Source: Mobula birostris (Eukaryota). Taken from it: 64,000 nt of DNA. A program made the translations under genes and the position numbers. The DNA is taken from contig NC_092375.1 in assembly GCF_030028105.1 (NCBI RefSeq), positions 43,995,130-44,059,129 of the forward strand. The letters are read 5' to 3'. Under the pieces are notes generated by a model. That model ran no database searches. It was not told the origin of the DNA and saw nothing but the letters and a program-made list of their open reading frames with translations. Positions 1 through 64,000 of this stretch are shown in pieces. Positions within the stretch are counted from its first letter, which is position 1. Each line of letters opens with the position of its first letter.

Positions 1-909
1 GCTGAGAATGTTCCAGAAAAAAACCATCACAGAAGATCAGCTCCATGTGGTTCCAGGTTAGTTAAATGATACGGGTACCATGGTTTCCAGCAAATTTGCC
101 TTCTGGAACTGAAGGTGAAAGGAAAATCATTATTTATAATATCAATTAACATTTTCTCCACAAGTACAACCACATTACAAGTTTTTAAAATTGTTTTTTT
201 TCAACTACAGTTAATTTTACAGTTCCTAAATCCTTGAAGAAAAAGCAATGGAAATTGCAAGGTTTGGTTCCAGTCTCTCAGTGGTGAAAAGAGATATCAT
301 TGGTTGCCTATTCTGTTTAAAACAACTCTGAATATTCAGCATGTTTACCCACCAATCCACTTCTCTTCCTTTCCCAGTTCCTCCCCATAAGATAACTACC
401 TAATAATAGCTCTAAGGTGAGAGGGGCAAGTTTAAAGGATATTTACAAGGCAAGTCTTTTATACAGTTAGGTGCATGCACTGTGGGTAAATGGTGGAAGA
501 GTTATAAGGTGCCTTGACAGGTACATGAACAGGCAGGTCATTTAAAGATGCAGACCATGTGCAGACGATCCATATTGGCATCACAATTAGCACATTGCTT
601 GTTCCTATGTTCTGGAGTTTTAAATGGAACACTCATGAAAGTACTAATTACTTGACATTCCATTATGTGATCTTTGCCCATGTCTTGTACATGTTTTTGT
701 CTTAGTTAATGGTTTCTTGTATCCTTATAGGTACAGGATCTCTCTGCTCCCTATGCCGATACCACCGATGCAGTGATAACGAAGCACAGAGCCCAGATAT
801 TCTGATGTTTTGTCATTCTTTGTCCCAAATCAAATTCACCTGTGTAGTAAAAGCCATCATATGCCCTATTTCTCTACAACTGATTTTGTTTTAATAGAAG
901 TCCCCAGCT

Positions 910-1470
910 TCAGATTCCCAGCAATCAAAAGAGCAAAATACTGCAGATGCTGAAAAAAAAAATCAAAATATAAAAAAGTGTTAGAAATGTTCAGAACAGG
1001 CATCATCTTTGAAATTGGGAAAAGTTTGTTCTGTTTCTTAAAGAAGTATGCAAAAGAGGAAAGGGAAGAAAGCTATTGTGATATGTTAGAAGGCGGGAGA
1101 GGAGTACATGCTGAAAGAAATGAAGAAACGAGGAGGTACAAGGTAACAGGTATGATATTCCAGGGGACACAATTGTTGATGCTGGAACTCTGAAAATGGA
1201 AGGTGCTGGAAACACTCAGTCCCAGAAATTATTAAATCAGATTAAAACTGGAAGGAATATATAGCAATTGGAGGATGAGGTTCTCTTTCTTGACCTTGCT
1301 TTGAGATTCAATTAACAGTACAGTACACAAGGGCATAGGTGTCCAAGTAGGAATGGAATGGAAAATTAGGATGACAGACTGGGATTTTGGGATTGTGTAT
1401 GCAGGGTGAATGGGGTGTTGTTTAAAGCAGCTACAAAATCAGAAGTTGGCCTTCTCAATATTAGAGAGGG
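910..1470. mobile_element. Degenerate Penelope-like element fragment
   Basis: Contains the 'aaatactgcagatgctg' and 'ggaaggtgctggaaacactcag' terminal motifs and purine-rich tracts shared with the other Penelope-derived pieces in the window; boundaries approximate. Confidence 0.5.
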
Positions 1471-1530
1471 CTGAATCATGAGCAAATATTGAATTTTTAA
1501 ATTGAAAATGCAAGCAAGTCGCTGCCTCAC

Positions 1531-1606
1531 CTGGAAAAAGTATGTATGGTATGTCTGAAGCTTGAGATGGTAGGTGTTGTAGTGCCTGCAGTTGTTTTAG
1601 TAATTG
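1531..1606 (-). CDS. Candidate Thr-rich stalk exon (A)ITKTTAGTTTPTISSFRHTIHTFS, possibly of the VJ-type Ig gene
   Basis: Acceptor tctttcattttcag and donor CAG|GTGAGG on the minus strand; 76 nt; open in phase 1, matching the phase-1 end of the V exon; mucin-like composition. Confidence 0.4.
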
Positions 1607-2289
1607 CTGAAAATGAAAGAGTAAAGCAGAGCTTCTTAGATAGGAAAAAAACTCTTGATAATGATAAAGTAGAGGATAAAAAAGTATAGCTTTTGGTAAC
1701 AATTTTGGAATTACTGGAAAGAACTAGTAGATGATCCATAGAAGACTGATAAAATGGAAAGTGAGGACAAAACTAACTGTATTGTAGGTCTGGAAAGCAG
1801 GAGTCTGGGTGAGATAAATATGCTCTGTTAACCATGATGGACAAGACTGAGAAAATAAAACACAAAACATCTTTTAAAATTAATTTTCTGGATCGGGATC
1901 TCGCAGTTTTTGGTGTCATGCCCAGTTACTCTGGGGAAAACTATAGTAGCCTACCTCCTTGAACTTGTGCAGTGGTTTTAGTAAAGGTTTTCTGCGAGTG
2001 CTATTGTATGGGGATATATACCTAGCATTGATAAAGTACCAGCGATATATTTTCAAGATAGGACAGTATGTCATTTTTCTATGCAGATCATGGACATGGT
2101 ATGCATCTACTGTTCTTGTTCTTCTTGGTAGCAGAGGTCATTGGTTTGGGAGCTGTTGTGAGAGCTGCAAGTTAGATATGTGGACTGGTATACATTGTGT
2201 AAGAATGAGGAGGGAATGAATACATGGGATCAAAAAGAGTGCCTATCAAATGGGCTGCTTTGTCTGAGTTTCTTGCGTGTTGTTGGATT

Positions 2290-2690
2290 GGAAACAAAAG
2301 TCAAGGAAGCCTGGCCTGCTGAGTTCTTCTAGCATTTTGTATGCTTGTCTGTTACTCTGGATTTCCAGCATCCACAGAATCTCTTCTATGTTTGATTTGC
2401 TGTTTCATTGCGAAGTCTCTTCGGGGTATGCTTCCCCTGAAGGAATTTAAATCTTCTCTTCGACAGGAATTTGGTGAGACCCTCTCTCACTGCTCCCCCT
2501 TTATCTGTGCTGCTCTCTAACTCTTTGCCCCTTCCATCTTGTACTCCTTCTCCTCGCCCCACCTTCTTCCCCCTTCCTTTCCAGGCCCGATGAAGGGTTT
2601 CAGCTCACAGCTTCAACTCTTTATTCCTCCCCATAGATGCTGCCTGACCAGTTGAATTCCTCCAGCGTTTTGTGTGTGTTACACAGCAAT
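2290..2690 (+). mobile_element. Penelope-derived 3' fragments with decayed hammerhead-like motif
   Basis: 'cccgatgaagggtttcagctcacagcttcaact...catagatgctgcctgaccagttgaattcctccagcgttttgtgtgtg' matches the family seen at 44.7, 46.3 and 63.5 kb. Confidence 0.65.
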
Positions 2691-3279
2691 GTAAAGTTTC
2701 ATAAGAAATTTGATAAGCTGCTTGTTAAGCAGTTAGCACTCATTGGTTGTAGTGTGTGTGGGGGGTGGATAGCATAGGCAAGAATAATTTAAGCATGAAT
2801 TGTGGAACAATTGCTTGACAGAATGCAGAATCGCTGTTTGGGTTTACATTACCAATAGGTTGCAGCAAGGATTTGTCCTTGACTTCATAGAAAAAAACAG
2901 CTTCAACTATTTACTAGCAGATTAAATGAGGGCAGGTGATATTTATAAGTTTACTGGTGAAAGAAAGTTAAATGGAAAATTAACTCTGAGGATGCAGATG
3001 CTGTAAGTGGTATTGATTAATTAAGTAAGGAGGTAACATCAAAGTGCCAGAAGTAGTTAGCCAAAATCACCGAACAGTCCAACACAGTTAACATTTCAGG
3101 CCATTGTCCTTCATCTTTTTAAGTGCAGCTAAGTGTGGAGAAATACAGAAATATCCACTTTGATAGGAAAAATAAGAAGCAGTTTACTTTGAAGTGATGA
3201 GAGGCTTTCATGAACAAAAAGGCTCAGCAGAGGATGTACTTCTTGCAAAAGATGATAAAACTACACCTTCACAATAAAG

Positions 3280-3845
3280 TATAAAGTACAACATTCTGCA
3301 CTGTCACAACAGAGAATATCCTCACGTCAGCTATAAATTTCTGGTTGGTTCATCATTCTCTCACAATATATGAAAACTACAGCGAACTGTCAGGTCAGCT
3401 GAAAAGGTCAGTGATTGTCTACGATCACTGCAGGACTTGTATGTGGCCAAAGCAAGGAAGTAGATAAGAAAAATTATTGCAGACACTACCCACCCACAAA
3501 ATGCCTTTTCCAAAACTCCCTTCCACAGAGCTCTTTAGCTCAATTTTTTTGAGAAAAAACACATTTTAAAAGTTTTTCCACCAAGAATTCAATCTGTTAA
3601 GCTATTCTATTTAGCCACCCCATGCCCCCTCTATTTATTACCTCAGTCATTGCACTGTAAACACTTTAAGCCACCTTTTATAGAGCTGTTTACTTTGTAA
3701 ATACATGCTGGTATTGTGTATCTATGCACATTTTATTCCATATCTGTAACCTCTATGTTTATTTTTTTATAATTCTTTATTTCTGTAATGGTTGAATGTT
3801 CTTGTGTTTTGTTGCATGTCATGCCAATACACCACAACAAATTCC
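3280..3845 (+). mobile_element. Degenerate Rex1/L2-like LINE 3' fragment
   Basis: Decayed RT C-terminal region (agagaatatcctcacgtcagct...gacactacccaccca) followed by an AT-rich 3' UTR. Confidence 0.5.
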
Positions 3846-3849
3846 TAAT

Positions 3850-5240
3850 GCAAAATACTGGAGATGGTCAAGCAACAACTATGGAAATGAATAAACAGTA
3901 GGTATTCCAGGCCGAGAATCTTCTTCCAGACTGGAAAGTAAGGGGGGGCGATGCCTGAATAAAATGGTAGGGGGAGGGAGAAGAAGGATTAAGCTGGAAG
4001 GTATAGGTGAAGCCAAATGAATGGGAACAATAAAGAGCTGGAGAAGAAGGAATCTGACAGGAGAGGAGAATGGACTATGGGAGAAAGAGAAAAAGGAGGG
4101 GCATCGGGGGGAGATGATATACAGGTGAGGAGAAGAGGTAAGAGGCCAGAGTAAGGAATAGGAGAAGAGGGAAGGGGGAGGTGAAATTTTACTGTAAGGA
4201 GAAATTGATGGTCATGCCATCCTAGATGGAATATGAGGTGTGCTCCTCCACCCTGAGGGTGGTCTCATCATGGCAAAATGAGGAAGCCATGCACTGACAT
4301 GTCAGAATGGGAATAGGGATAGAAATTAAAATGGTTGGCCACCGGGAAATTCCAATTTTAGCAGATAGAGTGGAGGTGCTTGACAAAGCGTTCCCCCAAT
4401 TTATCTCGGGTTTCAGCAATGTAGAGGAGGCCGCATCAGGAGCACTGTATACAATAGATGACCCCAGCAGGATGGATGGGGGAGGAAGGGAGCAATACAG
4501 ATATGTTAGGTGGTAGGATCCTATTGAAGATGGTGGAAATTTTGGAGAATGATGTGTTGAATACGGAGGCTCATGAGGTAGTAGTTGAGGACAAGAGGCA
4601 CTTAATCCCTGTTAAGGTGGTGGGAAGATGGAGCGAGTGTGGATGTACAGGAAATGGAGATGTAGGTGAAGGTAGCATCAATGGTGGAAGAAGGGAAACC
4701 TTGCTCTTTGAAAAAGAGAACATCTCAAGAGTTACTCTTGTCTTCATCCCATGAGACTCCGCATCCAAGACGTCATTCTCCACATATTCCACCATCTTCA
4801 ACCAGCAAACCAAAACAGATCTTTATCTCTCCTCATTCTCCACTCTTCACAGGGAGCATCCTTTCGTCCCTCTCCACTAAGTTCCCTCTTAGCACATGTC
4901 CCTGCAAATGACAAATGTTACACCTGTCCATTCACCTCATCCCATACCTCTATTCAGGTCCCCAAGCAGTTCCTTTGGGCGAGGCAACACTTCACCCGTG
5001 AATCTGTTGAGGTCATCTATATTATCCAAAGTTCACCTAGCACATTCTAGCCAATCCTCCTTACCTTCCCCCCCACTTTCTTATTCTGATAATCTTCCCC
5101 CCCACATCCAGTCCTGCAATAGAGTCTCAGCCCGAAATGTTGACTGTTTATTCATTTCCATTGAAGCTACCTGACCTGCTGTGTTTCTCCAGCATTTTGT
5201 GGGTGTTGCTCCAGATTTCCAGGATCTGCAGAATCTTTTG
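3850..5240. mobile_element. Penelope-like element remnant (GIY-YIG endonuclease), two inverted halves
   Basis: Plus ORF 4751-5050 contains KCYTCPFTSSHTSIQ..RQHFT..SVEVIYII, the GIY-YIG N-terminal signature. The minus segment near 4200-4420 encodes the C-terminal DETTLRVEEHTSY region. Orientation switches at about 4740. Confidence 0.7.
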
Positions 5241-5630
5241 TATTTATAAATTCCTAATACATGTAAACGTATATGGAGAATAAAGTTGAAGCTCAATCCT
5301 TGATTGGTTAGTCTACTATTTGAAAGGCTAGTTAGTCTACTTTTCAGAAGTATTTGGGGAGCCTTTGTATTTGATATAAAAAAATGTAACTTTTAGGAGT
5401 GAAAACTTCGCAATATACAAGCACAAATTTCAAAACCTTGCAAGACATACCTCTGTTTTGGGTTTAGAAGAATTTCTCAACACAAATGAAATAACACAAG
5501 AGCAGGACAAATAAACTGTAGCGGAGGATTGTCAATAAGTAATGCAAATTGGTTCCTATTTCTGGAATACAATAGATAAATGATCAGTCAGCATGTTTAG
5601 TATTTTGACATTCCATGTTGTTACAACCTA

Positions 5631-6156
5631 CACTCAGAAGCCACTCCATTAGGTGCACGTACACTTGCACATTAATGCAAGTATCTAATCAGCCAATCGT
5701 GTGGCAGCAACTCAATGAATAAAAGCAGACATACATGGCCAAGAGATTCAGTTGTTGTTCAGACTAAACATCAGAAGGGGAAAGAAATGTGACTTTGACC
5801 CTGTTGATGCGAGACGGGGTAGTTTGGGTATTTCAGAAACTGCTGGTCTGCTGGGATTTTCACACACAAGTCTCTAGAGTTTACAAAGAATGGTGAAAAG
5901 GAGAATCCAGCGAGTGGCAGTTCTGTGAGTAAAAATGCCTTCTTAATGAGAGAGTTCAGAGGAGGATGGCTAGACTGGTTCAAGCTGACGGGGTGGTGAC
6001 AGTAATTCAGATAACCACACGTTATAACAGTGGGGTGCAGGAGAGCATCCCTGAATACACAACATGTCAAACCTTGAGGTGGAGGAGACCAGGAACATAA
6101 ACTCAGTGACTACTTTATTAGGTACAAGAGGTACATAATGATGTGACCACTGAGTG
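5631..6156 (+). mobile_element. Internally deleted Tc1-like DNA transposon
   Basis: Termini TA|CACTCAG ... CTGAGTG|TA; interior is a decayed Tc1 paired-like HTH region (ggtatttcagaaactgctggtctgctgggattttcacacac). Confidence 0.75.
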
Positions 6157-6159
6157 TAC

Positions 6160-8990
6160 AGTCAGCCTTGATCATATCCTAATTGGAAGAGGGTCATAAG
6201 TATACGTACTGACATGGATAGAAAATTGGTTGGCAGACAGGCCCCCAACCAATACATAACTCTACTCTCCCCTCCTACCCTCCTCACAGCCCCCCACCCT
6301 GCTCTCATGACTACACCCCTTCCCCACATGAAACCACCACGGTGGGCTTCACAGCTGAACAGGTGAGAAGACAATTGAAACGTATCCATCCAAGCAAGGC
6401 TACAGGCCTGGATGGTGTCAGCACCGGGGTGCTCAAAGCCTGTGCTCCCCAGCTATGTGGAGTACTCCACCATGTCTTCAACCTGAGCCTGAGTCTCCAG
6501 AGGGTTCCTGTGCTGTGGAAGACGTCCTGGCTCGTCCCTGTGCCGAAGACGCTGCGTCCCAGTGGCTTCAATGACTACAGACCGGTAGCATTGACCTCCC
6601 ACATCATGAAGACCCCGGAGAGGCTTGTTCTAGAGCAGCTCTGGCCTGTGGTTAGACCACACTTAGATCCCCTCCAGTTCGCCTACCAGCCCCGACTAGG
6701 AGTTGAGGATGCCATCGTCTTCCTGCTGAATCCTGTCTATGTCCACCTGGACAAGCCAGCGAGCACTGTGAGGGTCATGTTTTTTGACTTCTCCAGTGCG
6801 TTCAACACCATCCGCCCTGCTCTGCTGGGGGAGAAGCTGACAGCGATGCATGTGGATGCTTCCCTGGTATCATGGATTCTTGATTACCTGACTGGCAGAC
6901 CACAGTACGTGTGCTTGCAACACTGTGTGTCAGACAGAGTGGTCAGCAGCACTGGGGCTCCACAGGAGACTGTCTTCTCTCCCTTTCTCTTCACCATTTA
7001 CACCTCAGACTTCAACTACTACACAGAGTCTTGCCATCTTCAGAAGTTTTCTGATGACTCTGCCATAGTTGGATGAATCAGCAAGGGAGATGAGGCTGAG
7101 TACAAGGCTACGGTGGGAAACTTGTGTCACATGGTGTGAGCAGAATTATCTGCAGCTTAATGTGAAAAAGACTAAGGAGCTGGTGGTGGACCTGAGGAGG
7201 GCTAAGGCACCAGTGAGCCCTGTTTCCATCCAAGGGGTCAGTGTGGACATGGTGGAGGATTACAAATGCCTGGGAATAAGAATTGACAATAAACTGGACT
7301 GGTCAAAGAACCCTGAGGCAGTCTACAAGAAGGGTCAGAGCCGTCTCTATTTCCTGAGGAGACTGAGGTCCTTTACCATCTGTCAGATGATGCTGAGGAT
7401 GTTCTACGGGTCTGTGGTGGCCAGTGCTATCAGGTTTGCAGTTGTGTGCTGGGGCAGCAGGCTGAGGGTAGCAGACACCAACAGAATCAACAAACTCATT
7501 TGTAAGGCCAGTGATGTTGTGGGGATGGAACTGGACTCTCTGACGGTGGTGTCTGAAAAGAGGATGTTGTCCAAGTTGCCTGCCATCTTGGTCAATGTCT
7601 CCCATCCTCTACATAATGTACTGGTTGGGCACAGGAGTACATTCAGCCAGAGACTCATTCCACCGAGATGCAACACTGAGCATCATAGGAAGTCATTCCT
7701 GCCTGTGGCTATCAAACTATACAACTCCTTCCTTGGAGGTCAGACACCCTGAGCCAATAGTCTGGTCCTGGACTTATTTCCATCTGGCATAATTTACATA
7801 TTATTATTTAATTATTTATGGTTTTATATTGCTATATTTATACTCTACTCTTGGTTGGTGCAACTGTAACGAAATCCAATTTCCCTCGGGATCAATAAAG
7901 TATGTCTATTTGTTTATCTATCTGTCTATGAAACAAAGAGTAGGGATTAATGGGTCCTTTTCAGAACGGCAAGCAGTGACTAGTGGGGTACTGCAAGGCT
8001 TGGTGCTGGGACGGCAGCTATTTACAATATACATTAATGATTTAGATGAAGGAATTAAAAGCAACATTAGCAAATTTGCAGATGACACAAAGCTGGGTGG
8101 CAGTGTGAAATGTGAGGAGGATGTTATGAGAATGCAGGGTGACTTGGACAGGTTGGGTGAGGGGGCAGATGCAGTTTAATGTGCATAAATGTGAGGTTTT
8201 CCACTTTGGTGGCAAGAACAGGAAAGTAGATTACTATCTGAATGGTGTCAAGTTCGGAAAAGGGGAAGTACAACGAGATCTAGGGGTCCTTCTTCATCAG
8301 TCACTGAAAGTAAGCATGCAGATACAGCAGGCAGTGAAGAAAGCTAATGGCATGTTGGCCTTCATAAGAAAGGGAGTTGACTATAGGAGCAAAGAGGTCC
8401 TTCTGCAGTTGTACAGGGCCCTCATGAGGCCACACCTGGAGTATTGTGTACAGTTTTGGTCTCCAATTTGAAGAAGGACATTCTAGCTATTGAGGGAGTG
8501 CAGCGTAGGTTCACGAGGTTAATTCCCAGGATGTTGGGACTGTCATATGTTGAAAGATTGGGGCGACTGCGTTTGTATACACGGGAATTTAGAAGGATGA
8601 GAGGGTATCTGATTGAAACATATAAGACTATTAAGGGATTGGACACACTAGAGGCAGGAAACATGTTCCCAATGTTGGGGGAGTCCAGAACCAGAGGCCA
8701 CAGTTTAAGAGTAAGGGGTAGACCATTTAGAACGGAGTTGAGGAAAAACTTCTTCACACAGAGGGTTGTGGTTCTGTGGAATGCTCTGCCTCAGAAGGCA
8801 GTGGAGGCCAATTCTCTGGATTCTTTCCAGAAAGAGTTAGATAGAGCTCTTAAAGATAGTGGAGTCAAGGGATATGGGGAGAAGGCAGGAAAAGTGTACT
8901 GATTGTGGATGATCAGCCATGATCACAGTGAATGGTGGTGCTGGCTTGAAGGGCTGAATGGCCTACTCCTACACCTATTGTCTATATCAT
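6160..8990 (+). mobile_element. 5'-truncated CR1 LINE (RT to 3' tail), interrupted by a Rex1 element
   Basis: WIENWLADR (to about 6241) continues as KQRVGING at 7930; ORFs contain [15 protein letters not shown] and LEYCVQFWSP; CR1 3' UTR up to about 8990. Confidence 0.9.
6242..7929 (+). mobile_element. Rex1/Babar-type LINE, 5'-truncated, RT with frameshift
   Basis: ORFs 6342-7076 (KATGLDGV, DYRPVALTS, FFDFSSAFNTI, KFSDDS) and 7069-7752; 3' tail gggatcaataaagtatgtctat. Confidence 0.9.
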
Positions 8991-10164
8991 GAGTCATTAT
9001 TGTTTAATTGGACCAAAATCTCACATAGTAAATACGAAAACACAATTTTCAGGCTACGTTGAGGGTATTTCCCTCATTGTCTTGAGTTTGGAGATATTTT
9101 CTTTCAAAGCCTGTGAGTTCTATTTCTTCTTTCCATATCACAAATATTCCTGCAAGTTCCCAGTCATCTAATGTTTTTTGTGGGGATATTTGGGCAGTGG
9201 AGTGAGCCAAAATGGTAAAATGTAAAAATATACCATTGAGAACTTCATCCTCTGGAATAAAGTCTGTTAAAAAAAAAGAAATAGAATCATTAATTATTTA
9301 GAAATAAACTTACAGTAATAAGTATTTGACAGGCTTGATCATTGCCAGGATTTTCATTTCAGCACTGAATTCACCAGCTTTTACTCCTTGTGTTAGAACT
9401 GGCCGATTCTGATGTGCAGACATCTGCTTCAACTCCACTTATATCTCTCAGCAGATGCAGCTTGGTCTGCTGGGTCTTTTAACGATGCAGATTTCCACAC
9501 AAGATGTCCTTTGCCTCCAAAAGACCCAGCACAGTATTTGTTTCCTATTCTTTCTCTCCTTATTTTCCATCGTTCTCCCATTATTAAACCACTCAGAAAG
9601 CATTGAATGACTTGCATACCCTTGGTCTCTACTATTTCACGGATGTTCTCTCTACCCACCCCTACTCTCAGATTTAAAACATACTTGTCTTCCAACTTCT
9701 CTGGTTCTCTCTGCAGAATCCAATCTGGCCTACTGAGCATTTCCGGCATTTTCTGTTACTACGTGGATTTCATTATTGTGGTAAATGCAGGAGAGTTTGA
9801 TACTGCATGTTCACACTAACAGTCTTAAGCTGATCTTTCAAACAAAAATAAAACTACAAGCTAGATAATTGATATTGGACACAAGACAAACTATAGTTTT
9901 GAAGAAAGAACAAATGCAGTTTCAGCTGGATAATAATGCAGCTCAGAAGTATCTCTACCACTTAGGTCATACTCAATTGAATTTGTAAATTCGATTGCCA
10001 CTAGGTGAAAATCCCCACTAACTGCACAATCGGAGTCCCTTCACGAGAAGGTTCAGACTGCCTGGACATAACCTTCTCATGAGCACTTAAAGGACGGGTA
10101 ACCATTGCCGATCTTTCTGGAAACCCATATCCTGATTTTGATAAACAACACCGAAAGATCAGAT

Positions 10165-13100
10165 TAGAAACATAGAAAACCTACAGCACAGTACAGGTCC
10201 TTCAGCTCACAGTGCTGTGCCGAACATGTACTTACTTTAGAAATTACCTAGGGTTACCCATAGCCCTCTATTTTTCTAAGCTCCATGTACCCATCCAGGA
10301 GTCTCTTAAAAGACCCTATTGTATCTGCCTCCACCACAGTCGCCAAGTACCCATTCCATGCACTCACCACAATCTGCGTAAAAAACTTACCACTGACATC
10401 CCTTCTGTACGTACTTCCAAGCACCTTAAAATTGTCCCTTCTCTATTAGTATTTTCAGCCCAGGAAAAAAGCCTCTGACTATCCACACGATCAATGCCTC
10501 TCATCATCTTATACACCTCTATCAGGACACCTCTCATCCTCCGTCGTTCCAAGGAGAAAAGGTAAATTCACTCAACCTATTCTCATAAGGCATGCTCCCC
10601 AGTCCAGGCAATATCCTTGTAAATCTCCTCTGCACCCTTTCTATAGTTTCCACATCCTTCCTGTAGTGAGGTGACCAGAATTGAGTGCAGTACTCCAAGT
10701 GGGATCTGAGCAGGGTCCTATATAGCTGTAGCATTACCTCTCGGATCTTGAACTTAATCCCACGGTAGATGAAGGCCTATACACCGTATGTCTTCGTAAC
10801 CACAAAGACAACCTGTGCAACAGCTTTGAGTGCCCTATGGACTGGGAACCCAAGATCCCTCTAATCCTCCACACAGCCAAGAGTTTTACTGTTAATACTA
10901 TATTCTGCCATCAGATTTGACCTACCAAAATTAACCACCTCACAATTATCTGGGTTGAGTTCCATCTGCTACTTCTCAGCCCAGTTTTGCATCCTATCGA
11001 TGTCCCATTGTAAACTCTTGACAGCTGTCCACACTGTCCACAGCACCCCCAACCTTTGTGTCATCTGCAAATTTACTAACCCATCCCTCCACTTCCTCAT
11101 CCAGGTCATTTACAAAAATCACAAAGAGAAGGGGTCCCAGAACAGATCCCTGAGGCACACCACTGGTCACCAGCCTCCATGCAGAATATGATCCATCTAC
11201 AACCACTCTTTGCCTTCTGTGGGCAAGCCAGTTCTGGATCCACAAAGCAAGGTTCCTTTGGATCCCATACCTCCTTCCTTTCTCCATAAGCCTTGAATGG
11301 GGTAACTTATCAAATGCCCTGCTGAAATCCATATACACTACATCTACTGTTCTACCTTCATCAATGTGTTTAGTCACATCCTCACAAAATTCAAAAAGAC
11401 TTGTAAGGCATGACCTACCTTTGACAAAGCCATGCTGACTATTCCTAATCATATTCTGCCCCTCCAAATGTTCATAAATCCTGCCTCTCAGGATCTCCTC
11501 CATCAACTTACCAACTACTGAAGTAAGACTCACTGGTCTATAACTTCCAGGGCTATCTCTACTCCCTTTCTTGAATAAGGGAACAAGCTCTGCAACCATC
11601 CAATCCTCCAGAACCTCTCCCATCCCCATGATGATGCAAAGATCATTGCAATCTCCTCCCTCGCCTCCCACAATAACCTAGGGTATATCTCATCCGGTCC
11701 CAGTGACTTAGCCAACCTGATGCTTTCCAAAAGCTCCAGCACATCCTCTTTCTTACTATCTATATGCTCAATCTTTTCAGTTCACTCTAAGTCATCCCTA
11801 CAATTGCCAATGTCTTTTTCCATAGTGAATACTGAAGCAAAAATACCTCCGTTACCTCCTCCGGTTCTATACACACTTTTTCACTGTCACATTTGATTGG
11901 TCCTATTCTTTAACATCTTATCCTCTTGCTCTTTACATACTTGTAGGATGCCTTGGGGTTTTCCTTAATCCTGCCCGCCAAGGCCTTCTCATGGACCCTT
12001 CTGGCTCTCCTAATTTCATTCTTAAGCACCATCATGACAGCCTTATAATTGTCTAGATCTCTATCATTACCTAGTTTTTTGAACCTTCCATAAGCTTTTC
12101 CTTTCTTCTTGACTAGATTTTCTACAGCCTTTGTACACTATGGGTCCTATACCCTACCATTTTTACCCTGTCTCATTGGAACGTACCTATGCAGAATGCC
12201 ATGCAAATATCCACTGAACATTTGCCACATTTCTGCCGTACATTTCCCTAATAATATCTGTTCCCAATTTATGCTTCCAAGTTCCTGCCTGAGAGCTTCA
12301 TATTTCCATCTACTCCAATTAAATGTTGTCCTAACTTGTCTGCTCCTATCCCTCTCCAATGTTATGGTAAAACAGAGAATTGTAATCACTATATCCGAAA
12401 TGCTCTCCCACTGAGAGACCTGACACCTGACCAGGTTCATTTCCCAATAACAGATCAAGTACAGCCTCTCCTCTTGTAGGCTTATCTACATATTGTATCA
12501 GGAAACCTTCCTAAAGACACCTAACGAACTCCACCCCATCTAAACCCCTTGCTCTAGGGAGATGTCAATCAATATTTGGGAAATTGAAATTTCCCACCAC
12601 AACAACCTTGTTATTATTACACCTTTCCAGAATCTGCTTCCCTATCTGCTCCTCGATGTCCCTGTTACTATTGGGTGGTCTATAAGAAAACACCCAGTAG
12701 AGTTATTGACTCTTTCCTGTTTCTAACTTCCACCCACAGTGGATCAGTAGACAGTCCCTTCATGACTTCCTCCTTTTCTGCAGCTGTAACACTATCTCTG
12801 ATCAACAGTGCAACGCCCCCACCTCTTTTGCCTCCCCCCCCCCGTTCTTTTGAAACATCTAAAGTCTGGCCCCCTAAGTAGCCATTCCTGCCTCTGAGTC
12901 ATCCAAGTCTCTGTAATGGCCTCAACATTATAGCTCCAAATACTGATCCACGCTGTAAGTTCATCTGCTCTGTTCATGATACTCCTTGCATTAAAATACA
13001 CATCTCAAACCATCAGTCTGAGTGCATCCCTTCTCTATCACCTGCCTATCCTCCCTCTCACACTGCCTACAAGCTTTCTCTATTTGTGAACCAACCACCC

Positions 13101-13950
13101 CTTCCTCGGTCTTTTCAGTTCGGTTCCCACCCTCCAGCAAATCTATTTTAAACTCTCCCCAATAGCCTTAGCAAACCTCCCTGCTTGGATATTAGTCCCC
13201 CTCGGATTCAAGTGTAACCCATCCTTATTGTGCAGATCATGCCTGTCCCAAAAGAGGTCCCAAAGCTACAGAAATCCGAATCCCTGCCCCTTGCTCCAAT
13301 CCCTCAGCACCTGAGAGGCAAATTACCATCCATGTTTCTCGCCTGCGTCCACAGAATCGTCTGTCTGACCCCCTAACTATACAGTCCCCTGTCGCTGCTG
13401 CCATTCTCTTCCTTTCTCTGCCCTTCTGAGCCACAGGGCCAGACTCTGTGCCAGAGGCGCAGCCACTATTGCTTCCCCCAGGTAGGTCCCCCCCCCAACT
13501 GTACTCAGACAGAGGTACTTATTGTCAAGGGGGTGCAGCCACAGGGGTACTCTATAGTACCTGACTCTTACCCTTCCCTCTCCCAACTGTTACCCACTTA
13601 TGTCTCCCGAGTCCCCCGTGTGACTACTTGCCTGTAGCTCCTCTCTATCACCTCCTCACTCAGATGAAAGTCATCAAACTGCATCTCCAGTTCCCTAACC
13701 CGGTCCCTAAGGAGCTGCAGCTCAACACACCTGGGGCAGATGTGGCCATCCGGGAGGCTGGGAGTCTCCCGGGCATCTCACATTCGACACCGAGAACAGA
13801 ACACCGGCCTCGCAGACATACTTCCCGTTTCTGTACTACACAAGTAACTTACCTCGCCTCGACCCGTTATCCCCGAAGCCCGGTTGAGCCAAAGCTCTCC
13901 TACTCTGGCACCCGTTCTATTAAGCTATTAGATTTGAAACTATTTCATAA
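10165..13950 (-). mobile_element. Near full-length degenerate CR1 LINE (ORF1 esterase + ORF2 EN/RT)
   Basis: Minus ORFs give GDCIVRG..MVICL (ORF1), YFNARSI..ITETW (endonuclease), [24 protein letters not shown] (RT) and LEYCTQFWSP; tail (ttctatg)n at 10165; many stops and frameshifts. Confidence 0.9.
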
Positions 13951-14029
13951 ACTTACCAGCCAGAAAAGATTCTGCAGATGCTGGAAATATTGATCAACAG
14001 CACAGAAATTAAGGGAGGAATTTGGCAAA

Positions 14030-14790
14030 TTCAAGTTTGCCAGAGCTGTTGGGGAGGATTTAAACTCATTTGGCAGGGGTAACGAGAACCGGAGGGATCG
14101 GGATGAAAATGGGGCAGTTGGTATACAAGTCGATGCAGTGTGTAATAAGAATGCGAGGAAGGACAGGCAAATGATAGGGCAAAATTACAGTCAGTGGGTG
14201 AGTTGCCCTATAACATGGAAGCAAAATCAGAAAATGTGACCAATAGAGGGCACAGCCGAAGGATGTTGGCCCAAAATGTCCACTGTACTTTTTTCCATAG
14301 ATACTGCCTGGCCAGCTGAGTTCCTCCAGCTTTTTGTATCTGTTGCTCGGGTTTCCGGCATCTGCAGATGAGGGTTAACTTATGAGGAGCGTTTGATGGC
14401 TCTGGCCCTGTACTTGCCGGAGTTTAGAAGAGGGGCGGGGGTGCGATGGGGATCTCATTGAAACGTAATGAATATCGAAAGATTTGGACAGAGTGGATGT
14501 GGAATGGAGGTTTCCTAAGGTGGGTGTGTGTAGGACCAAAGGCCACAGCCTCAAAAGAGAGGGACGTCCATTTAGAACGGAGATGAGGAGGAATTTCTTT
14601 AGCCAGTGGGTGGTGAATCTGTGAAGTCCAAGTCAAGATTATATTTAAAGAAGTTCTTGATTAGTCAGGGCGTCAAAAGTAACGGGGAAAAGACAGGATG
14701 AATGGGGTTGAGAGGGATAATAAATCAGCCACGATGTAATGGCGGAACAGACTCGATGGCGTTAATTCTGCCTCTATGTTTTTATGGTCC
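14030..14790 (+). mobile_element. CR1 fragments interleaved with Penelope-derived pieces
   Basis: CR1 inter-ORF segment (14030-14250), decayed hammerhead-family terminus (14255-14370), CR1 3' end (14370-14790). Confidence 0.65.
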
Positions 14791-15096
14791 TAAGTCAGGC
14801 GGGATCTATGGAAAGGAATGAACGGTCAACTCTTCGCGCCGAGACGCTGCATCGGGACTGCAAAGGATGGAGGCATTTATGTGCTGATCATAGACTCTTG
14901 GTTATAAGCAAGTATCACGAGGGTCGGGAACCCGGGAACGATAGAAATTAGGACACTGGCAGCGGTGATATCTAGAAAGAAAGGAGGTCATGCCTAGTTT
15001 ACAATGTGCCCTCTCGTGCTTGAAGGTAATAAAATACTAGTCTGATATGTGATTTACAAAAATTATATGGGGCTTTTAGTCGCCATTCTACCCTAC

Positions 15097-15451
15097 CTGC
15101 AACCGCAACAATCAGCTGAGTTCCGAAGCCCTGAATATTCTTGGAGAACGAAGTGATAGCGTTGCAATAATATGTCCCGCTGTCTGCAAACTCAAGGTTA
15201 TTTATTAATCGTCAAGGTGCTATTGAAACTTGAAGAATTAGTTCCAAACACACTGATGCGACCATCTCCACTCTTGGTGCTGATGTTTCTCGCGTACAAA
15301 TCACCAGAGATCTCTTTAGTAAAATGCCAATAAAAGCTACCATTTACCAACTCTCCCTTGTCTTGTAAAGTACAGCTGAAGGAGGCAGAATCCCCTACCA
15401 GCAGCCGGAGCGATCGGGGAGTTTGCTGCAAATCCAGTCCGGTGGCAGCAC
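15097..15451 (-). pseudogene. Germline-joined VJ-type Ig V-domain exon (NKp30/TMIGD2/CD28-like receptor), frameshifted in this sequence
   Basis: Acceptor tgatag|GT, donor G|GTAGGG. Peptide LDLQQTPRSLRLLVGDSASFSC..FYW..STLTIN, then in the +1 frame NLEFADSGTYYCNAITSFSKNIQGFGTQLIVAVA. Exon length 355 = 3n+1; the extra base(s) lie in ATTAATAAATAACC near 15200. Confidence 0.8.
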
Positions 15452-15556
15452 CTATCACAATACAGCTCGTTAAAGTTGCAAGTAGCAAACAGCAAACATA
15501 ATAATTACACATTAAGTGTGAACAATTGTGTGTCGCTTTGAATCTATTATACTTAC

Positions 15557-15587
15557 AGATTGCTACCAGGACCAGAATGGTGATCAT
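15557..15587 (-). CDS. Leader (signal peptide) exon MITILVLVAI of VJ-type Ig gene
   Basis: ATG at 15587, phase-1 donor T|GTAAGT at 15556. A 105-nt intron joins it to the V exon, giving MITILVLVAICAATG-LDLQQTP. Confidence 0.85.
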
Positions 15588-15759
15588 AATTTTTCTTCGA
15601 AAGGCTGAAGCTCAAGAATAACTGTTCCAAACAATTCGCTTCTATTGTCAGTTCTCGTTTCATCATTTCCTTTTTAAAGCAATGTGACTGGTCATCATCT
15701 TCTCTGACTTGGATAATTTGAATTATGTAGTAAAATCGATTTTTCTCAATACATGAGGA

Positions 15760-16015
15760 CATGGCTTTAAGGTAAGCGGTGGGAAGTTCAAGGGGGATAT
15801 TAGAGGAAGGTTTTTCACTCAGAGTGTGGTTGGTGTGTGGAATGCACGGCCTGAGTCAGTGGTGGAGGCAGATACACTAGTGAAGTTTAAGAGACTACTA
15901 GACAGGTATACGGAGGAATTTAAGGTGGGGGCTTATATGGGAGGCAGGGTTTAAGGGTCGGCACAACATTGTGGGCCGAAGGGCCTGTACCGTACTGTAC
16001 TATTCTATGTTCTAT
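15760..16015 (+). mobile_element. CR1 3' end
   Basis: Near-identical to 20796-21041; ends in tattctatgttctatg. Confidence 0.85.
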
Positions 16016-18836
16016 GTTTTATCTCTAGTTCATCGTCACAGCAACCGGTTTCCGGGACAGACCATGCTCTTAGGTGCCATGCACAAGTCACTGACGGGGA
16101 GCGCAACAATCCAGCCCGTGACAGAGTCTGCACATCCTACAGGGCATTATGGAGCAACAAATGAATTGCAGGACAACCTTGGGGAGTCCAGCTTCACCTG
16201 TGGGGTGGAAGCTGTTGGTGCTTCTGGTGGAACCCCTGTATCAGTATACAGAGCCAAGGTAGTCGGTATAAAGAAGAACAAGGGAGTGGCGAGCCAGGCA
16301 GATGAGAGTGGTGGACGGGGGAAGGATAAAGGATAAAAGATTAAGCCAAATATAGAGAAAATAGGATGGAGTTAGCAGACAAAGCCAGGTGAGGGATGAC
16401 AAAAAAGGAAGATGCTGAAAGGAGGGAGAGATGGAGTGAAAAAGGACGCAGCTTCTGAAGAGAAATAACCAGGAACTCTATATCTGGTCACAACATACTG
16501 ATGCAGCTATAAAGAAAGCAAAACAGCGGCTATGTTTCTTCAGGAGTTTGCGATTTGGTTTATTACCTTTGGTCACCTAAAGCACTCGAAAACTTCTACA
16601 GATGTATCTCGGAGAGCATTCAGACTGGATGCATCACCGTCCGGTATGGGGGTGGGGGGCGGCTACTGCACAGGATCGAAGTAAGCTGCAGAGGGTTGTA
16701 AAATTAGACAGCTTCATCATGGGCACTAGCCTCCATAGTCTCCAATACATCTTCGAGGAGCGGTGCCTCACAATGGTGGCATCCATCATTAGGGACCCCG
16801 TCACCCAGGACATACCCTCTTCTCATTGTTATTATCGGGAAGGAGGTACGGAAGCAGGGGCGGCACTGAGGTGGTGCTAGCTGGGGCTATAGCCCCAGCA
16901 GAAATTGCAATAGCACCAGCGTAGCACCACCAAGAAATTAACTGAAATTTCACATACAAATTGCAGCTGCATTTATTTCTCTGTATAGTTTTGAATACAG
17001 CTTGTTTCTCCAGTTGATCAAGTGAAACGGCGCCCCCAATTACCATAGCACCCACGCAGCAATAAAATTATAAACTCTATCAGATCCACTCTACACTTCT
17101 GCTTATTTGTTCCTTGTCAATGTCTCGCCGTTGCTGCGCTCAGATCAGTTAGGCTGATCTAAGATCACTTAAGGTGGTGATGTCACTCACTCTCACTCAC
17201 GCGTTGATAGTATACATCCAGTCGCAGATCCGTGGTCTCGCGAACTAACGGATCCCCCCCCCACCCCCGCCACCCCCCCACACACACAGTGCTTTTGCAA
17301 GCGAGCGTCAACCTCGCACGTGTATTATTTTGGCCGGCGTGAAAAATGGATCAACTTTTAGTGAGAAAACGACCTCCTCCAGAGGAATCAGTGGTGTCTC
17401 AGCCTGAGCATATCTTAATTGAAAGTGACATGCAGAAAGTAGGGATGAAGACGACAGCAGTTCGTCGAAGGAGTGTGAGGGCGAAGCAGAGGAACAAGAA
17501 ATGGAGCGGGATTCACAAGAGAACGTGGATGAAGCTGCTCTTACTGCTGGTGGGAATACTGTTAGCGATGTTAGCCAGCAGCCTGAGGAAGGACCCCGTC
17601 GGCCAGCATTGAAAATAGTCATAGTCATACTTTATTGATCCCGAGGGAAGCACCATTCGCTGCTCGCAACAGTTTGGCAATCAGCAAGGGAGTTTTATTC
17701 GTGGCTGGTTTGACTGACTGGAATATTCGAGCACGAAAGGTACTACGTTTTGCTTCGCATGCAGGCATTACCTGTCTGGAGGACATGGGTTCTATTCTGA
17801 GTCTACCTTCACTGTCACCGGTTACCGCAACAGGCAGAAAGCTAGAACAGCTTTCAAAACCCACCATGTAAATGCAGCTCATAAGTTTGCTATGGAGGCA
17901 CGGGCCGAATTCAGATTGAGAAAACAAGCGGTTCAAGATTGGGACATAAGCTTGACAAAGGACATGCAAAGATTGTCCAAGAAAATCGTGAGTATATGAG
18001 AGCTGTGGTTGAGTCTCCAGCAAGGACAGACATTGATTGACACAGTGGAATTTCTAGCTCCAATGAGTCCCTACCGCGATGCATTTATAGATTTATACAA
18101 ATTGATCTGCATGTCACTGACTCTACCTGTGACATCTGCCTCGTGCAAACGGAGTTTCTCTTGCCTCAGACCGCTCAAAAACTACCTAAGGAATAACAGT
18201 GAAGATACTCAGAACAGCAACTTGGCCCTGTTGGCCATAAACAGGCAAAGGACCAAAGCACTTGACATCCAGAAAATCATTGATGCTTTCAGCACCAATC
18301 ACAACAGACAGATTGTGCTTCTCTGAAAACATCAATGGTGAGTGCAGTTGATTTTTTTTTAAAAATTCGGCCAAGACTAATGCTGATTATTATTATTATT
18401 TTGTGGTGGATATCCCATAGTCTTTATGTTTCCTGAAAATCCTAAACTATTACATTTACTGCTATTAAGCCTACTGGTTTTGCTTAGACTTCCAAGCAGT
18501 GATTCTGTTGATTTTTGTTTTAAATTCATTAGCCGAATTTGGCAGTTTTGGCAGTTGGTCTGTGCAATCAAGTCAATCAAGATTTGAATAGTTCAGCAGA
18601 AAGCCGTTCATTAGACAATCAAGATTTGAATAGCTCAGACTCAGCAGAAAGCAGCTGATTGGGCAATCGAAGTCAGGTGACCAAGCATTTTGAAAAGCTC
18701 AGATAAATAGAGGGGTAGATCAAGCGGAGCGGCCAGTGAGTGAGTGGGCCAGTGAAGGAGTGGAGCTTTGAGGCTTTGACACGAGAGGCTTCCACGAGAA
18801 GAGGCGGAGGACAAGCTTGATCCCGGTTATTCTTTA

Positions 18837-19673
18837 ATGTCTCCTGAGACGGTAATGTGCTTCTCATGTGGGATGTGGCAGTCTTGGGGGAACTCCCCTC
18901 TCCCGCAGAGTCACATCTGCCAGAAGTGCATATGGCTGGGCCATCTGGAAGACCATGTAAGGAATCTGGAGCAGCACCTGGATGACCTTCGACTCATAAG
19001 GGAGAATGAGGCAGTCATAGATGAGAGCTACAGGGAGGTAGTCACACCTAGGCTGTTGGAAGCAGGTCGTTGGGTGACAGTCAGAGGGGGGAAAGCGAAG
19101 GTGAGCAGACAGGTAGTGCAGAGCACCACTGTAGCCATTCCCCTGAATAATAAGTTTACCATTCTGGATACTGTTGGTGGGGTTGACCAACCAGGTGTGA
19201 GCCACGGTGGCAGGGCCTCCGGCACAGAGTCTGAGCTGGTGGAGCAGAAGCGTGGGATGGAGAAGAGGACAGCTGTTGTCATTGGAGATTCTATAGTCAG
19301 GGGAGCAGACAGGAGATTTTGTGGACGTGAGAAGGACACCTGCATGGTTTGTTGCATCCCAGGTGCCAGGGTCCGGGATGTCTCTGACTGGGTGCACGAC
19401 ATCCTGGTACGAGAGGGAAAGCAACCAGAAGTCGTGATACATGTTGGGACCGACGACATAGGCAGGAAGAGGGATGAGGTCCTGAAGTGTGAGTTTCGGG
19501 AAATAGGCAGAAGGCTGAAGAACAGGACCTCAAGGGTGGCGTTCTCAGGATTGCTGCTAGGGCTACGTGACAATGATGGTAAGAATTGGAGGAGATGGCA
19601 GTTGAATGCGTGGCTGAGGAGTTGGTGCAGGGAGCAGGATTTTAGATTTTTGGATCATTGGGATCATTTTTGA
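18837..19673 (+). CDS. CR1 ORF1 protein (zinc finger/leucine zipper + SGNH esterase), truncated
   Basis: CxxC..CxxC plus heptad leucines, then VIGDSIVRG and VIHVGTDDIG motifs; preceded by a CR1-type 5' UTR from about 18660. Confidence 0.85.
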   Translation: MSPETVMCFSCGMWQSWGNSPLPQSHICQKCIWLGHLEDHVRNLEQHLDDLRLIRENEAVIDESYREVVTPRLLEAGRWVTVRGGKAKVSRQVVQSTTVAIPLNNKFTILDTVGGVDQPGVSHGGRASGTESELVEQKRGMEKRTAVVIGDSIVRGADRRFCGREKDTCMVCCIPGARVRDVSDWVHDILVREGKQPEVVIHVGTDDIGRKRDEVLKCEFREIGRRLKNRTSRVAFSGLLLGLRDNDGKNWRRWQLNAWLRSWCREQDFRFLDHWDHF

Positions 19674-20795
19674 CTTCTGCAGTGCGTTCAACACCATCCG
19701 CCCTGCTCTGCTGGGGGAGAAGCTGACAGCGATGCAGGTGGATACTTCCCTAGTATCATGGATTCTTGATTACCTGACTGGCAGACCACAGTACATGTGC
19801 TTGCAACGCTGTGTGTCGGACAGAGTGATCAGCAGCACTGGGGCTCCACAGGGGACTGTCTTGTCTCCCTTTCTCTTCACCATTCACACCTCAGACTTCA
19901 ACTACTGCACGGAGTCTTGTCGTCTTCAGAAGTTTTCGGATGACTCTGCCATAGTTCGATGCATCAGCAAGGGAGATGAGGCTGAGAACAGGGCTATGGT
20001 AGGAAACTTTGTCACATGGTGTGAGCAGAATTATCTGCAGCTTAACGTGAAAAAGACTGAGGAGCTGGTGGTAGACCTGAGGAGAGCTAAGGTAGCAGTG
20101 ACCCCTGTTTCCATCCAGGGGGTCAGTGTGGACATGGTGGAGGTTTACAAATACCTGGGGATACGAATTGACAATAAGCTGGACTGGTCAAAGAACACTG
20201 AGGCTGTCTACAAGAAGGGCCAGAGCCGTCTCTATTTCCTGAGGAGACTGAGGTCCTTTAACATCTGCTGTACGATGCTGAGGATGTTCTACGAGTCTGT
20301 GGTGGCCAGTGCTATCATGTTTGCTGTTGTGTGCTTGGGCAGCAGGCTGAGGGTGGCAGACACCAAGAGAACCAACAAACTCATTCGTAAGGCCAGTGAT
20401 GTTGTGGGGATGGAACTGGACTCTCTCATGGTGGTGGCTGAAAAGAGGATGCTGTCTAAGTTGCATGCCATCTTGGTCAATGTCTCCCATCCACTACATA
20501 ATGTACTGGTTGGGCACAGGAGTACATTCAGCCAGAGACTCATTCCACCGAGATGCAGCACTGAGCGTCATAGGAAGTCATTACTGCCTGTGGCCATCAA
20601 ACTTTACAACTCCTCCCTTGGGGGGTCAGACATCCTGAGCCAATAGGCTGGTCCTGGACTTATTTCATAATTTACTAGCATAATTTACTTATTACTATTT
20701 AACTATATATGGTTCTATTACTATTTATTATTTATGGAGCAACTGTAACGAAAACCAATTTCCCCCGGGATTAATAAAGTATGACTATGACTATT
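19665..20795 (+). mobile_element. Rex1/Babar-type LINE, 5'-truncated, open RT 3' half
   Basis: ORF 19732-20646 is highly similar to 6342-7752; tail gggattaataaagtatgactatgactat. Confidence 0.9.
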
Positions 20796-21041
20796 TAAGG
20801 TAAGGGGTGGGAAGTTCTAGGGGGATATTAAAGGAAGGTTTTTTACTCAGAGTGTGGTTGGTGCGTGGAATGCACTGCCTGAGTCAGTGGTGGAGGCAAA
20901 TACACTACTGAAGTTTAAGAGACTACTAGACAGGTATATGGAGGAATTTAAGGTGAGGCTTATATGGGAGGCAGGGTTTGAGGGTCGGCACAACATTGTG
21001 GGCCGAAGGGCCTGTACTGTGCTGTACTATTCTATGTTCTA
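20796..21041 (+). mobile_element. CR1 3' end
   Basis: FTQSVVGAWNALPESVVEA region and ttctatg tail. Confidence 0.85.
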
Positions 21042-21659
21042 TGAATTAGTTGAGGTGTTGCATGGTCAGAGTATGATTTCTCCAACTCCTGGTAAAGCCT
21101 TGCATCTGTTGTTTGACAGTTTGCCTTTAATAACAGTGTATCTTTTGGCATTGTCAGTCTATGTAATGCGAATAGCAGTGGACATTGTGGGTGAGTGTTG
21201 TGTTTTTCAGTTGAAAAGCATGCATTTGACGCTGATTGCGGGATTGGTGTGTGATTCACGTTGTGCGCTGTGAATCGGATGCTCTGTTGGTTTGTTTGTT
21301 TGTGCTCTATGTAGCCCGGGTTGTCTCTGATGCTGTTGACACTGTCACAGTTCACTTCTATATTATATTTATCAAATGCTGTTGCTTGTGAATCAACAGA
21401 GGCATTTATAGCAGGCACATAATGCTTGAAACTGACTTTTGAACGCCACGCGTCTGGCCTTGCGAATACATATTACCATACAGTACATTCCTCAGCACCA
21501 TCACTGAATAACTGAGCCCCACTGTAGCACCAGCAAGAAAGAATCTCTGGCGCCGCCACTGTACGGAAGCCTGAAGGCGCGCACACGCACCGATTCAGGA
21601 ACAGCTTCTTCCCTGCCATCTGATTTCTAAGTGGACATTGACCTCATAAACACTTCTTC

Positions 21660-22360
21660 ATTACACACATGAGGCTGCTTAACAAGATAAAATGCTGTTG
21701 TGTTACAGAAAAGATACTGGCATGGGTAGAGGAATAGCTGGCAGGCAGGAGGCAGCGAGTGGGAATAAAAGAGGCCTTTTCTGAATGTCTACCAGTAAAC
21801 AGTGGTGTTCCTCAGGGGTCAGTATAGGGACTGCTACTTTTCACATTGTTTGTTAATGATTTGGATAATGGAATTGATGATTTTGTGGCAAAGTTTTCTG
21901 ATGATAGCTGGAGGAGTAGGTAGTGCTGAGGAAGCAATGCGATTGCAGCAGGACAGACAAATTGGAAGAATGGGCAAAATAGAGGCAGGTGGAATACAGT
22001 GTTGGGAAATGTATGAAAATGCATTTTGGTAAAAGGAACAATAGTGCGGACTATCATCTAAATGGGGAGAAGGTTCAAACATCAAAGGTGCAAAGGGACT
22101 TAGGAGTCCTCTTGCAAGCACCCCGGAAGGTGAATTTATAGCTTGGCTCTGTGGTAAAGAAGGCAAATGCAATGTTAGCATTTATTTCAAGGGAAATAGA
22201 ATATAAAAGCGAGGAGATAACGCTGAGGATTTATGAGACACTAGTCAGGCAGCACATGGAGTATTGTCAACTGTTCTGGGCCCCATATCTCAGAAAGGAA
22301 GTTTTGTCATTGGAGAGAGTCCAGAGGAGGTTCACGAGGATGATTCTGGGAATTTCTCCC
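21660..22360 (+). mobile_element. Degenerate CR1 RT fragment
   Basis: agtggtgttcctcaggggtcagta; ORF 22151-22414 HMEYCQLFWAP. Confidence 0.8.
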
Positions 22361-23704
22361 TCCTATTCACCTCCCCACTCATCCACGTACACACACAGTC
22401 CTCTAATCCCATGATAAGTCATCTCTGCACTCCAGTGGACTCATGGATTCATATGCACAATAGACCCAAGTTCATATTTTCCTTTATGTGAACCCCCTTC
22501 ATTTATTACTTTATATTATATTTATAAGAACAGCATTTTTGGATAGAGGACTAATTCCCTTTCAGTTCCCCAAGCTGGAAGCAAAGCCATAGGAATCAGT
22601 CAAAGCCAAAAGAAAGAATCTTTGTCCATTAATGGCTTCAACTTATTTTGGACCTCTTATATAAGAAAGGATGTCCTTGCATGGTGAAGGAAGCGTCGGG
22701 ACAGGAATCACCCAGCTCTGATGGTCATTTTATAATGTGTAAAATCGCTGCAGAATTTGTGGCGGTTTCACTTCAGTGCGTCACGTGTGGCAGACTGGCG
22801 GAAAGTATAATTTAAAAACTCTTCAATCATTCCAAACATTGGCCGTCTTGCACTGACAACTGATGAAATAGGCAAACGAGAAGCTGGAATTTGTAAATAA
22901 CCACTGAAAATATTTTCTGAAAAGCTAGCAGATGCACTTAAATAAAAAGGAAAAAATGTTGGCAACGTTCAGCAGGTCAGAGAGCATCCAGAGAAAAAAA
23001 AATAAGAGAAAAAATTTTTATCATTTCTGAGAGAAAGTGTGATTCAAGAGACTCAGGGGTAATGATGTGCTGGAAGAACAAGGTGAATGAGCAGCATCTG
23101 TGGGAGGGAAGTTCGCATGGAGACGCTGCATCGGTACTGAGTTATCATTTCATTTAGACATGAAACAGAAAAGCAGAAAATATGTCGCTGCCGGACTTGC
23201 TGAGAGGGGCATCTTAAGTTCTCATTTCAGCAAATGATCACCTGCTTTAAGAGATCGATCACTCAAGCGAGGTGAGGACTTGTCCGCTGTGAATGGTTGG
23301 TATCGAGAAATACCGGCTGAGTCTTAGAGTCACGGAACAATAGGGCCCGAACGCAGCGCCGTCGGTTCAATCAGCCCACGCAGACCACGTTATCCATCTC
23401 TAGCCAGTTCCAATTTCCTGCATTCAGCCCATATTCCTCCAGGCCCCTTCCCTCAAGTGGTTCTTACATAATACTATTGCACATGAATTTTGCACTATTT
23501 AGAAATTTTATGTCTTATCACTGTACCGCTGCCACAAATTCTGCGACATATTTCAATATTAATAAACCTGATTCTCATTCTGATACTGGTTCTTCCTCAA
23601 CTACTTCTTCTGGCAGCTTGTTCCCTATACTCATCACCCTCTGCGTGGGAAAAGTTGTCCCTGGGATCCCTTTTAAATCTTCCCCCTCGTCCTAAATTTA
23701 TGCC

Positions 23705-25095
23705 TGTCATAAGGGGGGCGCTGGGAGCGGACCCAAATGCAAGACACAGACACTGAAGTACTAGGAACCGGACTAGAGTTAGGGACGGGACTGGATGCAG
23801 ACTAGGAGCTGGGACAAGAACACAGACTTGGGCTAGGACTTGACTAGGAAAGCGGGACCTGGACGAGGAACTAGGAACTTGGAAACTGGACAAGGGCTCC
23901 GAGCCAGAGACTGGACAAGGACGCGAAACCTGAGTCTTGACTCGGGTTCGGACCCCGGATCCAAGCAAGGAGATGACGTGGCTACAGGACTGGACGACAC
24001 ACATGGACAGGACGAGAACACAAAGCCTGACTTGGACAGGACTTGGACTAGACGAGGTTCTTGGACGTGGCCAGGACTAGACGAGGTTCTTGGACAGGAC
24101 GAGAGACTCCAGCACAGGATGAAGGAACTCCAGCACCGGGCTGGGCGAGAACACGAAACCTTGATTTGGTCGACGGAAAGACAGGAACGCAGAGCCTTGG
24201 TCGAGGGAGAGACAGGAACGCAGAGCCTTGGTCGAGGGAGAGTGGAACATGGAACACAGAGCCGGGACCCCTCCTTGGGAACAGGACGTAGGGCCAGGAC
24301 TCATACACAGAATGCAGAACATGACGAGATGTTTCTCAACACTAGGTAGCCGCAAACGGCCAGACCTACCTAGCGAAGGTGTGGACACAGAGACAGTTCA
24401 AAACAACGATAGACAGTTCCTTATTTTGCTCTGGTGGTTGAATCTGACAGTGGTGCAGGCGAGGGTTACAGGTGAAGGAAGGCTTCAGGCGAGGTTTGGT
24501 AAGGCTTCAGGCAGGGCTTAGTCATAGTCATACTTTATTAATCCCAGGGGGAAATTGGTTTTCGTTACAGTTGCACCATAAATAATAAATAGTAATAGAA
24601 CCATAAATAGTTAAATAGTAATATGTAAATTATGCCAGTAAATTATGAAATAAGTCCGCAACCAGCCTATCGGCACAGGGTGTCTGACCCTCCAAGGGCG
24701 GAGTTGTAAAGTTTGATGGCCACAGGCAGGAATGACTTCCTATGACACTCTGTGCTGCATCTTGGAGGAATGAGTCTCTGGCTGAATGTACTCCTGTGCC
24801 CACCCAGTACATTATGTAGTGGATGGGAGACATTGACCAAGATGGCCTGCAACTTAGACAGCATCCTCTTTTCAGAACCACCATGAGAGAGTCCACGGGA
24901 GGAAGGGGAGGGGAAGGGAACAGTCCAGCAAGTGAAGCTGACCCCAGGAGCTATTTATGTAGCCAGCCCAAAATCAGATTCATATGCTTCAATTAAGGCA
25001 CACAACAGGACCAGGGAAAACCGGAAAACCTGGAGTACAGATCGATGGACCGGACCATGAACCGGAATGTGGATTTTACGGACCGGACCGTGACA
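23705..25095 (-). mobile_element. Putative solo LTR (Gypsy-like), copy 1, with Rex1 3' insertion at about 24519-24895
   Basis: TGTCA...TGACA termini; homologous in inverted orientation to 25350-26890; no gag/pol; TSD not clear. Confidence 0.6.
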
Positions 25096-25349
25096 TTGTC
25101 CTCTGATTTGGGTTTCCCTTCCCAGGGAAAAGACTGCTTCCATTCCCCATTATCCATGCCTCCCATAATTTAAAATGCTTCTATAAGATTGTCTACCATT
25201 CTCTTACACTCTAAGTAATAAGGATCCAGAGTGACCAGACTTTTTTCATAACTCAGACCCTCTAGACCCAGCAATACCCTCATTTTTGTACTCTTTCCAA
25301 TTTAACTGCAGTTTTTCTATAATAAAGTGACCTAAACTGTACACCAAAC

Positions 25350-26890
25350 TGTCATGGTCGGGTCTGTGAAGCCCACTTTCCAGTTCATGGTCCGGTCCAT
25401 AGTTCCTTATTCCAGATTTTCTAGTTTTCCCTTGTCCTATTGTGTGCCTTAATTGAGGCACATGATTCTCATTTTGGGCTGGCTACATACACAGCTCCTT
25501 GGTTCAGCTTCAGTTGCTGGATTGTTCCCTTCTCTTCCTTCTGAAGCCTCGCCTGCTACCTTCGCCAGTGTCCTTGCCTATAATGTTGTCAGGTTCAACC
25601 GCCAGGGCAAGATCGGGGCCTTGCTGTGTCTAGATATGGAACTGCCTTTTGTTGTTTGGAACTGTCTCTTTGTGTCCTCGCCTTCGTTAGGTAGGTCTGG
25701 CCATTTGCCACTACCTTGTGTTGGGAACCGTGTCTGTGTCCACGCCTTTGCTAGGTAGGTCTGGCCGTTTGCCGCTACCTTGAGTGGAGATCTGTCTCTC
25801 AGTATTCTGTGTATGAGTCCCAGCCCTATGTCCTGCTCCCTAGGAGGGGTTCTGACTCTGTGTAGAGCCCCGGCCCCAAGTCCTGTTCCCAAGGAGGTGT
25901 CCCAGCTCTGTGTTCCATGTTCCTGTTCTCCCTCGACCAAGGCTCTGCGTTCCTGTTCTCCCTCAACCAAGTCAAGGTTTCGTGTTCTCGTCCTGTCCAT
26001 GTGCTTTGCCCAGCCCAGGAGTACCTCGCTCAGCCCGATGCTGGGGTTCCCTTGTCCTGTCCTGGAGTCTCATGTCCAGTCCTGTTGCCAGTACTCATCC
26101 TGTAGCCACATCTTGTCCTCACCTAGATCCAGGGTCTGAGCCCGAGTCAAGACCCAGGTTCCGGGTCCCTGTCCAGTCTCTGGCTCTGAGTCCTTGTCCA
26201 GGTTCCAAGTTCCTTGTTCCTCATCCAGGTCCCGCTTCCCTAGTCATTCGCTGCTGTTGTTACTGTACGGTCAGGAATCTTCCGGAGGGAAGGCCTCAAA
26301 ATCCCCGGCCTTGCCTGCTGTTGGCGACCGAGTTTGAGGTTGAATCGTTTGGACAGAGATGGCGCTCAGTACTCGGTGTCAGAGAGCTGATTCGGAGGCT
26401 CGAAGTTTTCGGATGACTCAGAGACGGATTGTGGTCAGGCATGGCAGGAAGAGTTTTTCTTCCTTCTCCCGTCTGCGTGAGATGTGGGACATTTGAGAGA
26501 CTTTGAACTTTTTACTGTGCTCATGGACTTCTTCATCAAGTTATGGTATTGTTGCACTGTTGTAACTATATGTTATAATTATGTGGTTTTGTTAGTTTTT
26601 TCAGTCTTGGTCTGTCCTGTGTTTTGTGATATCACACCGGAGGAAATATTGTATCATTTCTTAATGCATGCATTACTAAATGATAATAAAAGAGGACTGC
26701 ATGTCTTCATAATCATATCATCATAGTCCTAGCCCAGGCCCTGTATCCTGGCCTCGTGCAGGGCCTGTGACTTGTCCAGCGCCGTTTCTTCCCCACTTCC
26801 CTTGCTTGCTTGACTCACCTAGTCCTGTTCCTAGTACTTCAGTGTCTGTGTCTTGCACTTGTGTCCGCCATTAACGCCACCCTTGTGACA
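25350..26890 (+). mobile_element. Putative solo LTR (Gypsy-like), copy 2, with LINE 3' UTR insertion at about 26247-26724
   Basis: TGTCA...TGACA termini; 5-bp TSD CAAAC (25345-25349 and 26891-26895); interrupts a minus-strand CR1 piece. Confidence 0.7.
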
Positions 26891-26919
26891 CAAACTCCAA
26901 ATACAGCCTCTCGAACAAC

Positions 26920-27670
26920 TTATACAACAACACTATATCCCAATACCAACCCAGGAGACAAGGAGGCATACAAGAGTGAAATAGATCTGTTGATTGAGTG
27001 GTGTCATAACAACAACTTTGCACTCAACAGCAGCAAGTGTGAGTATTTGTCTGTGGATTTCAGAAAGGGAAAGTCAGGACATCTACCCCACTCCTCATTG
27101 TCAGCTCAGTGGTAGAAAGGGTGAGCAACTTCAAGTTCTTGGGCATCAATGTCTCAGTAAGTCTATCCTGAGCCCAACACAATGATGCAATCACAAAGAA
27201 GGGACATCAACAGCTCCAGGAGATTTGGTATGTCACCAAGGTCACCTGTAAATCCCTACCATGGAGAACGTTCTGACTGGTTGCATCACAGCCTGGTCCA
27301 GAGCTTTCAATGTGCAGAATTGCATGAGGCTGCAGAGGTTTGGAGATTCAGCCATTTCCATCACAGGCACAATACTTCCCACCATCGTGGACACCTTCAA
27401 GTGGCAGCAGCTCAAGAAGCCGGCATCCATCTGGAACATGCCCTCTTTGCATTACCACCTTCAGAGGAGCCTGAAGACCTACACTCGACACTTTAAGAAG
27501 AGCTTCTTCACTCTGCCATCAGATTTCTGCACAGTTTGCAAATACATGAACACTACCTCATTATTTGCCTTTTGCACTATTTGTTTATTTTGTAATTTGT
27601 AGTAACTTTTATGTCCTGTATTGCACTGCCACAAAACATCAGATTTCATGACCTAGGTTAGTGAAAATAA
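26920..27670 (+). mobile_element. Degenerate Rex1/L2-like RT 3' fragment
   Basis: WCHNNNFALNSSK..VDFRK and ENVLTGCITAW motifs. Confidence 0.7.
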
Positions 27671-27759
27671 ACCTCATTTTGATTCTATACATACTTGCCC
27701 TGACTGATGAATGGCAGCATGCTAAAGACCTTTTTCACCATCCTGTCTACCTGTGTTGC

Positions 27760-29700
27760 AGATTTTAATAAACGAATCACTTGCACTTCTTACCACCACT
27801 AACCCCATAATTCCTCTACACTCTCTATTGCCCTACCATTCATAGTATAGGTCCTAAACTGATATGACTTTCCAAAATGCATCACCTCGTACTTATCTGT
27901 ATTGAAATGAATTTGCTATTCCTTGGCCCACTTCCCTAACTGATCAAGATCCACTGTAATCGATGATAACCTCCTTCACTAACAACACCACCTCCCTTAT
28001 TTTGTGTCATCCACAAACTTGCTGATCAAGCCTTGTGCATTAACATCCTTCTATAAATAATGAATAACGAAGGTCCAGTATGAGTGTCCCTGTGACTGCT
28101 CCTGCCCCTGTGGCACATTGGTAGTCACTGGCCACCATTCTGAGAAACAACCTTCAACCACCACCCTTCTGCTTCCTACCCACAAAACAACCTACCTATA
28201 AGACCTTGGTCAGTCCACACTTGGAGTACTGTGTTCATTTCTGGTCACCTCACTACAGGAAGCATGTGGATACTATAGTAAGTTTGCAGAGGAGATTTAC
28301 GAGGATGTTGCCTGGATTGGAGGGCGTACCTTATGAGGATAGGTTGAGTGAACTTGGCCTTTCCTCCTTGGAGCAATGGAAGATGAGAGGTGTCCTGATA
28401 GAGATAGTGTATAAGATGATGAGGGGCATTGATCGTGTGGATAGCCAGAGGCTTTTTTCCCAGGGCTGAAATGACTAACAAGAGGAGCATAGTTTTAATG
28501 TGCTTGGAAATAGGTACTGAGGGGATGCCAGGGGGACGTTTTTCACACAGAGAGTGGTGGGTGCATGGAATGCACTGCAGGCGGTGGTGATGAAAGCGGA
28601 TACAATAGGGTTTTTTAAGAGCCTCTTAGATAGGTACATGGAGCTTAGAAATATAGAGGGCTATGCCCTAGGGAAATTCTAAGCAGTTTCTAGAGTAGGT
28701 TACATGGTCGGCACAACAGTTTGGTCCGAAGGGCCTGTAATGTGCTGTAGATTTCTATGTCCTATGTTCTAAATAGCTCTCCCTGGATTCCAGGAGAATT
28801 AACCCTGCAGACCAGGCCACCATGTGGGACCTTGTTGAAGGCCTTGCTAAAGCCCAGATAGACAATATCCACTGCTTTGCCTTCATCTACCCTTTTGGCT
28901 ACCTCTTCAAAGAGCTCTAAAAGATTCAACTAGCACAACCTCCCATGTTCAAAGCTATTCTAACTCCTCCGAATCAGCCTCTGTCTACCCAAATGCTGAT
29001 AGATTCTGTCACTCAGAATTCCCTCCATCTACTCCCCCAATACTGATAACTGGCTGATTGGCCTGTAGTTCCCTGGCCTGTCCTTTCCACCCTTCTTGAA
29101 CAATGGAACATTAGCCACCCTCCAGTCTTCTGGAACATCACCAATGACTAACAATGAAACAATTATCTTTGCAAGGGCATCTGCAATTTTCTCTCTATCC
29201 TCTTACAAAGTCCAAGGACATACTCAGTCAGGCCCTGGGGACTTATTCACCTTAATGTGCTGTAAGGCTGCAAATACATCCTTCCTGGCATTACGAACTT
29301 TTTCCAAAACATCTCCACTTTTTTCCCCTTCTCTTGAGCAAGCACTGTGGAGAACTATTCACTTATCTATCCCACCTGTTTCCTGTGGCTTGAGACATTT
29401 ACGACCCTGCTGGTATCTGAGAGGACCTACTCTCTCTAGACACCTTTTTATTCTTTATGTAGTTGGACATCCTCTGAGAATTGTGCTTAATCTTAAGTGC
29501 CAAATCCATCTCTTATATTCTCTTTGCCCTCCTGATTTCCATCGTTACTGTATTCTTAATCTTTTTATGGCCATCGAGAGACTTACATCTCCTCGACTTC
29601 TTAAAAGCATTGTTCACTTTCTTCTTTATCTTAACAAGTGCAACTGGGGCATTTTATGCCCCGCTGGTGCTAGATGCTTTGTTTTCATATTACTGAGATG
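27760..29700. mobile_element. Cluster of CR1 fragments in both orientations
   Basis: Minus RT pieces at 27760-28190 and 28800-29700; plus 3' end at 28190-28770 (PHLEYCVHFWSPH). Confidence 0.75.
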
Positions 29701-30959
29701 TTTGTGTGTTAAAAAGAACTACTTTGGCCTTTAGTACAATGTATGATTTCATCTGTGGGAATGGTTGATTTCATAGACGGTAGAGTGAAGGAGTTCAAAA
29801 TAAAACAGAGAATATTCAGTAGGTTAAGTAGCATTTGTGGGAAGGGAAACAGAGGTAACATTTCTGGTTGAAGAGTTTTAGTCAGGACTGGGAAGGAGAC
29901 CAAAGACACTCGTAAAGAGGTAGGGTGGAGGATGGGAAGAAAGGGGAATGCTTCTGATAGGATAAAATGAGGGTAACCATGGAGTTAGGCTAACAATCAA
30001 AGTTATCTGGTCAGTGATTAAATGGGAGCAGTAAGAGGGTGATAACATAGACAAAGAATGGGGGAGACTGGTCATGTCCACCACTTCCAAAGAAAAGAAA
30101 TAGGGAAGGAGGAAATCTGTGCTAATATTACAGATGGGCAACTGACACAGACCAAGAAATCACATTACCTAAGGCTATAACATTCAGAATGGAATCCAAA
30201 AGATTGCAACATGCCCACACAGATTGGGTTCTTCTCTTCATGTTTGATATTTTACCTGACCATTATGTCATTGCATGGTATGCTCATTTTTCTGTGAAAG
30301 GTTTCATTTTCAGATTATTCATTGTCATACACACCGGAGTGCAATAAAGCTCCTTGTCCATGTGAAGATCACAGAGTAAACAGTGCACATGGTAACAATA
30401 ATAAATATAACAACAGGTGCAAACCAAAGGAACGGTGCAAAGTATAGTAGTGCAAACTGAAGTTGTCCAAGAAGAAATGCTGAATACAATAATGGAAGAG
30501 GTAGATGGACAAGGAGTTCCTAGCCAACCCAGTTACCATTTATTCCATTGTTTAAGCTTTAATATACACCATTGCAGAAAAATACATTAGGCATCCTATG
30601 AAGATTCAGCATTAGATGTGGCATGAAGTGCAGGGTTGTTGAGAAGTGAAGGTGGCGCCAGCAAACAATATGACCAAAGCCAACGTCTTTCAGACAGTCC
30701 ACAAAACTACTTCTTTCACTTTTTTTTCCTCTCAAATGTGGTTCGGCTACTGTTGGACCCTGTGATCTACATTGCAGTGGTGTGTTTTCGGGCCAAGTCC
30801 GCAATCTGGTGCTTTGCTGTCTCCAAGGGGGTTCCATGAGGTTTCATGCAAACTGTGCGGTCTGAAGGCCAAAAGTCCTGGAGACAGGGTGTGAGCCCAC
30901 GATTCACACTGCTTCTCACCAATCTCATCGAGGAAAAATGAAATTATCTAGGCGAGAGT

Positions 30960-32195
30960 GGAAAGTGAGCAGGTTCAGCTCCATCTACCAGCTTCTTGCT
31001 TGGTGCTGCCAGAGCAAGGTGTCTGCATGTGACAATTCTCTCTCTCACCCTCTCATCCGCTGCTCCCAGAGGGAGGTCCCGGCATTCAAATGGTCTCTCT
31101 CTCACCCTCTCATCCGCTGCTCCCAGAGGGAGGTCCTGGCATTCAAATGGTTTCTCTCTCACCCTCTCATCCGCTGCTCCCAGAGGGAGGTCCCTGCATT
31201 CGAATGGTCTCGCTCTCACCCTCTCATCCGCTGCTCCCAGAGGGAGGTCCCTGCATTCGAATGGTCTCTTTCTCTCACCCTCTCATCTGCTGCTCCCAGA
31301 GGGAGGTCCTGGCATTCAAATGGTCTCTCTCTCACCCTCTCATCCGCTGCTCCCAGAGGGAGGTCCCTGCATTCGAATGGTCTCGCTCTCACCCTCTCAT
31401 CCGCTGCTCCCAGAGGGAGGTCCCTGCATTCGAATGGTCTCTTTCTCTCACCCTCTCATCTGCTGCTCCCAGAGGGAGGTCCTGGCATTCAAATGGTCTC
31501 TCTCTCACCCTCTCATCCGCTGCTCCCAGAGGGAGGTCCCTGCATTCGAATGGTCTCGCTCTCACCCTCTCATCCGCTGCTCCCAGAGGGAGGTCCCTGC
31601 ATTCGAATGGTCTCTCTCTCACCCTCTCATCCGCTGCTCCCAGAGGGAGGTCCCTGCATTCGAATGGTCTTGCTCTCACCCTCTCATCCGCTGCTCCCAG
31701 AGGGAGGTCCCTGCATTCGAATGGTGTCGCTCTCCCTCTCCATCAAAGCTGCTGGGAGATGGTGCTGGCATCCTGGTCTTGGGCAAGGTTTAACTGATGC
31801 GTTTTGTGAATTGGACTCTGTAGATCACGTTACGATGTGTTCCTGGTTTCTGGTCGCACTTTTTTTGTTGCTATTTTGATTGGAGTGGACCAGCTCTGCA
31901 ACCTGAAGTTAACGGGCAACACAGAGCTGGATTGAACTGAACTGAGCTGAACTGAATATGTCTGGACTGGTTGGATGATTTGTAGTTTGGTGTTTTATAT
32001 TCTGTGTTTTCACTTGTTTTCTTTTTTGCTGTTTGTTTGATGTGTTCTTTTTTTTGCATGTTGGGAGTTTGATGTTTTTCTTTGTGTGGATCCATGGTTA
32101 TTCTTTGTTTTGTGGTTACCTGTAGGAAGACAAATCTCAGGGTTGTATATTGCACACATTCTTTGATAATAAATGTACCTTGAATCTTGAATCTT
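30960..32195 (+). mobile_element. LINE 3' UTR-type repeat hosting a minisatellite
   Basis: Ends in gataataaatgtaccttgaatcttgaatc, a short tandem tail like other LINE ends here; family not identified. Confidence 0.5.
31039..31740. repeat. 57-bp minisatellite, 12 copies, with 173-bp higher-order duplication
   Basis: Unit ctcaccctctcatccgctgctcccagagggaggtccctgcattcgaatggtctc(g/t)ct; unit starts at 31044, 31101, 31158, 31215, 31274, 31331, 31388, 31447, 31504, 31561, 31618 and 31675. Confidence 0.95.
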
Positions 32196-32279
32196 TGAAT
32201 TTATGGTTGGAAGTCTGTCAAAGAATCATACGCTGCAGAGTTGTGCACTCACACGCCATGTGTTGTGGTGCAAGATCAG

Positions 32280-32570
32280 CAGTGGTGCAGATAATAGAGC
32301 TGTTGCCTTACAATTTAACTAACTAGGTTTATTCCTGACTTCTAGTACTGCCTACATGGAGGTTGCATGTTCTCCCCGTGACTGTGCATGTTTACTCTGG
32401 ATTTCTCCCATATCCCAGACGAGTTGCTGGTTAGGTTAAATGACTTCTGTGTACCTGCTCCTGGTGTACAGGTGAGTTGTAGAATCTCAGGAGAGTTAAC
32501 AGGGATGTGAGCACGATAAAACTTTGCATAAACACAGAAATAGTGTAAATGGGTGTTTGATGTGCAGGGG
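32280..32570 (+). mobile_element. V-SINE (HE1-like) copy, degenerate
   Basis: Central ggaggttgcatgttctccccgtgactgtgcatg resembles the conserved V-domain, preceded by a tRNA-like head. Confidence 0.6.
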
Positions 32571-32606
32571 ATTCAGGCATGGCGAAGACACTATGATACA
32601 GATATA

Positions 32607-33890
32607 TACTCAGTGGTCACTTTATTGGTACAGGAGGTGCCTACTAAAGTGGCCACTGATTGAATGTCCATGGTCTTCTGTTGCTATAGCCCATCCACTT
32701 CGAAGTTTGACTTGCTGTGTGTTCAGAAATGCTCTTCTGCACACCACTTTTGAGTTATTTGAGTTACTGTCACCTTCCCATCAATTTGAACCAGTCTGGC
32801 CATTCTCCTCTGACCTCCATCACTAGCAAGGCATTTTTGCTTACAGATCTCCCTTCACTGGATGTTTTTTTTAAAAAAATATTTGTTTCTTTTTTGCACC
32901 ATTCTCTGTAAACTTTGAACTCTTAAACTCTAAGAGCCTGTGTATAGAAACATAGAAAATAGGTGCAGGAGTAGGCCATTCGGCCCTTCGAGCCTGCACC
33001 GCCATTTATTATGATCATGGCTGATCATCCAACTCAGAACCCCGCCCCAGCCTTCCCTCCATACCCTCTGATCCCCGTAGCCACAAGGGCCATATCTAAC
33101 TCCCTCTGAAATATAGCCAATGAACTGGCCTCAACTGTTTCCTGTGGCAGAGAATTCCACAGATTCACCACTCTCTGTGTGAAGAAGTTTTCCCTAATCT
33201 CGGTCCTAAAAGGCTTCCCCTTTATCCTCAAACTGTGACCCCTTGTTCTGGACTTCCCCAACATCGGGAACAATCTTCCTGCATCTAGCCTGTCCAATCC
33301 CTTTAGGATTTTATACGTTTCAATCAGATCCCCCCTCAATCTTCTAAATTCCAACGAGTACAAGCCCAGTTCATCCAGTCTTTCTTCATATGAAAGTCCT
33401 GCCATCCCAGGAATCAATCTGGTGAACTTTCTTTGTACTCCCTCTATGGCAAGGATGTCTTTCCTCAGATTAGGGGACCAAAACTGCACACAATACTCCA
33501 GGTGTGGTCTCACCAAGGCCTTGTACAACTGCAGTAGTACCTCCCTGCTCCTGTACTCGAATCCTCTCACTATAAATGCCAGCATACCATTCGCCTTTTT
33601 CACCACCTGCTGTACCTGCATGCCCACTTTCAATGACTGGTGTATAATGATGTGCATGAAAATCCCAGGAGATCAGCAGTTTCTGAGATGTTCAAAGTAT
33701 CTCACCTGGCATGAACAATCATTCTATGGACAAAATCACTTAGATCATATTAATTCCCCATTCTGATGTTGGTCTGAGCAACAACTGAACACCTTGACCT
33801 CGTCTGCATGCTTTTATGCACTGAGTGGCTGCCACAATTGACATTAATGAGCAGGTGTACTGGTGTACCTAACAAACTGGCCACTGAGAG
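32607..33890 (-). mobile_element. Second Tc1 deletion derivative, split by CR1 (32945-33650)
   Basis: Reverse-complement match to 5631-6156 on both sides of the CR1; termini tactcagtggtc and ccactgagag|ta. Confidence 0.7.
32945..33650 (-). mobile_element. Young CR1 3' fragment
   Basis: Open ORF 33034-33657 (LEYCVQFWSP..FFTQRVVNLWNSLP); tail ttttctatgtttcta. Confidence 0.9.
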
Positions 33891-34009
33891 TAAGCGGCAA
33901 GACAAACAGAGACAAGAAATTTGCATCCATACATTCTGATAGAGAGGTTTCCAATCTAATTTGTTTCTATTATCATCTTTTGCTCTGATAAGTATACAAT
34001 TTCTCATAG

Positions 34010-35545
34010 TCTACAAAATGGTCTGCATCCCACAGTGCTTCAGGAAGTAGCCCAAGAAATAGTGGATGCATTAGTGATAATTTTTCAAAACTCTTTAGAT
34101 TCTGGACTAGTTCCTGAGGATTGGAGGGTGGCTAATGTAACCCCACTTTTTAAAAAAGGAGAGAGAAACCAGGGAATTATAGACCAGTTAGCCTAACATC
34201 GGTGGTGGGGAAAATGCTAGAGTCAGTTATCAGAGATGTGACAACAGCACATTTGGAAAGCGGTGAAATCATCGGACAAAGTCAGCATGGATTTGTGAAA
34301 GGAAAATCATGTTGACGAATCTCAGAATTTTTTGAGGATGTAACTAGTAGAGTGGATAGGGGAGAACCAGTGGATGTGGTATATATTTGGATTTTCGATA
34401 GGCTTTTGACAAGGTCCCACACAGGAGATTAGTGTGCAAACTTAAAGCACACGGTATTGGGGGTATGGTATTGATGTGGATAGAGAATTGGTTGGCAGAC
34501 GGGAAGCAAAGAGTGGGAATAAACGGGACCTTTTCAGAATGGCAGGCAGTGACTAGTGGGGTACCGCAAGGCTCAGTGCTGGGACCCCAGTTGTTTACAA
34601 TATATATTAATGACTTAGACGAGGGAATTAAATGCAGCATCTCCAAGTTTGCGGATGACACAAAGCTGGGCAGCAGTGTTAGCTGTGAGGAGGATGCAGG
34701 GTGACTTGGATAGGTTAGGTGAGTGGGCAAATTCATGGCAGATGCAATTTACTGTGGATAAATGTGAGGTTATCTACTTTGGTGGCAAGAACAGGAAAAC
34801 AGATTATTATCTGAATGGTGGCCGATTAGGAAAAGGGGAGGTGCAACGAGACCTGGGTGTCATTGTACACCAGTCATTGAAAGTGGGCATGCAGGTACAG
34901 CAGGCAGTGAAAAAGGCGAATCGTATGCTGGCATTCATAGCAAGAGGATTAGAGTACAGGAGCAGGGAGGTTCTACTGCAGTTGTACAAGGCCTTGGTGA
35001 GACCACACCTGGAGTATTGTGTGCAGTTTTGGTCCCCTAATCTGAGGAAAGACATTCTTGCCATAGAGGGAGTACAAAGAAGGTTCACCAGATTGATTCC
35101 TGGGATGGCAGGACTTTCATATGAAGAAAGACTGGATGAACTGGGCTTGTACTCGTTGGAATTTAGAAGATTGAGGGGGGATCTGATTGAAATGTATAAA
35201 ATTCTAAAGGGATTGGACAGGCTAGATGCAGGGAGATTATTCCCGATGTTGGGGAAGTCCAGAACGAGGGGTCACAGTTTGAGGATAAAGGGGAAGCCTT
35301 TTAGGATCGAGATGAGGAAAAACTTCTTCACACAGAGAGTGGTGAATCTGTGGAATTCTCTGCCACAGGAAACAGTTGAGGCCAGTTCATTGGCTATATT
35401 TAAGAGGGAGTTAGATATGGCCCTTGTGGCTAAAGGGATCAGGGTGTACGGAGAGGAGGCAGGTACAGGGTTCCGAGTAGGACGATCAGCCATGATCATA
35501 CTGAATGGCGGTGCAGCCTCAAAGGGCCGAATGGCCTACTCCTGC
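34010..35545 (+). mobile_element. Young CR1 5'-truncated copy (RT)
   Basis: [30 protein letters not shown] 34649-35566; same subfamily as 32945-33650. Confidence 0.9.
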
Positions 35546-35854
35546 ACCTATTTTCTATGTTTCTAAAAAAGTAATTTTGTATCTGCAGTTGTGAATGCCT
35601 TGGACCACATCTAATAAACCAATGTATAAAGAACGTCTTGAAATGTGTCTGTCTTCATCTTTACTGACAGAGTGGTAAGCTTGGTCACCTTTCATCAGAC
35701 AACATCTTATTAAACAGGAGGAGGCAGGAGAACACTGGTTTGCGTGGCCAAAGTAGAACCCTGGGTTAAATTTAAAAACAGCTGAGAGTTGAATCAATGA
35801 ATGCACAGTTGAAAGAAGTTATACTTACTATAAATTCTGATGTAAAATTGCTTG

Positions 35855-36280
35855 ATTTACCTACCACACAGGACATGCTGTCTTCACGCTGCTGCCTTCA
35901 GGAAGAAAGTACCTCAGGACTCACATCACCAGGTTCAGGAACAGGTATTACTCCACAACCACCCCTTGACCCAAAGGGAATAACTTCACTTGCCCCATCA
36001 TTGAAACGTTCCCACAACCAATGCCACACTTTCACGACTTTTCATCTCACATTCCCGATATTTATTGCTTTTTGATCATTTTTAAATTATCATTATTATT
36101 TCTCTCTACCTACATTTGCACAGTTCATTGTCTTTTGCACATTGGTTGAAAGGCCAATTTGGCGCAGTCTTGTTTCTATTATGGTTATTATTCAATGGAT
36201 ATTCTGGGTATGCCTGCAAGAAAATGAATCTCAGGGTTGTAAATGTACTTCATTAACAAATTTACTTTCAACTTCAAAGA
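35855..36280 (+). mobile_element. LINE 3' fragment (Rex1/L2-like)
   Basis: ctcacatcaccaggttcaggaacaggtattact...aatctcagggttgt...aaatttactttcaact tail. Confidence 0.55.
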
Positions 36281-38868
36281 CCAATGTTTAGATTTTATAT
36301 TATTCTACAGCTGAGTCTTGCTAAAATGTGATTTTCTTGAATTGAGGAAGATGGAATCATCAAGAACCAGGTTGACTTTGTAAGTGATTAGATACGATCT
36401 AAGAGATAAAAGGTAATTAAACCCTTTTATTTATTGGTTGGAGAAAGCAGCGTTCACTGTTTGTTTTCCATGCTGCATGCCAAATAATTGCAAAGTTCCC
36501 AGCCTGGGTCATTTTTCCCCTTTGGGGTGTGAATCGGAAAATTTTAATCTGAGTAATATTCTGCAGTGATGACCAGTACCCAAAGGGATATCCCTTGTTA
36601 CTAAGGAGACAGCTGGATTATTTCCTTCTTCCTAAAACAAGCTAGAATGCTGACATTCTTTAAAATGTAATGGGAGCTTTCTGTAATATGTAAAATAATA
36701 CATTGCTGGTTACTCACCTGGGAAATGCTGGAAGTCCAGAATTCCTTGTGATTTATAAAATGCACTGTGACCTGGGAGTCTATTCAGCTCGAATTTATAT
36801 CGTGACCTAAGAGTTCACGAGTCAAGTTCATCCACTTTGATCAGTAACAAAATCTATTATTACATAGGTATTTTCCTTCTATTTTACTCTCTCTGCATCC
36901 TGTTGGTTGTGTGTAGAAAATTCTTTAAGTATTCTATAAAAGCCAGATAGCTTGGCTGTAAACAGGCCAGATTGAGTTTATACTTGAGCAGATTCTAGGT
37001 CAGGGATTTCCCTTGTGATGGTGAAAACATTTCATGATCCTGTCATTCATTTAACAACCGGCTCCATGTATCCATGGTGTCAATTATGGACAGCAGCAGT
37101 AGTTCAGGCTCATCCATGGGACGAAATTCGATGGCAATATATTCAGAATGAACTTGAGCATTGCTTGAGAGTCTTCAGGAGTTGAATTACAGATACAAGA
37201 ACACAGCTGCAGTCCTTTTCTTCAGGGCTGTTTTCATAGAAACCAATGGCTGGTTCTCTCAATGTCCTTGGATTTTTTCAACCTGTCTTTCACAGCCTGA
37301 ATGTCAATCTCAGTGATATGAAATATGGTTTGCAAAGTAAGTTCACTGTATCTTTCCTGCATTGGTGTTCTTTGACATTTTGTTTTAGCTCCAGTTACAG
37401 TATTCAGTGCCTACTTAACATTGTTCCCTGGTTCTAAGTGTTCACTAAGCTGCTTCTCCCGTGAGGAACATATGTGATTCCATTTCAAAGTGGCTTATTG
37501 TAACTATCAAATAATGGAGATGATGATCAGATTCTGATGTATTTTTCTTTATTCATTTATATGATGAAGGCATTAGTGACAAAGATCAACGTTTACTGCA
37601 ACACTAACTACTTTTGAAAAGGTACTCTTCTAGTTAGGGTTTATGCTGGTAAAAAGAGATTGTAGGCAAGATCATCATCCAGAAAACTGCACAATGGATT
37701 TATGGGCATTTGTGTATACATGCTCAGTCTACAACATTAAGGATGTACTTATGTACTGCTCTCTAAAGCAAGAAAATCTCAGTGCCTGCTTCAGATATTG
37801 AACATTCCAGAAACTAGACTTTGCAATGATAATACAGGAGGAATTAAATCATCAGGGTGGTGTGCAACCTGCCTTTTCAAAATTCCCTCTCTTAATACAT
37901 GAGGGTTTTGCATTTGGACCTGGAGATTTTCATGTAATTGAAGACATTAATCAAAATAACACCTGATCCTTGTATTAATCATTTCACAATCCTATTCAAT
38001 TAATTAATTCAATTATTTTTATTAATCACTTAAATACAGGAAAAGAGGAAAGGAATTAAAATGAAGTAAAATAAAATGCCTCATGTTTGCATCTTTGCAA
38101 ATAATTGTAGACTGAACTTTCTTCAGTAATAATCGTAGAAACAGTATACAGCATATAGCTATGGCTATGTACACTTGTACATACCACCAAGCAGTATTTT
38201 TACTTGCTCTTACCTAACAGTCTTCAGATATACACAAATCACAATACTTGATTCACAGAGTTGGTTCCAACCCGAAAAATTTACCCCACTTTAGAGACCA
38301 CTCACTGACCATGATTCAAATGAGTGGTCTTCCTGAAAATCTATCACCTCTTCCAGTTTTGTTTTCATCTACCAGAGATATAAAATCACATTGCTCTAAT
38401 TTTGGTTAATTACAGTCACTTATAGTAGGAACACTACAGCACAGAGACATGTCCTTCAGCCTATCTAGACCAGACCAATTTATTCTGTCTAGTCCCATCA
38501 ATGTGCCATGGCCCTCCGTGCACCTCCCATCTATACACATATACAAAATTCACCTAAATATTGAAACCAAACCTACATCTACCAATTCCACTAGCAGTGG
38601 TAATTCCTTAATCCCTTACTCCAATGCTGCAACAACACCTCTAAGGGTCTTACTATGTGACCATAAAATCCAGCAAGAAAACTAGTTTTAGTTCAACCTT
38701 AACATATATTGGATTAGCCATTTTGATTAACAAAGCTGCAAATGTTTTTAAACCAAAAAACCAGAAATAAGAAAACAGTAAGTCAAATAATATCACTGAG
38801 CAGAGAGACATATCCAGCCATCCCTATTAAGGTTCCAAAACCGGAAAAAATAACAAACTAAGCAGAGA

Positions 38869-39031
38869 GTGGAGAGAAGGGAGGGGCAGACAGGGTGGAG
38901 AGAAGGAAGGGGCAGGCAGGGTGGAGAGGAGGGAGGGGCAGGCAGGGTGGAGAGAAAGGGAGGGGCAGGCAGGGTGGAGAGAAGGGAGGGACAGGCAGGG
39001 TGGAGAGGAGGGAGGGGCAGGCAGGGTGGAG
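38869..39031. repeat. 26-bp G-rich tandem repeat, about 6 copies
   Basis: Unit gtggagagaagggaggggcaggcagg. Confidence 0.9.
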
Positions 39032-39070
39032 TGGAATGTCCATGGTAGGTTGGAGACAAAAGTTGCTCAC

Positions 39071-39140
39071 GTAACAACTAACTTTTTAAAAAGGGCTGTT
39101 GGAGACAAAAAGGAAGTAAGTTGAATCAGTAAGATCCCAG
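39071..39140 (-). CDS. Candidate hydrophobic C-terminal exon of B7-like gene, (A)GILLIQLTSFLSPTALFKKLVV
   Basis: Strong acceptor cttaccctttctctctgcag, donor |GTGAGC; only the phase-1 frame is open, matching the IgC exon end. Confidence 0.45.
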
Positions 39141-39332
39141 CTGCAGAGAGAAAGGGTAAGTAAGGTTGGCCAGGGTTAAAATCTCTTCCTTTAATGTATC
39201 AAAAGAAGTAGTAACTGGTGGGAGAAATTCAACTTATGATCTGTAGACCACAAGTTCTCTGCATGTTGCTCTTTGCCTGTCTGAAATTCAAGCATCATTA
39301 AAACGGACAAGCTCCAGAGTATGAAGAGTTTA

Positions 39333-39699
39333 CAGTCATCCCTCAGTATCCGCAGGGGACTGGTTCCAGGACCACACTACCCCCCCCCCCCCCACCCCAG
39401 CTAGCCATCCCTTACTAGCCTTAAACTCCTTCCTCTCACTCACTACACAAGTAGCAAAACAAACGAGACGCAGAGTAAACAGTGCACAACTGAGTGCTGG
39501 ACAGAGACTGAGGATCTGTGAAATGGCAGAAGGCTACAGCAGGGCATATCACTTCATTCACGTGGATTCGCATAATGCTCGGTGCGCAGCAAATTCAAAT
39601 TTTGCTTTTTGGAACTTTCTGGAATTTTTTTCGAGTATTTTCAATCCACGGTTGGTTGAGTCCGCGTATGCGGAACCTGCGGATACGGAGGGCCGAATG
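39333..39699. mobile_element. Tigger/pogo-like MITE
   Basis: TA|CAGTCATCCCTCAGTATCCG ... CGGATACGGAGGGCCGAATG|TA. Confidence 0.75.
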
Positions 39700-40479
39700 T
39701 ACTCTGAATCAAGTTTAGGTAAAAGATGGACATTCCTTGTTACATTTCTCCCTTGTTACATTTCCCCCAAATTCAGCCTTAGATACATCCAACCACCGAA
39801 AGGATTTATTATAGTTAAGAAGCAATAAACTTTGGAAGTTTTGCTGCGAGCGTATGACTGTTTCGAGAAACACATCTTTTCAATTATAAATCTGATGGCT
39901 TCTCTCCATTATCCACACGGATAAGGTGTTTTCCATCTGAAAATACAAATGGGAACAAAAGTCAACATTTATTCTGCTAATACTGTGTATACATCAGCAG
40001 GGCTATCATAATGAAATAATCTTAAATTGATTGTAATTCTGTATCTTTTATTTAGCCTTAGATTATTTCATATTCAGGTTTAAAATAAGCATTGATCATT
40101 CTAAAACACAGTACAACAATTGCACTCAATTTTACACTGTGCACTTCCTCAGTTTTCTGCATTCCTACCAACAAAATCGTTACCTTACCTGAAAATTCTC
40201 AGTGATGGAAACCACTTGGTTAGTGAAAACCAGAAAACAGTTGTCAGTCATTCTGCATTACTAACAATTTCTAAAGTTTCTCATGATCTACAACCAGATA
40301 ATTGTGCCAAATTTAGTTAATCCATCTCTGCAGTACTGTATTCAAGTGGAATTATTTTCCCAAAATAGGTTCATTTGTATTTACTCAAAGTTCTATATAT
40401 GCTTAATTTAATGTACCAAGTCAAAATGGTGCCAAGCAATGATGTCTGTCAAGTTGTGGCTCAGACTTATTCCTTTGAG

Positions 40480-41275
40480 GCTAAGGAATGGTTTTGGGGA
40501 CATTGAGCAATTACAGGTCAGGTTTGGGTTTCGGGGCATAGATGCCGGGGAGATAAAGGTTAGGGCCTGTAAATGAAGAGTGAGGGCAGGAGTTGGTGGT
40601 CATAGTCCAGGCTGAAGCACTGAGGATGAAGATCAGCTATCCCCATGGTCAAGGACTGTGGTTGGCTGGTCCCAAAGATGTAGGGTTGGTGACCCTCCCA
40701 GGCCGCCAAGCCCTGGGTTCGGAAGTCCATGCGAGTCTGGAGGTCTATGCTCAGAGTTGAACATCCCATGTGATTGGTCAACCCTGGGGTCAACACCAAA
40801 GGTCAAAGAGCAAAATCAGCGAGTTCAAAAATTGGGGCCTGAAGGTTGAAGCCCTGAAATTTGAAGCCCCTTGATCAGTGTGTTCGGAAGTTGCTGGCTC
40901 AACATTCGTGAGTCTAGGCTAGGGACTAGGGTTAGAGGCACAATGTCTATGCCTGCTGAGTGTTCGAGGCCAAGGACTGGGGTCAAAGGCTCAGAGGTGG
41001 CCAGTCCTGGGGTTGGAGGGGGGTGTGTGTGTGTGTGTGTGTGTATTGATAGGTGAGAAAGGGACTTCTCTTGCTGTGTTTTTTTGCTTTGTTGTTGGTG
41101 TTGTTGCTTGGGTTGTTCTGCTGATCATAGTGAACATACTATATTGGTGCCGGAATGTGTGGCAACACTTGTGGGCTGCCCCAACACAACCTTGGGTCGT
41201 GTTGGTTGTTAACACAAACGACAAATTTCATTGTATGCTTCGATGTACATGTGATAAATAAATTAATCTGAATCT
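40480..41275 (+). mobile_element. LINE 3' UTR-type repeat
   Basis: Ends in gataaataaattaatctgaatctgaat; contains a (gt)n tract; start approximate. Confidence 0.5.
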
Positions 41276-42795
41276 GAATGTACTTCTTGTTTCTTGATGT
41301 TCCTCCTCCAAAACTGTTAGAGCGTGCAACAGTTTAATCTCAGCATGCAAAAAAATCTAGTTTTTAAATTATAATTAGAAATAACAAATAAGCTTTCTAA
41401 CTCAATACAAAATAAAAACAGCAAGTGCCAGAAATGTGCTGCAGATCAGGAAAGTGGAAAAAGGATTAATATATAATTGTGAAGACCCTTTGTTGGAACT
41501 GGAGAAGGGGAGAACACAGTTTGGTGTCAAGGTATGGGATAAGTGACAGAGGGATGAACAGAACAAAGGGAGTATATAGGGTAAGAGGAGGCCAGGGTAA
41601 GATGATTCAATGGGTGCAGTTAGGAAGAGATAACAAAGTCTTCTGCTCAAAATAACCCAATGCATGATTAGGGAGCAACACCTCATCTTCTATCTGGGCA
41701 TGTGCCGACTCAAAATTGAATCCTACCACTTTGGGTAACACACTTTATCCATGTAAAATCAGGCCAGGTGGCTCTGGGATATTGGTTCATTTTCTTTTGT
41801 CTGTCCATAAGCCTGACCTAGGCTTGTTCTATTGGATGGCATCTCCTTTGTGTTCTCACATTCCAACGGCTCCCATATTGTAGCTTTTATGCCATTTTCT
41901 TTGTTTTTGTTCCAACCAATACTGGGTAACAGAACACCTTCAATAGCAGCATTATAACCAAATTCCCATGATTATCTAATTGTGAACTTGTAGTGATGCT
42001 CATTGAAGCTGCACTTATTGCGCTAGCATACCCTCATCATTCACAAGAATGATGTCCTAAAAAATATTTTCTCTTTAGGTCACGCTAAGAGCTTCATAAA
42101 GCCTGAACCATAGTTAAATTTACAAAGTGTGCTTCTGTCAATCATGTTCACCCGCCAGAAATGGAAGGCAGCGTCCAGACTGCTATGTGGGAAACTGGAA
42201 AAGAACAAAAACTGAGTGTGTAACAGAGGCATGTTCAGCAATGGTAAAAGCTGGAATACCTGTGAATGAATGAGGATGGTCATTTCGGACAAATCAAGTT
42301 ACAACACTGGAAAATGACATTGCAATATTAACCTACAAGTGCAAATTCCAACAGAAAGTCTGGTTACAAATTCCTGATGTAATGCAATGCAATGTAACCT
42401 GGAAACAATCACTAATATACTCAGCACAAAATTAAATCTATGTTCAATAACACTGTGCTGTTTTTCTAATGATTTACTTGAACTTAAGCCAGCTCTGCAC
42501 TGACTTTAAATAACTATTGTAATTAAACATTAATCCAGTTACTTGTGAAATTGTCAAGAATTCTCCCAAAACTATCACTTAATTCTTAATAAGCATTATT
42601 TAATTTGCCCTTTTCTTAACATTTCAAGCTGGGCTTTAATTTCTGATTTAAAAATCTATGGAATGCAATTTCTAGTGATTGTACTAAAAGGTTATGATTA
42701 AATAACACAACATTACTTAAAATATTTCCAGATTTCCTCTATTTTCAGCCTTGCTCAGTTTCTACACTTTTGTTCTTCCTTTGTTTCTCCTTGTA

Positions 42796-43568
42796 CAATG
42801 GGTTCCATTAATTGGGGCACATCACGATCAGTACATTTTAGCCCAATTAACCTGCTGCCCCAATTAGCCGAGGTTTCATGGAAATCATTAAAAAGGTGTA
42901 AAAAACACAAACTGAGTAACAAATTATGTATTTAACTGAAATATGGAACAAATTGGAAGACTACCAATGCTACTACAGTACTATAAAACTCTGTATTGGT
43001 TCTTAATAGTTATCAACAGAGGAATTCATTCAGTGTATGCAATGAACAAAATCAGTGCGGACACCTACTGCAGATGATGAACTGCCTTCATACAATGTTT
43101 TTGCTGAATGGATACTCCAAATCTTCATTTGCATTGTAACATTCAAGATGACTGCCCATACCTTCAAATTCTCAGTAGTTCCTAACTTGTTGAAGTAATG
43201 AAATAATTTCATTTTTCACTCCCACCATTTCTTGCTTGACACCTCACTGATCAAAATAGTTCTGAATTGCCTGACTGCTTATTTCTTGACAACTATCAGT
43301 GACAAAAATCACTGATTTTTGAACACAAACACACAAAACTGATGCTATTTAAAAACAGTTCACCCTTAAGCATGATGTAGCGTCTAACAACCACACAAGT
43401 GCTAGTTAGAACCTGTTCAGCAAGTCTCCTGTCCTAATTAAGGGGCATGGTGTCACAAATAAACAAAGGGTACCTGGCTATTTTCTCAATTAGTTTTTGG
43501 TCTTAATAGTTGTCCTAAATAAACAGCTGCCCTAGTTAACTGAAAGCCCAATTAACTAGAATCCACTG
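42796..43568. mobile_element. Tigger/pogo-like non-autonomous DNA transposon
   Basis: TA|CAATGGGTTCCATTAATTGGG ... CCCAATTAACTAGAATCCACTG|TA imperfect TIRs. Confidence 0.7.
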
Positions 43569-43656
43569 TATAATTTTATAAGATGTACTGATATACTTAC
43601 TGCTTATTATGTTCATTTAACACTTTCAAAAGTAACAATTTTAGAAATAAACCTAC

Positions 43657-43926
43657 CTGAGAATATCACTCGAGTCTGCGTAGGCTTGACCATCCATCGA
43701 TGAGTCATGGAGCAGATATAGTGATTCACCTTATCAATTACTTTCAAATCATTTGTCACGTTGAAATATCCATCACTTTCCCTCAATTTTATTTCATTAT
43801 GCACTGCCAATGCATTCCCACGCTGGTCCCTCCACGTAACTTCTGGAGCAGGGTACCACCCTGAAGACCGGCATGACAGCACATCTGAATCGGAATCCCA
43901 GAAAACATGGATGCCATCTGTACTAG
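43657..43926 (-). CDS. B7/butyrophilin-family IgC-domain exon
   Basis: 270-nt phase 1-1 exon (ttggtag|CT ... TCAG|GTAGGT): LSCRSSGWYPAPEVTWRD..GYFNVTNDL..YICSMTH, the B7-type C domain signature. Confidence 0.9.
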
Positions 43927-44658
43927 CTACCAAGATAAAAGTAACACAAATTACAGCTAGTCAACAAGAACACAAATCACACAGAAATGCTTCAATACAA
44001 AATGTTACAGTTTTTAGAAAAGCAATAACCCTCTGCAAAATTATATATTTAAGATATTCCCTATACTTTGCTGATAATCAAGATCTGTATATTCTGGAGA
44101 AAATAAATATCTATTGGAATGAGTTGAAAGTTACCCAAAATGTGCAACAAAATAAGACAATGGTCTGACTCCTTTCCATTGGCTTACTTTGTTTTCATAA
44201 ACACATTGTTCCGTGAGCATCGTAGGTACATAAAGTTTATAAATAAATAAGATGGCACTTTTTCTATATTGATTCCACATGCATTCTCAGGCAGATTTTC
44301 TTGATAGAGGAATTAAGTTTAAATAAACTGGGCTGCAACTGAAAATAACCTGCACATCTTAGCTTCCTTCTTATAACAAATGAAGCAATGACTGAGCAAG
44401 CACCTTCATTGGTGAATAATCCTCCAAACTCTTTTCTTCTGTGCTGTGCTGAAGTGATCCGATGCATTCAGCACACACAGGAAAATAATAATCTTGCCAA
44501 GTAAGTATGCAGATACCAGTTTAGAATAACATTAAGCTATACTTCATCCCTTGTAATAGTTTAAATGAATGAAATTGAGCTTTCAACATTCACCTGGGCC
44601 AACTTGGAAGATTCACTTGTCAGGTCCTACTGAAGAAACTGACCATGAGTTATCAGAA

Positions 44659-44857
44659 AACAACAGGAATTCTGCAGATGCTGGAAATTCAAGCAACACA
44701 CATCAAAGTTGCTGGTGAACGCAGCAGGCCAGGCAGCATCTCTAGGAAGACGTCAGGACGTCCTGACGAAGGGTCTCGGCCTGAAACGTCGACTGCACCT
44801 CTTCCTAGAGATGCTGCCTGGCCTGCTGCGTTCACCAGCAACTTTGATGTGTGTTGC
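44659..44857. mobile_element. Penelope-derived hairpin insertion with intact minimal hammerhead core
   Basis: 14-bp TSD ATGAGTTATCAGAA (44645-44658 and 44858-44871); perfect 58-bp inverted arms (44693-44750 / 44800-44857); core CTGACGA-AGG gtctcgg CCT-GAAAC-GTC at 44763-44790. Confidence 0.85.
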
Positions 44858-46202
44858 ATGAGTTATCAGAAGAGTGTTCGATGTATTTGAGCCAGGATCA
44901 CTCACAAGATGTTCAAGGAACATTTCATCAATTTTTTTTTAAGACTCCTCGTCAAGTAGCCATACTAAATAGCCAGTTCAAATAGAAATGGAAGTTATAC
45001 AATATACAAATCAGTAATAGTCACTAGATGCAGTGCCAGGGAATAGTTGGTGCCATGTGGGTTCCAGTCAAACCAAACAGTGAATTCTGCAATCACCATT
45101 CCTTCGGGACTAGAGACTAGCAATAGTTGTTCTATAAAAGGCTGTTATGTGATGGTGTTATAAATAAATTTAATAGCTACTGGGCAGAACTCCATCTTTG
45201 TCGTCACTTCATATCTGATCTGGTACTGCTATAATATTAAATACTGCATTTTCACACCTTTAGCTAGAAGCCTTAGCTATTCGTATATTGTTTAACAGTT
45301 TTGGTTTTCCATCCATTGCCATCAAACCAAAATATAGTTCTATTTTTACTCATAAAACTATTTCTAAGTGTGTTTTTCTTGTAGAAATGCTACTAATGCC
45401 AAGGTATCAGGGAAGAGTCATAAGCTTTACAGAATTATGTGATTGTTCTTATACCGTTCAGTCTATGGGGAAATGTTTGTCACTTTATTACCTAAAGATG
45501 ATAGGGTGTAATTTCTGCAAATGTCTCTCCACTTTGCCCTCAGCTGCGGTAGAGAGCCTGGGATTTGGCATATTTACCATCATTGCCCATCAACTTAATT
45601 GAATGAAGAAATGAATGAAAATAACCGAAGACTAGTTTACAGATGGTAAAGACCTCAAGAGGAGGCAGAGAAGAATCATACACGTGCTATTTCAGAAGAT
45701 GACCGTAGATGGTTCAGTATTGTCTTTGGTCTTCACAGTTGCCTTCTCATCAAGGATGGTGATATTCATGATGTATGATGTAAAACTACAAAGACTTTTA
45801 CTTATCTCAGAAAAAGGCCATTCAGCCCCACTGGTCCATGCTGACCAATATGCTCCCTCCAAGCTAAACCAGTTTTGTCTTTGGTCCATAAACTTCTAAA
45901 CCTTTCCAATCTGTGCACCTGTCCAACTGTTTCTGAAGAGATATAACTGTGTTCTATCAAGTGATAACTTAATACTGTCTGTAGCATATGACCTAGCCCA
46001 CATTCCTATATTGTATTTTCACCTGATGGATGTTTCCTTTTGAGCTCTACCTAATAATATTCTGGGATGTCCATATCCATCACTCACTGAACATAGGTTG
46101 GTCCTTAGGTTAAAATACAACGTTACTGATTCTGGTGGAACATAATCCTAGCACTCTGAAAGCTGGCAGTGCTTACAACTGGGCAGATTTGAACTGTGGT
46201 AA

Positions 46203-46424
46203 CACAAACAAGAGACAATCTGCACATGCTGGAAATCCAAGCATCGCACACACAATGCTGGAGGAACTCAGCAGGCCAGGCAGCATCTATGGGAAAGAGA
46301 AAAAAAAGAGTACAGTTGACATTTTGGGCCCAGGACCTTCATCAGGATTGAAGGGTCTGGCCCCAAAACGTCGACTAGGTGCTGCCTGGCCTGCTGGGTT
46401 TCACCAGCATTTTGTGTGTGTTGC
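46203..46424. mobile_element. Older Penelope-derived hairpin insertion with two decayed hammerhead-like motifs
   Basis: 14-bp TSD with one mismatch TTGAACTGTG(G/C)TAA (46189-46202 and 46425-46438); imperfect inverted arms. Confidence 0.75.
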
Positions 46425-47211
46425 TTGAACTGTGCTAAGGCTGCCCAATTTAATGTTATAGAACTACGGAACATGCAACATAATTGTATCCTCAATCTGA
46501 ACACAGGGCTTTGTCACCAACAGCTTATAAACTGTATCAGCAACAAATAGACTGGTTACAGGAAGGTCAGGTGGGTTGCTCACTTGACCTGCAAAAGATC
46601 TAGTAACTATGTCTGTCAGGACTTGATTAGCTCTGTCAGCTATGATGCCACTGCATCAGTCTAGATGATAAGACCCGTAAGATATAGGAGCAGAAATAGG
46701 ACATCAAGTCAGCTCCGCCATTCCAGCATACAACATCCATTTCCCAGTATCCCTTCATGCACTGACTAATCTATCAACCTCTACCTTGACTATACCCAAT
46801 GATGGCATTGATAAACTCAGGAAAAATGTGTTTTACTGCTACAAGTGATGTTTTTTTTAATTGCCAGAGCCTAACAGCAGAGTGCTGCTACTTTTTCCAA
46901 CACTGTGCAATTGAAAATTGATTTAACAAGGAGTAAATTGCATTTGGTACTATTTCCAGGAAAAACCACGCTGACCTTCAACTGATAATTCTGGCCAAGT
47001 CACCCTATTTCAAATTCAGAGACTTGGTTACAATGAGCTTTAATGCAACACAATGCTTTAATATTTTTAGGCTGCTGTCTTCTGTAAAAGGTAGTGTTAA
47101 TCAGTAAAACATACCCTTTTATTTCTTGCCACTATTGTCATTACAATTTAAAAAAATGAAACTAAAGTGTATTTCACCCTCACTGAGAGCAGAGCAAGAT
47201 ATGTGGCATAC

Positions 47212-47553
47212 CCCAAACAGGCAGATGAACAACTGCTTTTCCATATCCACCATCAGTGCTAACAAACAACATGTAATCTCCTTCATCCCAAAGATTAACA
47301 TTCTTCAATGTAAGAAATGCTTTGCCGTTATTGATTGAATTTTCATCAACTTGAATTCTTTTTGAGTAGTTGGCATGCTGGTTGCTGAAATCACTTTTAC
47401 TTTCTTTGTACTCATATAAAATTTCAGAGCCAGGATTCTTCTCCCATTTCACTGCTGGAGTACATTGGCCATTGCAATCAAATGAACACTCGAAGGTGAC
47501 AGATCCTCCAATTTCTGCAGCTGGTTCCTGCTCACACTCAACTCTGAATGCAC
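47212..47553 (-). CDS. B7-family (VTCN1/B7-H4- or BTN-like) IgV-domain exon
   Basis: 342-nt phase 1-1 exon (tttattcag|GT ... TGGG|GTATGC): GGSVTFECSF..VKWEK..YSKRIQVDENSINNGKAFLTLKNVNLWDEGDY..GYGKAVVHL; splices in frame to the IgC exon. Confidence 0.9.
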
Positions 47554-48799
47554 CTGAATAAAGGATAGAAATAGTTATAAACAAAACCTTCTCGAAAAAA
47601 AAAATTCAAATGTTCACTTACGTTTCAGCTGATCAGCTTTTCTATTGTTAACACAAGTCTGAAAAAGGTATATTTTTCCACTTACAAATTGCTTTCAGAA
47701 AATTCCTTGCCTGATATTCATCTCACTTTAAGAACTTGGGCAATGGACGAGGATGGTCTGCAGAATTTTCCAGTTTCTCCAATTTGATTGATTCCATTTA
47801 TCTTTAAAAAGTTAATTGTATCCATCCAACACCTTCTTGTCTAAATATTAGTCTGTACTTTGCTGGGTTTTAACATTACACTGTTGCACTCACATTTATA
47901 ATTTACAGGATGTTTTCTATGCTACAGAAGAACACTGCTCCCAGCAGATCTAACTTGCACAAAATCATCACTCTGCTTGAACAAAAGTTGGATAAGAATT
48001 ACTACAAAACCTCATGGCATGATTGGAGTCTGATCTGGAAATTCTAGGACTCTACTGACTTTGAGCCCATGTCCTTGTGCTGACAATTTAAAACTTCACC
48101 CAATCAGTTTGTCTGAAAAGGGACCACAAATCCACAGTTTCAATTCACTTGACTGTCCACATCCTTTCGTTTCATTTCTGTCACAGGCTATAATAAAAAT
48201 CAAACAGGGCAATATTCTGTATTTTCAGTTTGTTAATAACATGGCTTTGCATTGTTGTTATATTTTGCAATTTGTTTTGAGTCATGGCCAGATTTCTTGA
48301 GGTATAGTAACATTCCCTATGGGTTTGAGAGTTGGATTCAGAAAGGGTTGAAAAATATGCAGTCTAAGAACATAACCTGTTGTCCTATCAGGTTGGAATG
48401 ACAATTGACCACTGTTAAAATCCTGATCACTGAATTTTTAGATATTTAGCAATAAAACTAATAATTGTCATGTTAAACTGCTAAGCTTAACAACAAGGAT
48501 CTCTACCACAGCCTCAATATAAATTGACCCAGTTGATTCCATAAGCTGACAATATGGAAAATAAACTGTTTAAGGTAATGTGGTATTATGATTACAAACT
48601 TAACAGTCTATTAGGTAGAAATAAAACCACAGATCTCTTAAAACTCCAACTGAAATTTTCACACATTAACAAAATTTGAATGCTTGCCCTGGGCCTTTCA
48701 ATACCAGCTTTGGCAGAATTATGTTGTCACTTACTTATTTGCCTCTTTGGCAAAAATTAAAGGTCTTAGAAATGATCTTCAATATTACTGTATGTGATG

Positions 48800-49870
48800 A
48801 TTTTACATCCTCACTGGCCACAGGAGTAATGCCAGGAGATTGGAGTATGACAAATGTTATTCCTTTGTTCAAGGAGAAAGTCATAGGGATGACCCTGGGA
48901 ATTACAGAGCAGTGATTTTACATCAGTGATGGGCAAACTTTTGGAGAGGATTTATAAGCACTTGGAGAAACACAGCCTAATTAGAGATAATTAGCATGGT
49001 TTTGTGAGGAACAGGTCATGCTATATGAGCTTGATTGACTTGTTTGAGTCAGCAACAAAACTAATTGTTGAAGTTAGAGCAGTGGACACAGTGTATATGG
49101 ATTTTAGTACGGAATTCAACAAGATTTCCCATGGTAAGTTCATTCAAAAAGTCAGGAGCATGGGATTCAGGGAATCTTGGCTGCATGGATTTGGAAATGG
49201 CTTGTCCACAGAAGGCAGAAGATTGTACATAGAGTGTATCCTGCCTGTAGGTCTGTGACGAATGGTGTTCCACAGGGATCTGATCTGGGACCTCTGCTCT
49301 TCAATATTTATAAAAATGACTTAGATGTGGAATTGGAACAGCATGTTAATAAGTTGGTGGTATTGTGCATGGTGTAGAAGGCTGTCACAGGTTACAATGG
49401 GAAATTGATACAATGCAAAGCTGGGCTGAGAAGAGGCGGATGAAGTTCAACTTTGGAAGACTGAACTTGAAAGCAAAATATAAGGTTAATGGCAGGATTC
49501 TTGATCGTGTGGAGGAATAGATAGATCTTGTGATCCATATCCATAGATCCTTCAAAGTTGCCACACAAGTTGATAGGATAGCTGAGGAGGTCTATGATGT
49601 GTTGGCCTTTGTTAGTCAAGGGACTGAGTTTAAGAAGTGATTAGAGGAAAGTCTAAGGGTATGTCTGAGGTGGTTTTTAATTAAACACAAGAGAATTTTA
49701 AGTGCATGGAACGCACTGCCCGGTAGGAGCAGATACATTAGGTATATTTTAGATAGGCATATAGATAAAAGAAAAATGAAGGACAATGTGGGTGAGAAAG
49801 GACAGATTAATCTTGGAATAGGTTAAAACGTCAGCACATCATCATGGGCTAATGGGCCTGTACTGTTCTT
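48800..49870 (+). mobile_element. Degenerate CR1 RT-to-tail fragment
   Basis: VDTVYMDFS and NGVPQGSDLGP motifs. Confidence 0.8.
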
Positions 49871-50189
49871 TGTCCTGTGCTCCATGTTGTGGAAATATAG
49901 TCTTGAGTAGCAATGCAGCAATGTAAGGAGGCTACTGAAGCATCTAACATCAACCTCATCCAGAGAATAACTTACCAACAGGAACAAGCAACAAGGAACA
50001 CACCACAGCTGAGATATACATCATCCTGAAAAGAAATTAACAATTGGTTAGAAGAGAGTAAACTGAGCATTTAAAGCATCTACCAAATGGTCAGAGTAAA
50101 ATAATAACGTTCAAGTGTAAAATTCTAATATTTGCTTCTGCACATTCATATACAAAAATTATTTAGATATAAGACTATCAGATGTATAG

Positions 50190-50720
50190 AACATGGAACA
50201 TAGAAAGGTACAATACAGGAATAAGCCCCTTGGTTCACGATGTCTATGCTGACCATAATACTCACCCAAACTAATCCCATCTACCTGCACATGTTCTGCA
50301 TCTCTCATTTCCTGCCTGTTCACGTGCCTACCTGAATGCCTCACAAATGTTATTGTATCTGCTTCCACCACTTTACTTGGCAGCATGTTCCAGGCATCTA
50401 CCACTCTCTTGTGTAAAATATTTTCCTTGTAAATCTCCTTTAAGCTTTCCACCTTGCACCTTAAAGCTACGCCCTCTGTTATTTGTAACTTCAACCCTGG
50501 GTCAAGGATTTTCATTATCTATCTATACACGCCTTTCATAACCTTATAGATTTCTATCAGGTTGCCTCTCAGCCCTGATGCTCCAAAGAAAACTATCAAA
50601 ATTTGTTTAACCTCTCCTGTGGCCCAACCATAGTTTCAGACAACTGCAATATGACTTCCCAACTTTTATACTCAACACCCCAACAGATGAAGGCAAGTAT
50701 CCCAGGTAACTTCTCTTCTA
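50190..50720 (-). mobile_element. CR1 3' fragment
   Basis: RVVDAWNMLP motif; tail ttctatgttccatgttcta. Confidence 0.75.
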
Positions 50721-51671
50721 CCCCATTTACTTTCAGGAAGCCATGAATTCGCACCCAAGATCCCTCTCAGACCATGTATATTATTGTCCACATTATTATA
50801 TATTACGGATTTGTTTCTAAGTTTGCAGAGGTCAACATGACATCAAAATAAAATGCAATGTAAATATTTCTGAAAACTAAGACATGCCGCAAGAAAATAT
50901 TCAAAAGATGGGGCAAAGGCATAAGAATGAACTCTGGGGGCAGTTGGCTCATCCATCTACAAGTTCTGCTCTATCTGCATAGACTGGAATGAAGCTTGTA
51001 TCCATTGGGCAAGTGTAGGGACTGCAACTCTTCAAACACTAACTCCTGGATCCTCACAGCTGTCCCAACTCAGAGGCATACTTTCTTATCCCCTTGACTG
51101 ATAAAGTATACAGTAATTAACTAAAGGAGTGTGCACTGTTACCAGGAATGCTCTCATTCTCAAGTGCACCATAGGATCAGAATCTCTGATTCCAGCTCAT
51201 CATCTCCAAACCAAAATTCGTGTAAACGCAGGCAGATGTAGTCTTAGTATACTACAGCTGCAACATGTCACCTCTTACATATATTCATTACCTTAAATAT
51301 TTTAAATCTATCGTCACTAGTAGCTTACCGAAAAAACCCAATGCAAATATACACAGTGCTTTTCATTAAGTTCAGAGATTTAAAGTCCATAATATCTGTA
51401 CTGTACCAATATATATACCCAGCTTCACTCAACTAACTCTAGCTGGTTACTCAGTCAGTTTGGAGACTTAGTTGCCTTGCTTTATATTACTATGATTTGA
51501 AACTAAAAAATTAAGAGAATTGAATTGTAAAATTCACTAAAACATTTTAAAATAAAGCAAAACTCATCTAACTCACGAAAAGATGTAATAGATAAAGCAG
51601 TAATGAAATGTTATGGTTAAAATGATCTGCACTCCATACCCCACTCCCTTCACAACAACTTAAAATGCATA

Positions 51672-53301
51672 CAGGTGTCCGCTGCTTTTCGAACGTTCGC
51701 TTTACGAAACCTCGCTGTTACAAAAGACCTTTATCAGTTACCTGTTTTCGCTAACAGAAGGTGTTTTCACTGTTACGAAGAAAGGCAGCGCGCGCCCCGA
51801 GCAGCAAAGCTCCTCTCCCGGAACTGCATTCTAGCCGGCTTTGCTTAAATATGTGCCTCTGAGCAGCCATTAGCAAGATGAGTTCTAAGGTATCGGAAAA
51901 GCCTAAAAGAGCTTGTAAGGGTGTTACACTTAGCGTAAAACTAGACATAATTAAGCGTTTCGATCGTGGTGAAAAAAGTAAGAATAAAGTGAGTTTGGCT
52001 TGTGGAAGCTGACGAAGATGATGATAAAGACGTTTGGCATCCCATGAGCAAAAACAGATAGATGAAGAGCCGATGCAATTGGAAGAGGAAAGGAAAATAA
52101 TCGAAACCACATGCAGTAGCGAATGGACCGAAAGTGAAGTTGTCCAGGAACTGAATGTGAGCAACCGCATGAGATTTTCGCCACAATGATTGCAGAATAG
52201 TACAACTTTAATTTTGAAAGGGTATGTCGGTTTAGGGCATATTTGCAGGACGGTTTTGAGTGCTTACAAAGAACTGTATGATAGTAAAATGCATGAGGCT
52301 AAGCAGTCAAGCATGCCATCATTTTTCAAGCCTTCCACATCAGCCACAGCAGACGATGAACCTCAAACTTCGACATCGAGGCAAGCAAACATAGTAGAAG
52401 ATGACCTGCCTGCCCTGATGGAAACAGACAACGATGAGATGTCACCCCAGTATCCCACCACCCCAACCACCAGGCCGCGGACCGATACATTGCCACAGGG
52501 AATGCAGCGGTAGCCGGGATGCACCCAGCACATCTTTAAGAAAAACACCGAAATAAACAAGCTTTAGGTGCTGCCCGGCACGTAAATGTCGGCCCAGATC
52601 AGAGGCCATTGTCAATTACGCTGCCTCTGATCTGGGCCAACATTTACGTGCCGGGCAGCACCTAATTAATTAGCTTGTTTATTTCGGCTTTTTTCTTAAA
52701 GATGTGCTGGTGCGTCCCAGCTACAGCTGCATTCTCTGCGGATCGGTATCAGTTCGCCGCCCGGAGGTTGGGGATCACTGCACCACCCCAACCTCCGACG
52801 ACCCAGCCTAACACACAATCATCAGTGTGCTCGGCGCTGTCTTCTCGATTCCGGTAAGTGATACTGCAGTGTACATACATTATTTCTACTTTATATAGGC
52901 TGTGTATTTTTTAAGTGTTATTTGGTATGATTTGGCAGCTTCATAGCTTAAGGGTTACTGGAGAGAGTGTTTCTGCCAAGAGCGCTTGCACCATGTTTCT
53001 GCCGAGAGCGCTTGCATGAGATTTTCGCTATGGAGAACAGTGCGGCAATGATTGTAGAAAAGTATTTCTACTTTATATAGGCTGTGTATCTACCATATCA
53101 TTCCTGCTTTTACTATATGTTACTGTTATTTTAGGTTTCATGTGTTATTTGGCATGATTAGGTAGGTTATTTTCTGGGTCTGCAAACGCTCACAAATTTT
53201 TCCCATATAAATAAATGGTAATTGCTTCTTCACTTTACAACATTCCAGCTTATGAACCGTCTCATAGGAACACTCTACCTTTGGATGGCGGGGGAAACAT
53301 G
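51672..53301 (+). mobile_element. Tigger/pogo-like deletion derivative with internal hairpin
   Basis: TA|CAGGTGTCC ... GGGAAACATG|TA; transposase N-terminal remnant (KRACKGVTLSVKLDIIKRFDRGE) at about 51880-51975. Confidence 0.75.
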
Positions 53302-53539
53302 TACTGTTATGTTTTATAACTCTAAAACTTAAAAACTAATTGAAACAAGGGAATCCAAAATAATGTACCTGAAGTGTATCTTTGTGTTTACTTTAAGTGA
53401 AGCATGCACATATCACATGGTGGCATGATGACGTATACTAGTTACATACCTTTACATGCAACTGGTAATAAATTATTTAAGCAAAGAATGATTTATCAAC
53501 ATGTTACTCAAATATTACTGAAATATTAAATACTCAACA

Positions 53540-56500
53540 CATACTTTATAACTTCTCCACCACTATTGTTGGCCAAAGCAAAGATTCTGATGAATTTTAG
53601 AGAGACTGAAAATCTGGTTGAGTCACGAGAGCCCTGCTGGCAGCTGATGGAGTATCAACATTTTAGATTACTCCTTCCCTTTTTACCTTATTGTCTCCTA
53701 CCAGAGTTTTTTTTGAAACCTTATTATAATACTTTAATACTGCTTTACTATGGCTGGGAAAAGAGCAAAAGCTTCTGCAAAAGAAAGAGAAACAGAAGAC
53801 GATTCCCCAGTCACTTTGGAATCAATCAGTGACTTCCTTAAACGGCAAAAATCTGAATTCTCCAAGGAGTTTCAACAGCTTAATGGCAAATTGGATACAA
53901 TCCAACAAACTTTAACTGAGCACGAGAACCGAATTCAGGAAAATACTGCAAAACTGGTGACATTTGAAGAGGACGTTGAAGATACATCTAACCTCTGCGA
54001 AGAGTTATCCTTAACCAATGAAAAAATTATGAAAAGGATTATCAGTCTAGAAAATAGAAACAGGAGAAATAACTTGCGAATTCTAGGTCTTGAATCAATT
54101 GAAGGCACTGACCCTACAAAGTTCTTTGCAAACTTTCCGAAAAAGCTACTCCCTGTTCTACTGACTTCTGAGTTGAAGCTTGATCAAGCTTTTCACTCGC
54201 CGACTTCGAAGCCATTGTCGTCGGCTGCGAGACCCAAGTCGGTCACTCTAAGTTTTCATGAATTTCATAATAAAGACCTTTTAATTCGCCATACCCGTCG
54301 ACAAGGAATGATTGACTTCCATGGTTACAAGGTCAGATTTGTGGAAGATTATTCGCCTGAAGTTACGGCTGATCATATGAAATATAAAGAAGTTATGTCG
54401 GAATTTTATAATAAAGGATTTGCACCTTATGAAGGAGGAGAAGATGGAGGCGCGACGCAGCTCGCAGCAGCCACTCCGGTGAATGATATCTGTGCACAAT
54501 CCTGATTTGATGGAGACAGACGTGACAGCACGGAGGAACATCCGGTGAAACTACTGAAATGCCTGTTTCACTGCTGTTCGCTGCTACCGTGTGATCCAGA
54601 ATCTCCAGAGGGGAAGGCCCCGAGTCCTCGGATTTGCTTGTTGCTCGACGGCCAGGGCGGGGTTGAAGCACTCGGCAGAGATGGTGCTCGGTGTCGGAGG
54701 GCTGGTTGGAGGCTCGAAGTTTTTGGACGGACTCAGAATTGGCTGCAGTCCGGTGCTTCCAACTCATCGGCAAGTTTGCGGCGCTTGGAGGCAGGGAGAG
54801 TTTCTCCCTTCTACCCTCAGCATGAGATGATGGGGCTATCGGGACTTGAGCCATTTTTTTTTACCATGCCCATGGTCTGCTCTTCATCAAATTACGGTAT
54901 TGCTTTGCATTGTTGTAACTATATGTTATAATTATGTTAGTTTTGGTTTGTCCTGTGTTTCTGTGATATCTCTCTGGAGCGACATTGTATCATTTTTTAA
55001 TGCATGCATTTCTAATTGACAATAAACGAGGACTGAGTGTCCTCATAATCTAATCTAATCTAATCTAAACCATCCCTTCTGTTTCCCACCCATCTGAGTA
55101 TTGATTTGAAGAAAACAGATTGCGAAAAAGAATAAAGTTGGTTGAAAACGCAAAGGAGTTTCTGAAGGATGAAGCCTAAAACTGTTATATTTCTTAGTTG
55201 ATCAATTTTCTCCTCTGTTAATATGAATTTGAAATAAGGTTTCAATAAGCCTATGTTTTGGTTGTTCGTATATTGTTTTTTGTTGCATTTTTTTAATACT
55301 TTTTTATTATATCCCTTTTTGAGGCTTTATTTTAACACAGCTTTCTTTGAATTTGTTTAAACTAATCCTTTTATATTTCTGAATTCTGAGTTATTTTTCT
55401 TTTTATGTTGTGTCTTGGTAGGGACATATTTGACCTTGTAGGATCGGAGTTTCTGTCAACAGGATTTTTTGGGGAGGGAACTTAGTTGTTAGCTCGCTGA
55501 TTGTCTATTGGTCAGCTTTCTTGCTTTGGGTGGGGGAGGGAGTAGGGCCTATTTCTCCCTGGGAGCTGTGTTGGGTCGGTTATATGACTGCCTCTTTGAC
55601 TACCTTACCTTACGGTTTGCTTTCTAGTTTTTATAACTTATGGCCAGATATTTTAATTACATAATGATTTCTATTTAAAATGGTTCAAAATACTAACTTA
55701 TTTAGTTTGAATATGAAAGGGCTGAATCATCCCATTAAACAGAACAAAGTGTTTGCTTATATTAAAAAATTAAAAGCACCCATTATTTTCTTACAAGAAA
55801 CACAAATACGCAACTGTGAGAGCTTACATTTGTTTACTCGGTGGAAGGGTATGCAGTTCCACTCTTCGTTTGATGGAAAATCACGTGAAGTTTTGATTTT
55901 TGTAGATAATAGCTTCCTTTGTTCAGCATACAGTTGTTTTGGATCCTAATGGTCGATTTGTTATTGTATCAGGGAGTTTAGACAGTAAATTGATTGTTTG
56001 CCAGATTTGTGTACTTACTGTCTTGTGATGGGAGGAGATTTTAATTGCTGGTTAGATCCAGTATTAGATCACTCATCTGTCAAACCAGCCACACTTAATA
56101 AATCAGCTTTGTTTATCCAACCCTTTCTAACTAAATGTGGTATAGTTGATGTTTGGCATTTTCTTCATCCAACGGACAGGGAGTATTCTTTTTTCTCTCA
56201 TGCCCATCATTCTTATACCAGGATTGATTATTTTTTTATTGACAGTCAAATGATTCCATTGGTTCAATCGATCGAAAATAAAGAGATTGCTATTTCTGAC
56301 CACTCTCCTGTACTTCTATCTTTAAATCTCCCTGGTTCTATCCCTATGAGTAGATTTTGGCGATTTAATTTAACTCTGCTATCCAATGAGGACTTTTTAA
56401 AACTTATGGAAAATCAAATTACTCTTTTTTTTTGAAGAAAATACTTCGGAAGAGACATCTTGTCTTATTATATGGGATACTTTTAAAGCATATATCCAGG

Positions 56501-59500
56501 GTCAAATTATGTCTTATACTGCAAATATCATTATAAAAGCTAACAAAGAGAGAAACGAACTAGCTATTCAGTTAAAACTGGACCATAAATATGCTTCGAT
56601 ACCCGACCCTGAAACATATAAGAGACGTATTGAAACCAAAACTAAATATGATCTTCTTTTCACCCATCCTATTGAAAGCCAGCTTATAAAAGATAGAAGT
56701 CAATTTTATATTCACGGAGATAAAACTGGTAAGCTACCGGTTAATCAATTGAAGCCATTTTTAGCCAAGTGGCAAATTAAAGAAATACCTAAAATTAATG
56801 GGGACATTAGTGAGAGTAAGAGTTCAGCACGGACTAGAAGGGCCGAGATGGCCTGTTTCCATGCTGTAATTGTTATATGGTTATACGACAAGTGACCACT
56901 CTGAAATTAATGACACTTTGAGGGAATTTTATTTCAAAATGTATAGTTCTGACTCTGTTAAGGATAATATTGCAATGAATAATTTTTTAGATCAAGTGAA
57001 TATTCCTAATCTTTCAATAGATGATCGTAGGCAATTGGATTAACCCATTTCCCAGGAGGAAATTGCTCAGGCTATTCAAGAATTGCATTCTGGGAAATCC
57101 CCAGGATCCGATGGATTCTCTGCAGAGTTTTATAAGGCTTTTTCCTCCCTTATACCACACTTATGTTCTACCCTTACAGATTCCTTTAAGGTAGGAAGAT
57201 TACCGCAGTCCTTTTTACAAAGCTTCCATTTCGCTTCTTCTCAAAAAGAATAAGAATCCTACTGAATGTTCTTCGTATAGACCTATCTCTTTACTCAGTT
57301 TTGATAACTAAAATTTTATCTAAAGTGTTGGATCGCAGACTTGAAAATATTTTATCTTCTATAGTTTCGGATGATCAGACAGGATTTATTAAAAATCGAT
57401 ATTCCAATTTTAATATATGGCCTTTGTTAAATGTTATGCATTCTCCATCTAAGGAAATATCGGAATGTGTGATATCTTTGGATGCAGAGAAAGCCTTTGA
57501 CAGAGTTGAATAGAATTTACATCCTTAGAAAAAAGTAATTTTGGACCTAATTTTATTCATTGGATTAAATTACTTTATTTATCTCCCTCCGCTCGGGTCC
57601 TTACTAATCTTCAGAATTCTAAACCCCTTAAACTCCACTGTGGAACTAGACAAAGTTGTCCTTTGAGCCCTCTGCTTTCTGATTTGGTATTAGAACCCTT
57701 AGCAATTGCTTTTCAAGTGTCTAAAGAGATTACTGGTATTTTAAGGAGAGGTACTATCCATAAAGTGTCGCTCTATGCTGATGACTTATTGCTTTTTCTA
57801 TCTAATGTTATAACCTCCTTACCATTTGTGTTTCGTTTACTGACTAATTTTAGTCAGTTCTCAGGACATAAACTAAATTTACATAAAAGTAAACTGTTTC
57901 CTTTAAACAATTTAATACCAACTAATATTAACCTTCCTTTTAAAATTTAACAAAAACAATTTATGTATTTCGGAGTAACAATTACTAAGAAATATAAAGA
58001 CTTATTAAAGGAAAATTTTTTAACTTTATTGAATTAAGTTAAAAAAGCACTTTCTAGTTGGTCGCCTCTCTATCTATCATTGATTGGCCAAATTAATTCT
58101 ATTAAAATGAATATCTTACCTAAATTTATATACCTCTTTTCAAGCTGTGCCTGTTTTTATTCCTAAAACTTTTTTTGACTCTTTGGATTCAATTCTTTCT
58201 TCTTATAAATGGAAGAATACCAAACCTCTTATAAATAAAGCTCACCTTCAAAAAAAAACAAACAGAATGGTGGCTTTGCCTTACCCAAATTTAGCTTATA
58301 TTATTGGGCAATTAATATACAAAATATTACGTTCTAGATATATTACATTAACCATGAGAATTGCCCTATATGGGTTTCTTTGGAAGTCAAGTCTATTACG
58401 AAATTTTCCATTATTTCTTTACTTGGATCCTCACTTCCTTTATCTTTAAATAAGCTAACTGACAATCTGGTGGTCAAACATACTTTGAGGATTTGGTTAC
58501 AGTTCAGAAAACATTTTGGTTTATTGAGATTCTCCCTCTCGAGCCTCATCTTTTCTAATTGTTTTTTAAACCATCTTTAATTGACTTATCTTTCAAAGAA
58601 TGGGATAGATAGGGTATTAAACGATTTTAGCATTTGTTTGATGGAGAGAATCTCTTCTTTTTTGCAACTTTCAACGAAATTTAACCTTCGCAATACCCAC
58701 TTTTTTCAATATTTACAGCTTAGAGATTTTTAAAGATCTCAATTACATACATTTCCTACAAGTCCAGATAAGGATAATAGATACAATTTTTAATCTGAAA
58801 CCCTTTGACAACGGTTCAATATCTTACATTTATGGTCTGCTATTGGGACTGAAAAAGGCCTATTTAGACAAAATTAAAGGAGACTGGGAAAAGGATTTAC
58901 AGATTTTCAAATCTGAAGAGAGCTGAAGATTATTTTAAAATTGATTAATTTTTCATCATTATGTGCTCGTCATTTTCTATTACAATGCAAAGTGGTACAT
59001 AGAGTTCATATGTCTAAAGACAAGCTCTCTCGTTTCTACGCAAATATTTCCCCTTACTGTGACAGATGTACTAATGGAATGGCCACACTAATTCATACGT
59101 TTTGGACATGTCTGAGCCTTGAAAAATTTTGGAAAGATGTATTTCAAACTTTTTCTGTACTCTTCAATGTTACTTTTAAGCCCAATCCTTTGACTGCCAT
59201 GTTTGGTATTGTCAAGGATAGCGCGACAAAACTGAAGCCATCTAATTTGCGGGTATTGGCCTTTATGTCTCTTATGGCCAGGAGGGTGATCTTGCTCAAG
59301 TGGAAGGAGACTGCCCCGCCCACTCATGCTCAATGGTTATCTGATGTTATGTTATGCCTTGATATAGAGAAGATTCATTGTTCGATTTCTGGTTCAAAAC
59401 GTGATTTTCTAATGTTATGGGGACCCTTTCTGAGTTATTTTCATAATCTTTGAACTGTTATTAAAGTATGGATCTGAGCCATTATATTATTATTATAATA

Positions 59501-59770
59501 TTAATTGTAAAGGTATCTCTTTTTTTCCTTCTCTTTTTTTTTTAACCAACCAGCACATTTTGGTGGTGGGGGTAGATTTTTGTTAATAAAATACAATTAT
59601 TTTACCTTATTTCATTTCATAATTCAATTTTTTTTCTACGATTGATTTGGAATATGGGATACTGTGTTTTAAATGTAATGCAATTTATATTACTTATTTG
59701 TATCCTAATGAATTTTGTATTTGTATTTATGCAATTTATATAATATTAATTAAAATATAGAAAGAGAAAA
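53540..59770 (+). mobile_element. Near full-length degenerate L1/Tx1-type LINE
   Basis: ORF1 53750-54430 (coiled coil, LENRNRRNNLRILG). ORF2 remnants: SLNMKGLN..FLQET, GGDFN, RIDYFF, SDHSP, GKSPGSDG, YRPISL, SLDAEKAFDRVE, SLYADD, C-terminal CDRC..HTFWTC. A-rich end; many frameshifts. Confidence 0.9.
54430..55068 (+). mobile_element. LINE 3' UTR insertion within L1 ORF1 (same family as 26247-26724)
   Basis: Shared gaaggcccc..gatggtgctcggtgtcgg..aataaacgaggactg; tail (taatc)n; L1 sequence resumes at about 55069. Confidence 0.75.
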
Positions 59771-59789
59771 TCCAGTTAAGTGATGCCAA

Positions 59790-61190
59790 AACACTAGTCC
59801 CTCACTCAGCGTCAGCAAAACCTAAGAGCTGATTATCATCTGCAGGAGGATGAAGCTCATTCCGGGAATGGAAGTGGAGAAGGCAGTAGCTTTAAATTTC
59901 TTGGCGCTGATATATCAGAGAATATTTCCTGGAACCAGCAACTAAGTGTTATCACAAAGAAGGCACAACAGTGCCCTTACTTTCTTAGAAGTTTATGCAT
60001 TCCTGGCATGTCACAAAGAATTCCGACAATCTTCTACAGATGCACAGTATAAAGTATCCAAACTAGTTGCATCATGGCTCAGCATGGAAAGTTGTGCCCG
60101 GGAATGGTGAAGGTTACAGAAAGTAGTGGATACAGCCCAGTCCATCACAGTCAAAGCCCTTCCCACCATTGAGGATATTTACATGGAATGCTGCGACAAG
60201 AAAATAGCATCCATCATTAAAGACTCCCACCAAATGGGCCAGTCTCTTTTCTATACTACCGCTGGGCAGGAGGTACAGAAGCTTAGGCTCCCAGGGACAG
60301 TTATTACCCTACTACCATCAGACTCCTGTTCCAGAAAGGATAATTTCAATCACCCCGACTCTGAACTGATTCTATGACTTACAGACTCACTTTCAAGGAT
60401 CCTTTACAACTCATTTTTATGTGCACAATTCATCATTTGCACATTAGCTGTCAGTTGTTTGTCACTTTGTCTACTCATGAATAATTTTTCATAAAATTCT
60501 ATTTTTGAATTGAATTGAATTATTTAAATGATACATCCGTCCCGCAACACAAGGGAGTTAAAATCTTCCGTCACAATGTCTAATGGCTTGTAGAAAGAAG
60601 CTGTTCCGTAGCCTGTTGGTCCTGGCTTCAATGTTGCGGTACCATTTACCAGACAGAAGCAGCTGAAACAGTTTATGGCTGGGGGTGAGTGGTGTCCCCG
60701 ATTATCTTCCAAGCCTTCTTTATGCACCTACTGTTATAAATGTCCTCAATGGAGGGAAGTTCACATCCACAGATGCACTAGGCTGTCCGTACCACTCTGC
60801 AGTACCCAGCGATCAAGGTTGGTGCAGTTCCCATACCAGGCGGTGATGGAGCCAGACAGAATGCTCTCAATGGGGCCCCTGTAGAAGGTCTTGAGGATTT
60901 GGGGGCTCATGCCGAACTTTTTCAGTCGCCTGAGGTGGAAGAGACGCTGCTGTGCTTTTTTTTGCCACACAGCCAGTGTGTACATTCCAGATGAGATCAT
61001 TGGTGATGTGAATACTGAGGAACTTGAAACTACTCACCCTCTCAACCACAGTCCCATTGGTATCTCCATTCCTCTTGTAATCCACAATCAGCTGTTTTGT
61101 TTTTGTTTGGTACGTCTTTTTTTCCCCTGTAAACACCTTCAAGAAAAAGTAATCTCAAGGTAGTATTTGGTAACATATAGTATGTATCAG
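59790..61190. mobile_element. Two Rex1/L2-like 3' fragments in opposite orientation (59790-60480 +, 60510-61190 -)
   Basis: DTAQSITVKALPTIEDIY on plus; KKAQQRLFHLRRLKKFG..ESILSGSITAWYG on minus. Confidence 0.75.
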
Positions 61191-61479
61191 TCCTGAAGAA
61201 GGGTCTCGGCCCAAAACATCAATTGTTTACTCTCTTCCACAGATGCCGCCTGACCTGCTAAGTTCCTCCAGCACTTAGTGAGTGTTGCTAGGGTAACATA
61301 TAGGTACTTTGATAACTTCACTTTGACTTTGATCTCTGGAAGGAGATGGACAGTTGATATTTCAGGTCAACACTTGTTATCTGGATCCTTCAATCCAATG
61401 AATGGTCTTGACTCGAAACATCGACTGTCCATTTCCCTGCACAAATACTACCTGATCCACTGTGATCCGGCAGTCTGAC

Positions 61480-62580
61480 CATACATAGAAGCAGAAGTCG
61501 GACATTCAACCAATTAAGTCTGCTCTGCCATTTCATCATGACTAATTTATTATCTCTCTCAATCACATTCCCATGCCTTCTCCTCGTAACATCTGACACC
61601 TTGACTCAACCCATCTCCATTTTAAACATAATGACTTGGCCTCCATAGCCACCTGTGGCAATAGATTCCACAGATTCATTTTCCCTCTGGCTAAAGAAAT
61701 TTCTCTACATCTCTGTTCTAAATGGACGTCCCTTTATTCTGAGGCTGGGACCTCTAGTCCTAGGCTCACTCACGAAAGGAAACTTCCTCTCCAATTCCAC
61801 TCTAAGCCTTTCAATATTTAATAGCTTTCAATGAGATCTCCCCCTCATTCTTCTAAACTCCAGCAAGTACATGCTCCTCATATGTTAACCCTTTCATTCC
61901 CAGAATCATTCCCATGAACCTCCTCTGGAGGAGCACATCTTTTCTTGGATAAGGGGCCCAAAACTGCTCACAATACTCAAAGACCAGTCTGACCAATGCT
62001 TTATAAAGCCTCAGGGTCACATCTTTTCTCTTATATTCTAGTCCTCTCCAGATGAATGCAAACATTGTATTCGCCTTCCTTATCACCAACTCACCCTGCA
62101 AGTTAACCTTGAGGGAATCCTGCAGCACTCCCAAGTCCCACTGCACCTCTGATTTTTGAATTTTCTCCCCATTTACAAAATAGTCTACGCTTTTATTCCT
62201 TCTACCAATGTGCATGACCGTACACTATATTCCATCTATTCTAGCAACTTTTACGTGTGTTGCTATATTCCAACTGCCACTTTTTTGCTCATTGTCCCAA
62301 ACTGTCTGTCCTTCTGTAGACTCCCTACTTCCTCAACACTATCTGCCCTTGCACTAATCTTTGTATCATCCGCAGTCTTCGCCACAAAGCCATCAATTTC
62401 ATCATCCAAATTATTGCAATAACATAAAAAGAAGCAGTCCCGATACCGACCCCTGCAGAGCATCGCTAGTCACCAGCTGCCAACCAGAGTAGGCCTCCTT
62501 TCTGCCAACTCTTTGCCTCCTGCCAGTCAGCCAATCATCTATTCATGCTAGTATCTTTCTTGTAATACCATGGACTCTTA
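61480..62580 (-). mobile_element. Degenerate CR1 RT fragment
   Basis: VAKTADDTKI and EYCEQFWAPY motifs. Confidence 0.8.
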
Positions 62581-63476
62581 TGAGTCTGATAGTAAGTGTT
62601 CCTTATGAAAGCCAGAGCAAAACAATGATTGTAAACTGAGTTGAACATAAGAAACACTAAAAGTGATTCCAACACATTTTCACTTTTAAATCTTACATCC
62701 TGTATACTAAGCGTTTAGGAATTCTACACATGGGTATTAAGGAGGCCAAAAAACTATTAGAAGAAATTGCTTCTAAACAAAATGTCTTTGCTGCAATTGG
62801 CATTAGATGCTCTCAAATGTCCACAACATGAGATTTCAACCTTTGACTCCATACATTGAATAACCCGAAGTGCATAATCATATTCTTTATCAAAGTACCA
62901 AGTGCAGAAAATCTGGCTAGAAAGATTAACATAAATTGCTGCTATTGTGTTTATAAAATATGTGAAGCTCTCAAACTCGTTTACCAAAAAAAAATTCAAA
63001 ACGGAGACATTATGTTAACTTTATGTAGAAAACGTTGCTTTTACCACACGTGGGAGAACTGTTCTGGGGACCACATGAAAACATCGAGACAGTAAAGAAA
63101 ATGTTCAAAAACTTAATTATACAGTACCAGGGCGATTTGGTTTCACACTGAGGAAAGGCCATTACTACAAAAACTGTATACCAACTTAACGAAAGCCTCA
63201 AAAATATTTTCAAGATTAAGAGTTATCTAAAAATAATTGACTATAAATATCAAGCCATCAAATATTCAAGATCGTCATCCTCCCTAACTAAGATGGGGGG
63301 TTGGGCCAAGGGCCTCCGCCATAATGTACTTCCATACTTTCCACCGCCAAAATCAATGTTCAAACCTTTTAAAATCTCTCACATAAAAGTAGATGTTATA
63401 AACACTCAGAAGGTCATCGTGGAAAGAGAAAATTAGGGCACATTTCTGGTCGGCAACCTGAAATATTAACTCTGCT

Positions 63477-63564
63477 ACACACATCAAAGTTGCTGGTGAA
63501 CGCAGCAGGCCAGGCAGCATCTCTAGGAAGAGGTACAGTCGACGTTTCGGGCCGAGACCCTTCG
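63477..63564 (-). mobile_element. 88-bp Penelope-derived insertion truncated inside the hammerhead core
   Basis: 11-bp TSD TTAACTCTGCT (63466-63476 and 63565-63575); arm identical to the 44.7-kb copy; minus strand reads (ac)GA-AGGGTCTCGGCCC-GAAAC-GTC-GACTG. Confidence 0.85.
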
Positions 63565-63695
63565 TTAACTCTGCTTCTCTCTCCATGGATGCGACCTGAT
63601 CTGCTGCGTGTTTCCAATATTTTTCCGATTTGTTACATCTCCGGTATCTGCGGACATTTCTGCTCTTCTATAATCTCTCAACGCCTTGTTAGTAC

Positions 63696-63802
63696 CTATT
63701 CCCAATAAAGCACGAACAATATATCGCATTATCACGATCAATAATCTTAGTAGACCTCGTAATATTAAATAGATCAAACATGCTTTCAGCTAGAATAATA
63801 AC
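63696..63802 (-). CDS. Candidate first coding exon of B7-like gene (MRYIVRALLGI)
   Basis: Acceptor ttttgcag|, weak donor G|GTACTA; preceded by a possible UTR exon at 63841-63914 with good splice sites; link to the IgV exon is unproven. Confidence 0.3.
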
Positions 63803-64000
63803 CTGCAAAATATCCTCAAAAACGTAGAATTTACATGTACCTTAGCAGAAAACCCGGTTTCGTCCCGGTCCTACGATCTTCTCAAAACCCCTTTTGCGGT
63901 AAAGTGTCTAACCTCTGAACACAAACAAGAAAAAAAACTAGTAGAGAGGAAGGATCTGAGCTGAGCACCAATAAAACGCCGCGCCGAACGTTTCGTCACT

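What the first reader, a model, noticed from the sequence alone, without database searches (positions are those of the whole stretch)
15097..47553. Tandem linkage of a VJ-type receptor gene and a B7-family ligand gene: possible cis receptor-ligand pair
Seen: both genes are on the minus strand, with the V-gene leader about 28 kb from the B7 IgC exon and no other clearly recognisable host gene between them. Established: B7 proteins bind VJ/V-type receptors (B7-H6 with NKp30, HHLA2 with TMIGD2, CD80/86 with CD28), and these pairs are unlinked in human. Inference: this could be an ancestral or lineage-specific linked receptor-ligand module. Binding is entirely untested.
Basis: partly seen in the sequence, partly recalled or inferred. 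Interest (0 to 1): 0.75.

Follow-up and report, generated by a model that had tools for sequence, protein, structure and literature searches.

The report
Broken ray receptor gene beside B7-like gene
A manta-type ray has a B7/butyrophilin-type gene 27 kb from a small NKp30-style activating receptor gene, and a shark has the same pairing, but this receptor copy is broken by a 4-base duplication and binding between the two is untested.

Summary
Both genes are real, both are on the minus strand, and only retroelement debris lies between them.

- **B7 gene:** I extended it to four in-phase coding exons (50024 to 42847). It encodes 249 aa: leader, IgV, IgC, TM and a 9-aa tail. Its IgV matches human VTCN1/B7-H4 best. 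Its IgC matches butyrophilins best.
- **VJ gene:** it has three exons (15587 to 5464): leader, germline-joined VJ domain, and a TM with an Arg plus a 4-aa tail. That is an NKp30-style activating layout.
- **Frameshift:** in this species the V exon carries a 4-base tandem duplication (ATAA, 15198-15201). Independent read contigs confirm it. A sister species about 2% diverged lacks it and keeps an open frame. This copy is therefore a young pseudogene.
- **Relatives:** only two shark homologues were found. In Mustelus asterias the homologue lies between a TRIM45-like gene and a 242-aa V-set/C2-set_3 gene. The linkage therefore predates the shark-ray split.
- **Not NKp30/B7-H6:** neither gene shows a specific affinity for that pair.
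- **Binding:** untested. A cross-species complex prediction gave no answer.

The scan found this module before on other DNA of the same cluster (s1-145163, s1-145164).

The parts
49976..50024 (-). B7-like gene, leader exon. ATG at 50024; 16 codons plus 1 base; hydrophobic signal peptide.
   Evidence: A scan for ATG + hydrophobic core + phase-1 donor gave one strong candidate, with a perfect TTG|gtaagt donor. It joins in frame to the IgV exon. No RNA or homologue confirms it.
47212..47553 (-). B7-like gene, IgV exon (phase 1-1). The F-strand Cys is replaced by Leu, and there are extra Cys in the A strand and BC loop.
   Evidence: Pfam V-set 5.4e-10. Best single-domain PDB match is human VTCN1 IgV (38.6 bits, 1.1e-8), with Leu opposite the conserved Cys. 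Splice sites. ESMFold pLDDT about 81.
43657..43926 (-). B7-like gene, IgC exon (phase 1-1).
   Evidence: Pfam C2-set_3 6e-15. PDB best hits are BTN2A1 (1.7e-8), BTNL8 and CD276; B7-H6 scores only 0.03. Splice sites. Four RNA-like runs of the same species hold 68-80% of the words of 43450-44150.
42847..42935 (-). B7-like gene, candidate TM/tail exon: about 18 hydrophobic residues, then KPRLIGAAG and a stop.
   Evidence: Strong acceptor (ccatatttcag|) and phase-1 compatible. It gives a 249-aa product, close to the 242-aa Mustelus neighbour. Inferred only. An alternative hydrophobic exon near 41487 fits the phase less well.
15557..15587 (-). VJ receptor gene, leader exon (MITILVLVAI plus 1 base).
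   Evidence: ATG, gtaagt donor and a 105-bp leader intron as in Ig/TCR V genes.
15097..15451 (-). VJ receptor gene, germline-joined V-J exon with YYC and a GxGTxLxV J-like motif (GFGTQLIV). Frameshifted.
   Evidence: V-set on both pieces. 50% and 43% identity to shark proteins P0002 and P0004. Weak, roughly equal PDB similarity to VNAR, TCR V-alpha and NKp30.
15198..15201 (-). 4-base tandem duplication (ATAA ATAA on the coding strand) that shifts the V exon frame and creates TAA at 15200-15198.
   Evidence: Contigs of organism A (X1) and organism C (X9) carry it. The WGS contig (X5) and the RNA-like contig (X10) of organism B both lack these 4 letters. Without them the three exons read as one 159-codon ORF.
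5464..5561 (-). VJ receptor gene, last exon: short stalk, TM with an Arg (LLTILRYSLFVLLLCYFICV), tail EKFF, stop.
   Evidence: tblastn with P0004 gives 56% identity over its C-terminal 32 residues. The acceptor ttccag|AA is in phase with the V exon end.
15588..42846 (.). Intergenic interval. It holds retroelement fragments and tandem repeats, and no recognisable host gene.
   Evidence: RVT_1 and GDSL/OSK-like LINE ORFs. A 57-bp x 12 tandem array at 31037-31734. No VJ or B7 paralogous exon by tblastn.

Best explanation
The window holds two units of a tandemly expanded, elasmobranch-wide IgSF cluster.

(1) The first unit is an apparently intact B7/butyrophilin-family gene. It encodes a leader, an IgV, an IgC, a TM and a 9-aa tail, 249 aa in all. 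By its IgV and its genomic neighbourhood it is closest to VTCN1/B7-H4. With no signalling tail it would act as a cell-surface ligand.

(2) The second unit lies 27 kb downstream on the same strand. It is one copy of a small shark-and-ray family of single-V receptors with a ready-joined V-J domain. The TM carries an arginine and the tail is only 4 aa. By analogy with NKp30 and similar receptors, it would signal through an ITAM adaptor.

In this species the receptor copy was recently inactivated by a 4-base tandem duplication in the V exon. A sister species still has the open frame.

Shown:
- both gene models;
- the frameshift and its absence in a relative;
- the shark homologues;
- the same gene order in a shark.

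Inferred:
- the activating function;
- the ligand role;
- the VTCN1 assignment.

Whether the receptor family binds the neighbouring B7 proteins is unknown.
For: Gene structures, splice phases and domains.

B7 identity:
- Best single-domain IgV match is VTCN1 at 38.6 bits, ahead of MOG, PD-L1, BTN1A1 and each single CD276 domain.
- Best IgC matches are BTN2A1 and BTNL8.
- The protein atlas gives butyrophilin-type clusters.

VJ family:
- An exhaustive HMMER search found only two true homologues, both 171-aa shark proteins.
- One of them has the same Arg-bearing TM.

Linkage:
- Mustelus asterias has a TRIM45-like gene (RING, B-box, filamin; 571 aa), then the VJ gene, then a V-set/C2-set_3 gene.
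- TRIM45 and VTCN1 fall in one association locus in chicken (PMC12934296).

Frameshift: X1 and X9 contigs carry the duplication, and X5 and X10 lack it. Without those 4 letters the three exons read as one 159-codon ORF.

Transcription hint for the B7 gene.
Against: - The VTCN1 assignment rests on one IgV match and on synteny. The IgC and the atlas point to butyrophilins, and no phylogeny was possible.
- The B7 IgV lacks the canonical F-strand Cys, so it could be functionally degenerate.
- The B7 leader and TM exons are predicted from sequence only.
- The runs called RNA are guesses by the tool.
- Manta linkage to TRIM45 comes from earlier scan notes, not from this window.
- The second shark homologue (Chiloscyllium) shows no called neighbour within 10 kb.
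Confidence: 0.72

Rival explanations
1. At family level the VJ receptor and the adjacent B7-like protein are a co-evolving, genetically linked receptor-ligand pair. The copy in this window would be a dead member of that system.
For: - The adjacency is conserved between a shark and a ray (and this window).
- The receptor has an activating-type TM, and the B7 gene has no signalling tail.
- B7/butyrophilin IgV domains are known to bind V-type domains: NKp30, CD28-family receptors and gamma-delta TCR V regions (established knowledge).
- Earlier scan notes report further VJ and B7 copies interleaved nearby (s1-145163, s1-145164). These are leads only.
Against: - There is no binding evidence. The complex prediction scored 0.00, which counts as no answer. 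It was cross-species and run without alignments.
- Human 1p13 is IgSF-rich, so linkage may reflect common descent alone.
- Two of the manta VJ copies are reported or shown to be frameshifted, which fits weak constraint.
Confidence: 0.2
2. The two genes are the ray orthologues of NKp30 (NCR3) and B7-H6 (NCR3LG1), a known co-evolving pair.
For: - The receptor has a single VJ domain, a charged TM and a short tail, as NKp30 does.
- NKp30 appears among weak PDB hits (20.8 bits).
Against: - VNAR and TCR V-alpha score higher than NKp30.
- The exhaustive search with the V fragment found no other V-family protein at E <= 0.001 besides the two homologues.
- The B7 IgC matches B7-H6 only at E 0.03, against 1.7e-8 for BTN2A1.
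- The locus is a TRIM45 block. NCR3 is described as MHC-linked (PMC10751288).
Confidence: 0.04
3. The frameshift is an assembly error, and the receptor is intact in this species.
For: The site is an A/T-rich short repeat, a context prone to indel errors.
Against: - Two separate contig sets (X1 and X9) reproduce the 4 extra letters.
- X1 differs from the window at 15111, so it is not simply the same haplotype.
- The difference is a clean 4-base tandem duplication, absent in two runs of a sister species.
Confidence: 0.04

Closest known systems
VTCN1 / B7-H4 (human 1p13, next to TRIM45)
   Same: - IgV-IgC ectodomain with a hydrophobic C-terminal anchor and almost no cytoplasmic tail.
- Best single-domain PDB match of the IgV.
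- A TRIM45-like neighbour in the shark locus.
   Different: - 249 aa against 282 aa.
- The F-strand Cys is replaced by Leu, and there are extra Cys residues.
- The IgC looks more butyrophilin-like.
- Reported as multi-copy in the manta (scan notes).
- Orthology was not tested by phylogeny.
NKp30 (NCR3) with B7-H6
   Same: - The receptor has one non-rearranging VJ domain, a TM with a basic residue and a very short tail.
- The proposed ligand is a B7-family IgV-IgC protein.
- Co-evolution of that pair is documented (Flajnik et al. 2012, cited in PMC12227049; not readable here).
   Different: - No specific sequence affinity to NKp30 or B7-H6.
- The location is a TRIM45 block, not the MHC.
- Receptor and candidate ligand are adjacent here, while NKp30 and B7-H6 are unlinked in human.
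Butyrophilins binding gamma-delta TCR V domains (BTN2A1 with V-gamma-9; BTNL3/8 with V-gamma-4)
   Same: A B7/BTN-type IgV-IgC protein alongside an antigen-receptor-type V domain. The IgC here matches BTN2A1 best, and the V domain resembles TCR and VNAR V domains.
   Different: No B30.2 exon was seen. The receptor is a fixed single-chain V, not a rearranged TCR. Binding is untested.
Genetically linked receptor-ligand pairs (Nkrp1-Clr in the rodent NK complex; CD2-CD58 on human 1p13)
   Same: Receptor and candidate ligand genes are interleaved in one cluster, with the adjacency conserved across lineages.
   Different: Those pairs are proven to bind. Nkrp1-Clr are lectins, and CD2-CD58 are paralogues of each other. 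Here the two genes belong to different IgSF families and binding is unknown.

Membership tests
B7-H4 / VTCN1 | IgV + IgC ectodomain on 1-1 phase exons | tested here: met
   V-set 5.4e-10 and C2-set_3 6e-15. Phase-1 splice sites.
B7-H4 / VTCN1 | Closest sequence relative among B7/BTN proteins is VTCN1 | tested here: inconclusive
   The IgV best single-domain hit is VTCN1 at 38.6 bits. The IgC best hits are BTN2A1 and BTNL8; the VTCN1 chain matched in the IgV search (4gos, 125 aa) is V-set only and no VTCN1 chain matched the IgC. The atlas gives butyrophilin clusters. No tree was possible.
B7-H4 / VTCN1 | Position next to TRIM45 | tested here: inconclusive
   Shown for the homologous arrangement in Mustelus. 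For the manta it is known only from scan notes (s1-145083, s1-145164).
B7-H4 / VTCN1 | Canonical B-F disulfide of the IgV | tested here: not met
   Leu aligns with the F-strand Cys of VTCN1, CD276 and MOG.
NKp30 / NCR3 | Single non-rearranging VJ domain with a J-like GxGTxLxV motif | tested here: met
   YYC...GFGTQLIV lies within one exon. The shark homologues have GTGTRLII and GSGSHLIV.
NKp30 / NCR3 | TM with a basic residue and a short tail (adaptor-dependent signalling) | tested here: met
   Arg within the TM and a 4-aa tail, in both the manta exon and P0004. Adaptor pairing itself was not tested.
NKp30 / NCR3 | Specific sequence relationship to NKp30 | tested here: not met
   NKp30 scores 20.8 bits, below VNAR (29.1) and TCR V-alpha (25.6). 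No NCR3-type protein appears among the hits of the exhaustive search.
NKp30 / NCR3 | MHC linkage | tested here: not met
   The shark homologue lies beside a TRIM45-like gene. NCR3 is described as MHC-resident (PMC10751288). The manta MHC position was not examined here.
Linked receptor-ligand module | Conserved physical linkage of the two genes | tested here: met
   Manta window (27 kb apart, same strand) and Mustelus (10 kb apart, same strand).
Linked receptor-ligand module | Direct binding of the two products | tested here: inconclusive
   Complex prediction scored 0.00, which is no answer. The test was cross-species: manta IgV against the Chiloscyllium V domain.

The most novel reading that the evidence does not exclude
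The TRIM45-block VJ receptors of sharks and rays may be the ancestral receptor lineage for VTCN1/B7-H4-type ligands. They would have been kept next to their ligand genes in elasmobranchs and lost or dispersed in tetrapods. That would give a first structural class to search for the still-undefined B7-H4 receptor.
Probability: 0.1. Interest if true: 0.8.

Novelty: new variant of a known kind. Interest (0 to 1): 0.5.

Why it matters
B7-H4/VTCN1 is an immune checkpoint ligand whose receptor is still described as poorly understood (PMC13588502, 2026). Here a small activating V-type receptor family is held next to VTCN1/butyrophilin-like genes in both a shark and a ray. That gives a concrete, testable candidate partner. 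It is also a further example of non-rearranging VJ receptors in a region rich in IgSF genes. The specific copy in this window is a recent pseudogene, so its own value is mainly as a dated example of birth-and-death turnover in the cluster.

Tried and rejected
- **Word-indexed protein searches:** searches with the V ORF and the B7 IgV ORF found nothing. With P0004 the search found only P0004 itself. Length limits and divergence mean this says little.
- **Complex prediction:** manta B7 IgV against the Chiloscyllium VJ domain gave no support and no evidence against.
- **Hydrophobic ORF at 38213-38025 as B7 TM exon:** rejected, because it has no usable splice sites.
- **Hydrophobic exon near 41487:** its good acceptor at 41499 gives the wrong phase, so I kept it only as an alternative.
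- **Leader candidate at 47968:** rejected for a weak donor and a poor signal peptide. I preferred 50024.
- **TM candidate at 3534-3364 for the VJ gene:** dropped once homology identified 5561-5464.
- **"CD8 beta-like" name of P0002:** this is an automatic label. No CD8 chain appears among the best 60 PDB hits, and the architecture differs.
- **Papers not held:** Flajnik 2012, Ohta & Flajnik 2015 and Kinlein 2021 could not be read. What they say about shark NCR3/B7H6 linkage could not be checked.
- **Protein atlas searches:** these gave only generic V-set or butyrophilin clusters.
Full report
**What is in the window**

The sequence is repeat-rich vertebrate DNA. Earlier scan notes name the source as the giant manta ray.

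**The VJ gene**

- The leader exon is 15587-15557 and ends T|gtaagt.
- A 105-bp intron follows, then one exon (15451-15097) encoding a complete V domain that runs straight into a J-like strand. The motif is YYC...GFGTQLIV, that is GxGTxLxV.
- That exon ends AG|gtaggg in phase 1.
- Both halves of the exon match Pfam V-set.
- Read from the ATG, the frame stops at TAA 15200-15198. The remainder of the domain is in the +1 frame.

**Relatives of the VJ gene**

- An exhaustive HMMER search of 1.84 billion representative proteins, using the first 83 residues of the domain, found 27 hits. Only two are real relatives.
- Both are 171-aa shark proteins: XP_043556870.1 of Chiloscyllium plagiosum, auto-named "CD8 beta chain-like", and XP_078088791.1 of Mustelus asterias, uncharacterized.
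- They are 50% and 43% identical to the manta V exon.
- The Mustelus protein ends in a TM helix with an Arg and a 4-residue tail.
- tblastn located the matching manta exon at 5561-5464, 56% identical. Its acceptor ttccag|AA is in phase with the V exon, and it reads EIGTNLHYLLTILRYSLFVLLLCYFICVEKFF-stop.
- The gene therefore has three exons spread over 10.1 kb, with LINE fragments in its long intron.
- The architecture is one VJ domain, almost no stalk, a basic residue in the TM and no signalling tail. Adaptor-dependent activating receptors such as NKp30 are built this way. NKp30's TM charge interaction with CD3-zeta is described in PMC12272517.

**The frameshift is real and young**

I laid contigs of four public runs on 14900-15750.

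- A whole-genome contig of organism A (X1) carries the assembled sequence at the frameshift site. It may come from the assembly's own sample, but it differs from the window at 15111.
- Two contigs of organism C (X9) also carry the assembled sequence there.
- A whole-genome contig (X5) and a short RNA-like contig (X10) of organism B both lack 4 letters at 15198. Organism B shows 17 substitutions in 851 bases.
- On the coding strand the window reads ATAA ATAA where organism B has a single ATAA. The lesion is a 4-base tandem duplication.
- With the 4 letters absent, leader, V and TM exons read as one 159-codon ORF. Organism B's five other exon differences are 3 non-synonymous and 2 synonymous, with no stops.
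- All splice sites and the TM exon are still intact in the window.
- The copy is therefore a recent pseudogene in this species, not an assembly error and not an old relic.

**The B7 gene**

- The IgV exon is 47553-47212 and the IgC exon 43926-43657. Both have consensus phase-1 splice sites.
- A scan for ATG + hydrophobic core + phase-1 donor found one strong leader exon at 50024-49976, with donor TTG|gtaagt.
- A scan for phase-1 acceptors followed by a hydrophobic stretch found a good last exon at 42935-42847. Its acceptor is ccatatttcag|, and it encodes about 18 hydrophobic residues, then KPRLIGAAG and a stop.
- Joined, the four exons give an open 249-aa protein with two N-glycosylation sites.
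- The leader and TM exons are inferences from sequence alone.
- Four RNA-like runs of the same species hold 68-80% of the words of a 701-base stretch around the IgC exon. RNA-like runs of organism A hold only 7-22% of the VJ stretch. This suggests the B7 gene is transcribed, but the tool's "RNA" label is a guess and I had no further read-laying run.

**What kind of B7 gene it is**

- Against solved structures, the IgV's best single-domain match is human VTCN1/B7-H4 (38.6 bits, 1.1e-8). It scores ahead of MOG, PD-L1, BTN1A1 and each individual domain of CD276.
- The IgC matches BTN2A1, BTNL8 and CD276. It matches B7-H6 only at E 0.03.
- Pfam calls the IgC C2-set_3, the BTN3A2-like Ig-C.
- The protein atlas returns butyrophilin-type clusters.
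- No B30.2-like ORF lies downstream.
- The F-strand Cys of the IgV is replaced by Leu, and there are additional Cys in the A strand and BC loop. The domain is still predicted to fold with pLDDT about 81.
- A scan note reports the same peculiarity in a paralogous IgV about 20 kb outside the window (s1-146162). If true, that argues for a family trait rather than decay.
- I therefore call it a B7/butyrophilin-family gene that is VTCN1-like, not a B7-H6 orthologue.

**Linkage**

- In the Mustelus asterias assembly, the VJ homologue lies 6.7 kb downstream of a 571-aa RING/B-box/filamin protein. That domain set and size are those of TRIM45.
- It lies 10 kb upstream of a 242-aa protein with V-set and C2-set_3 domains. 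All three are on one strand.
- From my own knowledge, TRIM45 is the neighbour of VTCN1 in human. In chicken the two share one association locus (PMC12934296).
- The Chiloscyllium locus showed no called neighbours within 10 kb, which is uninformative.
- Scan notes place further VJ copies 94 kb (also frameshifted) and 152 kb beyond this window, interleaved with B7 genes, and TRIM45/TTF2 about 226 kb beyond (s1-145163, s1-145164, s1-145083). I could not read that DNA, so these are leads only.
- Together, the VJ-B7 adjacency predates the shark-ray split and sits in the TRIM45/VTCN1 block.

**Is it NKp30/B7-H6?**

No specific affinity was found.

- With the intact shark protein as query, VNAR (29.1 bits) and TCR V-alpha (25.6) outrank NKp30 (20.8).
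- The exhaustive search returned no NCR3-type protein.
- NCR3 is described as MHC-resident (PMC10751288).
- The family works like NKp30 in layout but fails the membership tests for sequence and location.

**Does the pair bind?**

Unknown. The only computational test available was cross-species: manta B7 IgV against the Chiloscyllium V domain, without alignments. It scored 0.00, which the tool defines as no answer.

In favour of binding:
- the conserved adjacency;
- the complementary layouts, an adaptor-type receptor against a tail-less ligand;
- the family precedent of B7/BTN IgV domains engaging V-type domains.

Against binding:
- the block is rich in IgSF genes, so linkage can be inherited without interaction;
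- VJ copies are decaying in the manta.

I put family-level binding at about 0.2. The pair in this window is non-functional in this species.

**Verdict**

The linkage is old and real. The NKp30/B7-H6 analogy holds only for architecture. This receptor copy is dead, and binding is open.
- The scan has already met this module on neighbouring DNA.

Noticed in passing
window 47212-47553 (-): The B7 IgV has Leu where the canonical F-strand Cys should be, and three extra Cys (one in the A strand, two in the BC loop as CNGQC). It is still predicted to fold with pLDDT about 81. An alternative disulfide pattern is possible.
   Followed up: partly
It has at least six full or partial copies in this window at 78-96% identity. 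One copy lies in the IgV-IgC intron.
   Followed up: partly
window 31037-31734: A tandem array of a 57-bp unit, about 12 copies at 93% match. It creates long spurious ORFs on both strands.
   Followed up: no
window 53750-59453 (+): A largely open LINE lies 3.7 kb upstream of the B7 leader exon. It has a 251-aa ORF1-like protein and several ORF2 pieces.
   Followed up: no
window 18837-20646 (+): A retroelement whose first ORF matches GDSL-lipase/OSK-type esterase domains, followed by a reverse-transcriptase ORF. This is the esterase-bearing LINE type.
   Followed up: no
window 15111: The organism-A read contig (X1) and organism B both have G where the window has A (Thr against Ile in the J-like strand). 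The window haplotype therefore carries a derived or heterozygous variant.
   Followed up: no
window 50025-50045 (-): A good splice acceptor (ttcttttcag|g) lies immediately before the B7 ATG. This suggests an unlocated non-coding first exon further upstream.
   Followed up: no

Follow-up and report, generated by a model that had tools for sequence, protein, structure and literature searches.

What kind of receptor is encoded where a V-type immunoglobulin domain and a J-like strand lie already joined in the germline of the ray Mobula birostris? Non-rearranging VJ genes are reference points for the origin of antibodies and T-cell receptors, and the original prediction had read one short part of the window, that is, the whole stretch of 64,000 nucleotides analysed here, as such a gene from a cartilaginous fish, carrying a frameshift. 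The gene probably encodes an activating VJ receptor that needs no rearrangement and depends on an adaptor, a member of a small elasmobranch family that is linked to B7/butyrophilin (B7/BTN) genes, and it is broken in this copy. The general principle, a germline VJ-type, adaptor-dependent IgSF receptor, is already known; the ray member is new.

Gene anatomy and the frame break

The locus is a three-exon gene (leader, VJ, transmembrane and tail) of about 10.1 kb on the minus strand, with the following features.

15557-15587, minus strand: exon 1, 31 nt, ATG at 15587, donor gtaagt
15452-15556, minus strand: intron 1, exactly 105 nt, GT..AG, phase 1, 3' end ...gatag
15097-15451, minus strand: exon 2, 355 nt (351 + 4), phase 1 at both ends, donor gtaggg
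15198-15205, minus strand: frame break, tandem ATAA·ATAA in the local sequence A-ATAA-ATAA-CC, a 4-bp duplication
15107-15133, minus strand: J-like motif QGFGTQLIV, of the GxGTxLxV type, in the same exon as YYC
5562-15096, minus strand: intron 2, about 9.5 kb, full of retroelement remnants
5464-5561, minus strand: exon 3, acceptor ttccag, phase 1, coding for stalk, transmembrane (TM) helix and tail, with the stop TAA at 5466-5464
5147-5152, minus strand: AATAAA, a candidate polyadenylation signal by its motif alone, about 310 nt past the stop

Exon 1 codes for MITILVLVAI and the first base of a Cys codon, which make up most of the signal peptide. At the junction with exon 2, T|GT restores the Cys, and the last four residues of the signal peptide (AATG) lie within the V exon, a split leader of the form called canonical for antigen-receptor genes (PMC12227049). 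The intervening intron is of the short, phase-1 type usual in the leaders of antigen-receptor V genes, and its acceptor context, ...atag|GTGCTGCCAC, is also kept in the shark Chiloscyllium. Beyond the end of the leader, exon 2 holds an entire V-set domain, to which a J-like G strand is fused and which is spread over two reading frames. Frame A covers strands A to E, with the Cys of strand B in SFSC and the Trp of strand C in FYWH, and ends with TLTINK and a TAA; frame B continues with NNLEFADSGTYYC...QGFGTQLIVAVA up to the gtaggg donor and includes DSGTYYC. The Pfam V-set profile matches both pieces at consecutive profile positions, 1-78 (E 5e-4) and 77-108 (E 9e-6). The J-like motif reads Q-G-F-G-T and lacks the aromatic residue of the canonical FGxG, which is absent in the ray and in both sharks described below, whose counterparts at the same place in the alignment are TGTGTRLII and MGSGSHLIV. 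The leader exon, the 105-nt intron and the V exon with its Cys, Trp, DxGxYYC and QGFGTQLIV had all been predicted at these positions, and each was recovered there on the minus strand. The predicted lack of an RSS at the 3' end was likewise borne out, neither CACAGTG nor CACTGTG being present within 14900-15700. In addition, no second DxGxYxC or J-like motif occurs anywhere in the 64-kb window.

The frameshift in the V exon is real in this assembly, and its nature can be refined: it is a 4-nt insertion in the form of the tandem ATAA, not a simple slip of one nucleotide. The four extra nucleotides shift the frame and bring a TAA stop into register at 15200-15198, after strand E. When the ray exon was aligned as DNA with the 351-nt V exon of Chiloscyllium plagiosum by MAFFT, three in-frame indels and one 4-nt ray insertion were obtained; the insertion, which MAFFT placed at AATA (15206-15203), is the sole indel that is not a multiple of three. 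Since both borders of the V exon are in phase 1, the intact exon must be a multiple of three, and here it is 355 nt. If frame A up to ...TLTI is joined to frame B from NNLEF... and the extra 4 nt are left out, the translation aligns without gaps to both shark proteins, and no GT..AG mini-intron that would read through without a frameshift is found at the break. The other elements of the ray gene are intact, including all four splice sites, the Cys, the Trp, DxGxYYC, GxGT and the downstream exon with its stop. A single lesion with all else preserved therefore means that the damage is recent or that it is an assembly or allelic artefact. The broken copy is probably a very recent pseudogene or a null allele, while an assembly error is a possibility to be reckoned with, if a less probable one. 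From the assembly as it stands, the product would end after strand E and be non-functional.

The third exon, which the original prediction did not contain, was found by a hydrophobicity scan of the minus strand downstream of the V exon (YLLTILRYSLFVLLLCYFI near 5541), and it is this exon that shows what type of receptor the gene encodes. A good acceptor, ttatctattgtattccag, stands before it at 5563-5562. The final G of the V exon and the AA of exon 3 (G|AA) form a Glu at the junction, after which the exon codes for IGTNLHY, completing a stalk of eight residues, and for a 21-residue TM helix, YLLTILRYSLFVLLLCYFICV, the tail EKFF and the stop. The helix carries an Arg (codon 5523-5521) in its outer third. 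A similar end is found in the predicted protein XP_078088791.1 (P0004) of the shark Mustelus asterias, whose C-terminus reads ...VVRYILFVLLMCYFILVETFY-stop. By tblastn, the last 32 residues of P0004 match 5562-5467 of the window with 56% identity (E 4.9e-5) and with the stop at the equivalent aligned position, and the two share the TM and tail pattern RY(I/S)LFVLL(M/L)CYFI..VE.F(Y/F)-stop. AlphaFold2 predicts a confident helix at the equivalent P0004 residues, 141-170. The predicted passage from V domain directly to TM(Arg) draws its support from one Mustelus gene model and the ray window. The conceptual ray product has about 160 residues, consisting of a signal peptide, one VJ domain, the 8-residue stalk, the TM-Arg helix and a 5-residue tail. 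Four N-glycosylation sequons lie in the ray VJ domain, two of which (NGS and N-I/V-S) are kept in all three species.

Intron 2 contains reverse-transcriptase (RVT_1) ORFs at 6222-7073 (plus strand) and 10997-11677 (minus strand), and it holds neither a C1-set motif nor any additional match to the shark proteins. The C1-type motif YxCxVxH is absent from every frame of the whole window. Two candidate identities were rejected on the anatomy. A rearranging TCR or Ig V segment does not fit a gene with no heptamer in 14900-15700, a fused J, a TM exon as the next exon and no C1; a gene of the UrIg type does not fit the lack of C domains, there being no C1 motif in the window and a direct step from V to TM in the Mustelus model.

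Shark relatives and the affinity of the V domain

An exhaustive phmmer search with the first V piece against 1.84 billion representative proteins returned only two single-domain relatives, both of them shark gene predictions. XP_043556870.1 (P0002) of Chiloscyllium plagiosum, named 'T-cell surface glycoprotein CD8 beta chain-like', is 52% identical (E 3e-14), and the Mustelus protein P0004, filed as 'uncharacterized protein LOC144506486', is 47% identical (E 1e-11). The next genuine V domains in the list are TCR alpha V arrays at E ~1e-5. Other high-ranking matches were long multi-repeat proteins aligned over many short stretches (e.g. P0010, with repeats VTVTPDSA.LLVGDTVRL) and were judged compositional. 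The two shark proteins match the window by tblastn at E ~1e-23, and with this value and those of the phmmer search the VJ gene is therefore far beyond chance. Word-indexed protein searches with the ray piece, P0004 and the family alignment gave nothing past the two shark proteins.

No protein of Mobula birostris or of any other batoid, and no intact batoid copy, was among the search matches, in keeping with the earlier suggestion that the frameshift hides the gene from annotation. As to the reservation that it might be an already annotated ortholog, automatic prediction has yielded a homologue in each of two sharks, and one of the two bears a misleading name. The central claim is upheld: this cartilaginous fish carries a VJ-type Ig receptor gene that is joined in the germline and does not rearrange.

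The Chiloscyllium locus (L001) has the equivalent split-leader layout, with a leader intron of about 100 nt and a V exon of 351 nt. Between the ray and Chiloscyllium V exons, dN/dS is ~0.3, which, with dS saturated at 1.3, may be taken as a rough sign of past purifying selection. Identity between the two sharks is 49% versus 47-52% between shark and ray, and the three genes, as judged from their sequences, are homologues in a fast-evolving family and not proven 1:1 orthologues. The family is small and has so far been seen in elasmobranchs only, Chiloscyllium and Mustelus each contributing a single predicted gene. The TM(Arg) exon was not found in the Chiloscyllium locus, which has gaps at 11231-11536 and 18682-19181; it may be hidden in a gap, or the NCBI model may be wrong. 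The last exon of that model (L001 12283-12429, plus strand) codes for a non-hydrophobic tail to which nothing in the ray window or in Mustelus corresponds.

The domain is an antigen-receptor-type VJ domain. When the family profile was compared with all PDB sequences, rearranged TCR alpha VJ chains led (E 3e-10), followed by VNAR (1e-9), TCR mu and light chains. With the first V piece alone, VNAR was the best match (6e-5), the two having QTPR...C.L.D...YW.FTK in common. For comparison of folds, a first AlphaFold2 run on a 4-row alignment reached a pLDDT of 50 across the V domain and was left out; the model used was of the Mustelus V domain only, with TCR alpha V rows added, and its pLDDT of 82 is to be read with the reserve that the added rows may bias it towards TCR V. 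Its nearest neighbours were TCR alpha V, CD8 beta, Ig kappa V and CD79B in Swiss-Prot, and VNAR and TCR V alpha by Foldseek against the PDB. Among PDB chains reduced to one per 40%-identity cluster, skate VNAR came first (Z 15.1), followed by TCR beta, alpha and delta V, CD79b and CD8 alpha, in a ranking so flat that Z was still 13.1 at rank 50. An ESM Atlas feature search returned generic V-set clusters only. Structure cannot separate V families at this level.

These affinities bear on the families proposed at the outset. The suggested assignment to NKp30, TMIGD2 or the CD28 family found no backing, the nearest named relatives being TCR alpha/delta V, NAR V, CD8 and CD79b. The converse alternative, that the gene would group with rearranging TCR or Ig V segments in an antigen-receptor locus, holds for the resemblance of the V domain and fails for the locus, which contains B7/BTN genes and retroelements and no V, J or C segments. 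As to NKp30 (NCR3) in particular, the exhaustive phmmer search gave no protein named NCR3 at E 1e-3 or better. NKp30 was also absent from the best 60 PDB profile matches, the best 50 Foldseek PDB matches, the best 50 of the 40%-cluster search and the Swiss-Prot fold list, rankings that count as weak negatives and as nearest-neighbour criteria only, because TCR and Ig chains abound in the PDB and Swiss-Prot. In the list of AlphaFold DB fold clusters, an NCR3 cluster stands at rank 27 (E 5e-6, 23% identity), outranked by SIRP-like, CD7 and CD79B clusters. Membership of the V domain in NKp30 is unsupported rather than excluded.

The likeness to TCR alpha/delta V-J and shark IgNAR V extends from the profile and fold matches to the split leader, the phase-1 intron of ~100 nt, DxGxYYC and GxGTxLxV, and it raises the possibility of a secondary derivative, in which a V and J of TCR alpha/delta or NAR type fused in the germline and a TM exon later captured them. 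For such joining there is repeated precedent in shark Ig genes, and the lead of rearranged TCR alpha VJ and VNAR in the profile search, the VNAR match of the first piece, the skate VNAR and TCR V folds and a leader split as in antigen-receptor genes (PMC12227049) are what it would predict. However, V and J are contiguous in the ray germline with neither an RSS remnant nor a C exon, the TM exon follows directly, and the surroundings are those of a non-antigen-receptor locus. Moreover, in none of the three species does the J-like motif have the FGxG aromatic, identity to TCR V is just 24-30%, and the gene is common to sharks and ray, so the event would predate their split. A derivation of this sort is very improbable.

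The automatic name of the Chiloscyllium protein offers a further reading, a CD8 beta homologue, to which almost no credence can be given. CD8 beta chains do occupy ranks 2, 5, 8, 11, 12 and 20 in the Swiss-Prot fold search, and CD8B appears in the Atlas list, but identity to CD8 beta is just 20-23%, the 8-residue stalk is no long hinge and has no hinge cysteine, the TM arginine and 5-residue tail do not fit, and no CD8A-like neighbour lies in the window. CD8 beta was rejected for the missing hinge and the charged TM segment.

Neighbouring genes and the proposed mode of action

Upstream of the VJ gene and on the same strand lies a second gene of the immunoglobulin superfamily.

38100-47605, minus strand: B7/butyrophilin-type gene

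Its IgV exon lies within 47183-47605, with B7-H3, B7-H4, MOG, BTN1A1 and PD-L1 as the best PDB relatives, and its IgC exon within 43616-43960, where Pfam C2-set_3 'BTN3A2-like' matches at 7e-15 and BTN2A1 is the best PDB match. A likely TM exon lies near 38183 (WWYVQVYIAIAICCILFLRLLLKK). B7-H6 chains match the IgC exon only at E 0.03-0.09, and the neighbour, which is 22-28 kb from the VJ gene, is nearer to B7-H3, B7-H4 and BTN than to B7-H6. In Mustelus, a gene with V-set and C2-set_3 domains is located 10 kb downstream of P0004, with a TRIM-like gene upstream, so that B7/butyrophilin genes adjoin the VJ-TM(Arg) family in both a shark and the ray; no B7 exons were found within 10 kb in the Chiloscyllium locus. 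The window contains no MHC class III marker.

Receptor and ligand genes that are linked and co-evolve have their textbook case in pairs of the NKp30-B7H6 type, and the numbers of NKp30 and B7H6 genes reportedly correlate across species from sharks to mammals, an observation said to go back to Flajnik in 2012. It has to be weighed whether the ray gene is a true NKp30 orthologue or co-orthologue, part of the NKp30-B7H6 clusters known from sharks to mammals. The build is alike, with a single V-type domain, a J-like G strand in the same exon, a short stalk, a TM arginine and no ITAM, ITIM or other signalling motif of its own, and in both cases B7-family genes are nearby. Both are also prone to pseudogenisation, as most mouse strains have NCR3 as a pseudogene and its loss is thus common (PMC6514059). 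The presence of NCR3 among the AlphaFold DB fold clusters points the same way. Set against these points are the lack of any specific sequence affinity, as seen in the phmmer search and the PDB best-match lists, a neighbour that resembles BTN and B7-H3 more than B7-H6, a class III context not seen in the window, and a tail of five residues that is far shorter than that of human NKp30. On this evidence an NKp30 orthologue is unlikely.

In the preferred reading, a non-rearranging, adaptor-dependent activating receptor, the product of an intact gene would be a type I membrane protein in which the J segment lies within the V exon, so that no rearrangement would be needed. The cytoplasmic part has only five residues and no signalling motif, and therefore the protein cannot signal alone. 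The TM Arg would pair with the TM Asp of an ITAM adaptor of the FcR gamma, CD3 zeta or DAP12 type, and without this adaptor the receptor would probably neither reach the surface nor deliver an activating signal. The position of the Arg, within the helix's outer third, is that found in partners of FcR gamma and CD3 zeta. Precedents include the role of the TM arginine in NKp30 and NKp46 (PMC6514059) and the positively charged TM residue of activating NITRs, which have no ITIM and for which pairing with DAP12 is implied (PMC2442602). Because the VJ gene adjoins B7/BTN-type genes, a B7-type ligand encoded nearby is the favoured guess.

Place among non-rearranging VJ genes and other features of the window

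Several known systems share parts of this design. Activating NITRs likewise have a germline V with a J or J-like motif, a charged TM segment and no ITIM, in a rapidly diverging family (PMC2442602). However, NITRs are known from bony fish only (PMC2814043), none being known yet in cartilaginous fish (PMC6795676), many have a second I-type domain with six cysteines, their charged residue lies mid-membrane, and the likeness drawn here to the ray gene is one of architecture, no NITR sequence being among the search matches. UrIg, UrIg2 and PRARP share the non-split VJ exon together with a leader split in the canonical way, UrIg being itself from elasmobranchs, and they have come under discussion as survivors of the precursor of antigen receptors (PMC12227049, PMC10751288). 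They differ in having three to eleven C1 domains and forming disulfide-linked dimers, whereas the ray gene has no C domain and carries a TM arginine. With its one domain, the ray gene may also be set beside those of an amphibian. The XMIV genes of the Xenopus MHC are MHC-linked, VJ-type single-V receptors with activating forms, which have a charged TM segment, and inhibitory forms; they differ from the ray gene in being amphibian.

The locus adds an unannotated ray member and unites two shark predictions, one of them misnamed CD8 beta-like, in a VJ-TM(Arg) family. A bolder and improbable proposal is that this elasmobranch family represents one more line of non-rearranging antigen-receptor-type VJ genes to have survived, the third with NCR3 and UrIg/UrIg2, in the form of a bare, B7/BTN-linked VJ-TM(Arg) receptor whose V domain is nearer to TCR alpha/delta and NAR V than that of NCR3 is. 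If so, the gene would be a candidate relative of the membrane-bound VJ gene that was split by the RAG transposon, and the antigen-receptor precursor would be tied to B7-type ligands.

Repeats and mobile elements lie elsewhere in the window. In a LINE-type element at 18780-20643 (plus strand), a reverse-transcriptase ORF comes after a first ORF that bears a GDSL/SGNH lipase-esterase-like domain (E 6.5e-9). At 31037-31734 a 57-bp unit is repeated in 12 copies (93% matches) as a minisatellite that is open in several frames on both strands. An L1-like retroelement occupies 53738-59450 (plus strand), in which an ORF1-like ORF, with sub-threshold Pfam matches only, is followed by ORFs with an endonuclease/exonuclease/phosphatase domain and then by more long ORFs. 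Finally, 23705-26890 is a large nested palindrome centred near 25220, composed of six inverted-repeat pairs (65-189 nt, 79-87% complementary), with long, mirror-image, low-complexity ORFs on both strands.
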